This document shows positions 1 to 64,000 of a stretch of 64,000 bases of DNA, one piece after another (position 1 is the stretch's first letter; each line of letters begins with the position of its first letter). The notes under the pieces are model-generated. The model did no database searches, had not been told where the DNA came from, and saw nothing but the letters and a program-made list of their open reading frames with translations. The stretch covers positions 682,001 through 746,000 of the forward strand of contig JBLDXI010000015.1 of assembly GCA_047495785.1 (NCBI GenBank), written 5' to 3'. Source of the DNA: Lepidodermella squamata (taxonomy: Eukaryota > Animalia > Gastrotricha). A program made the translations under genes and the position numbers.

Positions 1-24
1 TAATATTTCTCTTTTTCGAATCAG

Positions 25-673
25 ATATATGAGTAAAATGGTGTATATCAGTCTCAACGACAACCATGCCTCGCTATTCGCAACTGGAAAATACGAGACG
101 ATATGCGAAGACTTCTCGGTGAAGAAATTCCCATTCGACACCATAAGATGCTCTTTCATCTTCGACTCGGATGAAATCTCAAAACTAGCTGGTTACACGC
201 TGGATCGATTTGCTATTGATGAATCGGCCAATAGCTCCTTTATATCGGAATCTGACATCTGGGAACTCGTGAAACTCGAACTACCCAATAATCATTTATC
301 TTCGCAGAACGGCTTCCCGGCAGTCTCCAGGATGATTGCTACTCTTGTTTTCAAAAGACGCGCCAGCTATTTTGCTGTAAATGTCATTTTTCCGGTTTTC
401 GCCTTGTACATCATGCAACTGGCTGCTCTGATAATGCCGCCCGATGTTCCGGATCGTTCAGGGTTTGGCATCACCGTTGTCCTCGCTTTCTCCGTGATTC
501 TATCAATGGTAGTCGCCCACATTCCTCAGACTTCAGAGCCCGTCTATTTAGTGTATTTGGTTGTTTTCAAATTCGTCACGGGTTTGGTTATGAATATTTA
601 CGAGCTAATTTCCCTTGCTTTTTCTACTGGTCGAAAATCGACATCTAAATATAAATCGACATCTAAAACCTGA
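25..673 (+). CDS. Cys-loop ligand-gated ion channel subunit, last exon only (5' part outside window); ends before M4, possibly truncated/pseudogene
   Basis: Acceptor tcag at 21-24; Cys-loop CEDFSVKKFPFDTIRC, pre-M1 FKRR and hydrophobic M1-M3; closely similar to the paralogue at 3504-4263 but stops after a short duplicated motif (aaatcgacatctaaa x2) with no M4. Confidence 0.8.
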
Positions 674-926
674 GGTCAACATTCAAGTGTATTTTGTGAA
701 CACATGGCCAAGTATATCTTTCAGCTATTCTTTTTTCATCTGTTAACACGCCATTTTGGCGATTTCTAAGCATCGGTTCCTATGCTCACAATTTTTGCGT
801 GTGAGAAAATCAGATACTAATAAACAATTCTATCGAAATCTCGGGTTTCAGCGTCAATTGAATGCATGAGAGGAGCTTGCTGCTTGCTTCCAGCGCTGCC
901 AAAAGCTGAAACTCACGACTCACGAC

Positions 927-1088
927 CAGTGTGTGAAATACCGGGGCGTATGTAAGCTACCGTACCTCCCACCTTTAGAGGTCCTAGTAGGAAAACCCAA
1001 AAACAAACCACTGGGAGGGGGCTTTTTTGTCGGATAAATTTAGGGTTGAAAATACCTCGAGGATCCTACTTCATCCACTTCACACGAG
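927..1088. mobile_element. degenerate short non-autonomous element related to the CAGTGTGCGA MITE family
   Basis: Starts cagtgtgtgaa, ends ttcacacgag; interior loosely matches the reverse complement of 1418-1557 and the segment at ~14040-14130. Confidence 0.4.
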
Positions 1089-1417
1089 TTCCAAGCTTCT
1101 ATGAGCAAACGGGCAAAGGTGCATTGTTCTTTTTTCTGAGAAAGGTAAATTCTCAATAAACAATAACAATAAAATAAAACTCAATAACATTGACATAACT
1201 ATTATATCTTATGGATTCTTCGCAAAAAAGGGAGACAACATACATATTTAAATGATAACTTCAAGTTTTAATTGTCTCCTGTTTCACCAGGTAATACATT
1301 CGATGTAGATCACCTCCCTGATTATCATTTTGATCACGATCTAAAAATAAATTGGCTAGATCGATATAGATCGATGACGGCCCCGACTGACTTTCTAATG
1401 CCCGTATCTCCTACGCA

Positions 1418-1557
1418 CAGTTTGCGAAGTAGGATCCGTGAGCTGAGGTGTTTCCACTTGTTTTCTAGGACCCAGCCGAAGAAGCCAAAGGGTCCCCCTG
1501 TGGGTTTTTCAGCCTTCCTTGGTTGGAGTCCCGGAGCTGGGGTTTCGCGACACCCTG
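1418..1557. mobile_element. hAT-type MITE (~140 bp)
   Basis: 8-bp TSD cctacgca at 1410-1417 and 1558-1565; termini cagtttgcga...caccctg; related copy at 19934-20076. Confidence 0.85.
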
Positions 1558-2919
1558 CCTACGCATAATTGCATGAATCAAGTACTACGAGGCCCTATCG
1601 TTTACAGGATTACTCAATTGATTTGCGAACCAATCATGACATGAACTTGGGGCAGAATCTAAACGCTGATCATAGTATATAGATAGTGCGAGTGGGAGGG
1701 TCTGAATGACAGTGCATTACGCGTCTCCATCGAGCAAATAGCGGATTTTGAATAGCGCTTTCAGGAAAACTTCGATCGCTCTTCATCTGCATGAACAATC
1801 AATTAATCACGCTTGGATAAGAAAAAATGTCTCGAACACCAATGTTTGCTATGATCTAGGGTATATTATAGCTGATAAAACCGATATAACAGAAGTTTCC
1901 ATACTCGACCTGTTTATTGCTAATGAATATTATTTGCCTCGCCAATTTGCTTCCGCTGCTTTCAAACGCGTGTTTGATTAACTACAACTACTAGGTATGC
2001 AAACATGAAAGTGCAAGACATTATTAATGGACCACACAGAAAGCGCCGAAAAGTTTCGATTCAACAGTATATGCATATGCGGCGAAGTTCTCATGAATCT
2101 TTCAGTTGATTTATACTACACTTTCCAACCAATCAATATGCCCTTTAAAAATACAACAATCATATCATTGAGAATTCTACCTATCTGGCATGTCGCTTTA
2201 CATTTTTTGCGAATTGCTCTAATCACACGCAGAATGATTATATTACATGTTCGCATGATGTCGTGTCATTAATTTCCAGAATAGTATAGTAAGGATTAGT
2301 GATTAGTGTTATCTTTCGTACAAATTCACAATTGACTGACACTTGGCGCTAAGCAGCCTTATACTGGTTTTGGCTTGATTTTGTTCATCTTTCCGTTTTT
2401 CATGTTCGATTTCAGAGATCAACGCAACGGTATTGATAGTGACACCGGGTTCTGCTTCTACTTCATTAAAACAATTTTCCCATCAATAGGAATGGAAAGG
2501 TCTAGGATGGAGGCTCAAAACAAATAAAGGAACATAGGCTAGTTCTATCAATTTCCGCACAGGTCAAGCATATTTGCTCACTTAAACGGCGCCCCCGTGA
2601 AACTGCCCACTTCATACCTTCATAGTGGGTAGTTCGTAAATAAGCAGTACTTTAAATGTAAGTTAGAAGCATAGTTTTTCGATCCCAAATTCCGCTGGAC
2701 GTCCCTGGGGGATCTTCAACCATCCGCGTCACCTATTTTTGGGCCCCTGATCACAGCCCCTTTGGTATTTCGTTTCTTAAGCTTAGAACAACTATTGCTC
2801 TTATATTTAGTAACATAGTTTATCCCTGAATTTCAGATGACCAACGAAGGGTCTGCTTGTTTGCAGCCCTGACTGGAAAAGTGAGTAACAAATCTAATCT
2901 AGATTTTCCTTTATTTTAG

Positions 2920-4263
2920 ATGGCTGAAAATTTGTTTGTAATTAGTCTATTTATTCAAGCTGCATGCGTAATCGCCTCAGACCCGTCACAAAATCCAACA
3001 TCAGATAGCAACGGCTACATTGATCGAATGAATCTACGGTTTTTCAATTCTTGCCCGATAGCTCGCTCGACAGCTCTACCTTGGGAGGCCCTGCTTTCAA
3101 GCCGTCTTTCCAATCGGATCAACGTCTCGCTAACAATGGACATGTATAGATTGGTTGAGATCGACGACATGCAACAAAAGTATGCAGATAGGATGACTAG
3201 TTGGAACTTGAAACCAATAAATTTCTTTTAGACTATCTGTTTGGGCTGTGATGGCTCTGTTGTGGAGTTTCCCGTGTCAGCCGTTATCATGCTATGAATT
3301 GATAGGCGACGATTCAATATGTGAAATTACGAGGACGAAAATCACTCAGCAAGAGAATGGATTCGTCATGACGCTACTAGTACCAGCTAGAGATATGTGG
3401 TACCCCAGGTTTCTCCACATGAATGCCGCGGATACTCCGGAACCCTTCATCAAGTAATTTTTTCGATAAATGGGATTTTGTATCGCGATTTTCCCAATTA
3501 TAGGTATATGAGTGATATGGTTTACATAAGTCTCATCGATAACACAGCGTCTCTTTACGCAACTGGTCGCTTCGACACGATTTGCGAGGATTTCTCCGTT
3601 AAAAGGTTCCCGTTCGACACAATCAGGTGCTCGTTCGTTTTCGACTCGAGCGAGGTCGCAGTTCTAGCACTTTACACCCTTGATCGATTCGCAATCGATG
3701 CATCGGCGAATGAGTCATTCATATCAGAGTCTGATGTGTGGCAGCTCGTCAAACTCGAACCACCAAAGAGCCATTTATCATCGCAAAACGGCTTCCCGCC
3801 AGTCTCAAGAATGATCGCAACGTTTGTGTTCAAAAGACGTGCTAGCTACTTTGTAATCAACGTAATTTTCCCGGTTTTCGCCTTGTACATCATGCAACTG
3901 GCTGCTTTGATAATGCCGCCTGATGTTCCGGATAGGGCAGGTTTCGGCATCACTGTAGTACTCGCATTTTCGGTGATACTCTCGATAGTTGTCGGCCAAA
4001 TCCCGCAAACTTCTGAACCTGTCTACCTGGTTTACTTGGTTGTCTTCAAATTCGCAACGGGCGTGGCGACGAACATCTACGAATTGGTTGCTCTAGCTGT
4101 TTTTGGGGATTATCGCAAATCGGAGGATAAACACGGTGCGATTGAAATAGGCCGTTTTATCATTTGTAAGCCGAGACAGATCGACATGCTGTTTCTCGGT
4201 TTTGTCGTGGTTGTAACCATCATAGCTGATGGTGCCTTTTTTGCGCTGATGGTATCTAGCTAA
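2920..4263 (+). CDS. Cys-loop ligand-gated ion channel subunit, complete (~413 aa; exons 2920-3179, 3232-3453, 3504-4263)
   Basis: Signal peptide MAENLFVISLFIQAACVIA; LBD motifs (LVEIDDMQQKL, MWYPRF); Cys-loop CEDFSVKRFPFDTIRC; four TM segments; two GT-AG introns (52 and 50 nt) join in frame; probable 5'UTR intron at 2881-2919. Confidence 0.9.
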
Positions 4264-4575
4264 GCATGCTTCATTGTGTGTTTCCTTGGTTGCTGCTTCC
4301 GAATTTTTCGTCTGGCCATTACACGATCTGTCAGCCAAATAACCGAGAGAGAAATTCGATAAATAGGGAAACTAAATTTTTTTATTCCGAAGTAGAAGTA
4401 AAAATAGAGAATAAAACTTGCCAACAAGAATAGAAATCATTGAAGTCGCCTCAAAATTGCAACGAATATTAACGTCAAAAAGGAATCAGCAGAGGAGAAG
4501 AAAATTAAAATTGAAAAATTGAAAAAGGCAGAAAAAACTTTATTCTTTGATATTCGATAGCCAGCAGCGAAAAAA

Positions 4576-5405
4576 TTAGCCGAATATCGATTGCGGGCCG
4601 CATGTAGGCATTGCGACATCGTACTTGTTCATGGCGATGCATTTGACCTTGCCGGTAACACCGGTCGGGAATTTCTTACCAGCATCACAAGTGCAAGTGA
4701 ACGATTCACCAACATTGACGAAGTCATCTTCATTCTCACGACCATCAACCTCGCAATATCCGCCGGAGATTTCACTCGGGAAAGCGCATACAGGTCTTGC
4801 TGTAGTCGAGCTGAACGTGCAAGTTGGCCTGTTACCGTCCCATGTATTCATGCCCTTGCAGGTCAGCGTGACAGTTGCTCCGACTGCTCCGTTGGTGAGG
4901 TAACCCCTGTCGCAGCCGCAGATAGCCCTGTCTCCGATCTCAAAGTCCGTAGCACCATCGTTCCCTGCTGATATACAGTAGCCATTGCTGAGAGTGTCCA
5001 GGGCAGATAACGTGCAGATCGGTTTCAGAGTAGTTGTGATTCTGACGCATTTCGGAACAATGCCGGTGAATGTTCTGCTAGCCTGACACTTAAGAACTCG
5101 GTTGCCTTGAAACATGTAGTCATCTTCATCGTTACAAGCGCAACTAACCTGTATTATCGCGCAAGTTTATATCGTTTCTATCTAACCGTGGTTGAAATTA
5201 GGATTACCGTGCGTCCAATGTCGACATCGTTGTCATCGTCGCCTTCCTCGGCGTGGCAAACGCCTCCGGCAACCGTTGGAGCTTTACCGCAACCGGCAGC
5301 ACGGGTTGTAGTGGCGATTCTGGTGCACGTTGGAGATTTGGTCCTGTTGCCACTTGTTTTGCAAGTAATTGTGGGATTCCCAGACATTTTGAAACCGGGA
5401 TTGCA
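4576..5405 (-). CDS. Sushi/CCP-repeat extracellular protein, 3' exons (5405-5208, 5148-4576); upstream exons not located
   Basis: Repeated C..C-x-C..G[FY]..G....C....W/F..P.C modules joined by Thr-rich linkers (CNPGFKMSGNPTITC, CDRGYLTNG...TCKGMNTWDGNRPTC); in-frame phase-0 intron. Confidence 0.8.
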
Positions 5406-7539
5406 CTGAAAATCATTGGCATGATTAACAATACACACTGAAATAACTCATCAACCCAAGCTTGCAAATACTGCTCGATCCCGAGTCTTAACGCCTTTTT
5501 CAGTTCTCAGCAGGAAAAAATAGGATGGAAGAGTTATTCTTTGGCTCTTTGGCTTTAACAACTTCCTAAAGCCCATTAACCAGTATGTCAATGAATTTGT
5601 CAATGAAGCTCAAGTGTCTGCGTTTAAACTTTTAACGAGTCGTGCGCTCCATTTCAGCCCTGTTTGAACTAAGAAATGGTTGCATATAGACATTTGAACA
5701 TGCCGAGATTTTCTGCAACATTTTATGCTGTCACTTTATTAATGCGTGTCCATTCGCATCATCTTGTCCGAAACTAGATTCTCTCGTGCCAATCACGCAG
5801 CCGAGGGTCACACTTTTCGAGTTCATAGCTGTATCCTCATGACGTTGGAAATATCGTTTGACAAGTCCGATTTTGGGATGTTTACATCTTACACGACGCT
5901 ATAATTATCCTTGCTTTCTGCTTTAATTTATTAAAAAAATGATTATGAAAACTTTAAAGAATTAAACACTCTTTCTACGAATCTCAATTTTTCCGGGATT
6001 CAGACAAAGTTACGCTTACACTGTCTGTCTGAAAGTGACTCATCTTTCCGTCACCTCTTTCGAAATTCATGACCCGGGATCACTGGAGTGTCTAAAATAT
6101 GTGCTGCTTAAATGATCAACCGTATAAGCCGAAAAAATCGCCGTTAAGCGCAGTGGGCTTTAAATAGAGCGCATCCAGACGATAGAGATTTTCGAAGGCA
6201 ATCCCTGATATCTAATGAATATAAAAAATTAAAATGTGTTGTATTATAAAATCGAGATTACGGAATATTCGCAACGCAACGATCTATTGGTGGCAAGAAT
6301 AAATTGAAATATTTTGATTCCAGGGAAGTAAAGAAACCCAAAAGAATTATTTTCTGGCCCAGTCTGGTACCGAAGCCGAACTTTAAAGCTGAAACCACGA
6401 AATTCAACAAATAGATAGCCAAATCATTCCGATTCTATAAAACGCTGAACGTCCATCAACAAATGAAACTTGATTCAGCTGAATGGAGTCCGTAAGACGA
6501 ACTATGAACGCAATTGAACATACTCACAGGGAGAACATTCAAGCGTTTCGAACGCACTTTTTCCCTGATATCGCTTGTCAATTAGAAAACCTGACGAACT
6601 TGCACTTCAAGGCTTTGAATAGGTATGTACGTTTATTTTCTTCAAAAACAGTGCTCAGACCAGTATATCCGCTACGAAAAGTGCAAAGTGATCAATTTCA
6701 AATTCAATCGTTTAATCGTTCAGTATTAAGTAGACCATGAAGCGTGAAGATGCACTCGCTGGGTATATATTGCGAACACACCGACTGGTTATAAGCATTT
6801 CGACAAATCTACTGCAAGCTGCTTCGCTAACATTTTCGCCCAGATGTAGAAAGAATCCCGCGAATTGCAAATCGACAGCGAGCTGAAGACACGCATGCAT
6901 GTTTCCATTGTGCACTCGTTGTGGCTTTGCCGTAGTCTCCTATAGAGTTGCCTCATCGAAACATCGTCCTTCGCAAGCATGGCTCGGGTTACTGTTATAG
7001 AAAGAAGAAATTTCACAACTATAATCCTCTATTCGCTTGTCCTTCTACACTCACTTTCGCCTATAGTAGCCGAATTTGAAGCACCAATGTGCTCGAGCAG
7101 GCATAAGACTATTACAAGCAATATAAGACCTTCATAGCAAAATGGAATTCAAATAATGGAGATGTGGAACCTTTGCTCAATATAATCGGTCTCTCAAGCT
7201 AAATCTATCTCTCTCTAGGAAGGTTACTGAATGCAACTGGAAGGCCTATATACTCTGGTTAGCTCGGGTTACAATCTTTTTAAACTTGAAAGTATTGTTG
7301 ATTAATGAGATTAATTAACTCGCGAGTTCACGCTCTGATGAACGAAGTGTGCCTAGCACGTGATGGACACAATTTGGCAGTCTGGCTCGCTGTTATTTAT
7401 AGATATCCTTCGCGAAGATGAGGAGGAATATGTAGATGAGCAACCTGGATCTTAACCTTAGCTCATTACATCGGTTGTCCTGAAATTGAGTTTGGATCCT
7501 CGATCGATTCCGAGACCTATCCACTGTACGCTGTCCGTG

Positions 7540-7692
7540 TGATTGGAAGGATAAATATACCGACATGACGGGCAGTAAAGTTCCATCGAACGTCACGCGC
7601 AGAAAATGTCCAAGTCCGGATTTCATAATTAGATTATGGAAGCTATAATTGTTGCCGCAAAAGCAGTCAGCTGTGACGTTTTGACAGCGCAT
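7540..7692 (-). other. possible CUB-like exon fragment
   Basis: CFCGNNYSFHNLIMKSGLGHFLRVTFDG resembles the CUB 'CG...S.G..L.V.F' motif; same strand as, and upstream of, the Sushi exons. Weak. Confidence 0.25.
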
Positions 7693-7775
7693 CTAAACAT
7701 ATTCCGCGAATATCAACGTCAACCTTAGGCTGGGTCTACTCAACGAGGACAAGGTCAACCGTCAAGCTAAATTTA

Positions 7776-9621
7776 CCGTATTTTACGAATTATTAGTCAG
7801 GACCCAATTATAGGGCAGAACCGGAATAAAGGGCAGAGGGCAAAGGTCATTTGAATTAATAAAGGGCAGAACCGTAATAATGGGCAGTGCCCTATAACAC
7901 GCGACCAACCTGAGGCGCGTGTCGAGTGTCAATTTGCAACAAAAATCATTATTTTTCAGTCAATATTTTATGGCTAAAAGAAAGTTATCGTTATCGCCGT
8001 CATCGTCATCGCTGTCGCCGGTGTCTCAGCCGGCTAAAAAGGCTATGCGCCGCGCGTGGCCTATTGAGAAAAAGATTGAGATATTAACCTATGAATCGAC
8101 TCACTCTTTAAGTGATACATGTCGCAAGTACAACATTCATGAGCGCTTACTTTGCAAGTGGAAAAAGCTGGACATGGCGCGATTGCTCGAAAGTAAGTGC
8201 TTTAATCCTCCTTAATCCACTTGAGTAAACACTTGGCGCATCTAGTCGCGGGGCGAGGAGGTGCTAGCAAGACGCGGAGGAGATTATCCGGCGGTGGTCG
8301 CAAATGTAAATACCACGAAATGGAGGACGTGCTACACAAGTGGGTGTTGACTGAGCGGCGCGCGAGGCGTCGAGTGTCCCGTCGCATGATCAAGAAGAAG
8401 GCGCTGTCCCTTTGCACTGTCGATGGCTTCAACGCTAATAACGGCTGGCTATTTCGATTTTTGAAAAAGAAGCGCTTGACTCGTCGTCGTCGTACAACTG
8501 TGTGTCAAAAATTGCCACCCGAATTCGCCAGAAAAATGGCAGCTTATGTTCTATTTGTCAGGCATATGCGTAAGAAAAACGGCTATCAAGACGCCGAAAT
8601 GGCGGCGGCTGACGAAACTGCTGTATGGCTGAACTGCCTATCAGATGACACAATAGATACGGTCGGCAGCCGCGAGATCTGTATTAAGACGACCGGCCAC
8701 GAAAAAGCCAAGATAACCGTGATTCTGTCGGCTACGCCTGAACGAAAATTGAAACCTTTCGTGTTGATAAATCGTGTTAAGCCTATAAAAGCACTTGATC
8801 GCTACAACCGCGACCTGACTATTTGCTACAGTGGTAAAGCAACTTCAATGAATGACGACCTCACAGCACAGTACTTGCGTCGGACTTTCCCCATTAGCTT
8901 GTTCGGTAAACGACGACTGCTGTGCTGGGATAGCTTCAGATGTCATATTAGTAAGAGTACGAAGAAGCTATGTTCTGATTTGAAAATCGATATGGCGGTT
9001 GTGCCCGGAGGAACTACCAAGTATCTGCAAGCCCCCGATCTAGCTTGGAATAAGCCTTTTAAGGCGAAGTTGATCGAATTGTACGACGAGTTCATGGCGG
9101 ATGAATCTCAACATTCGTATACGAAGGGCGGAAATCAACGCGCGCCATCTTTTGAACAAGTTTGTCGTTGGATTGTTATTGCTTGGAAATCGCTTTCCAT
9201 GGACATGATCGCCAAGTCCTTCAAGAGCTGCGGCATCACCAACGCCTTGGATGGTAGCGAGGACGACTTGATCTCTGCTTTCAAGCCGGGAAAGCCGTGC
9301 GAGGCTGCGAGGGCCGAGCTTGAGGCCATGAAGGCGGCGAACTTGGACATCAGTAGCCAGGAAATCGACGAGGACAACGACGAGACTGCGCGAAATGAGG
9401 CCACCGTTGCTAGCGACGATGAAGACAGCGGTGACAGCGATGAAGAAATTGACGTAGAAAGTGATTTTGACCTGTGACCTACTGTGACCTGGACTAGTCC
9501 GATGAGTTTGAAAAAAATAAAGGGCAGGACCGAAATAAAGGGCAGACCCTAATTACAGGGCAGGACTTTGGCTTCGTTTAAAAAAAATATAGGGCCGGGT
9601 CTTATAATTCGTAAAATACGG
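7776..9621 (+). mobile_element. pogo-superfamily (Passer/POGK-like, DD35D) DNA transposon, apparently full length
   Basis: TIRs ccgtattttacgaattat / ataattcgtaaaatacgg flanked by TA; subterminal aaagggcaga repeats at both ends; encodes a transposase. Confidence 0.95.
7970..9477 (+). CDS. pogo/Passer transposase (~484 aa; exons 7970-8192, 8246-9477)
   Basis: N-terminal Brinker-like HTH and CENPB/Tc5 HTH; catalytic ADET / WDSFRCH / QAPD with 35 residues between the 2nd and 3rd Asp; acidic tail; 53-nt gtaagt...ctag intron joins the two ORFs in frame. Confidence 0.92.
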
Positions 9622-11116
9622 TAATTTGTTTTCTAACCGGACAAGAAACGTATACGGGAATAATGCTTACCCTTCATTCTTCATTCGAAGTACCACTTTC
9701 CCTTTTCCTCGAAGATTCAAAAACTTGTGATTGGAATCGAGCAAGGACTTATTTCCTATTTTCGGGAGTGGCTTGGTCGGCCGAAATAAATTGATATGAC
9801 CCCCAGGCAACCACTAATTCTGACATCAAGTGACAGCAACCCAGCAATAACATTGATTGCGTCGCCCATCTGCTTCTGACGATAAAATTAAGAGAAACTA
9901 GAAAAAGAGGTTTGGAAAGGAGGAAAACTCTCCGAAATCGACCATATCCCCAGAAATTAATTTTCTAAGATTATTATGCTGGAAAATCGTCCTAATAACT
10001 AGCTAATGGCGATTCCATTTAGCAGCTCCGCTAAGACTTCTTTATAGGATGGCTTGAAACTTGAAATCGGCGAAACCGTGAATGGGCCCGGACAGCGAAA
10101 TAGGACAACGGAAATGGTCTTTATAGTCTTTGACTGAGTTCGCCATGTGGAACTCCTTGCGGTACTTCCCTAGCGGTATTTCGCTCTCTGAATGGCGCTA
10201 TCTTGCGTAAATGAAGTTGAAATTCCTATTTTTTTGCATCTCATTAATATTTTTCAACTGATACCGTGAAGCAAAGATTTTGGTACTTTCAGGGCTTAAT
10301 ATCAATAGCCACGGTTATCATTGGATGAAATGTGTTAGATTAAGAGTATAGCGAAAAGAGAGGGACCTATAAAACACCTGAAAATCACTATGATAAGTTT
10401 TTTCGCGCCGCATCTGCTCATTCAGCGTCGAGTCAAGATTTGAAACTTACTACTACTTATAAACGAAGTGATGTAGAATCCGAATTCGGGAAAAGGCGCC
10501 CATTTTGACAAGGTCCTTGTGTCTTTATTGCAAGACACATTTTCAGTCTGTTTCTGGTTCATCACCTTCTCGCCAACATAGGCATTACGGTCACGTTTTA
10601 AAAATAGCTCAAATTCTATCAATTCGGCATTTGGAATGCTAACAAGAGCCTTGCTCCGTTATTTCGGTTGTTTGTTGTACGTTTTTTTTAACAATTTGAG
10701 AGTTAATTCCTAAAAAACTCTGATAAAATACCTAAGAGCTATCCGGCAGATTTAGTTTTTGCCCATTAGCTGTGTTTTCTAGTTTCCTCGCTAAAAAAAA
10801 CAAGAAAAAATTGCGATACAAAAATGCTTCAGTTTAAACTATCAAACCGTATTGGCGCTTGATCCAAATTATTTCTTCTAACTTCAATTTCGTCTAATCT
10901 TAATACACAAGTACTTTTCATACGCATTTTAAGCCAATTTCCGGTATGATTCTAAAAGGCTCAAAGTTCGAAGATGTGTGATTTTTTCTGTATCATTCTG
11001 CGATATTCTAAAGAGGATTCAAGTCGAGGTTGTTTTTACATGGCAAAACTGTCATTTATAAAATCAAGAGCAAGCTGGAGCAACAAAGTTTTCTGCGTCT
11101 TTAAGAATCAGAACAT

Positions 11117-13212
11117 CTAGCAATTGAGACCAAGAGCAGATGCCGAAGTGGCTGGAAGCTTCATCCAGGCCCGCATGGCATTAACCACAGTCAAGTCCCT
11201 GTGAGCCCTCGTGTACTTGCCATCCCCGGTGTTGTAGCCGCAGGAGTTCGCATCGTAGGCCGGGCTGTAGGCAACGCTCCTACAAGTGTTACAATGCTTC
11301 GTGCAAAGCGAACAATCCGATAGACCATCAGGAACCCCAGTACTCCCGTTAGCCCAGTAGTAAGAGCTGAGGACCAATCGGATCGGGTAGTCGTCGTTGT
11401 TGTTCTTCGCGCCATTCGGGCTTGAGAACAATTTAACTTCGAAATTACGGTGGTCGTTGATCGGGCAGTTCTTGATCAAAACACATCCTTGGCTGCCCAT
11501 GTCTCGCGACGACGAGCCAGGATTTTGCTGGTCGTGATCGTCATTCTGAATGACGTTTCTCGTCGGCGAAATTTGACCGCAGGCGTAACCCTTCTCCGGC
11601 TCTTTCGGGTAGCCAGAGTTCCAGATTTTGATCTTTTGAACGTCGTCCTTATCCCAGCCAGCTGAGTACAGCTTCTTCTCGAGGTATAGGCCGAAGTTGT
11701 AGCCGGAATTTTCGTTGCACATCAACAGGTCTGACTCGCCACCGAGAAGAACCTCCAACCAGGCGACGTAGTCAGCCGGCAGTTTCCCGCCAAGGTTGTT
11801 ACGTAGCTTCGAGAAGATCCCGACCAAACTATCGGGGTGAATGTGCTTAGCCGCGTCGATACGAGTCCCCGAGAAGCCAATGGACACTAAATCGGTCAGA
11901 TAGTCGGCGATTCTCTCTTGCACGTTGGCTTTCTCAGTGTTGATATCAACAAGACCGGAGAGCCAGCCGGCGTTTAGGGCTAAAGGATCTGTCCAACTGC
12001 TTAGAGATCGCTCGCAGTGGAAATCGGTTGGGCCGAGATGGGCTGCTGGGAATTCCTGCGATGGAGGCTTTCCGGTGTATGATCCTTCGCTGTAGACATA
12101 ACCCTGGGTGAACATTGGCGATGGACCATCCCCCTTCGCTGTCCCGATGCAGTTGGTTTGTAGAGACGAATTCTTTCGACCCCAAGTTGCACAGCCTTTC
12201 AAGAAATGAAGGAAATAATAAGATGAAGAAATGTAAAGTTTAATGTAAGCGTATCCGTGAGGATGCTGGCAAATCCTAATCCTAATCCAAACCCCACTCC
12301 TATCTCTAACTCATGCCTTATGCCGGATCTCAAGTCCTGCCTTGACCCTTAACCCTGATGACATTAAGCCTGATTTTCCTAAATTATATCTCCAGGTACA
12401 TACGAACAAGCATGCAAGTCAGCAGATGTAAGATGGAAGAAAACATATTCGTTTCGCAATAACAATCGGAAACCCAACCTACCAGCATTAGGATTTCGGT
12501 GCTTTGTATTGGCATCGTTGCCAGCCCCAGTCATATGGTTGATAACAGCATCAGCGTAAACCCGAACCCCCAACTTCCGGCATGTTTGAATAGCAGTTCG
12601 AAGATCATCTCGAGTGCCCATCCGGCCGTGGAGGCGGTACGATACCGGCTGGTAGCAGAAGTACCAAGGATTCAGCGCATTTTCAAACGGCTCACTTGCG
12701 ATGAGTTGTTCCTGAGCTGGAAACAGTTTGACCCCTAAATAACCCATTTTCGAGAGCATTGCACACTCCTTAGCAACATCGGTGTGTGGCCACATGAACA
12801 ACTCAACAATAGCCCCTTTCTGGCCATTCCGATAGTCACCAGCTGAATTAGCCGGGGTAACAGATGGAGCGTCCCACAGGAAATCGATAGGCTCGAGCTC
12901 GATTTTTGACCCGTCTGAGCCCAGAACAGCGACTGATATCGGTCCATGGTCCTTCGACGAGCTGAACAACTTCTTCGAGCTAGTTTGCTTCTGGCCACCA
13001 AAAACGTAGAAAAGTGCAGCGTTATCACGGTGTTCAGCAATAATTTCGGCGGTTGCGCTGTTTCGGTCTGAGGAATAGACGAGGTGAACGTGAGCTGCGA
13101 GGACGTTGAAGCTCTGGAAGCTGCTGACGTAGTCGGCCTCGCCCGGGCCCGGCGTAAACCACTTGAAGCTTTCGTAACTTTGAGGAGTTTCAACCTGGTT
13201 GCCGTTGCATTG
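11117..13212 (-). CDS. GH13 alpha-amylase (exons 13212-12483, 12195-11117; signal-peptide exon not located)
   Basis: YQPVSY, DAVINH, GTRIDAAKH (nucleophile), WLEV (acid/base), QNDDHD; in-frame phase-1 intron; N-terminal extension QCNGNQVETP...WFTP...SFQ. Confidence 0.92.
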
Positions 13213-14897
13213 CTGAAAGGAAGTGAAAGAATGTCAATTTTCAGATGATTTCATCTGCACATTTGCTCACATTTTCTCTGTAGATCTGGCATGAAGGTAA
13301 CTCTGCTGAGCAGAAACCTGCCAATCCAAGAATGAGTGTTATTGTTCTTAAATGCATTTCTAGGAAGAATGTTTAAATTCAAAATTTTTACAAACTGATG
13401 CAAATTTCTACGAAACGAGGTTGAAATGCTGAAGGGAGAAATGTCCATTTTGACTCGCAAAATCTAGAATATAAATACACGAAGGGCGTTAGGTTTTTTT
13501 ATGACGGGTTCGCCTTATCTTTCGCCACTTTTTTACATTTGGCAGTTTTCGTAAAACAGAATTGTACTTTGGCTGATAGCGCTGGATCCTCTTATCTGTA
13601 GCTTTGAGACACGAATGTGAGAATTTTTCAGCACGAAGAAATCGTGTTGGCAGCGTCAGAGGTCACGATACTCCTCGACTTCTTCTCTACGATACTTCTC
13701 TGAGGCTCTAGCTAACCATTGTTTCCTGGAGCTCACAATAAATGAATCACCTTTGTATACAATTTGAATCAAATAATAAGTCATTGCTCTTGTTGTGTGG
13801 TTGAATTACCTTCATTTGGCTATCAGTGGTAAATACATGGAGGAAGGAGTGATCGATGTATAAACATCTCAATTTATCTTCTCATTCTCCTGCAGTTACT
13901 CAATATGTTGTACCTTTTTTCTGTATATATATTACAGGACAAATCAGCAATTCCAAGCACTATTCATAGGATTAGGATTAGATGTGCTATCAGCTTTCCT
14001 CATTCAGCCAGCACGATATCCACCTGAAACAGCACTATCAGTGCTGGAAGATACTTACCTCGAGAGGTCCAGGCAAGAAAACCCCTAAAAACCACAGGGG
14101 AACCTTTAATCAGATAAATTCGGAGCTCAGATCACAATAAAACCAATAAGAAGAACAAACCCAAGTTTATTCATTTGTCTTCAAGCAGCCGTTCAAGCCT
14201 TGTCAACACTTCAAGGTGATATCGGCAATTTTCAACACGAAAAATTACACAATGCAATTCTAATCCAAGACTTAGGTTACTTGACACTTGACACAATTTT
14301 CAGATTCGACAGCTGAGAAGCCTTTGAATATAAGACCCAAGAGTGAATCCTGTTTCCGCCTTGCCTTCTTGATAGATCGAGTCTAAACAAATTACAAGTT
14401 ACAAGCAGAAATTTTACGCACGTCTTTCATGAATATTAAGTGCCAGCTTTTCTTATTGAACAAATCTTATTGGAAAATCTCAGCTGTAGAATTTTAAAAT
14501 AATATCTCTACAATGAACTCGGCCATGCGTAGGTGCTTGCGCTTTGTGTTAATTGCTTCTTCATCAACCTTCATCACCGAGTCACGTGTTCATGAAAAAA
14601 TTTGCCAACACGCCATGCGCGCAAGTTCGCCATTATTAGTTAACGGCAGTGGTCGCAAATCATAATAGTCAACAAGATGCCCATCTTATCTTCAGGCCAA
14701 CAATATACCTTCTAATAATATATTGCTTGGAAACCATTAGCCCCGAGTGAGAAATGCGTATTTTTATCAGCACCGTTGACTGAATTAAAAAAAAAGATAT
14801 ACATACTCTCTGTTTCTTCGTGCCCCGTTCGCTTAATCGCTTAAAAAGCATCTTTGAAGCATTCCGGTCAATTTTATTTTCGACACGTGAAACCTGA

Positions 14898-17123
14898 ATG
14901 CGTCAGCAAATTGTAATCGTTCTAGGTTGAAGTTTCACCCAACAATACATTGATTTGGAATCATTCATTGAATTTAGGGCTATTTGGCGTGGGGTCTCTG
15001 GCATGTGGCCCAGAACAACAGAGGCAGAAAAGTCTGGTAAGAATCCGTCTAAATCTTCATGGAATTCTTCTGGGATTCTCATCTTAACTTCACGTTTTGC
15101 AGCTGAATTGCTTCAACGGGGGAACTTTCATGTCTGACACGGGGTCATGCTCATGCCCATCTGGATATAAAGGGTCGAAATGCGAGCAATGTAATAATCG
15201 ATTGACCAATAAAATAAAACCATCGCAATGGTTCTTGCTCACTTTTATCAAGACGCCTGTCCAAATTGCAAAAACGGAGCCGCGTGCAGCGGTCCAAATC
15301 AGTGCAAGTGCGAAAGTGGGTGGACTGGAACTACCTGCGAGACATGTAAGGTCGAATTTGTTATAGCCCTTAGCCCTTAGCTACAGCTTGGCTTCAGTTT
15401 CCTGTGCTGCTTCTCCGTGTGTCAATGGCGGTACCTGTACTGGAGCTAATACTTGCGTCTGTCCCGTTGCGTTCACCGGCCCTTCTTGCTCGAAATGCGA
15501 GTTTCAACATAGGCATTGCGATTGTATGAACCTTAACATATCTAACTTTCTTAGCTGCCTGTTCGAACAACCCGTGTTTGAATGGTGGGACTTGCACAGG
15601 ACCTAGTATTTGCACCTGTACTACTGCTTACAAGGGCCCGACCTGCGGTGAGTGTTGACAGAATTCAGTAATAAATTGCGTATTGAACTATTTCCCGTTT
15701 CAGCTATATGTGAGTTTCGGAATTTTTGCCATCGTAATAGCTGCTATCATTTCAATTGCTTCTCCAGCCACTGCTGCGAAGCCTGACGATGCAAGGTGGG
15801 CAGCCTTCAAGAAGCTATTCCCAGATTCTGAGATCGATACTGAAGAGGAAGACGATGAAGCCGAGGCAGCTCTGCTCCAAGAAATCGGTGAAATCGAGGA
15901 ATGGAACGAGGACCCGGATAATCCTGACGTGAACTATGGCCTGAATGAATTCAGTGCTAAGACGGACGAATGGAAGCAAAAGAATCTTCTCGGAAAAGTA
16001 ACAACAGACATAGCGGGCAAGCGTAGGCGGAAGCGCGAAACCAGTTACTTCACTGAAACGACTGAAACGACTGTTTGCGTGATCGAGAAAGAAGACGGCG
16101 TGGAGATCAGACGAAAGTGCGTTCCCAACGTAGGCACTGTTGATGACGATAACTTAATGCGCGAGCTGTACACGACTCGACCTCTTAACTCTTACCCGCC
16201 GGTTGATACCAACTATGGAAATGCACCAACTCTACCTCTTTTAGAGCCTGCCGATGCGATCCCAGGTAGGTTGCGTTCCTAACGAGTTAGAGGTTAGAGT
16301 TTGTTAAGAATCAAGAAATATGTAAATCAAATGCGAACAATGGTTTTGATTTTCTATACCCCAATGAGGTTATCCCGGTTCACCCCCACCTACAAAGCCG
16401 AAAATACAAATAATGAAAGTACTTTCAGGTGCCATAGTCGACTGGAGACTGAAAGGCTACTTATCGCCCATAAAATCTCAAAAGGGATGCGGATCCTGCT
16501 ACACATTCGCGGCAAATTCGGTCATCGAGTCTCGTCTGGCTCTGAAAAACAAAGCCAGCCCGATCATTATGTCCGAACAGCAGCTGGTAGACTGTGCAAA
16601 AGGCGTGGGTATTGCCAATGGTTGCGATGGCGGCAATTTTGATTCGGTCGTGACTTACTACAAACAGGCGAATGCTTTTGCGAAAGCAGAGGATTACCCG
16701 TATGTGATGAAAGCGGGCGCTTGTGCTTTCGATAAGGCTAAAGGCGTGCCATTGGCGATAACTGGCCTCTCACAGATATACTCGGTGGATAAGCTAACGA
16801 ACACGTACCAAATTTTGAGACCGAACATGGTGAAAAAGATGATGGACGCTCTGCAATATGGCCCAATTCAGGTGGATATGCACGCTGAATCAAGATTCCA
16901 GGCCTATGAGAAAGGTGTATTCGACCCTAAAGATTGCCCGACCAATGTCAACCACGACGTGATGCTTGTTGGCTATGGCGTGGAGCCGACAACCGGCGAG
17001 GAGTATTGGATTGGCCGCAACTCTTGGGGCACGTCTTGGGGCATTAAGGGATATTTCAAGATCCGGAAAGGCGTAAATAGATGCGCCATAGAAAACAGCG
17101 TACTATGGCCGTACTTCAAGTGA
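14898..17123 (+). CDS. secreted papain-family (C1A) cysteine protease with four N-terminal EGF-like repeats and an I29-like prodomain
   Basis: Hand-built exons 14898-14925, 14978-15036, 15103-15190, 15253-15345, 15398-15496, 15555-15647, (15704-15709), 15768-16265, 16429-17123 all join in frame; signal MRQQIVIVLGLFGVGSLA; CxNGGxC...CxCxxGxxGxxC repeats; YGLNEFS prodomain motif; QKGCGSCY, NHDV, RNSWG catalytic motifs. Confidence 0.85.
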
Positions 17124-19933
17124 ACGCCGCCTGTGGCCGTACATTCAAACAGCATTTGTATTGTGTACGATCAATATGTTCAATTCTTCGCTTTGACTAG
17201 CTAATAGACGATATTGATTGAAAACTTGTATCTTGTATATCTTGCAGACTTGCAATAGGAATATTTCATACTTAGCTTTATTGCGGGAGTTAGCGGGAAA
17301 ACAGAGATTTCCTCATTAGTTATCGTCGATGAGCCGGCGGGGCAACTAGCCGACAGGCACTTTATTGCTAATCGTGAAAATTAAAGGGAACAGCTTCAAT
17401 CTTTAATCGTTACGTAATAGCATGATTACCGTACTGCCCGGAAAAGTCGCGGCCTCGAATAAATGGCAGTCTCAAATAGATGTCAGAGATTAGAGGTCGT
17501 TCGAAAAAATAAATGTCTGGTCAGTGGCGGGACAATAATGAAGATCACTAATGAGGTTATTTAAGCCATTTTGATTGGATATAATTTCTACTCCTTGCAT
17601 TCGGAAAGGCCAGGGACCAATTATTTGGCCAAAATGAAGTAGATCTAAGGGAAATGGATGCCACTTTGTTTACCTAGGCGGTTACTTGTTGGTTCGGGTA
17701 ATAGGGCAAACACATTTTCAATTTCATCATTATTTCCACGGCACCGTCGCATTCGCCATCGCTATACAGTTTAGCCACTGAGCTGTTTCCTTGAATCACG
17801 TTTTCAAGCTTATAATGCGCAGTTGCTCTGTGAACATGTTCGTCAAAAAGTAATGCGACTCTCGTTATGCAAGTAATAAAAAAAATCTGTTATTTTCCCC
17901 TATCGGAGGAGCGGCCCACTCAAGTGATGAGTCACGAAGAAACAGCTATGTCAGGCAGACCTGAAGTTTCTCCCTTGAGTGGAGTGTCGATTGAGATCGA
18001 TTCATAGTATTGGTGTAAAAAGCGGGGAATTCGCGATTTGCCGGGAAGCTCCTAGCTTTAAAAGGTGCTTCGATTTCGGCCTCACTCAGGATTGGCTTCA
18101 TTCTACCAGGTCGTCGAAAAAGGTCGGTCTCACTAACAGGCGATATGGCATCGAATGCTAACTCTGAAGAAGTTGCTTAGATATGGCTAACCACTGAAAA
18201 CAACAGCTGCTTATGGCCAGCCTAGTACACTGCACTTGTTGGACATGCCTTATTGGGACATGCCCAATTCCGATCCGGTAATACAGATTCCGAGCAATGT
18301 TCTGCGCCACAGCTAGGCTTCGATCTCCTGACCCCGTGACTTAGGCATGAGGATCTCACGCGGCTCAGCTAACCCTTCGATTTCTAACGCATGCACAAGT
18401 GGAGAGGATCCGCATAGCCATAGCTCTAGAGCTGATCTGCTCAGTTTTTCTATATTTACTTACGGCTTTGCGTCGCAGTCCGTATCTTCGCAGATAGGCT
18501 CACTGAACGGCAAACTTGTTGCTAACAGACTCTTCGATACTCTATTGATCTTTACATTACTAGAGCATAGATGCCGAATAGCTTCCTTGTTATTTACCTC
18601 CCGACTTATTCATATCCCCTTTCGAGCATGTCAGTTTGACGGGAGATGGCAGTGAAACTTATTGCAACAGTTGGCACGAGCATTAATTCGCAAGAACCAA
18701 AATAAGCAAATTCCTCAAACAGTTTTATCACTCCTGCCGAGTTATTTTGATGCTCTCAGGCAGGAAGCGATTATTTTCACAGATTATGTTGCAATTTGAT
18801 GGAAAACAAATTAGCTTAATCAATACGCTTTTTCTTCTTTACTAGTTTTTGGCGTCTCTAAGCCGCTATATTACCTGCTAGATTCAAGAAACTTAGGTAG
18901 CCTGCCGACTGCTGATGTATAATTGATTCAGAATATTCAACATGAGGAAATTGGGTTAATTTCTCGATAAATCTCCAGACCAGCCAGTGCTTTCCTGGCG
19001 TTCAGCCACAGCTTCGCTACTGCCATGAGGTAACTGAGTGCTACTCATAGCCCTAGTTTCAGGTATTTGGTATTGCGCATTTATGACGACCGTCCAAGAG
19101 CAATAAAAGTAATGAGCGCAAAAGTTGCCTCGACTTGTGATATCACCGAGTATAAGCATATTATGAAGTGAAATAAACCTATGTACTTTACAAAAAATAA
19201 CAATTAATATTAGCCGATATTAGTTTACACACAGGCCACTTGCTTGTTCAAGTTTCTTGTGATGTGTTCGTGGTCTATTGTACAAGCAATAAACATTAGC
19301 TCATGTACAATATTATTATGGTGATATTATGGTGATTATGGTGATATTATGGTGATATTGTCTTTTGATGGTCACCAAGTACTCACCCCCGGGCAGCTAC
19401 GTCAAGACGCAAACCTTAGCCGTGTAATACCGGCAGCTTCTTGCCTTTTACAACTCGTTCGTGTGAAGAAGGTTTTAACTCTCCGGCCAATGTAAACCTA
19501 CCGACCTGCTGGCTCAAGTATCGAGTCAATGACTCGGGCTTACAATAGTGGATGGCTCAATAGTGCGACCTTGAGAATTGAAAAATATACAAAATACATG
19601 CTCAAGCTACAAGTTTGTTTTATTGCGCTCTCAACAATAAAGAGCTCATGATAGCCGTGCGTACTTGATGCCTTTGTTATGAGTTAAAACCCACTTGGTT
19701 GTGACTTGGATAGAAGAAAAGATCACTGGAAGCCGTTTTAACTAAATGATCAAATGAAGGCTTATCAGCATGTCTATGGCGGCTGAGATGTTCTCCAGCT
19801 AAATGATTGGAAATTGACTCTCATAAGCTCTGGAAAATGACTCGGTTCACTCTACTTGTTAGTCGAGTTTAAACAAAACTCATAATTACTCCCTATTTAA
19901 TAGCGAGCGCTTTGATTATCACGAGTCACGTGA

Positions 19934-20076
19934 CAGTGTGCGAAGTAGAATCCGGGAGCTGAGGTGTTTTCTACCTGTTTTTTTGACCCAGCCGAAGAAA
20001 CCAAAAGGTCCCCCCTGTGGTTTTTTCCGCCTTTCTCTGGTTGGAATCCCGGTGCTTGGGTTTACTTCGCACCCTG
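19934..20076. mobile_element. hAT-type MITE, same family as 1418-1557
   Basis: TIR cagtgtgcgaagta / tacttcgcaccctg; 8-bp TSD tcacgtga on both sides. Confidence 0.9.
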
Positions 20077-20510
20077 TCACGTGATGAAGTTGTGTTAAGT
20101 TCCTGTGAAGATAGAACTGAATTCAACAGCTGATTTCCAGCTGCAAACCACGTTCAAGATCCCAATTTATGACGTTGACCTTGAGAGCCTAAAAGCACGC
20201 ATGAATTAAACCAACTTCACAACGCGAAATATTCTTTCGATAAATGACACTACTGAGTCAACTTTCATCGAAACGCGGTTTAGATAGAATATACAATGTT
20301 TTATTGATTTGATCCATCTTAAATCGAACAATTTGATAAATTGACAAACTTGATAATCGAATAAATTATGTTCGTGAAATAGCTTTATTCGATTAGTAAC
20401 GAGAAGCGATCTCGATAATCCCTGATGCTGGAAAAGTTAGATAATCGCAGCAGTTGGCGCGAAAAGTCATCCTGCTGCGATTATCCCATGATTCAGCCAT
20501 GGCAGTCATT

Positions 20511-21342
20511 TTACACCTGCGAGCAAGTTTCAATAGCTATACCGTAGATCGTAGTACTGGTCAGTGTGTTCACTGGCGTGTCTGATGGGCTTATAAACAG
20601 AGCTGCACAGCAGGCGCGGAACGAAGCGGACGCGTATGCCGACAGAGAAGTTTTCGCTTGGCCCTAATGATGAATGATGCACAACGAAAAAATTATGTCA
20701 TGCGTGACAAATCTAACGTACCGCAGTTGCACCAGTGATAACAGTGCCATAGCCTCCTGTCACAGGGTCGCAGGTGTGCGGAAAGGCGAAGCACTTCACT
20801 GCAACCGGTGAGGATTGGGCACAAGCTTTGTAAGGCGTCGTATCGGCTCCGACAATGCAAGCAGTTTGTGGCGTTGATGTCGTTGCAACAATTTGGTAGA
20901 AGAGGTTAGGCGACGCACCAGCCCCGGCGCAACAGGCAGCGAATGAGTCGTAACTGGCTGCTGGACTGGCAGGCTGTAAAATTGTGATTTAATCACTACC
21001 ACAATCGCGAGAATAGCGACTTACAGCACCGCCTGAAAGTACAGCGCAGTTGGCTCCCGCAGCTGAAAGGCAGTACTTCATAGCTTGGGATACAGGCGCT
21101 GGCGAGGTGATCGAACACAGCGCAAATTGGCCCTATCGAATTTGTAATCGTTAATACTGAAATTGAAAATGAAAAGGTCTTACAGTTTGATCGCAAAACT
21201 GGGAGCTAGTGCAGCCGCTTTCGGCGCAAGTTTGCCCAGAGGAGCAGGTTGGCGATGGACAGGGTGTCGAGGCTACGGTCGACGGCGGGCAAGCTTCGAC
21301 CGATGTAGCACCAGCAACCAGTAGGGCGGCTAAAATAAGCAT
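20511..21342 (-). CDS. 18-Cys secreted family, paralogue A1 (223 aa; exons 21342-21184, 21132-21025, 20973-20722, 20663-20511)
   Basis: Signal peptide then ACPPST...; three phase-0 GT-AG introns give an open frame ending ...SFRACC...IETCSQV*. Confidence 0.88.
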
Positions 21343-21833
21343 AATACTTGCAGGATTTCGAAAATGAAACCTGGCTCGGTATGGCTCGTCTGCTTTTCAT
21401 AACCAACGAATGTGTCCGTCAGACCAAGCACTTAAGGACATTTTCTTTAGCAGCTGAAATGCATTTCTCCAGTCAAAAAAACTTCGAACGCATTTTTCAA
21501 TCAACAGATTACCGTAAACACGGCGCTGCTACCGTAATTCCGTATTTTCCAGAAATCGAAATTTCTAGGCAAAAAACCAGAACTTTGAATGATGCAACGC
21601 GCAATTGTAATTCTTTCAAGGCTTGAGTCGCCGAAATAAATGTTGAATTTCGCTGATGAAATCGGCTGTTAGAGTGCGTTGCTACGACTTGTTTACAATT
21701 TCTAGTAGCTTCGTGCGACAAATCCAGGTCTGGACAAGATAGCAGTTCCGAAAGAGACGTAGCGTGCTGTAAAATGTTAGCCGCAGTCAACCGGCCTAAA
21801 TTTCAATTTTTCGACTTAGGTGTAGCAAAAACC
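21343..21833. promoter_or_regulatory. putative bidirectional promoter A1/B1 with conserved forkhead-type motifs
   Basis: ~490 bp between divergent ATGs; GTAAACA (21514-21520) and TGTTTAC (21690-21696) retained at equivalent positions in the second cassette (44427-44433, 44600-44606). Confidence 0.55.
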
Positions 21834-22650
21834 ATGCAAGCTGCTATTTTCCTGCTCGCCGTTGTTTCAGTCGCCGACCTAGCCCAAGCCTGCCCGCCAT
21901 CTACTTCCGCTGCAACGCCGTGTCCTACAGTTGTGACGTGTCAATCTGGAACCTCATGCCAGCAGGTGGCTTGCCCTAAATCGGGCTACGCTTGCTCGAC
22001 TTCGGTACGAAAAAACAAGCCGGCCCATAATGTATAATGTTGGCATTTGTTTCAGGGCCAATTTGCTCAATGCTCGGTCCCTACCAGTGTCATAGGAATT
22101 CCGGCCACATTCTGCCTTTCGACTGGCACGTGCTCAGCAATTACAGGCGCAACTGTAGGTTCCGACTTGAATTTGCTGAATCTCGCTAACATTTGAAGTA
22201 AATAGGCGACTGGAACTACTTCGAACTCGTTCGTGAGCTGCTGTTCGGGCGTGAGCCCCATAACATCGAACATCCAGTACATCCAGCTGGCAGTTAGCAA
22301 CTCGCCCGTCACGATGTGTGTCGCCACGAATGACGTAACAATGTACAGAATGTGCCAGGCTTCGGGAACAACCGTATTGACTGGCGCATCGTGCGTCCGC
22401 TTCCCAAGCTCTTGCGAAACCGGCAAGGTTCAAGCTACAGCGGCGCTGGTGAGTTCTGGAAAGTAGTCAAAACCATAATTACGTTACTGTGCCATTTGTT
22501 TGACAGGATAACGTTAGCACATTTGTCTACAGCACTTTCCGCGAATGTTGTGCAGCACTCAAAAAATCTACCGCACCAGTTACGTCATCCCAATTCACAT
22601 CCGTCGATGTTCTCGGCGTTACGGTCGACAAATGCATCGGCGCTCGATAA
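21834..22650 (+). CDS. 18-Cys secreted family, paralogue B1 (218 aa; exons 21834-22004, 22056-22154, 22206-22448, 22507-22650)
   Basis: MQAAIFLLAVVSVADLAQA|CPPST...; same intron positions and Cys spacing as A; ends ...TFRECC...VDKCIGAR*. Confidence 0.88.
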
Positions 22651-23034
22651 ACGGATACGAATACCACAAGATAGTTGAACAAAAGTGTGCGGCATTAACC
22701 TTATCACTACGGGAACATTTCTTACATTAGAGAGCATTAATGCTAGCATGAATTAAAAGCTTCTCCGCCACTCTATTCATTCTTAAGGGTATGAATAAAA
22801 GCGAGATGTTTTTGGTTTTGAAATACGATCCTTTTTTACAAATTAGCAGTAGCCAAAAGATATAACAATGATTGAGCCGTGAGTCATTTATCTATGAGTT
22901 CCTCTCATCTTCCATCGTTTGGAACCTCTTTATTCTCAAGTTTGGGTTGATATTCATATCTTCCTACCAAGCGGACGTAGAATTTTCCCTCGCGCGCCTT
23001 GTTTCGCTTTGATTTTGGCGTTTAGGCTTCATTG

Positions 23035-23280
23035 CAGTGTGCGACTTTCAGGGGGGATGGGGGGGATCATCCCCCCAGCTCGGCCAGGCCAGACAACAAT
23101 ATGAGAATTTATCCCACTGTTTTGTTAATTTTGAGAGGTTGTGGAGCATGTTTTAGTAAGAAATTTTCAAAATTTTCTCGCTTCGCTCGGTTATAAGTCA
23201 AAATGACCAGTCATTTTGGCAAATACAGCAAAAATTTTTGTTCCATCCCCGGCAGCTCCGGGATCGAAGATCGCACCCTG
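23035..23280. mobile_element. hAT-type MITE (~245 bp)
   Basis: TIR cagtgtgcga / tcgcaccctg, 8-bp TSD cttcattg; second copy at 48630-48847. Confidence 0.88.
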
Positions 23281-23703
23281 CTTCATTGAGTCTCTTGAAG
23301 ACGAATAATTCGTAGGTGGAGTGTTACTTGAGAATTAGCATCGAAGTGCATAGAGGCGCTTATTTGATTTTCAAAAAGGCCATATTCAATTGCCACGTTT
23401 AATAAAGCTCAGACATCAACTGGGCATCAGCTCACGGTTTTTGAGAAGCCATCCAGCGTATAGCCTCTCATCTAAGGGCCGAGATCATTTATCACCGGGA
23501 TACACTTGTAAGATGATTAAGAACACATTTTTATAACGAAGGACCGTTTTATTGACGCGATGTAACAAGCAGCAAGCAGTCCCATTGCTTCTTTAAATGG
23601 TATGTTAACCTGATTCAGTAACCTGATCAGTTAACCCGATTTCCTAATATCATAATAGGAATGGCGAGATATAAATGCATTCAGTTTAACTCAAACAGGT
23701 CAA

Positions 23704-24570
23704 TCAAGCAGTCTGTATACAGCCATCAACAGATAACCCCGAGACACTCATGCCCAAGGCAACGTAAGCTGCCGCTGCCGTTTGCTGCGCTATAGCGGCG
23801 CAGCATTGCTGGAAGGTAGCGAACTGGTAAGCTGCTGGCACAGGGGCAACATTCTGAATTAATGGCATTACTTTTGTTGTGGGACACGTACAAAGTTGGA
23901 CAAGAACTTACGGTGGCCGTTAGCTGGGAGCCCGCGTTGCCGCACGAATTTGGTAGGCGAGCGCAAGACCCTAATTTCCTAGCTAACGAATCGGCGCTGT
24001 AGGAGCACACCTTGTAGGGCAGCGAATCGTTGGTGCCGATGCAAATGGTGGACAAATAGTTACGATAGGGTATGCTAGACAGTTCATAGATGACCGTTGA
24101 CCCAGTAGCAGCACAGCACGACGCGAAGTCGTTGAAAGTTCGCAACGGGCTAGCGGTCTTCGAAGAGAAGTTCAAATCAAGCATAAGCCAACAGAAAAAG
24201 AGGTCGACCTACATAGGTGCCAGATGGAAAATTTGAGTTTTCGCACGACGTTCCGGCTACACTCGAGCAGGTGTTGACAATCACGTTCATATTCGTTTTG
24301 AATTGACACATGGTATATTGGCCCTAATCAATATGCAAACAACAAGTTTACAAGCAAACAACTAGATACGTTACGGCTCTTCAGAAACTAACTTACCGCC
24401 AAAGTGCAGCCTGTTCCCGTGGCACAGGCTGTGGCACCACACGAAACTCCGGATGGGCAGGCGATTGCACTTGGGCAGGAGGTTGCAGTCGAAGATGTGC
24501 TGGACGCGGGACATGCGATTGCAGCTCCCACAAGTGTGGAAAGAAGCCCGAACAGTGACAACAAAGCCAT
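23704..24570 (-). CDS. 18-Cys secreted family, paralogue C1 (226 aa; exons 24570-24397, 24323-24213, 24157-23912, 23853-23704)
   Basis: MALLSLFGLLSTLVGAAIA|CPASS...; FNDFASCC and ATFQQCC modules; open spliced frame. Confidence 0.88.
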
Positions 24571-24997
24571 GATGAAATTACGACAAAATGATTGAGGAAA
24601 GTTGCAGCCGAAGGCTTTATCGGGCAAACATAAACCGTCAGCACCGCTTTGATAAAACCGTAATTTCAAAAATGCACAAAAATTGAATAAATTTTTTAAG
24701 AACATATCGAAATAGAAAAACGGAGATTGTGAAGCAAACTTCATCTGTTTGATCTATTTCTTAAATAATGGTGCAGATCAATAAGTCCGGATTGATTTCA
24801 CCATCTCTAAGAAACTTTCCGGCTGATACGGTAGCTGTCATGTTGTTCTCCTGATGACTGGAGCGGGCAATACATGACCTTAGGATGAAATTTACTACAG
24901 CCTCAAATTGAAAGTCTGACAAGTCATCACCGTGTTCATAAAACTGGTTGAATAGCTGTCAGTTTCGCATTTTTTTGCTCATCAAACAGCTTGAAAA

Positions 24998-25848
24998 ATG
25001 CGTGCATTTTTGCCAGCTTTACTCTTCTCCTGTGTAGCTGCCTGTCCTCCGTCAACGACTACAACTCCTTGTCCAACAGGTGGACCTTTGCATTTCTGAA
25101 GCATTATTTAGCTACTCTCGATGTATTTAAAGCCACATGCTCAGCTGGCCAAGTCTGTGGCGGCTCTTCGTGCCCCACAAATCAGTTTTGCGGCACGACA
25201 GTAGGTGATGCCAAAAACTTTCCAACAATCCTAAGCTTCGCGTACTTCAGGGCACTTATTCGCAATGTCAGCTAGCTGTAACCAGCGGCCAAGCCACTTT
25301 TTGCTTGAATAGACCTGGTGCATCGTGCGGATTGCTAGCGGGAGGAGCGGTGAGCTTCAAGTCCAGATTTATTGCTTTCAATCATTGATTGCTTGCAGAC
25401 ATTGGTCGGATCGACGACTTACACGACGTTTGACTTGTGCTGTTCTGGACTTGGACCTGCGAATCAGATAGTTCAGGATCTGTTGCCCCTGAACCCGCCG
25501 GTGTTGGCCTGCATTGTTACGCCGGAATTAGCATCCACTGCTTACAGAGTGTGCACGCCGACAGCAGGCAGCGGCAATGGCGTGTGCTACCGCTTTCCGT
25601 GGACTTGCGACTCCACTGCAAAGGTTTTCTCCACAGCAACGGTAGGAAAACAGCCATTTAGCTTTAAGTGTGTATTTCCAGTCTTCTCTGTAATGTTTTT
25701 CAAGTCTCCAACTGCACTCTTGTCTGGCAGCGGATCCTACACGTCATTCTCTGCATGCTGTGGTGCTTTGAGTGCCTCCAATGCTAAATTGTCAATCTCA
25801 ACAGCGACCATGTATGGCTTTCCCATGGAGAAGTGCTCCCAGAACTAA
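24998..25848 (+). CDS. 18-Cys secreted family, paralogue D1 (211 aa; exons 24998-25079, 25133-25200, 25251-25349, 25399-25641, 25705-25848)
   Basis: MRAFLPALLFSCVAA|CPPST...; TTFDLCC and TSFSACC modules; one extra phase-1 intron; open spliced frame. Confidence 0.88.
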
Positions 25849-28070
25849 TACGAATCGCTTTGCGAAGATGCAAATTGTCTTACTATCTTCAGTAGTGATA
25901 AATAATGACCAATGAAAGTATGAATTCCCGCTCTCCTTATTTTTTGAAGCAGTAAATAAACAGCACAAGCCGATCAGCTTTCACTACAGGGTGTTCCTTT
26001 CGAAACCGAACATCCTGCCGTAGTCGCGAAAAAAAAATCTGCCGGTTAATTAGAGAAAATAATTGACTAAAATAATTATTAAACACTTTTAATAATTGTT
26101 TTTAATTTTATTTTCAATTGCAAAATGTCCTTGAATTTTAGCGCGCGTTACCACGTCGACGCGTTGGTTTTCAAATTTTAGCCGTTAAAACGCCTGAAAT
26201 CAGGGTTTTCTAACCCAGTTCTTAAGATAGTCAGCGAGCGCGTAACTCCATGCCTGACAAATTTCAAGTCAGTAAAGCCAGCTGAATGCAATAGCCGCGT
26301 CCTGTTTTCTTAATCCATCTCAGTTTCTGCGATGTGATATACCCAAAATCGGTAAAAATAGCCTTAAATTGCGCCTCCTTAAATTCACCGCTGGGATCAA
26401 AAAGACATAGGTGTAATGTGTTTTCCTGCAGTCATTGAGGATGCTAATGGTATATCAAGCGGCCCTGATAAATTATTGCTCAAGTTTGAGTCCGCGGATC
26501 AGAGAAATGCACCCTTTTATTGCCAAAGTGCAATGCAATGCAACAAGCTGTTTCACGGTGAAAATGGTAGTGGCATCATATAAATGGATGGAAAGACAGG
26601 TAACAAAGTGTCGCGATTACATCTATACATGTCGCTGATCCGAGTAAGACATTTGCTCCTTCTTCATAATCAATAATTCCACATCCTGGTATTGTTATAC
26701 CAAGTCATCCGCATTGATGCCGTAGTCCCCTATTCCCGATTGATCAAAGCTGACCTCAAGGGCTTTGCCACGGTTATATCGAGCATTTTCTCTCAAAACT
26801 ATTCTTTTCACATAGACTCTAACCATACAATAACAAGGCAACATGATCAGAGAATGGATTGATATGGTTTAGCCGCTAAACTTCTGTCGCTCATGTCGGC
26901 CGTTCGTAATGTCGTAATGTTAAACTTCCTTACTAAAGATTGTGGTTCATATGCCTTTTACTAAGCATAAAGCATAACCTTGGTAACTACATGCTTAGTA
27001 AGGGCTGCCTTCCTAAGGATCCATCTAAGGACTGCATTCCGCGTCATTTAAGGTGCACAGCTCTATCTGAGATCACTTCCTTAGATCGCTTAGACTTTAA
27101 GACGGAGAATTCTGAGTATGGATCGTCTAAGTAAGCCACCCTTACTAGGCGGACCAGTGGCGCTGCATCCTTACTAAAAGCCGTTTTGCCAAGGATGTCC
27201 TTAGCAAGTAACGCATAACAAAGACGAGCGTCTCCATAGCGTCTCACTAACTAATTTGGCATCCTTAGCACCCTTAACAAGGCAAATCAACATGGCACGA
27301 CCATTCGCACCATTCAAATCAAGTTAAGTGTCTAACAAAGCGTCATATAAACTGCGCTTGCATACTAATTGGTGGCATCCGGCGGCGGAGCACGTCGTTA
27401 AAAGTGAGATAATAGCAACGTTTCAGTGAAGAATTCACTGATTCCACCGGATATTAGGACAGCCAGGATAACTGAGACAACGCTCAGAGACTGATAACTG
27501 AGATCCAATTCGTCGCAATTGGACGTTGATTATTCGTCTGCGGCGGCGCGGGGCTACTACCGGAACAGTTTAATACCAATTTCTGTGTTCTATTTCATTG
27601 ATTTCCTTGCGGCAACAAGTCGTGGCCGGCGTAACTGTTTTTGACTGCGGTATTCCTAATCAAGTTCAGGACCATGTCAGTCTTTCTCTTTTGATAAGCA
27701 TCATTTCGATCTCCGTAACGGCACACGTCCAATAAGATCAGTCCTGCAATCGCGCAAAGATTTCTTGTTTCTTGTCAATCAGAGAAGCTTTCTGATGGTA
27801 AAAGATATTGAGAAACCGTACCTTCCGACGGCCTTTCGCTCGATATCTAGACACAAACCAGTTAGAGAGTGAGTTTAGGAACGCTTTTATGCTTTCATGC
27901 TATATCAGTCCCGCGGGGATTTAAACTTGTCGTGAGCTATAGTTAAGTCTTCTGCTGAATTTTAACACGATTATAGTTATACATTCAAATGATGACTAAA
28001 ATGTATGCATGGACCTCAAATGACCGCATACATCACGAAGGAATGCGGCTACAACGTGTTAAAACGTCCT

Positions 28071-28542
28071 CTAACCAGGATGGGTATGACATAGGAAAGC
28101 TGACCTTGCGCTCGAGGTAGGGCGGCACCACCGGCTTTTTTATGTTTCATCGTCAAACTGATGTAGTCTCTTACAAAATTAAATTATTATAGCCGTAATC
28201 TAACCGCTGAATTGTTATCTAACACCAAAAATGTTCCGAAAAACCCGAAAAAACCCGAAATATGCAAGCCAAGCCACTGAAACTGAAAAACCGCGCTGAC
28301 CAACCTAAAATTAATGGTAAATAAAAATATACACTCTATTCTACAAGGAAACGATGAGAAATAGTGCTCTTGCCAGGTTATTTCAAGCGATGGACTATCT
28401 TTAAAGTTGTTGATCTGACCTAATGATGACGTCTAACCGGAGCGGGTATGGCAGACAAAAATGGGCCCTTCGCTCGAATTACGGCGGCAACACCAGCTTT
28501 TTCTTGCTTAAACGTCATACTGAGATAGCCGCTTAGCAAAAT
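28071..28542. repeat. diverged ~110-bp direct repeat (28071-28180 vs 28433-28542)
   Basis: ctaacc.gga.gggtatg...cgctcga...ggcggca.cacc.gcttttt...cgtca.actga...caaaat present twice. Confidence 0.6.
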
Positions 28543-29147
28543 CACCCAATTGGACCCCAATCCATTATTGACTGCTCATTTTTTGGAACCGAACCATCGA
28601 TAACCATATAAGACCTAAGATCACCTCTCTGGATCTCTTCACCTGGGTGGTTTTTTATTAAATATCTGAAAATTCAAATACAAAAGTCCTAATATGACTG
28701 CGTTTTCCGTTAAATGAGCACGCTTCAAGTTGCATTGACTTTTCGCCAACACAGCACTATAGAAATAGGATAAGAATTTTCAGGTATATCTTTAATCACA
28801 GATCAGGTATTTGGGGAACAGCCAGTTCATGTTAGGATCTATATGATTAGGAGAACAAAGTTTTCTTCCAACAAACGCAAGTGCCATGGCGCAATTTTCA
28901 GGGCGTAAAAATGCTGGGTGCAAATGTCGGGGCGCAAAAGTCAGGACGCATTTTTAAGGGCGCAAAAAACTGTTCGCATGTAACTTCAATTCATTATGGG
29001 TAGCCTAGTGTAAATGCATTCGTCGCATATACCCGAGCTACTTTGTAATTATCGATGTTATGTACTTTCAATGTTACGTCATCATTTTTACTCAGACTCA
29101 AAAGACCGTTCTTTTTATTTTTGTTGGATGCTTGTAACAAGTTACTA

Positions 29148-29538
29148 CAGGGTGGCCAAAAAATTCCGCAGAAGGCGAATTTGATGCACAACATTTTAGA
29201 GCAGGAGAGAACACTTCCAGCATTTTAGAGAGAAGTTTCGAGAAATTGAGGAGTTCCATTGGCAAAAGAATGCTTGAAATTCTTCAGCTTCTTTTGGCCA
29301 CCAAGGACATGGCGGTTTAAAACTCGAATTATGCGGTATCTGGTAATTGAACCGCATAATTTTGCTATCACATCGTCGGCAGGCACGTGATCTATGCTAA
29401 TTTCGAACTAGAAAAAAATGAAAATTATCGAGTTTGCAATTTTTTAAATTCTAAAATGTTTCTAAAATGTAGATCCTCCTAAAACAAGGCGAGAATAATG
29501 CAACAAACCGCGTCACTGCGGCAGGTTCAAGCCACCTG
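29148..29538. mobile_element. possible Tc1/mariner-like MITE
   Basis: TA-cagggtggc ... gccacctg-TA; a similar ta-cagggtg terminus occurs at ~25985. Confidence 0.4.
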
Positions 29539-29805
29539 TATTTTAATTCGGAAAAAACCGAAAACTCAAACATCGGAAAATATCGAAAGGTTCAAGATTA
29601 TTTTCCTCATGATTTTCGTGGATCTTCGTTAGGAGTTCCACAACATTGTAGTCGAGGCAGGGGCTGCCCTATTTTCCTTTAATTTTCTAATATTCAGGAG
29701 AAAATTCTACCTACCCACATTATTCGAATAATAATCGCCACGATTTCCTCAATTTTTATCCGTGATGTATTTAAATTTCACATCTAAAATTAAAAATGAA
29801 TGAGA

Positions 29806-30564
29806 TGCCCAAGCTCCACTACAGCAGCTCAGAATGTGTGCCCATCTGTTGCTGCTTGCCCGGCTGGAAAAAGTTGCAACGCTCTGCCTTGCCCGAGTTC
29901 GGCTTATTCCTGTGCATCGCCGGTCTGAAATTTTTTTGAATAATTAAGTAATAATCTTATTTTGTACAGGGTCAATTTTTATAATGCCAGCTGAATACAA
30001 ATGTCGTGACCGTGCCGCTCAATTTTTGTCTATCAACTATCAACAGGAACTTGCTCAGGAATAAACGGTGCTAGTGTGAGTTTTGCCCCAGATGTCCTCC
30101 TTGATATTTCAAGGTTGCGATCCTCACAGGCTTCCGGTCCATTTTTCTCAGATTCGTTCGACATTGACATTCTCCTCCATTTCTTATACATACAACTGTC
30201 GATGAGCAACGCGCCAGTGACAATTTGCGCCTCGACGGGAGAAACCAACATATAAAGAATGTGCAACACGCCTGGAGCAGCTAATTTGGGTGGAGCCTCG
30301 TGTGTCCGATTTCCCAGTACTTGCGAGACAGGGAAAATTCAGATCATAGCACCGCAGGTGGGCGATCATAAGTTCGTTCTAATTTCCCTCATTTCATCTT
30401 TTACAGGATTCACGTATGGATTTTTTCGAGTTTTGTGGCTTGTTGAGCCGCTTTGCAGCGAAATGTCCCGACGTCGTCTCAATTTACGGCGGTCAATGTT
30501 TACGGCGTTACGCTGGACAAGTGTCTATGCAACAGATTATCAGTTACGCTCAAAGAGTCTTTGA
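29806..30564 (+). pseudogene. pseudogene of 18-Cys family, B-type
   Basis: Same exon layout (CPSSTT...; GQF..CQL; MCNTPGAANLGGASCVRFPSTCETGK; VYGVTLDKC), but no signal peptide, in-frame TAA/TGA stops, a 7-nt duplication frameshift (tatcaac x2) and a lost CC. Confidence 0.85.
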
Positions 30565-31227
30565 GCGTAACTGATAGCAATGTTTACGACGCAAATGCTA
30601 TTTCATTGAAATGATGAATAAAGGAAGAATATTAAAGCTTTTAAAACCGCACTCAACTGTTAACTGTGAGCGCAGTGAGTGAGTCTATGTTCACTACCTT
30701 TGTTAAAATTAACCCGCTAACTCTTGCAATGGTTATAAGTTGATACTGTTGCCAAATTAGGTATTACATTTCCAGCTTCATAAATAAAGCATTAATTTTC
30801 TCCAATTCGATGCGGAATTTCTTCTTCATTATCATAGAGATCAGATTAATCAGGTTAATCTGATCTCTATGTTCATTATAGAAGCTTTTTTTCATCTTAC
30901 CTGAGATAATTCAAATTCACATAGGAGCGTAATCAGTTTTTAGTTTTTAGTTTTTCGCAAATAGGAAGCAGTTGAAGAATTTCTAACATATTCGAAGCAT
31001 AATTTTGAGTGTCGAGAATAGAGAACCTCATCATTTCGTTTCCGTTCTTCATACATTTTAGGGTTCGGAATACGTTACAGAATTTGTATTATCTTTCAAG
31101 GTATTTTAAGCCCATTTACAGCTTGAAGATGGCGAAATTAGTGACAGCTAAAGCTTTGCGCCAATCGCAAATTGGCTTTGTTTAACTTCCTCCAAAAAGA
31201 TCCTGGCTACGTCTCAATTTGTTCCAT

Positions 31228-32162
31228 CTAGAGCTTATATTTCAAAGAAGTCAAATGTCCAGCCTTCATATTATCTCGCATATATTTATGCAGTCTGTTT
31301 GCAGAATTCTGCTGGAATTTGGGATGGATTTCAATAACAAATGCCGGCTTAGCCGCTGGCTGCATTATGGCCTTGCAGCATTCCTGGTACGAAGCTGAAG
31401 AGTAGTTCGCCGGCACTGGAGCGACATTCTACAGAAATACAGATCAAACATCAGGAAGAAAACATTGGCCACTAGCCACCAACAGTTGCACCAACTAGCA
31501 CCAACAGTTGAACCTAGAAGAGATGAATAAGGATCGTCGAGACACGAATGCATGGCGCGAACACAGGCGCCCTATTTCTTGGCAGCTGTATTCGCGTTGT
31601 AAGAACAAACTTTGTACGGCAGCGGGTCGTAGCTGCCGTAGCAAATGCCAAGCCCGACATGAAGACTCCTGACGCGACTATTTCACCAAGCGTTTTTTCG
31701 GACGTTTCGTTGGGTAAAACGGAGCCAGTTGCCGAGCAGCACGAATGAAAATCGTTGAATTTCCGCAAGGGCGTTGCAATCTTGACAGGTAATTTTTGCT
31801 AGTTATTCTAGAAACAGTATTCCTAGAGCCACTTACAAATCCCGGCCCTGTCCTATATTCACACGATATGCTACGACTGTGGCAAAAGTTGAAAATCACG
31901 TTCAGATTCGTCTTGAACTGGCACATCGTCATATCGAATTCTATTGTTATGTAAAGTAATTAGGAAGATCGATTTTATACAATTCAACTAACCGCCGCGA
32001 CACACGCCGTGCCCGAAGGGCAGGAAGTCTTGCCGCAAGAAACGCCTTTGTGCAACTCGTGGGCTTGGCTGTGGTAACGGCTGGTGAAGTGGAGGAGGGT
32101 GGGTAGGCAGCTAGGATAGCGAAAAGCGTAGCTGAAATCAGAAACCGGAGCCAGAGAGTCAT
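31228..32162 (-). pseudogene. degenerate 18-Cys family gene, C-type
   Basis: Signal peptide; TMCQFKTNLNVIFNFC, FNDFHSCCSATGS and SYQECCKAIMQP match C1/C2; first Cys lost and exons 1 and 3 appear frameshifted. Confidence 0.75.
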
Positions 32163-32191
32163 GTTTTGATAACAGCCCCAGTCAAAAGTCT

Positions 32192-32356
32192 GTAGGCCTA
32201 GACTAGGCTCGTAGGCCTATTATAGGCCTAATTGGACCTAGCCTAGTTCAGGCCTAGGTCCAGGCTAGGCCTAACATCAAAGCTTTGAACATGACTCGGG
32301 AATGTTGGACCTAGTCTAGGCCTAGCCGATATTATAGGCCCAGGTTAGGCCTACTA
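32192..32356. repeat. cluster of palindromic taggccta motifs
   Basis: Many taggccta/ctaggcct copies within ~170 bp. Confidence 0.65.
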
Positions 32357-33837
32357 GGAATTGAGTGAAGTCGACTGCGTGTATATGTCATTTGTGTGTA
32401 TGATATGTCCAGTTCCCACAGGTCCAGGTGCAAATCGCAAGAATTTGTGGAATCATTGCATCTTGTGGCCATATCATTGATAAATCAACCATTCATAAAA
32501 GTCATTATTTTAGTACGAAAATAAGACCTTGGCGCTTGGCGAGGTAATTATGTTTACAGTGAGAAGTGCCGCCAGTTTTACTAAATATCGTTTTACAATA
32601 ATCATTCTTTTTACTAATAGCTCTGCAAAAAACCTCGATTGCATGGCGCATATAGAAAGCACTAACACTATGCTTAAAAATAAGCTACTCATGGGTTCAC
32701 ATTTGATGCCGAGCTTCATTGATGAAAATGAACATTTTACTGGCGAAAAAAGTGAAAAATTTACTGGAAAAAATAGGTCCCAGTTTTTCCATGAATTCTG
32801 TTGCGCAAAAGTCGTTCAATTAGTAGAGTTTCTTAGACGTAGTTTATCGCAAAATTACAGCAAAATAGCCAGTGACATCAGCGCGCTCGCACGCTGTCCG
32901 CACTTCACGTTTCAACTGTTGATTTACGCGCGTGCTCTTTTCGCTCTTTTGCGCGCTGGAGCCGGGGAAAGAGCAGAAGTACATTCAAAAATTAAATTGT
33001 TGTTACGCTGTAGCAGTTAGCAGTAAAACCTGATTTTCAATGTTTATCCGTTTAGCGCCTTTTGTAAAATCATTTCGCTATTGCCTCTATCGTTGAAGCG
33101 TATAATCAGGGACATTTGTGTCACGTCAAAGCCTTTCGGACGAAAACCTCTAAACGTTGAGGAGGGGGAGCAGGGTCACAGAAACAGAGAACGTAGGGAT
33201 CTAAGTGCGCACTCACGATGCGACATTGAAACAAAAAATAAATGAAAAACCCCTCCTTAATAATATTTGCTGAATTTTTCAACATAGATGCATAGAGAAC
33301 GTAGTGATCCATGCTTTGATAGCACTTTTACATGCAAATTTTGATTTTTTTGAAAAGTTTTCTTTAAATCCGTCATTTTATATTTCTTTCTCTTTATATG
33401 CCCCACGTTTTTCGTTTTTCGCTCTATCCTTTCCGAAAAATCCCACCATGCCGACATTTTTGAATCATGAATTATCCTGTTTAGGATTCAATCACTATTG
33501 TGAGCGGTGGCATTGCAATCTGGTAAAATGTCATGCGTATGGTAAAGACTGAGGCATAAAGAGTAAATTGATATCTGAATGGCGTTCGTGTTTGTCAAGA
33601 AACGGAGCTTCAAATTGTACTTCAAATGGTACGACCCAAAAATGCAAGTTTTTGAAATTCGCTCTCAAAAATTATTGGCATACATTCGTTGCATTGTTCG
33701 TTACATTCGTTATATTGGCATACATTTGCTTCACTGGACCCATTGATGTTAACCTCGCGCACTCAGTTGCATCTCACACAGGGTATTTTAAGGTGAGGAA
33801 TCTAGCTGAAAGCTCAAAATAGCAGAGCAAGTATGCT

Positions 33838-35400
33838 CAGTGGCGTAACTAGGTCTACATTTCATGAGATTCAGTTTAGTTTCCGGGTATTTACGAAGAA
33901 AATACTCGATAATAACTTCATCAAAGTCGATTTTTTTCGCTTCCGTGCGAAGTACAACACTAAGAGAGAGTCAAGATGGTTATTCGTCATAGTTGTCCTC
34001 AAGTCGGACTTGGCCAAATTCATGGCGGAAAAAATGCGCTTAGCAAGAGTTAACAAAATGAGTAGCAGATTAGTCAACTGAGGGAAGGCTGATTTGCGGT
34101 AAACACAAATGAGAAGATTTGGAAAAGTTGCGAGTTCGTGCCTTCAGCCTTATTTAACAGCTCAGCTTTTACTCAGCTCTCTTCATCCAACAAATATTTC
34201 AGATCATTTTGAGCTCGATTTGTAGATCGGAGATTGAAATTTGGTGAAGGAACGTTAAAGGAACGTAAAGGTTTTCATAATGGCGACTGGAAATTTGATC
34301 AAATTCAAGATTGTTCTTCTCCTTTCGGTTGCGACGTCTTGTGCTAGGAATTTCTGGATCGATTTCGAGCTTTGCAGCAAGTTCAGATGCCGATTGAGAC
34401 AAATCTTTCCAAACCATTTCTTATCGGCTGTCTAGCAAGTCACGAATGAGCGACCTCAGCAAAATGAGCGCGCTGCCGTAGTCTAGATTTTCACTTTCAA
34501 GAACTTTAAATAATCGATTAACCTAGTTGACATTCGAATAAGTGATCGTATGCCTGTCCAACCGCCATAGAAATGTCGAGTTTCAAGTTTGACATCGTCG
34601 ATTCAATCTGCAACGCTATGTCCTCAGCCGTCAAACCATGGAGAGCTACAAAATTGACGAGTCGTTCCTTCCTCCGAATTTCATGGGTCTCAGGGTCTTC
34701 GAACAGATAGGAGAGAGCGATAGCAGGATCCTTCTCTTGAAAATTTCTTTGAAATTCCCTTGATTAAGTGATTTCTCAGATTCGTCTCTTCCGAGTATCG
34801 CAATATTTTGAATAGCACATAGATGCAGACGACCTTCAGCTACAGCTTTCAAATAATACCGTTCATTTTCAACTTGAGCCTCGTAGCCAGAAACCATTGC
34901 ATCAACGACTGTTCCATATTTCCAGTTTTTGAAGCCAGTTTCGATGAAAGTGTCCTCTTTGTTGCTGTTAGTTGCGGAGTGACGGCAAATAAAGCAGAAA
35001 ACGGCATTCCGCGATTTACTGTACTCGAGGAACTTCTTGAATACTTCTTGAAGTAACTCATATTGCATGACCGTAGCCGATCCGAGGACGCATCGTAAGT
35101 AGATGGGAATGACGCCGTCTTTGGATCTGGCTGAAAAGGCATATCGGCGGGGGATTGTGAAATGTCATCCACATCTTTCAAATGTTTAGAGCCAAGTCGC
35201 ATTAAATTCCATAGCATCATTCGCCGAAGAAGTCCTGGATATAATTCTACTTGAGATGTCATTCTCCTTCTTTTCTTTGCTGTTATTGATATCCACCGAT
35301 CCGAAAACATCATCATCACAGGGACCAACGTCAACCGTTCTTTTGCGCTCTAAATTCAGGTTAAAATTTGAAAGTTTCGGATTTTCCGGGCGCTTTTCAG
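33838..35400 (-). mobile_element. decayed hAT transposon (ZMYM1/TTF-zinc-finger type transposase, frameshifted and deleted)
   Basis: LEYSKSRNAVFCFICRH...FIETGFKNWK (TTF-like), AIQNIAILGRDES...NQGNFKE, and hAT dimerisation-like FSAMNLAKSDLRTTM...LDSLLVL; terminus cagtggcgtaactaggtc at 33838. Confidence 0.85.
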
Positions 35401-35614
35401 GACTAACGGATGGCTTTCAGGTCTTCGAGTTGGTACCCCTTTGTAGAACTAGAGACGGGCTATCCAGCGATATATGTTGTACGCCTATAGAGGATCTAAG
35501 CTTATACGGTATAGGCTTAAGCCTATACGGGATAAGCAATATTTTAACCTGTCATAGCGGCCAAACCGTGAGAGTGACTATCGATCATCATATATCAATC
35601 GATTGCTGTAATTA

Positions 35615-35773
35615 AGGGCTATCGATTGATGCCAAATCGAATTCCGCGCGGCACACTCAGGGTAAAGTTTTGGCCAAAAAACGCAAATTTTCCGCATTTT
35701 TTAACTTTGAAGGCAAAAATCATATTTTCAAAAGTTCCGCGCGAAATTCGATTGGGCACCAATCGATTGCCCT
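35615..35773. mobile_element. short palindromic MITE-like element followed by (TA)n at ~35790-35825
   Basis: Imperfect ~37-bp inverted termini agggctatcgattgatgccaaatcgaattccgcgcgg / ccgcgcgaaattcgattgggcaccaatcgattgccct. Confidence 0.65.
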
Positions 35774-35788
35774 ATATACATATCGATT

Positions 35789-35827
<39 letters not shown>

Positions 35828-36177
35828 ACATGGGGGAATCTGTACTATTCGCGACAATTGCGCAACTCGTATATCGCGTCGTAGTTTTTTTCCGTTGTAC
35901 TCGCGTCCTAGTTTGCATGTTGGAGTGGTATTGTCGCCGTGGTAGTGCGACAAAACTGCTACTGGAATCTTAATATGCGGAAAAAGCTAGCGATTGTCAA
36001 CAGTCAACACGCAGAAAAAGTTTTTATCGGAAAAAATCTACCTATTTATCTATCAAGCAGCCTTGGTGGCGCGCTTTTATTCTGCAGGAGAATAATATTT
36101 AGGGCCTTGTCAATTAATAAAAATAATGCAAACTAAACATTTTCGCTCATTTCTTTGATTTTAAATCATCTAAAGTT

Positions 36178-36685
36178 TTGGGACTAATAGTAGATGGACT
36201 CGAAACTCCCTTTCTTCTCCATGCAAAATTATTCGGATTATTGAAAATTGAAACCTAACAATTTATCGATAAATACCAAGTTGAATTTTCTTAGTTGAAA
36301 ATTAAAAAAATATGGCATGATTTCCCATTTTGGATTTTTAAAAATATTAAATTGTCAAGGAAAAATAATTAAAAAATAAAACATGGCTGGCAAAATTAAA
36401 CTATACGTTATATGGCTGCAATCTTTATTAACCAAGCTTTCCAAATATGCTCAAATTAATTCTCTAAACATCGTAGATTTCGTGAAAATGAGGAGCAAAG
36501 AACTAGCGCGTCTGAAATAACTGCGCGTGATGGCGAGATGCTGCTTTTTTATTTGAAATTATTGCTAATCTGCCATTTTTTGCAGTCACCGCGAAATCGC
36601 GCGATCAAAAAGCAATTTTTTGCTATCCGACTAATTTTGCATGGATAAGAAGGGGAGTTTCGAGTCCATCTACTCTTAGTCCCAA
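36178..36685. mobile_element. MITE with TTGGGACTAA termini (~55-bp TIR)
   Basis: ttgggactaatagtagatggactcgaaactccc... / ...gggagtttcgagtccatctactcttagtcccaa; the same terminus occurs three times at 52474-53383. Confidence 0.85.
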
Positions 36686-37918
36686 GCGCGCATGCGGGCT
36701 TTTTCGGCCCACTTTTATTTTGAACGATTCAAAAATCAGCTTGCGCGAGGCCTAGATCAATGAATTTTAGCGTCTTTACCTAAAATGATGTGTTCTATTC
36801 AAATTTGAAAACCGCATTGCGTCATCACACACTGTTAACAATAGGCGCGCGCGTTTTTGCGTGGTGCGTGACGAAACGCTGTTCCGCACCTGTATTTGAC
36901 TCAAGGAGATCACCCACCGCGCATTATTATAAGAAATTGGTGGGCTTGTTATATGTTATATATCAAAATGCTCCTAGAAACACTGGCTACTCAGTGAGTT
37001 CAACGAATTGTCATGAAATCGCGATTTAACGACCCTAAAGGACATTAAAAGACAAAAATTATGAAAAATTCCAATTTTTCAGCATTTTTACTCGTCAAAT
37101 CGGCGAAATATCGCGGAACTAGCGAGGAAAGTTGTCAAAATGTATTGCCAAGTGTAATTTGGGCAATACCAATAACCTCTAAAACACATAAATTTACCTG
37201 AATTCAGGATTTCGGTATTTCGGAATGATCATTTTAACGCAATTTGACACCCTTTCGACCTCATTATCCCCCACCAGATGAAGATATCTTAATCTTTCTT
37301 TGAATTAAATGTTCGCCTAAGCGATAGCTGGCGTCGCGGACCAGAACTACGCCGATTTGTGAACAGTAGGCAGTGTCAAACGACATTTTTTCGCGACATT
37401 TTGACTATACTCACTTTGCGGCGTCAAAAGGTCACGTATATAAAAGAAAATCATTGTTGGTTTTAACAAAATTGGTTCCTCCATTTCCGAAAACAATAGA
37501 AATGGGAATTTGTAAGACGGCAATAGCCGCGTGCGCTTCGTTATTAGGCGAATTCAAGTGGGCTGAATGGGCCCCGTGCGCGCGGAACGTAACGTACGTC
37601 TCCATATGCGCGCCCAGTGTTAAATTTGGTTCCGCCATAAGTGGGACGCTTTAATTGCAAAGAGGCGCTATAAACAAATTATGCTGTTTTACATCAATGA
37701 TGAATAATATTCAGGTTGTTAAAAAGCGGTAAAACCCCGGTCCACCAGCGCTGGTTCACCGGCTTTCTACCGACTCAGGTTGCTGGAGGGTGATATTGGT
37801 TTCTGTTGGGTCGAGTTTTTTGTTTTTTCGACCTGTTTCCATCACTGTTGTGAGGCAAATTTTGCTGAACAGTGGAACCCCTTCTTGCATAATGGCAGTC
37901 ACGTTCTGCAATAGAATA

Positions 37919-38168
37919 CACGAGAAAAAATCACCCTAATTTGGGTGAGGAAAATCGGACTTTTAGCTTGTGAGTTCCCCTCATTTAGGGCCCTGTGAGT
38001 ATGGATTTCATGGATTTTCAACATTCAGCATTTATCTGAATTCATGCTGAATATCATCCCAATTCATCTACAAACATGCAGCTATATATTTACTGAGCGC
38101 ATGAATTCAGATACCAAAACTAAATTCATGCTTTCGGTAGATAAATTAGGGTGATTTTTTTCTGGTGT
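37919..38168. mobile_element. MITE-like element
   Basis: cacgagaaaaaatcaccctaattt / aaattagggtgattttttctctggtg inverted termini. Confidence 0.65.
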
Positions 38169-39359
38169 GCGGTAACATTATTTCAGTGTTTTTTTAAGGA
38201 AAAGTTCGGTGTTTACCCAAAACAGTTCGGTGTTTACACCTATCCGCCTTATATTTACCGGAATTTTTCGGTATAAAATTGCGGGAAATGTATACTGAAA
38301 ACAGCATTGCCTTCTATCTATTCTATTCAGCGGCTGAAATTGTGGGATAACAAAATCCAGAACTTGCGAGCTTAAATTTCGATTTTATGCTGGAATTTGT
38401 GCTGAGAATAGCCTAAAATTGCTTTAAAATAACGAAGATATTTCAAAATAAGTTAATGAAAACATTGCAGTTCACACTTCATGCATGGTGGTACTCCTCA
38501 GGAATGATTGCTCAGTAATCTTCAAATTCGAAAAATTCCTTACCAATTTGAAGTAGTGGTGTAGTACCAACTGTGTGAGGCGAAGACCACAGTCAAAGAC
38601 GCGGGAAACGAATCCACTAATGTAGTGAACACATGTGTGGGCGAAGCGAGCAGAAAAATGTAGCATTTTACAGGCATTTTAGGATAATTTTAACGTTGAA
38701 AATGCAGGAGATGAGAGAGTTAGCAAGTTTCCAGACCAAGGTGCTTTACAGGCACGGGCAGGTTTTGGATTTCGGTGTTTACATCGCCTATTTCTGGTGT
38801 TTACATTGTAAAGCCTGTAAACCCCTTAAAAACACTGATTATTTATAATATATTTCCTTAGTTGTAATTTTAGTCAGCGGGCGGATTTTTGGTCGGAGGC
38901 CGCGCGCATCAAAATTCCTAATTTTTCAGGAGAAGCAAAAAAACAAAAAACACAAATCGCGCATGAAATCACAGAAAAAGTCAGCATCTCGCGCACAATA
39001 CTTGCTGATTCGTAGCTTCAAGCGAACCTTCTATTTATGAATAACTAGTGTAACTTGACTTGTAAATTCCGAATTTTAATGAAAAATTGGCGTATGAACC
39101 ACGTATCATCTTCAAACTAGCCATTTTTTGCGTTGCACTGACTGTTAAATTTCCCTCCTTTTCTACCTTTAATCTGAATTCATTTTAGCTTTATTAGTCC
39201 TTCCGACCAATGCGCTGCGTTTGAGTCTCAACCAACCCCAAAAGGCACGTCAAAATTGTAGCGATAGCTATAAAGCTACACACTGCAAACTGCAAACGCA
39301 ATTTCTCTCAAAATCTCAACGCCCGCTCGAACGTGCTGTTCTTAGCAATTAAAGCACCG

Positions 39360-39475
39360 CAGGGCGTTCGCGTAATAATACTCTAGGCGAGCTAAAAATA
39401 GCTAAAATAAAGCTAAAATGCATGCAAAAAGTAGCAAAGCTATTTTTAGAATAGTATTATTACGCAAACGCCCTG
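39360..39475. mobile_element. small MITE/hairpin
   Basis: cagggcgttcgcgtaataatact / agtattattacgcaaacgccctg. Confidence 0.7.
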
Positions 39476-40065
39476 TAGTTCTACGCAATATTAATGGCCG
39501 AGAAAGACGGTCGACTGTGATTTCATTAAGATTTCTGCGTTAGCACTTCGACAGCGTCGTCTCAATGCCTAATTATTGCCAGCCTGGTAATAGAGGTTTT
39601 GAGCGAAATTTTTGACATTTTCGTCACCGCTCATTACAATTTTGCGCCCTAACTTAACCGCTGTATACTAACCGAACTCCTAGATTCAAAGAGTGGTCAG
39701 AATAACCGAATAAGGAATGAAATCAGAGATCACATAGATCAATCGCAAACAAATTTTGCGCGATGATTTTGTCTTCGGCGAAAATTCAAGTTTTGGCATT
39801 TCAGCAGAGACATACATTAAATAATTTTCACTTAACCTGACGCTGCGAGAATCTGTGCCTTGATATATTTTGCAGGACCATTGAATCCTATAGCCCTTAG
39901 GTGCCTTTCAAAATAGGGGTGAAATGCGTTTCTGCTTGCTACCAAGTCCCATTTAATTCTAGTCTCTCAACTTAATCCTAGCGCACCATGCGTTCTTTCC
40001 CTAGTTCGAGGGACATCTAGTTTCCAGAAAATTGAGAGGATTTACGATAAAAGGTCGAGGAAAAA

Positions 40066-40699
40066 TGGTGCTTTCACAAATGCGTCCGACGAGCGTCCGA
40101 CGTTTTCGGCGCCCGAATAGGCGACCGAAGTAGCGTAATAGTTGTCCGACGTATAGATTTTCTTTCACAAACGCGCGCACTTCGGCCCGCGCGCCCGAAG
40201 TTTAAACAATAGCGCGTCCGACGCGGCGCGCGCACGCACAACAAAGAACGTCGGATCGGAGGCCCCCAAAACTACCGTCCGAAGAGCGTCCGAACTCGTT
40301 GCTCTCATCTCGTTTTGCTCTTATATCATTGCTCATATCTCATTGCTCTTATTTTGCTTGCTCTTTTCGCACACAACCAATTTTTCGATGAAATTAAGAT
40401 TTTTATTTTTTATGATCCGCATCGCATTTCACGTCTCATTATTTAGTTAAATGCAGGATTTACGCTGAAATGGAAAATTTTTGCCTGACCCCGGTAGCCT
40501 GCCACTCGCGTGCACGCGCGCTCAAGTGCGTGACAATGAGCAACTTCGGCGGCCAAACAATAGAGACTTCGGGCGCCCGACCGCGCGCGCGCCTCCGAAG
40601 TGCCACTGATAACGCTCTCCGACGTTTCGCTTCACTCTACCGAAGTTTGCGAGTTGCTAGCCGACGTTTTCACCGTCGGACGCATTTGTAAAAGCACCA
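40066..40699. mobile_element. PIF/Harbinger-like MITE
   Basis: TIR tggtgctttcacaaatgcgtccgacg / cgtcggacgcatttgtaaaagcacca, aaa/taa flanks; internal ccgacg/ccgaag repeats. Superfamily call is tentative. Confidence 0.75.
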
Positions 40700-43357
40700 T
40701 AAGCCTCATGATACATGATCGGTGGGAAAGAAAGATGAAAACAACTAAAAAACGCCCATTTCATTGCGCGAATTTTTGATCGCACGCATTCGACGCAATG
40801 ACGTCAAAGGTCAAGTTTGGAATTTATTTGCGGTTTTTGTGTCTAAAAAAACTACAAGCAACAAGCTTCAAAATGAATATGGGGTTCTCGCGCGAAAAAC
40901 GCAATGGGAAAAATTTTTATGCGCACCTCGCAAAAGTGCACACAAGGTGACAAGTGTGTACATTTGACATTTTTGATGCCTTCATAATAATAGCTTATAT
41001 CGTCAAAAGTACGCATCGGGGATGAAAACGGATTGCACCATGAGATTCCTCATGAAAAACTGCATTAGAAAATGATGATGATGAAAACTCATTTTCGACA
41101 AATCAAACCTATCCAACCTTCTTTGCACTCTGGCGAAAATTTTACAGAAGTGCGTAACCCACGGTTTTCACTTGTGGCGGCTCAAATGTTTTTAACTGGG
41201 TGAATTTCAGAATTTTGAAGTAAGTATAGTTTCTGATTTCTGCATATTTCAACGCTTAGTTGTTCACTTGAGTGTCTCCTTAATAGATTCGAATAATAAT
41301 TTAAAATTTGAATATTTTTACAGCGAACATTCATAAACTGCTGCATAGCTTTGGCTGCCGCTGGCGGAACACTGGGCTATTCAACAGCAACGACGTATAG
41401 CTTCGCAATGGACAGATGCACGTAGACGCCCTGAAAGCATTAGCCACAGGCTACAGCCTGCCTTCATTTTGTGAACCATTTGCAAGGCCTTGTGAATATC
41501 TGCGTGAAAAAGCTGTTTCAATTTTATGGAATTACTTGGCGTTGAGTTAATTCGCTGATTTGTTATAAAAATAATCTGGCTTGGATGCATTATTCCTTAT
41601 AAAACAGATTTTTTCGAGGTCATCGGAACCTTAGTGGTCTCGCTATGGTTTCCTCGGAGCGCTGGGCACCTCACTGATACATTCCTGAAAGCAATCATTC
41701 AGACGACGTTTGACGATGGTGAGATTGCTGCTATGATGGAGCTATAGAATATAAAGAGAGAGGATGAGAGATAGAGATAGCTGAAATTAAACATTGAGTA
41801 AACGAGACGATTCGGCATACAAGCAGAGCCTGATTATGCAGCAATAAGAAACGTTTTTATCAAATAGTGAGGTTCGGCGTCATTCTTCCTTCTCCCCCGT
41901 CTTCTTTCTCAACCATTTCCCGAACTCCTCACCGGCTATAATATGATTTTTTGGCAGATGACTTTTCGAAGTGACTTATTTTGCTTTATTCAAGTGCATT
42001 TAACAGCGGTGCATCCAGTTTTCTTTTTAGTATGACAATCCTGCCGGTCTCCAGGGGGGCAGTTACCGTTTCAAGCTTCAAAATTTGCATCGACCGGCCG
42101 AATAACTCAGCAGTTTTTTGTAGACAGTAAATAACATCACTGCAATTTGTAATAAAGCGGGCAATTATCTTTACGATATGCTGACGCTCATTAACAGCTG
42201 CAGGCGCGTTGAGGTACTTAAAAGTTACCTGTAGCTACCTGTCGATTGCGTCAAATCTAGTCATTATCCGACCAGGCTGGCCATTATAGCTTCTCCATTA
42301 CAACATTACAAGTGCGTCGGCCTTATGTTGAATTTCACGTTAGCAATTTGTAAACAAATTTTGAACATGAAATTCGTTGTAGCTTTGAATGCTTTTACAC
42401 TAATTACAAATGCAATGCATGAGCATCGTATGATGATACTGAACTTAATGACCGTATAATGAAGCCATTTTGAGGATAATTGCCCGGTGGATCATAAATT
42501 ATAATGATGTTATTACATTTTACACAAAATTCGCCCGAGTTTGTCTGCCGGTCGAAGAAATTCTGGGTGCACCTAGCTTTCACCCTTTACCAGGGCTTTG
42601 TACCTATCCTATCCTTGTGAACTCGATGAAGCTGACGCCACGTACCGTCAGACCCTCTTCAGATTAGCCCTCTTGTGGACGTACTCCGACTATTTATATA
42701 AATGCGCCAAAATTAACTGAATTTAAAGCTGATGAACAGATAGAAAGCAAGCATTGAAAACTTGATGAGAATGCAGCAAAGATTCAATCGAACAATGAGT
42801 TGGGGACCGGCGATTTTCAGACCCCCGGAGAAAAATCCTGAGCCAATCCCCCGGGACCCTTATGCCCCAAGGCCCCTCCTGCTTTCTGGCTAGCGAAAAT
42901 ATTCAACGAGGGGCCCTTTTTATTTGCGGAATCACCAGTAATAATTAATTAATCGGTCGATTTTGAAGCTCCTGGACCAACATTCTGAAAAAATGAGCTT
43001 GCTCCGCTCGCACTTAGTCCACTCGACCAGTATTGTTAAGACTTCTGTGACCGAAACTTGCAAATCTCAGCTGCATTGTGTTCAGCATTGGCATCAAGTG
43101 GTTAGATGTGAAGAATGGTACTTTTTTATGTTGACAACAGATTTTCACGAGACGCGCCTTTATTCATATTTTCAATTGCGTTCAATTCATATCTAAGGCA
43201 AAAGACAAACGATAATCGAATAAACTGGTGGCATGTTGCAAATTCGATTAGGCACAGTTTCCACCGATCCGCGATCTTATCTAATCGCAACAGATTGCCT
43301 GAGAAACGTGATACTGCTGTGATCATGGGCATATATAGTAATTTGATTTTTGTCATT

Positions 43358-44245
43358 TTAGTTTGTGCAGTATTCAATATTCATGTTGTACAACGACGAA
43401 GTGCCCATTGTGTTGATTTTGGTCGTGGCCCAATCTATGTACAGAGCTACGCAGCAGGCACGGAAAGAAGCGAACGCGAATGTACCTATCGCTGTTTTAC
43501 CCTGGTGTAAAAACAAGGAGAAGTGATATAATGCAATAACAATTAATTACGAACCCCAACTGAAGCTGAAAGCGCGACGGTATAAGTTGTCGTCGAAGCC
43601 GCCGCATTCTCGCATGTGTGCGGAAAGTTGAAACACCTGACGTTGGTATTTGGTACGGTGTCGGTGTTGGAGCAAGTTTTGTATGGTGTCGTATCGGCTC
43701 CGAGAATGCACATAGTTTGCGCCGTCGGCAGTGTTGGCACGACTTGGTAGAAAACGTTAGTTGTCGCACCAACTCCACCGCAACAAGCACCGAACGAGTC
43801 GTAGGTCGCAGCAGGAGACGCGGGCTGGAAGAGAATGATTTTGAGTTTGATGATGAATTTCAGCCGGTAAATCGATAGCTCAAAGTGAATGTGATATCAA
43901 TAAAAGATGATTTTATGACTCACAGTAGCACCGCCAATCGCAGCACAATTAGCTCCAGGGGTTGAAAGGCAAAACTTCATAGCTTGGGAAACGGGCGCTG
44001 GCGAGGTGACGGTGCATAGTGTAAATTGGCCCTAATAGTTTAAAATAACTGATAAGTTCATAATTTTTATCAGCAGGCGTTACAGTTTGATCGCAAAACT
44101 GCGCGTTTGTGCAGCCAGCTTCAGCACACGTAAGCCCCGAGGAGCATGTCGCGGATGGGCACGGCGTCGAGGCAACAGTCGACGGCGGGCAGGCATCGAC
44201 CGCCACAGCGAGAACAGCTAGCAGGGTGGCTAGAATAGCAGTCAT
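43358..44245 (-). CDS. 18-Cys secreted family, paralogue A2 (227 aa; exons 44245-44084, 44031-43924, 43824-43555, 43501-43358)
   Basis: Closest to A1 (CPPSTVASTPCPS, SPAPVSQAMK.CLS, GADTTPYK.C, FPHTC, SFRACC); open spliced frame. Confidence 0.88.
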
Positions 44246-44743
44246 ATTCGCAGGATATCCACCGAGCTTTTTGAGGATAAATCGTGGCGCGGTAGCGTTT
44301 GGCTGCCTTATATTACCAGAGCTCGCGTCTGTTTGACCCCAAGCGTCGTGGCGATATCACTTCAAGCTGAGATATAGTTCTTCCAGCAAAAGAAAATTAA
44401 AATTTTCATGAACGTAAAAAATTACCGTAAACACTTAGATGCATCCTAATTTAATAATATTATTCTAATTGAATTTTTTAATTTTAAATTCACGATATGA
44501 GAGTATTGAAACGAAATCACGAGGCTCTCAGAAATTGAATCCTCGGAGCTGAGTCAGAATTTGAGGTAATATTCGGCTTTCGAGTACGTTGTTACGACTT
44601 GTTTACATTTTCCAGAGGTTCCGAGCTTGAAATCTAAGGCTTAACATTAATCCAGTTCTGTCAGACACGATGCGTGCCGTAAAAGAGAGCCGCAGTCTAT
44701 CGGCCTAAATTTCACCTTTTTGGCGCATTTCGTAGCAATAACC

Positions 44744-45573
44744 ATGCAAGCTGCCGTTTTCCTGCTGGCCGTGGTTTTGATCGCCGACCTAACCCAAGCC
44801 TGTCCGCCGTCGACGACCTCCTCGGCAACTTCTTGCCCTTCAGTTGTAACATGCCCATCTGGAACCTCATGCCAACAGGTCGCTTGCCCTAGATCGGGCT
44901 ACGCTTGTTCGACCAAGGTAGGAAATTGCATACCATACCATACCATACCATACATTGTAATGTGTTGTGCTGATATTTCTCAGGGTCAATTCGCTCAATG
45001 CTCGGTTAGCACCAATATAATTGCAATTCCAGCCACTTTCTGCCTTTCAACCGGCACGTGCTCAGGAATTACGGGCGCAACTGTAGGTTTCGAGGTGAAT
45101 TTGCTGAATGTCGCTAAACTGTATAGTAAATAGGCGACCGGAACAACTGCGAACTCGTTCCTCAGCTGTTGTTCGGGCTTGAGCCCCATAACATCAAACA
45201 TCCAGTACGTCCAACTGACGGTCAGCAGCTCTCCCGTCACAATGTGTGTCGTCACGAATGACGCAACAATGTACAGAATGTGCAACACTCCGAGTGCCGT
45301 TGTTATGGCAGGCGCGTCGTGCGTTCGCTTCCCCAGTTCGTGCGAAACCGGCAAGGTGCAAATGACTGGGCCATCAATAGTGAGTTGAAAATAAGTCATA
45401 CAGTAGCATTACTTACTGGCATTTGCATTTTACAGCAAGGCGTGACTGTTTTTGCCTACGCTAGTTTCCGTCAATGTTGCAGTGCAATTAAAGGAGTGAG
45501 TACAGCGTCCAAATTCTCATCAGCCGACATTCTCGGAGTTACGGTAGACTCATGCGTCGGGGTGCAATCGTGA
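44744..45573 (+). CDS. 18-Cys secreted family, paralogue B2 (218 aa; exons 44744-44917, 44984-45082, 45134-45379, 45436-45573)
   Basis: Closest to B1 (IPATFCLSTGTCS, SPITSNIQY, GASCVRFPSSCETGKVQ); open spliced frame. Confidence 0.88.
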
Positions 45574-46347
45574 TGAGCGGATTAATTATGACTAACAGAA
45601 ATTCGCAAAATTGATGAACAGCCCGAGTTACTGCGCTGTTTTAGATTATGAAACATTATTTCCAGGATAAATAAAAAGCTTCTCTGTTGCTTCCATTGTT
45701 TTTGTGGCCACTAATAAAAACAACAATCCTCCGTTTCACAACTTCCTTTGTAATGTTATTGAGCCGTTAATTTTTTCATCTTCTCACTTTCAACAGTCAC
45801 GTTCAAAACAAAACAGTCAATTCAAAGCGTTTCTATTTGAATTTAACTCTCAACACATCTGGTGGAAAATCAAGTTCAGAGTCCTGAATATTATGCTGTA
45901 TTCTCTTATTGTAAACTATTGTATTAACCATTAACAGGGCTTTGTTAGTGCAAAGCAATCCGCCAGTACTATTGTCACCTGGAATTTCTAATAATCGTAA
46001 TTTTGCCTACTTATTTCGGTCTAAACCTTGCCTTTTATAGTGTTTGGTCATTGATAGCAATTCAAAATTTGCAATAGAGATTAGGGCAACGTTAAGAGTC
46101 TCTAGAGCCAGTGATTGTATTGACCGCAATTGACCTCCTTTTGTTCTTGGTCTACAAATATGATGTCTGAGAGATAAGCTATGGTACCGATTAGGTTTAT
46201 TGGGTTCACTCTGCGTCAAGCGGATTGTAGACTTTTTCCATGTCATCTCTCGTTTATTAATGCTACAATTATTTAATCGAAAAACAGCAGCGTATCTGGT
46301 AACATGATGGGGATTATGTAGCGTTTAGCTCCATTCGAAAGTGTGAA

Positions 46348-47211
46348 TTAAGCTTTCTGTGAACACAGCTCAAAAGTTTTTGAATTAAGCGTATATGAAC
46401 CGTAATTGCCCGCTGCCGTTGGCTGCATTATAGCAGCGCAACATTGCTGGTAGGTAGCAAACTGGTAAGCCGCCGGGCTTGGGGCAACATTCTGAAATAT
46501 CCGATGAGAATAAATTCACTGGTAAGTAACGTACAGTCAAACTTACGGTCGTTGTAAGCTGGGATCCCGCGCTAGGCCCATAGGTGACACAAGACAACGG
46601 TAGGCGAGCACAAGACCCCCATTTCTTAATGAGCGATTCATCGCTGTAAGCGCACACCTTGTAGGGCAGGGAGTCGCTGGTGCCATAGCAAATAGTTGCG
46701 GGCGCGTTTCGATACGCCACATTCGGCGACTGTTCATAGACGACAGTCGACCCAGTAGCAGCGCAACAGGAAGCGAAGTCGTTGAACGTCTGCAAAGGGC
46801 TAACAGTCTGCCAAAAAAATCCTTACTTGTGCATTAAGGCCTAGCAAATTTTTACTCACGTAGGCGCTAGTCCCGAAATCGGTGATGTCGCAAGACTGGC
46901 CAGCGTTGCTATAGCATAGGTTGACAAGCTGATTCAAATTAGTTTTCAGCTGGCACATTGTGAATTGTTTCTTCAAAAGAATACAGTCGACTCAGATCAA
47001 AATGGAGCGTTAGAAGCTAACTCACCGCTACGGCGCAAGCTGTGCCAGAGGTACAAACCGTAGCACCGCAAGACACGCCGGATGGGCATGGAGCTGCTGT
47101 GGGGCAGGGCGTCGCATCTGAAGAGGAGCCTGAGGCTGTGCTTGAGGCGGGGCAGGCGACTGCAGCTCCGATTAGGGTGACTAATAGCGCAACTGTTGAC
47201 AGTACAGCCAT
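46348..47211 (-). CDS. 18-Cys secreted family, paralogue C2 (4 exons)
   Basis: Closest to C1 (TFNDFASCCAATGSTV, DSLPYKVC, GSCARLP, AAYQFATYQQCCAAI); ends FELCSQKA*. Confidence 0.85.
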
Positions 47212-47636
47212 TTACTGTAAATTACATAAAATAACATGAATTTATTCTACTCTACTATTTTATCAGGCTAAAGCATTCTGTCTGAACTTTTTCTAAAGAG
47301 TCGTAGAAACATCAAAGACAACAAATTATAATCAGTGTGCGAAAAAACTGTAATAAATATAACGGTTGTATGATTGCCTCGCTGAGCTCAGATCTTACCT
47401 TTTCTAATTAGAAGAGTAATTAAAACTTTATTTTTAATTTATTTCCTTAGTGAAGTTATCACGCTGATACGGTGACTCCTGTGTTGTTAGTTCAATGTAT
47501 GGATCTGACAATACATGATCTAAGGGCGAAAAAACATCAGCATTAGGAGTGAAAGTCGGACATGCCATCGTTCGGTTCATTAAACTGGTTGACCTGCAGT
47601 AGTTCGCGTATTTTCTTTCACCAGTTAGCTTGAGAA

Positions 47637-48489
47637 ATGCGTGCGATTTTGTCAGCTCTCCTCGTCTCCTACGTAGCTGCCTGCCCCCCGTCAACGACGT
47701 CAACGCCCTGCCCAACAGGTAGATTTTACGTGCTTCTATAATTTTCCCTAATTATTCTCCGCAGCGACATGCCCGACTGGCCAGGTCTGCGGTGGTACAT
47801 CGTGCCCTACTAATCAATATTGCGGCGCGACGGTGGGCTAATATCTGAATTTTCGCGAATTATCAAGCCACTTCCGTTACAGGGCACTTATTCTCTATGT
47901 CAACTTGCAGTAACCAGCGGCCAAGTCACGTTTTGCCTGAATAGGCCTGGTGCATCGTGCGCTTTGCTAACAGGAGGAGCGGTAGGCTTTTTGCTCAGCT
48001 ATCGCTGTCAATGATTGATTGCTTGCAGACGTTGGTCGGATCGACGACTTACGCGACGTTTGACATGTGCTGTTCGGCACCTGCGAGTCCTACAATATAC
48101 TACGAAGTGCTGCCTCTGAATCCACCAGTTCAGATCTGCATCAATACGCCCGATGCATCAGCCAACACTGGCTACAAAACCTGCGCGACGACTTCGACGA
48201 CTGGCAACGGCGTGTGTTATCGCTTTCCGTGGACATGCGACTCGACAGCTAAAGTGTTCGCCACTCAAACGGTATTAAGTCAGACTTGAAGATTCCTCAG
48301 CACAATGATCATTCTTGTTTTTCAAACTTTTTGCTAAAGAGCCCGGTTACTCTGCTAGGTGGTGGCAACGGCATTTATGCCACCTTCCGAGAATGCTGTG
48401 CAGCTTTGAGTGCTGCAACAGCGAAGTTATCTTTCACAACAACAACGATGTATGGCTATTCTATGGAGAAATGCGCACAGAACGCATAA
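47637..48489 (+). CDS. 18-Cys secreted family, paralogue D2 (5 exons)
   Basis: MRAILSALLVSYVAA|CPPST; closest to D1 (FCLNRPGASC, GNGVCYRFPWTCDSTAKVF, TMYGYSMEKC). Confidence 0.87.
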
Positions 48490-48629
48490 ACAACGCGTTA
48501 TTACTGGTGCATCCCGAATAAACACTCACTTGGCGAAAGTTATCGACCCTGAATCTACGATAATTACATTGCTAAGAAGTTATTGCCAGTTATGACTACT
48601 CTGCGAAAAATTAAAGTATGGTGTCAAAT

Positions 48630-48847
48630 CAGTGTGCGACTTTCAGGGGTCATCCTCCAGCTCTCGGCCGGGCCAGAAACAAAATGAGAATTTATCCCAC
48701 TGTTTCGTTGATTTTGAGAGGTTTTAGAGCGTGTTTCAGTGGAAACTCTTCGAAATGTTCTCGCTTCGCTCGCTCTTTGGTTGAAATGACTAATAGCCAC
48801 TCTGGCGAAAAGAGGATACAAAATCCGGGATCCAAGATTCGCCTCTG
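48630..48847. mobile_element. second, more decayed copy of the 23035-23280 MITE
   Basis: Shares cagtgtgcgactttcagggg, tgagaatttatcccactgttt and tctcgcttcgctcg; TSD not evident. Confidence 0.8.
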
Positions 48848-49537
48848 CCAAGAGACCATCAGAGAGTTGAGAAAGTTAACTGGCCACGAAATCTAGCATG
48901 GATTCACATTAACTATTCAAAATCATCTGACTAAATCAAAATTAGGTGTATGGCTGTATATGCGGAAAAAATTGTTACTTGAATCAAATCTCAATAACAG
49001 CAGCATCGCTGTTATGGTTTCAAATTTGCAAGGAGTTGAAGAAATAATGTAGATGCAGAGCACGAATTCTGAAATCTGAATGATGCTAAAACTTGCAGAA
49101 AAACGAGGTGAAGCACAACTTAACAGTTTGTTTACCACAGCTTTGTTAGCCGTTTACCGGGTTTTCCCTCAATTTATGTTTACCATTTTTTGCCAAATTT
49201 TTTTCTTTTTTTTTGCCGTGTAAGCCTCGAATAATGTTTTATCACGTATCACCGACCTTTTCCCAAATGAGCAGCATGTAGCAACAAAATAAAAAATGAA
49301 ACTTGGAAACTTGGTTTTGAAAAACTGAAAACTCAACACCTCACCAAAATCAGCTAATAATCGGCATAGGTAAACGGAGCCAACATAATGGAAAAAAGAA
49401 AGACAGTGTGGCCGCTCTTTACCCGATAAAATACAGTGCACCTTGTTTATAATAAAACAAACCGCGGTGTTATAGCCATCTTCCATAATACATAGCGAAC
49501 GAAAATGAGTGGCACGAATCAATTCTATGCACTTTAA

Positions 49538-50121
49538 CACTCTAAAGCCGGCAGCTACTTAGTTTATACAACTTGAGTATACTCAAATGGAAAAAATCTT
49601 GTATCTTGAGAATGATGAGCAGCTACCCGACCAAACTGTTCATGAATGGTCTCTTCATCCATCTGAGACCTTATGTCAAATGAACTGACCGTATTACGCA
49701 ATCCTCTGTTGCTTAACACCTGTTCAAATCTGATCATTGCCAATTTCGATCAAAAGTGCCATTTTTCATCATAAAACAAGCAAAAAACCTATATTTTCGG
49801 CCAATTCATGAGGGACGTCAATAGAAACCTGTATTGGCACTAGTTTAAACATTTTAAACCAAACTGAGTAGATTTTGCTGGCACCCATCGAGTCAAATGG
49901 CTTAAATTCCTGATTGAGTATATACATGAAGCATCCGACCGTGCGCTCACCTGTGTTACGTAATTGACGCGGCGAGTATGCGGTTTTCGGAATTGGGGAG
50001 CCCAGATGGCTATCTAAAACCGTGCCAAACCATTAGTCCGACAAAATTCGGAAAGTATGAGAATTAAAGGTGAGAAGTCGTAGTTTGAGTATACACTATA
50101 CACGTTCCCGGTCTTAGAGGG
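49538..50121. mobile_element. piggyBac-like non-autonomous element
   Basis: TTAA-cactctaaagccgg ... ccggtcttagaggg-TTAA. Confidence 0.65.
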
Positions 50122-50309
50122 TTAACATGTTGCTCTATACATCTATAGATATCGTCGTTGGAGTAGTATCTCCATCCATAATAGGGATGAGAATGAGATA
50201 AACACCCGAGTCGGGTAAAATCCGCCAGGGATTAAAAAAAATCATATCCTCCTTCGCGATGTTATCCTAGACTTTCGAAATGGTTCGAAATATACGATTT
50301 TTTCCGCAC

Positions 50310-51365
50310 TAACTGCCGGATAGTGCCGAATTAGTGCCAAATCGGGGCTGAATCAGTGCTAAACATGTGCTAAATCAGTGCCAAATTGGTGCCAAATTGG
50401 TGCCGAATCAGTGCTGTATATGGTCCCGAATGAGAAAATAGACATTTTTAACTCAAATTGACTCTAATTGAGGCGACTTCGTAATTCAAACATTTACTAG
50501 AACACAGCGCCACAAAATGAATGAAAATAACTTTAAATTTCAATGATCAGGGATGAGTGCTGATCGGGGTAACTTCAAAAAATAACCGGCGACTAAACCA
50601 ATATCCTGCGACTAAATTTAAAAATATTTAGTAAAAGAAATAGAGAAATAAAAAGAAAATCACATTATGTAATTAATAATAATTTAGAAAAATATTTTTT
50701 CTGAAGGTAAGGCGCGAAGATTCATAGCCACGCAGGAAGAGTTGCCAGCGGCATTTCAACAGTTAAACGGCATTTCCAGACTTTGTCATCGGCTACAAAC
50801 TTAGTTTAGCAGTCAGTAGATGCCTAAATCGATTGTCTCTAACGCAGAATCAAGCGCTGAACACGAATATCTGGTCAGTTTTTCGATGGCGAACGAATTG
50901 AAAGATTGGCGAGGCTGGAACCGCCTGAACTGCAGTGCGCAAAACAGAATGTGTTGAGTGCGTCACAAAATTATTTGATGATGATGATGTTTTTTGCTTG
51001 AAATATACTCGAAATATTTGTTTTTGACACATTTTTGCAAAATGAAATCGTTTTTTATCACTTTCCATGAATGCAATAAAGTGCTTTTTGAGCGGAACTT
51101 AGTGCCGAAAGTGCGGACAGGCCTTGCCGAACGTACGGAAAGGTCCGGCCGAACGTGCGGATTGAGGGTGCCGAATGCCCCGAAAATTGTGCGGAAAGTG
51201 CGGAATTGATGTGCCGAAAGTGCGGAACAGGTTTGCGGAACGTCGTGCGGAATCGTTGCTGAATCGGTGCTGAACAGGTGCCAAAAGTGCCTAATAAAAG
51301 TGCCGAAAATCGGTGCAGAATGGTGCCCAATTTGGTGCCGGAAAATCCGAACTGGTATCGAAAAC
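50310..51365. repeat. two patches (~50310-50420, ~51090-51365) of degenerate 9-12-bp gtgccgaa(a/t) tandem repeats
   Basis: Repeated agtgccgaat/gtgccaaatt/gtgcggaa units; probably TE subterminal repeats. Confidence 0.65.
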
Positions 51366-52079
51366 GGTATGCGCGTAGCATAGCTGCGGGGCTACTACAT
51401 GTTATTCCTGTTGAACATCTGGAACGTCTTCTCGAGCAGTGAGAAGCATCTATTCTTGTCCGGCACGATCAATTAACAACTAGAGTGGTCAATTGCAGCC
51501 GAGAGCATGGAAGATTTTGATAATCGATGAGAGATTATCGCGAGCATACAGACCTTGTCTCCTCCAAGGAAAGAGTCTTTGGTCTTTAGGTCAATAGCCA
51601 GCGAACCCGAACGAACGATGAGATTCACGGTTGAGAAATTGTGCTAAATTCAGAGAAATCAAAGCCACACCCCACACCTTGAAAATCGAATCTCATACTT
51701 ATAGTCTTCATTTTTGCAAGTTGTCGACACTTAGCATTTGGTATCAGACATCATCGAAAGGTTATTCTGCTGGTAATTCCCGCCATGCAGTTCCTCCGAG
51801 ACCGCGGTTCACTTCCTCCCGGTGTAGGACGCCATTCACCGGCAAACAAGAGATGGCTACTGAAAGCCTGGGGACAATGGATCGATCAGCACTAATAGGG
51901 TCATGTATAGATGACTCTTGGGCCTCATATATGTGATGACATGTGATCCAAGTGCTAAAGTTTGAAAGGCGAATTGCGCATTGCGCAATAAAGTATAAGC
52001 AAAAGGTCCGCGAGATGAACTCAGCCAAAGACCAAAGAGGGACTTTTACGTCGATTTCCGTGATTTTCGTGATTTTCGT

Positions 52080-53784
52080 GCACAAATGCACGGGAATGCC
52101 ACGCATGCGGTGGGACCATCATCAGTGATGAGTTAATCCTTAGCGCAGCCCACTGTTTCTCCGATTCCACCGCAATGAGCGATCCGAAATACTGGCAGGT
52201 AATTGTTGGCAAGAATAACCTAAAAAAGATCTAGCCAGGACAGGAATAATACTTTCCAAGCTATATTTTCTTTCACGAAAATCACAATGAGCCAACGCAG
52301 AGGGCTAACGATATTGCCTTTGTGAAGCTATCGTCTGAGATCAAGTTCAATGACTACGTCCAACCAGCTTGTTTGCCGTTGCCATCAATCGGTAGTCTGG
52401 AAAATGAAACTGTAATAATCACAGGTGGTGGCAGTACTTACACGAACGGTCCTACTCCAGCTCTGTTACACCCTTGGGACTAATACCAAGTCTAATACCA
52501 AAGCCAAGTCCTGATTTTTAACAAATTTAAAACCGCGCGCAAAGATGCGGAGAAGTGGCTAGTGTCGAGTCCACATAGTATTAGTCCCAAGGGTGTAACA
52601 GAGCTGGAGTAGGACCGTTCGTGTAAGTACTGCCACCACCTGTGATTATTACAGTTTCATTTTCCAGACTACCGATTGATGGCAACGGCTTCTCTGCTGG
52701 ACAGGAAAAAATCAATAATTTTGATGCGAGAAAATCACACGAAAAAAATAAGTTTTTTACGCATCCGCCCGTTACAAAGCCATAACCGGGACAAGTTTCA
52801 CGAGAGAACTGTATGGGCAAGCCATGCCAATAGATACAGACTTAATTTTAAAGAATATCGATAGCTCAAGTCACCATCTTTGCAACAGTGCCAAGTTCAA
52901 AAGTTTATGACTTTGCTATGTTTTTCCTTTGAATTTTGTACAGAAGTTTTTCAATGAGTCATGAATATTCTCTCGTATTTATTTTTTTCTGAATAAATCA
53001 GCGTAAATGATTTGTATCTATTTATAGAAATGCTCACTCTTTCTGTTAGAAACATCATTTTAGCTAATAAAATTCAACTCCCAGCAGGTCACGGTTAAAA
53101 CCGTTGCAAAGGTCCTCTCTTGTAGAATTCAGTAATGTAAATTTCAACGCAATCCAATATAAAGGTAAGGCGTGATACGGTACCAACAGGACGAGACTCC
53201 AATTCTTCCCAATTTAATGGGCGCAGGCGTAAAAAAGGTTCGTAAAAAACGTCATTTTGCGATTTTTTTTCTCGCGATTTTTGAACGACTTTGCGACCAC
53301 GAATTTGTGGACTGTTTTTTGCGTCCAGCAGGATTTTAATGGAGAGATGCTAGCAGTGTCGCGTCCAGACAGTATTAGTCCCAACGTTACAGAAAGTTAG
53401 ACTACAGACAATGAAAAATTCGGATTGTAGCGGAATTTACACAAGCGTGACCATAACGGATGTTTTGCGTTGGTGGGTTGCCAACTGGCGGGAAAGGAGC
53501 TTGTGCTGGTGATTCTGGTGGGCCAATGGTCATCGAGGTCGATGGTTGTCGTTGGAGCTGATTTCTTGGGACCTAGACCGTGTGGTAACGCGAATAAGCC
53601 AGATGTCTATATGCGAGTATCTGAATATTTAGACTGGATTAATTCGAAAAGCGTACTCACAACTGAACCGAACCCGGCGCCGACACCTCGAACGACACCT
53701 GAAAACTCGGCCGAGAGCAAAATTGCCAATATTTTGGTTCTAGTTTTCGCTGCCGCGCTTCATGTCCTACATTGTTTTGCATAG
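52080..53784 (+). pseudogene. trypsin-like (S1A) serine protease pseudogene with hydrophobic, GPI-like C-terminus
   Basis: HACGGTIIS...LSAAHCF, NDIAFVKL, VQPACLP, ACAGDSGGPM, PDVYMRVSEYLDWI; in-frame stops, frameshifts and a ~0.9-kb insertion (52474-53383). Confidence 0.9.
52375..52689. repeat. perfect 112-bp inverted duplication (52375-52486 / 52578-52689)
   Basis: Protease coding sequence plus the ttgggactaatac terminus is mirrored exactly. Confidence 0.95.
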
Positions 53785-54685
53785 GTGGTGTTTTGCATAG
53801 TGAACTCAGTGATGAATCGCAGCCGTGTTTTTTCTTGGCTTGTTATGTGGTGATGGTGGGGCGGTCGGGAGGTCGGGAGGTCGGTTACTTTATAGCTGAT
53901 TAATTAGATGGAGATGGATGAAAAATAATAGCAAAAACTACTACCACAACAAAATTCACCACCTCACGACCGTACCCATCGATCAGCAAAAAAAAATGGA
54001 CTTCGACCCAGCAAACCCGGCCTACAATGTATGATGAATAAAAAATCGTTATACATATGATTATATTTCAGTGAAATTAAGAAAGAAAGATAGTAAAAAT
54101 AGCTTATTTTCATCCTTCATCCCGTCGTTGCTTCCATGTTTCGTCAAAGCTGCAGTAATACTGAGCTTATAACTCAAAATCAGCGTAGAAGACATTTTGC
54201 CGAAAGGGGGATATAGGTAAGGGTCCCCCCTTATATCGCTCAAGTTTCCGCAAGGGTCAGAGAAAACATGATAAGGGTCCCCCGTCCCCGCCATCTTCGA
54301 GACTGCTCATAATATATATCGCTGGGATTACTGAAAATCTTCGAAACAATGTAGAAAATTTGTATAGGTAAGGGCCTTCGCCTTCCCCTTACATCGCTCA
54401 TGTTTCCGCAGGGGCCAGGAAAAAATATAAGTGTCCCCCTGTTGTTAGGTTTCGAACCCTCCGAAGCAGGACAGTGGAGGGGAAGTTTCGCTAAAACAGA
54501 GGACCAACTCGGGGGTCCGTATCCACCGGCCCCACCACTCTGGTATTCCAGTATTCCACTCTGTTAGTTTATGATACAGGCACAATCATATCATATCTCT
54601 CTATTATAATTCTCTATGCTCTATGGCTAGCGCATTGGAAGTGTTCTTGTTTTAGTTTTATCGCTTTTTTGGCTCGGTGGTAGAG

Positions 54686-54869
54686 CAGGGGCGTAACTAA
54701 GGGGGGGGGGGGCCAGGGGGGGCACCGGCCCCACCAGCTGGAAAAATACCCTCAGGGTACCACAGGGGGGACCCTTTGGTCTGAAAAATTCGGGGCCGCA
54801 AATACGTAGAAAAGATGTGCTGGCCCCAAGGCTGGCCCCACCAGTTTGGTTGACCTAGTTACGCCGCTG
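54686..54869. mobile_element. hAT MITE
   Basis: TIR caggggcgtaacta / tagttacgccgctg; 8-bp TSD tggtagag; terminus matches the hAT remnant at 33838. Confidence 0.9.
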
Positions 54870-55345
54870 TGGTAGAGTTAGGGAGAACAGGGGAGCATGT
54901 GGTTAAATGGCTAAGCTATGCTTTCTCGGAAGGTCAGTTGTTCGCCTTAAGTCACGGCCGGCGTGTAACTGAGCAGAGCACTTAGCTCCTTCTGCGCCTG
55001 CTGAGTTGCATCAATACTCCCGGTCATCGATTCTTCCGCCGGGTCACCCAATCATCTCGGTCAGCACTCTCGAACGCTGAGACGCGGACAGAATACTTGC
55101 TGATCGGCGACATCCCACATTCATGAGACGTAGCGAGGACGCCGCAGCTGGGTTGTTTACGAGAAAAAAAGTGTTGGCAGAGATAATTAGGGTCAAAGGT
55201 CACTTTTTGAAAATACTGAGATGAATCACCTCATTAAATTGTCGCGCTCTTTTCATTTTTTTTTTATGTTTTCCATAAAAGATCCCTTGATTCAGGCGCA
55301 ATAAATCGATATTCATAGCAACACAATCTAAAAAGTGAAATCAAC

Positions 55346-56377
55346 CAGGGCTGCAAAACATGCTCAACTTCCCGCGCACCGATTTAAATTTCCCGCTAAA
55401 CCCGCTCGCTCGCGGTGTATTCCGTTTTGTATTTACATAACAATAAACAGTAACCTCTTATTTGGTTTTAGTGCTCATTTTATTCGTCTGCCGGCTCATT
55501 GTGTGAGCATGAGAACTGCGAATTTACCACGACTTCGTGTTTCGAGCGATTTTACAGGAGACTATTGGTGATATTTTACTAAAATTTGTGTGTGCTCGCG
55601 TTACTGTGAATCATAAATTCATTACTTCAAGTTTTAGGACTCAGTTTTCGTAGGCCAACCGACGCGCGCGCTTAGGATAAATGATTCTCTGATCGCACAA
55701 ACCTGGCTTAAAAAGACAAAAATCAAGTTTTTGACGGTGAGGAATTTCACGAAACAAATTAGATATTCGGATTCGGCGTAAAAACTTAGGCAACTGTGCA
55801 AATTTGCGCACGATTATCTTCCAAAATGAAGAAGAAATGCGGTAGAAAAGTTTAACTGTGTGTGTGCGCGCGCGCGCCTAATAAACAGCGCTTGTGCTCT
55901 CAAATCTGCGCTCTGCAAGGCGAAAGGTGTAGTAAATGCGCGAGGTTGTGCGCGCGCAGCAACGCACACACACACACACACCACACACACACACACACGC
56001 GCGCACGCAATGACGAAATTAAGTTTTATTCCCCAATATATTCCCCATTTTTAATCGTAGTCGCGCGCAGATACGTTAACTAGCTCAACTTTTTACGCTG
56101 AATCCGAATATCTAATTTGTTTTGTGAAATTCCTCACCGTCAAAAACTTGATTTTTTCATATTATTCGCGATAAATGAATAAGTTTAGCATTTCCCCCGA
56201 TTTCAAATATTCCATTGCCCAGAAAAATACAGCTGAACGTTGATTTTCCCAGGGAAATTGTATTTTCCAATTCTTCCCGGTAATGTTTTCTCCACATTTC
56301 CCGGTGATTTTTTGAATTTCCCAAGGCGAAATTTCCCGCGCACCCAGTGCGCCATTTTTGCATGTTTTCCAGCCCTG
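55346..56377. mobile_element. hAT non-autonomous element containing a nested long-TIR element
   Basis: TIR cagggctgcaaaacatgc / gcatgttttccagccctg; 8-bp TSD aaatcaac. Confidence 0.88.
55718..56156. mobile_element. nested foldback/MITE with ~65-bp TIRs and a (CA)n interior
   Basis: aaaaatcaagtttttgacggtgaggaatttcac.aaacaaattagatattcggattc.gcgtaaaa mirrored at both ends. Confidence 0.8.
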
Positions 56378-58449
56378 AAATCAACATTAGTTTCGAGCCA
56401 TTAATTTTCTAAATCGATTAATAAGGCATGAAACTAAAATCAATGGATGTAATGAAGAAGCTTGCTTTCCAAATTTACTTGGAGGGAGTCATTGAAGAAA
56501 TTCCTAAACATTAAACATTGTTTATCTTAGTTAGTAGAGCATATAGTTAGACAAGTAGTTAGAGCATACACGGAGAATGCTTGCTGTAAATCATGCTGGA
56601 AAAAGCAGGCTGAAAAAAGGAAAAAAGACTGAGATTTGAAAAATCTGACAAAATGAGATGCTGATCAGATCCAGCACATATCTCAATTTTTCATTCCAGT
56701 TTCAACCGCCAGTAATTTGGCCGAAAATGAGCAATCAAGTTCCCGGTGAAAGTCCTATAGCCGAAAGCGTTGAAAATTTCGACTGAAAAACATTTCCTGC
56801 TGGATTGTTTAAGAGATGAACTTATCTTGCGTCATTACGCAACAGATGCAGCATAATCGCGAAGTGAAATAAAACAAATCAATGGAGTAATTCATGCAGC
56901 TTGTTTGAGTAGCTTTTTGTCTCAAGAAAGTAGTTTGCTAAGCTCTACATCTCATTGTTCAAGTCTCTCGATCTCTGAGTTCCGACTTGGAACTTGGAAC
57001 CTGATTCTAGCTTTGTAACCATCGACGCCTACGATTTTTAAAACCTTTTGAAATTTCAACTTAATATTTTTTAAATTTCAGGGATTAATAAAATAATTAT
57101 TTTTATTAAACCCTGAAAATTTAATTTTTACAAAAGGGAAATTATCCAGAATATTCAAGCATGCATAACGACAACACGTCAGTTAGTATGGCGGGATTCA
57201 AGCTTCGGCGTCCTAGCTACGTCTCATGCCCACATTGTAACTTAAATGTTGGAGCATGTATGGAGTACTGAGGTACTGAGGTACACCAAAAATACTGGCT
57301 TGAACACCAATCGAGGTCTTAGTAAAACACTTTTGCTGGGTCTACAGTCTACATTATCCAGCTTCGCTCCATGGGTGCACCTGGGACCTCCTTGTACGCT
57401 TTCTCGCCAGCCCTCGGTTTGGCTCGAACCACGAGGCACCACCAGGTGTGACCACCAAGTGTATGGTAAGACAAAAAATTCAAATAGAGCTTTGCAGCAA
57501 TATAGATAACGTGCCTCCGCCCTTTCTTATCAAAGTATGTAGCAGCTATGCAATGCATCCATCATCTATAAAGTATTGCTGGTCGATTCTGAAAATTGTA
57601 TGATTGGGCTCATTCACGCCTCATGCGATACTTGATGCTGCGTAAGGCAGCTTTGGAAGTTTGGCGGGCGTGAACCTGACAGCGCTGAAGCGCCGGCTAA
57701 AGCCTTGCGGTCACAGCGTGCGTCAATTGCTTTGAGAATGTTGCCATCCGTCGGCATTCGTAGGCCGCTACGAAGACCCTTTTTATGGGCACTGCTCAGT
57801 CAGGTAGCCCCTATGTTGATTTTTGTGTTAACCCTACCCGTTCCGCGGTCCTACTTTCTGATATTTTTAAACGTGACAATATTTTGATCCAAATTACATG
57901 AAACAGAGCGCAAAACCCGGCGTTTCTATTCCGTGATGAAGGTCGTAGTCTTGTAAATGCTGCAAAAATTGATTTTCACATGAGTTTTGCGAATTAGATG
58001 TTTTTACTGATCGCTGCTAATGAGGTTATTTTTGACACTGTGACCTTGGGACCTCATAAAAAGTAACGAGAAAATCAGTCGTTTTATTCAAGCCCCGTCG
58101 TTTTAGTACGTCTCGTGATGACAGCCTGTATGATGGCTGCGGCCTCAGCCTATCGATTATCGATCTCTCTGGCTACAATTGGCTTACACTGATATCCCAT
58201 GGCCCAGAAGTCGAATCACACACTCTGTTTTTAAGTCCGGGTCGGTGCCCATCGCAAGGTCGAGCTCAAGCTAACGTTGACGCAAAGTCACATCGTTATT
58301 CATCACAGTAAGGATTTCGTTTTTCGACGTGTCCTAAATTCTGAACCTGCCCAGCAGTTATATGTCTTTTCAATAACTCTGAGCTGCCCTTTGGCGTAAA
58401 CGCTTTTAAATAAACAACAAAGAAATAACAAAGAAAATAAGGAGATATC

Positions 58450-60160
58450 AGGGTTGTCAAATGGGTCAGTAGCTCGTCGGCTAGATCAATCGAAGGTGGA
58501 AGATAGTGCCGTCAGGAAGCGTCATGGCGCCGCTCACAGGTTGCTCCTGGTACCGGCCAATCTCCCAAACCTTCTGGTAGCCAAGTTATGCAGAGAGCGC
58601 CTCAACCACCTGCAGATTGGCCACGTCGAGACTAATACCGTCGAATACCGTCGGGCATTGCGGAACAGCATTAGCTTCGATTTCCAGAAGGTGCGCAGTA
58701 GCCCGAAAACCGAGGAGTAGTGGGATTTCGAACTGAGCGGAATTGCTGAAGTTGCCAGTGCTGAACCGGTAACCGACTTCACCCACAGGTCAAGCGTAGA
58801 CAGACTAGCAGTTCGTAGGTCGATGTGCGTCGCACCAGACCGCTGCATTGTTGATCCAAGCCGATTTGCGACATGATGAAGCATGTATCCATTATTAGAG
58901 TTCCCACAGGTCTGCATCGCCCCGGGCAGATATTTCGCATTCGGCCGGCAAAATGCACGTGCTGCGGCAAGCAATCGCTTCGTCATATTCGTGTTCTACA
59001 ATTCGCAATCAGACGACCGCAATCAAGTCCAAATTAGACGGACGAGGAAAATATCCGGTGACGATTCGAAAGACGGCAGCTCAAGAATCAGGGACAATGT
59101 CAAAAACATCCATTCACCGCACTTGCGACCCACCATTGCCAGTTTTAGCTATCTAAGGTTCGTTCGGAGCCTACTCCCCATCCCACCTGAACGGCGAAGT
59201 GGTAATAGAATGTATATACAGAAGAAAAATAGAACTAATAAGTTGTGGTAGAAAACCCAATTCAGATAAATACGTAATTTTAACTGGCTTGCCATTGGGG
59301 CCTTCAAAGTTCCATCCGCAGTCGCCTACGTAGCAGTATGAGGTGCCGTACATTGGCTGGTCGCTGCCGCCTCTGGGAATTCATAGCGTAATTAGGATAG
59401 GTGAGCCAACTTGCTGGCAGCAAGTCAGGCAGCCTGTATAGCGCGATCAGTTGCAACTGCGTCGGGCAAGGCGCGCAGTCTTACAGCATCATAGAAGAAT
59501 TGCTGGCAACAACGGCACGGCGCCGCGGCGGGGAACCTCAGCTGTGTGACGACGGTTGCGACCCGGCGTCAAGTGTAACGGCTTGTTACCTCCACGACAA
59601 CCCCTTGCAACCACGGCTAATTTGCGCAGCCTTTAAGCAGGTTGGGACAGTTACAGCAGTGAGCTTCATCGAGGGTGCTTCTCAGCGAGTTGGCCACACT
59701 TGACGGGGTACCAAGTACCAGGCAGGCAGACGATGGGAACATGTCAATAGTGGGGGCTGTTGGTGATATTTCGGAGTGAATACACAGATCAGCAACAGAT
59801 CTGCAGGCCGATAGACGGGAGGTTAGCACAATACAGTGTTCTCCCATCTCAGCGAAGGGCAGTGGACTAGTCGGATCCGGCTCACCGGGGGCGATGAACA
59901 CAGTAGTCTTCGCAAGTTTCAAGAGATAATCTGCAGCGTCCCCGTCGACGAGCCAAGGGCTATGAGAGGATGGGGGTAGTTGCGGATTATTGACCAGTGG
60001 GGATGAGACGACATTTTGAGCATGGGAACATCGCCTTCGGTCTCCATACGGTCGTCGTAGGACGAGACATCGGCGCTGCGATGCGACAAGATGAGCGAAG
60101 GCAGTAGCCTCGCGGTCCCCCACATCGATTTTTGCGCCATTCGCACCCAGAGCACCCACG
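58450..60160 (-). pseudogene. unidentified decayed, apparently intronless ORF in a GC-richer island
   Basis: The 180-aa ORF continues in frame through scattered stops (PWLQGVVVEVTSRYT*RRVATVVTQLRFPAA...); no motif recognised. Confidence 0.3.
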
Positions 60161-61805
60161 AGTAAAAAGGCGCAACAAACGGAACAGTTTATTTTCTATT
60201 ATTTGAAGGAAAAAGACAGATTATATTAATTTCAACCTAAAAAGCTTGCTGTCGCTACTTACCCATCATCTATACCCTCAATCGAATGAGCAGCCGGAAT
60301 CCCCGCAATGCCCTTGTTTCCAGAATAAATATCGTTGCTGAGTTCACGAGGCTGCTGCTGCCATGAGCTTGGTTGTCGTGGCTATTTTCGGTTATCAGAG
60401 AATCGGAATTGAAGAATTGCGTCGATGGGCAACGACATTTCGAATGAGCAGCCGGAATCCCCATAATGCCCTTGGTCCCAGATTAAACATCGTATAAACC
60501 GAAGGCTAGAACTTGGCCATTTTGCTGTTTTTGGGCCATGCCTTCGGTGTAAAAGAATCAACAAAGAAAGTTTGCTAAAAGTTTCTGTTGCTTATCCCCA
60601 CTGAGAGGATAGGGCGCGAACACCAGCATATATTGAGAACTGGCGCAGAGGAATGAGCAGAAAAAAGGATTAAGGAAATATATTACAGATCTAACTTGGC
60701 AAATGTAGCAGGCGAACGCTTGTTTTCGACTGAAAACGCTTTGTAAAATGCTCTAACATCAAAATGAGAGAAAAGATAAATAATATGTATTTGATGAGTC
60801 AAGGCATAACAAATGGCCTGCTTTTTCGAATAAGCTTCAAGTGAATATAGACCGATTAACTACCGCTAAACTATTTATATGCAGGTAAGAAAGAAAATTG
60901 ATGAGCGCATCGCCGGTTTTATGTTATACACTTACTAATTATTTATTATTGCCCTTTTATTATTGCTGCTTATGTTTTTTTCATCTCCTTCTGATTCGCT
61001 ACGATTTTAAAGTTGCTGTCCTGCGCCATTTTTATTTTCGCACTCATTGCATAAATAGCGCCACCATGCAATAATTTAAGATTACCTAATAATAATCGGT
61101 ATAACAGGTTACTGGAGCCATTAAGCGGCCGGCTACATCATCAAAACAACACGCTAAGTTGGCCGCATCTACTGCTTAAGTTCAGTATCAATAGCGTATT
61201 AACCACTGATTACAGTGAACGCGCAAAAATAGTAGTAGCTGATGGCTTTGTTCAATTTAACTTCGATGTGAGAGCATCATAACAAAGCTTGATGTTAATA
61301 CGCTTAATGGCTTATCCTGAGATAATTGGTCTTTAAACAATCATAGGGAATAAAAAATTGTTATTGTCAACATTCTTGCTACAGTGCTATTACCCGGTAT
61401 AAGAAACGCTCGGTGCATTTTAAATGTAAAACATGATATCAAATAATGATTTGATAGGAAGTATAATTTCGACTGATGGTAAGATGAACGAAAGAGATAA
61501 ACTATTCGATACTTTATAGGTATACTAATAATCTTTGATTTAACTGAACCTTTTAACTGAAAATTTTAATTTCAAGGTCAGCAGCTTCTACATACCTATT
61601 ACCAACGATTTTTCGGTTGGAAATCTTCAAATTTCCCAAACTTTTGACATTGTTTGTCTATAGCAAGCCATAGTCTATTGCAAATATAGCATTATGTTCA
61701 AATTTTTCGCTTTGAGTGAGCGATTCATATTTTTTCATGTTTCAAATATCGCGACTTCCGCGCCAGAACAGTGTGCCGGAAATAGAAACAAATGGCGTCA
61801 TGAAT

Positions 61806-62045
61806 GGGTCACACGGTAGTTCAGTGGATAGCTGTCTGCTGTGTATTGAGTGTCAAGATCGATGGGCACGAGTTCGATCCTCACCCGGGTCGACCGTGGT
61901 TTATCAACGACGCTCTACCCCGACGGTGGCCGACCACTCCATCGTGTTACAAAAGTGGAAATTGGTAGATTAGGAGTGTCAGCGAGATTGCACTAATCGC
62001 TACCGAGCTGTCCCCAAGAGACCCCAACAAGCGACCCTAAGAGCG
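61806..62045 (+). mobile_element. tRNA-derived SINE-like element
   Basis: Pol III A-box tagttcagtgg and B-box gagttcgatcc at tRNA-like spacing but no clean cloverleaf; 3' end uncertain. Confidence 0.5.
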
Positions 62046-62864
62046 CTCATTCGGGACGCATGGCTTCGGCCCATCTATTCAACGAATCATCAAAAACAAA
62101 AATAAAAAGGAATTTTTGAATTTTCGAATGGAAAGCCTTTCTTTGAAGATTCTTTAAGATGGATTCTTTATTTTCTGATATTTGTGCGCTGCCTGTATTT
62201 TCGAGTAGCACGAAGTATAGATCGAGGAAAACGAATGAAAAGACTGAAATCAAGTCGAAGCGAGCCTTTAGGCGAGTGGAGACGAGATATCACTAGTTGA
62301 ATGGGTTTTGCGAGATCTATGCGAGTGCTACTCGAAAATATAGACTCCTACTCATACTATATCATACAATATATACATAAAAGCATAAAAACGAATTAAA
62401 GCAAAAATCGACTAATTTCACATAAAAATCAAATAGTAAATGACGTTTCAACTGGCGTTTCGAGCTTGATCTAAGCCCAGGTCGTCGATCATTTCGCGTA
62501 GCATTTGCCGACTGTAGCCAAGTAATGAGCTTTGGTTCTGCGGGGTTTCAATTTTCTGAGAAAATCTAGATAGATTTCTAAAAGCCAGTTCGATAGGTAT
62601 CGTGAGAAGCATTTTTCGGTGCGGAAAAGTGTCACGATGAGATGCATTACGTGAGGCAATTCGAGCTGAAACCATTTCAGAGCAGTTCTTTTCTTGACTA
62701 TGCGAGATACATTTGTACCAAGTTATTGAAATTATGCGCAATCGACTTACTCTCCACAGGTGCGCAACCACCAAAGCGCTGATTCCATTATCCCGTACAA
62801 CTTGTTCCAACTGTAGAACTTCAGACCGTAATATTCGGCTTAGCTGTAAGCCTTTGCATGTATA

Positions 62865-63311
62865 CCGTATTTTACGAATTATTAGGCAGGACCCAATTAT
62901 AGGGCAGAACCGGAATAAAGGGCAGAGGGTAATGGTCATTTGAAACAATAAAGGGCAGAACCGTATTAATAAGCAGGGCCTTGTATGAAGTGGCTTACAT
63001 GAGCGCCTGCTGAGTGAGTGGTTAGAGTTGGATGGGTTGAGATTTTTCGTCAATAAGTGCAAAAATCGCCCTTTATCCACATTAATCCTCTTGAGCAAAC
63101 ACTTTACGCGTGTAGCCATAGGTGGAGGGCAGTAGCTATAGTGGTTATTCGGCGGATTTCACTGTTGATCTAGGTACTCTTCGGGTGACTGATCAGGTTC
63201 GAAAAAATAAAAGGCAGAGCCGAAATAAAGGGCAGACCCTAAATACAGGACAGGACTTGAACCTCGTTTGAAAAAAATACTGGGCAGGGTCTTATAATTC
63301 GTAAAATACGG
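62865..63311. mobile_element. non-autonomous derivative (MITE) of the pogo element at 7776-9621
   Basis: Same TIRs with TA flanks; first ~100 bp and last ~100 bp match the autonomous copy; unrelated interior. Confidence 0.93.
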
Positions 63312-63324
63312 TAACTTTGTTAAT

Positions 63325-63406
63325 ATATATCCATTATTCATCATCATCACACAGAAATTCCAAAGATATATCCATTATTCATCATCATCACACAGAAATT
63401 CCAAAG
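63325..63406. repeat. 41-bp perfect tandem duplication
   Basis: atatatccattattcatcatcatcacacagaaattccaaag x2. Confidence 0.85.
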
Positions 63407-64000
63407 GCGTTTGAAACTCCGGGGCAAAGAATAAGGCCGAATTAAGCGTAATTTCGGAAAGCGGAAAGATTTTATGAACACCAATGGATGTTGGTGGGTA
63501 GTCATAGAACATAGAACATAGAAAGCCGTGGAAAACGATGGAAACCGCGCGGTTTCAACGGAAGGGCAATTGTGTGCGCAACTTTTCTTAGCTATAATAG
63601 GCGGGGTTTTACTTGTTTCGATCCACCTTAAAACTTGAAAAAATTTCAATTTTCCCTTATTCGTGAATTTTATTAGCGACAAAGCGGAAAACCAACTCGC
63701 CGTTCCTAGTGCTAAATTTCACGAGCTATCTAACGAATGAATTCCTTTTTCGGTATGACTCCCTGTTTTTTTACAATAAGCCGCGCTGGAACAACTTTGA
63801 TAAAAAAGTAAGTCATTTATTGACATTTGGATTAATTAATTCCGGATGATGGATGATATTCAACTGCGACTGCAGTGACAAATATTAATGTTGAGTAGGT
63901 GACTCGAGGTGTTCTATTTAATGTTATAGGCCTTAGATTCACAGAACGGACCCATTTGACGCCACAACTCTTGTCGAAATCAAATTGGTTTACCAAAATT

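Follow-up and report, generated by a model that had tools for sequence, protein, structure and literature searches.

What family of proteins does this locus encode, and why are its genes laid out as divergent pairs that recur as a block? The initial annotation of the window (the whole 64,000-nucleotide stretch of Lepidodermella squamata DNA analysed here) described an unrecognised secreted 18-cysteine family organised as a duplicated four-gene cassette. We rebuilt eight intact GT-AG spliced genes, encoding proteins of 211 to 233 aa, from the window sequence. They form two cassettes, each a 5.3-kb block that carries four gene types (A to D) as two head-to-head pairs, A/B and C/D, and the four-gene block recurs 22.8 kb downstream in identical order and orientation. 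The genes and the intergenic region within each pair are as follows.

20511-21342, minus strand: gene A1, spliced model of 223 aa with 18 Cys; 4 exons (21184-21342, 21025-21132, 20722-20973, 20511-20663).
21343-21833: A1/B1 divergent intergenic region, 491 bp, a putative bidirectional promoter, aligned with 44246-44743.
21834-22650, plus strand: gene B1, 218 aa; 4 exons (21834-22004, 22056-22154, 22206-22448, 22507-22650).
23704-24570, minus strand: gene C1, 226 aa; 4 exons (24397-24570, 24213-24323, 23912-24157, 23704-23853).
24571-24997: C1/D1 divergent intergenic region, 427 bp.
24998-25848, plus strand: gene D1, 211 aa; 5 exons (24998-25079, 25133-25200, 25251-25349, 25399-25641, 25705-25848).
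43358-44245, minus strand: gene A2, 225 aa; 4 exons (44084-44245, 43924-44031, 43561-43824, 43358-43501).
44246-44743: A2/B2 divergent intergenic region, 498 bp.
44744-45573, plus strand: gene B2, 218 aa; 4 exons (44744-44917, 44984-45082, 45134-45379, 45436-45573).
46348-47211, minus strand: gene C2, 233 aa; 4 exons (47026-47211, 46860-46970, 46547-46807, 46348-46491).
47212-47636: C2/D2 divergent intergenic region, 425 bp.
47637-48489, plus strand: gene D2, 213 aa; 5 exons (47637-47718, 47765-47832, 47883-47981, 48029-48271, 48340-48489).

The rebuilt models, together with tblastn and three-frame reading, bear out the initial count of eight intact spliced genes and two decayed copies. The recurrence of the ABCD order about 23 kb downstream holds as well, and the cassettes align at 69 to 72% DNA identity over genes and promoters. 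As had been proposed, introns of about 50 nt break up the open reading frames: the eight genes contain 26 introns of 46 to 99 nt, mostly 49 to 59, all of them GT-AG and in phase 0 throughout, save the extra first intron of D. The donor of the third A2 intron is non-consensus, and with another in-frame donor the protein would differ by about 2 residues. GC content is 27 to 45% in the introns versus 53 to 56% in the coding sequence, and poly(A) signals lie 27 to 205 nt past the stop in each gene. The eight genes are genuine protein-coding genes. Scanning the window for Rfam families and tRNAs found nothing. For a neighbouring ion-channel ORF, the nearest protein-atlas cluster consists largely of molluscan proteins, a faint pointer to a spiralian animal.

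Each of the eight proteins carries a signal peptide with cleavage directly before the first Cys. The mature chains (196 to 214 aa) consist of 44 to 50% S/T/A/G and 6 to 8% D/E/K/R, with a GRAVY of about 0 to +0.38 and 0 or 1 N-glycosylation sequons per chain, in agreement with the Ser/Thr/Ala/Gly-rich, charge-poor chain of about 195 to 210 aa described at the outset. The 18 Cys counted at the outset in A1 to D1, to which the second-cassette copies align, likewise prove to be invariant alignment columns, both in the mature chains of all eight proteins and in one relative outside the window, P0002. D1 has a 19th Cys, within its signal peptide. Each mature chain probably forms nine disulfide bonds. 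Following the signal peptide is a 6-Cys head (C-x8-15-C-x4-5-C-x5-C-x4-C-x5-6-C) with a Pro/Ser/Thr-rich loop at its start. Two homologous modules come next, each about 75 aa long with 6 Cys in the order C-C-C-CC-C. Their Cys spacings are 11-15, 5-7, 18-23, 0 and 21-24 in module 1 and 9-13, 6, 24-33, 0 and 24-27 in module 2. The family motifs C-P-x-S, T-x-C-P, F-x2-CC, Y-x2-C, C-x3-P-x2-C and CC-x-A fall on columns that are invariant in A1 to D2 and P0002. Module 1 against module 2 scored 25.6 in hhalign versus 3.5 +/- 2.3 in 150 column shuffles, none of which (0/150) reached 25.6, and the introns within the modules occupy corresponding positions (at most 1 residue apart), both in phase 0. Judged by alignment and intron position, the two modules arose via internal duplication.

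We searched for relatives with exon translations, with full-length P0002 and with the stop-free read-through stretches D1 25399-25845 and B2 44744-45082. The last intron of D1 (63 nt) and the first intron of B2 (66 nt) are both in frame and stop-free. Searching 1.84 billion representative proteins exhaustively with an exon-3 profile returned 7 matches, one of them a true relative, P0002; on reading, P0001, P0003, P0004, P0005, P0006 and P0007 were rejected as repeat artefacts. P0002 is a 227-aa protein with the same 18 Cys, encoded by an intronless 929-nt transcript contig (L001), and its cross-type BLASTP matches to the window proteins have E values of 1e-24 to 1e-35. Because P0002 is intronless, retains the 18 Cys and shows no length change at three predicted exon junctions, it supports the splice models. 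In a tree this one gene product lies apart from the four type clades, each of which has 99 to 100% support, and it may come from another species or be an unlinked paralogue. By these E values and clade supports, similarity within the family is far beyond chance.

A word-indexed protein search yielded no match to the D1 stretch and, for P0002, only P0002 itself, and a 15-billion-protein collection contained none of the eight proteins and none of their ORF fragments. A metagenome scan produced 95 pattern matches and 0 relatives; P0002, its transcript contig and the metagenome scan led to no syntenic locus in any relative; and a literature search for secreted 18-cysteine proteins gave no match. 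The HMMER check called for by the initial annotation (hmmscan against Pfam-A at E values up to 10, with 10 exon translations, P0002 and the two read-through stretches) recovered no relevant family, chance matches having E values of at least 0.065; the families covered include Trefoil, PAN_1/PAN_4, CBM_14, EGF, Kunitz, WAP, TIL, UPAR_LY6 and hydrophobins. Among PDB sequences, the best phmmer match to P0002 was to unrelated enzymes at E = 1.9. In the protein atlas, the best score was 0.88 (exon 3, unnamed clusters), and P0002 reached at most 0.65. With no Pfam or PDB match and one relative among 1.84 billion proteins, the description of the family as unrecognised stands, and on sequence grounds these secreted proteins make up a lineage-restricted orphan family.

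Could the modules instead be a very divergent form of a known 6-Cys domain (PAN/Apple, trefoil-like or peritrophin-A/CBM14-like) that an exon-by-exon search missed? The trefoil (P) domain (PF00088) is a secreted, protease-resistant domain of about 40 aa, often in tandem in mucus-associated proteins, with spacings of about 9-10, 9, 4, 0 and 10, a CC-aromatic motif and disulfides 1-5, 2-4 and 3-6. Its Cys order, C-C-C-CC-C, is that of both modules here, but these are about 75 aa long, with longer spacings and an F/Y-x2-CC motif. PAN/Apple domains (PF00024, PF14295) are extracellular, about 80 aa long and have 4 to 6 Cys. They resemble the modules in extracellular location, in size and perhaps in the helix-plus-strands content that a low-confidence AlphaFold model (mean pLDDT 45) suggests, but lack the CC pair. 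By atlas language-model features, PAN clusters at 0.85 to 0.87 are among the nearest named neighbours of exon 3, behind the unnamed clusters and, like all the atlas scores, under the tool's reliability marks (0.9 and 170 shared features); since exon 3 covers two half-modules, this lead is weak. Peritrophin-A/CBM14 domains (PF01607), six-Cys chitin-binding modules that occur in tandem in gut-lining or cuticle matrices, are similar in how the first three Cys are spaced (C-x11-15-C-x5-7-C here), but they too have no CC pair, and their conserved aromatic pattern is missing here. Given the empty Pfam and PDB searches and the low atlas score of full-length P0002, we consider a hidden known domain quite improbable.

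The four types are mutually 27 to 39% identical in protein sequence, while same-type copies in the two cassettes are 60 to 73% identical. Together with the clade supports, this upholds the initial picture of four strongly diverged types, and on the tree the types are older than the cassette duplication. All four same-type pairs have a dS of 0.65 to 1.1 and a dN/dS of 0.20 to 0.33, which indicates that the cassette duplication is old and that both copies are under purifying selection. That comparison had been proposed as a check, and purifying selection on all eight copies fits the suggestion that the paralogues are non-redundant.

Remains of a third cassette all lie between the two intact ones.

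29800-30536, plus strand: B3 pseudogene; signal peptide lost, in-frame stops in the exon-2, exon-3 and exon-4 equivalents (tblastn, three-frame reading, tree with B1 and B2).
31336-32162, minus strand: C3 pseudogene; one in-frame stop, with the equivalents of exons 1 and 3 frameshifted (tblastn, three-frame reading, tree).
41327-41422, plus strand: isolated D-like last-exon fragment; a CC...C half-module and then a stop (tblastn E = 1e-5 to D2).

B3 falls inside the B clade and C3 inside the C clade, and no A3 remnant was found in the window by tblastn. Retention is thus 4/4 intact, 4/4 intact and 0 intact in the three cassettes (4+4+0).

These decayed copies bear on whether the eight intact reading frames are themselves still in use. 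The searched collections contained neither transcripts nor proteins from the eight genes, which would suit recently silenced genes or annotation-like artefacts. However, despite a dS of 0.65 to 1.1, 8/8 frames have stayed intact and kept canonical splice sites, dN/dS is well below 1, B3 and C3 display real decay in the same region, and the homologue P0002 is transcribed elsewhere, so that silencing is hardly credible. The selection data also address a role in defence or recognition, lectin-like or antimicrobial, in which tandem expansion would have widened specificity. The proteins are indeed small, secreted, disulfide-rich and tandemly duplicated, but the low dN/dS in every pair gives no sign of an arms race, the chains are nearly uncharged and neither cationic nor amphipathic, and they match no lectin or antimicrobial-peptide family; we regard such a role as unlikely.

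The layout itself raises the question of whether a single secreted hetero-oligomeric system needs all of A to D as co-regulated subunits, with A:B and C:D made, for instance, in a fixed ratio from bidirectional promoters. Head-to-head pairing and gene order have survived a duplication with a dS of at least 0.65, and the intergenic regions of both pairs keep conserved blocks between cassettes. Alignment of 21343-21833 with 44246-44743 shows blocks of perfect conservation in the A1/B1 region, 21508-21521 and 21683-21697, each with a forkhead-like TGTTTAC/GTAAACA core, and conserved blocks in the C1/D1 region start at 24822, 24868, 24909 and 24941. The A-B and C-D promoters, however, have no 7- to 9-mer in common, and the conserved blocks of the two pairs are dissimilar. 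One 6-mer core (ACCGTA/TACGGT) is common to both, at chance level by our estimate. All-or-none retention would also suit a subunit system: by our own calculation, 3 of the 495 arrangements of 8 intact genes in 12 slots would give 4+4+0, assuming that the third cassette once had all four genes. Against this, the third cassette could have gone in one regional event, and, as no A3 remnant exists, it may never have been complete. The Cys count is even in every mature chain, so nothing hints at intermolecular disulfides, and the sole outside relative is one gene product outside all four types. Altogether, a co-regulated subunit system is possible but doubtful. The stricter proposal, that A:B and C:D are obligate partners, made from bidirectional promoters and building a secreted complex or material on a disulfide-rich fold that has no relative among known structures, with the four-gene cassette rather than the single gene as the unit of selection, strikes us as a little less likely still.

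The reading we favour is that of an orphan secreted family whose types arose first and whose block was copied later, with an extracellular, disulfide-locked coat or matrix role; as a joint reading we hold it to be reasonably probable. The four paralogue types came first and were then fixed as divergently transcribed pairs, A/B and C/D, with a short promoter region (425 to 500 bp) between the members of each pair. The whole 5.3-kb block was afterwards copied at least twice, with all four genes kept under purifying selection in two cassettes and the third cassette left to decay. The mature proteins would be extracellular, compact and locked by disulfides, with an almost uncharged surface and probably with protease resistance and O-glycosylation, and the four types would be non-redundant. 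Judged by composition and purifying selection, they most likely contribute to a secreted matrix or coat, for instance mucus, gut lining, egg envelope or adhesive; enzyme activity or signalling is less probable. Hydrophobins (found only in fungi, about 100 aa, with 8 Cys in the order C-CC-C-C-CC-C) and barnacle cp19k, an S/T/G/A-rich cement protein with no Cys, act at surfaces. They are alike in composition only, being small, secreted, nearly uncharged and rich in small and hydroxyl residues (hydrophobins are also disulfide-locked), and have no sequence relationship to the proteins described here.

Invertebrate genomes contain many lineage-specific secreted cysteine-rich families, few of which have an assigned role. 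The present family is unusually clean among them, with a fixed 18-Cys framework, a demonstrable internal duplication and four ancient types whose arrangement in divergent pairs is fixed, and it offers a natural experiment in which two cassettes were retained whole and one was lost whole. If the four products do not co-assemble, this would be one more orphan family, whose practical value would be a new family definition with which to annotate an unannotated lineage. If they do, the locus would provide a compact model of the way in which secreted materials of several components can be encoded and duplicated as a unit.

The window is eukaryotic, and we read the sequence around the ORF fragments in three frames and listed all in-frame GT-AG introns between them. 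This yielded one consistent model for each of eight intact genes, which we name by paralogue type (A to D) and by cassette (1 or 2):

20511-21342, reverse strand: A1, 223 aa
21834-22650, forward strand: B1, 218 aa
23704-24570, reverse strand: C1, 226 aa
24998-25848, forward strand: D1, 211 aa
43358-44245, reverse strand: A2, 225 aa
44744-45573, forward strand: B2, 218 aa
46348-47211, reverse strand: C2, 233 aa
47637-48489, forward strand: D2, 213 aa

The rebuilt coordinates reproduce the order and orientation (<A B> <C D>) proposed in the initial annotation, with an offset of 22.8 kb between cassettes. Its description of eight intact spliced genes, each encoding a signal peptide and 18 cysteines, likewise agrees with the rebuilt models and their alignment. 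Genes of types A to C consist of four exons and those of type D of five, with an extra phase-1 intron within the head, the first six-cysteine part of the protein. All 26 introns are 46 to 99 nt long and GT-AG, with a GC content of 27 to 45% compared to 53 to 56% in the coding sequence of the eight genes, and each stop codon is followed by a poly(A) signal at a distance of 27 to 205 nt. One weak point is the non-consensus third donor of A2, where the use of another in-frame donor would alter about two residues of the protein. Intron 4 of D1 (25642-25704) and intron 1 of B2 (44918-44983) are stop-free and a multiple of three in length, and their retention would add 21 to 22 residues to a variable linker while keeping the frame.

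The alignment of all eight proteins contains 18 invariant cysteines, and D1 carries one additional cysteine within its signal peptide. A hydrophobic signal of 15 to 19 residues at each N-terminus ends in small residues directly before the first cysteine. The mature chains (196 to 214 aa) open with a Pro/Ser/Thr-rich loop, have an even number of cysteines, and consist of 44 to 50% Ser/Thr/Ala/Gly and only 6 to 8% Asp/Glu/Lys/Arg, with a GRAVY of about 0 to +0.38 and at most one N-glycosylation sequon. Same-type copies are 60 to 73% identical and different types 27 to 39%. The signal peptide is followed by the six-cysteine head and then by two six-cysteine modules, each with the pattern C-C-C-CC-C. 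A profile-profile comparison of modules 1 and 2 aligned all six cysteines with a score of 25.6, far above 150 column shuffles (3.5 +/- 2.3; maximum, 12.1); the two modules are homologous. Both module-splitting introns are phase 0 and lie at equivalent sites to within one residue. An AlphaFold model from one correct alignment has a mean pLDDT of 45.

Further copies were sought by searching the window with all eight proteins (tblastn) and by frame-by-frame reading, which revealed three further sequences between the cassettes:

29800-30536, forward strand: B-type pseudogene (B3) without a signal peptide and with in-frame stops
31336-32162, reverse strand: C-type pseudogene (C3) with frameshifts and one stop
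41327-41422, forward strand: isolated D-type last-exon fragment

Neither a remnant of an A-type gene nor any other copy turned up in the window in these searches. The two pseudogenes and the D-type fragment indicate that there were once at least three cassette copies, one of which is dead. A maximum-likelihood tree supports each type at 99 to 100% and groups the pseudogenes B3 and C3 with types B and C, respectively, so the four types are older than the block duplications. As DNA, the intact cassettes are 69 to 72% identical over genes and divergent intergenic regions; the block was copied as one unit. Between cassettes 1 and 2, dS is 0.65 to 1.1 and dN/dS 0.20 to 0.33 in all four types; the duplication is old, and purifying selection has continued to act on all eight genes.

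The divergent genes of each pair are separated by only 425 to 500 bp. Overall identity between cassettes is 60% for the A-B spacers and 52% for the C-D spacers, and both retain perfect blocks of 7 to 15 nt. The longest perfectly conserved blocks of the A-B spacer are the following:

21508-21521 in cassette 1 and 44421-44434 in cassette 2: 14-mer
21683-21697 in cassette 1 and 44593-44607 in cassette 2: 15-mer

Both contain a TGTTTAC/GTAAACA core, which we take to be forkhead-like, about 145 to 170 nt upstream of the A and B start codons and in identical orientation relative to each gene. These cores could be a hint of gut- or foregut-type expression. No 7- to 9-mer is common to all four spacers, and the blocks of the A-B spacers are unlike those of the C-D spacers. 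The spacer sequences thus point to control that is conserved inside each pair, and no sign of control shared by the two pairs was found. The initial annotation had read A to D as four co-regulated subunits of one system, a hypothesis that we consider unlikely. Its support is indirect: the layout has been retained, each pair keeps conserved promoter blocks, and the retention of four, four, and zero genes represents 3 of 495 arrangements, provided that the third cassette was once complete; however, a full third cassette is unproven, since the window contains no remnant of an A3 gene.

The initial annotation could not match the cysteine framework to several known families, and this was borne out: Pfam returned no match for ten exon translations, two stop-free read-through stretches, or the full-length outside relative described below (P0002). 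The PDB gave no sequence match, and a stretch of D1 had none among 5.8 billion proteins searched with a word index. A protein atlas provided sub-threshold leads only, with exon 3 leading to PAN-domain clusters at 0.85 to 0.87 and P0002 reaching at most 0.65. When 1.84 billion representative proteins were searched exhaustively with an exon-3 profile (HMMER), seven matches emerged, six of which were rejected as internally repetitive proteins with many weak stretches summed. The seventh, P0002 (227 aa; E = 7e-12), is a true relative that shares the 18 cysteines and begins with a signal peptide; local BLASTP alignments with the eight window proteins show 33 to 44% identity, and P0002 falls outside all four type clades in the maximum-likelihood tree. 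Its contig, 929 nt from a public sequencing run, is a transcript, since the coding sequence (54% GC, like the window genes) is intronless and an AATAAA lies near the contig end. P0002 shows no length change at the three predicted exon junctions, which supports the splice models. A search with P0002 found no close relative in the protein collection, and a pattern scan of JGI metagenomes yielded no relative.

The neighbors of the cluster include a Cys-loop channel cluster, a Sushi-domain ORF, a Tc5/pogo transposase, an alpha-amylase, and a papain-family protease. The amylase exons lie at 11117-13193 (reverse strand); in the PDB, the large exon comes closest to pancreatic or salivary amylases of animals, at an E value of only about 1e-13 over 160 residues. 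A Peptidase_C1 domain occupies 16413-17123 (forward strand; E = 4e-58), and the end of an ORF at 53470-53784 (forward strand) resembles a trypsin-type protease. With proteases of both kinds and an amylase flanking the cluster, this may be a secreted or digestive gene neighborhood. The six-cysteine head showed no significant similarity (tblastn E of at least 0.1) to the EGF-repeat region of the adjacent EGF-papain gene (15222-15558, forward strand). The Tc5/pogo-type transposase ORF (8221-9477, forward strand; 418 aa; DDE_1 and HTH_Tnp_Tc5 domains) looks intact, and a hAT-like (DUF4371) transposase remnant (34646-35334, reverse strand) is found within the 11 kb that separate the decayed cassette from cassette 2, with an AT-rich microsatellite near 35800. 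A repeat of about 170 bp, 78% identical between non-syntenic positions downstream of B1 (23035-23207) and D2 (48630-48790), is probably a short mobile element. A near-identical peptide stretch in ORFs at 1272-1568 and 19919-20126 points to a further dispersed repeat that flanks the region.

Our analysis shows a real, old, and lineage-restricted family of secreted proteins with nine likely disulfide bonds; its genes are under selection and form a block of four that was duplicated as a whole. The proteins evolve slowly and contain no catalytic or known binding domain. From these features, together with the near-zero charge, the small and hydroxyl residues, the Pro/Ser/Thr-rich loop, and the even cysteine count, we infer, as the least secure step, a role in a secreted coat or matrix, of which the products would be extracellular, protease-resistant, and probably O-glycosylated components.
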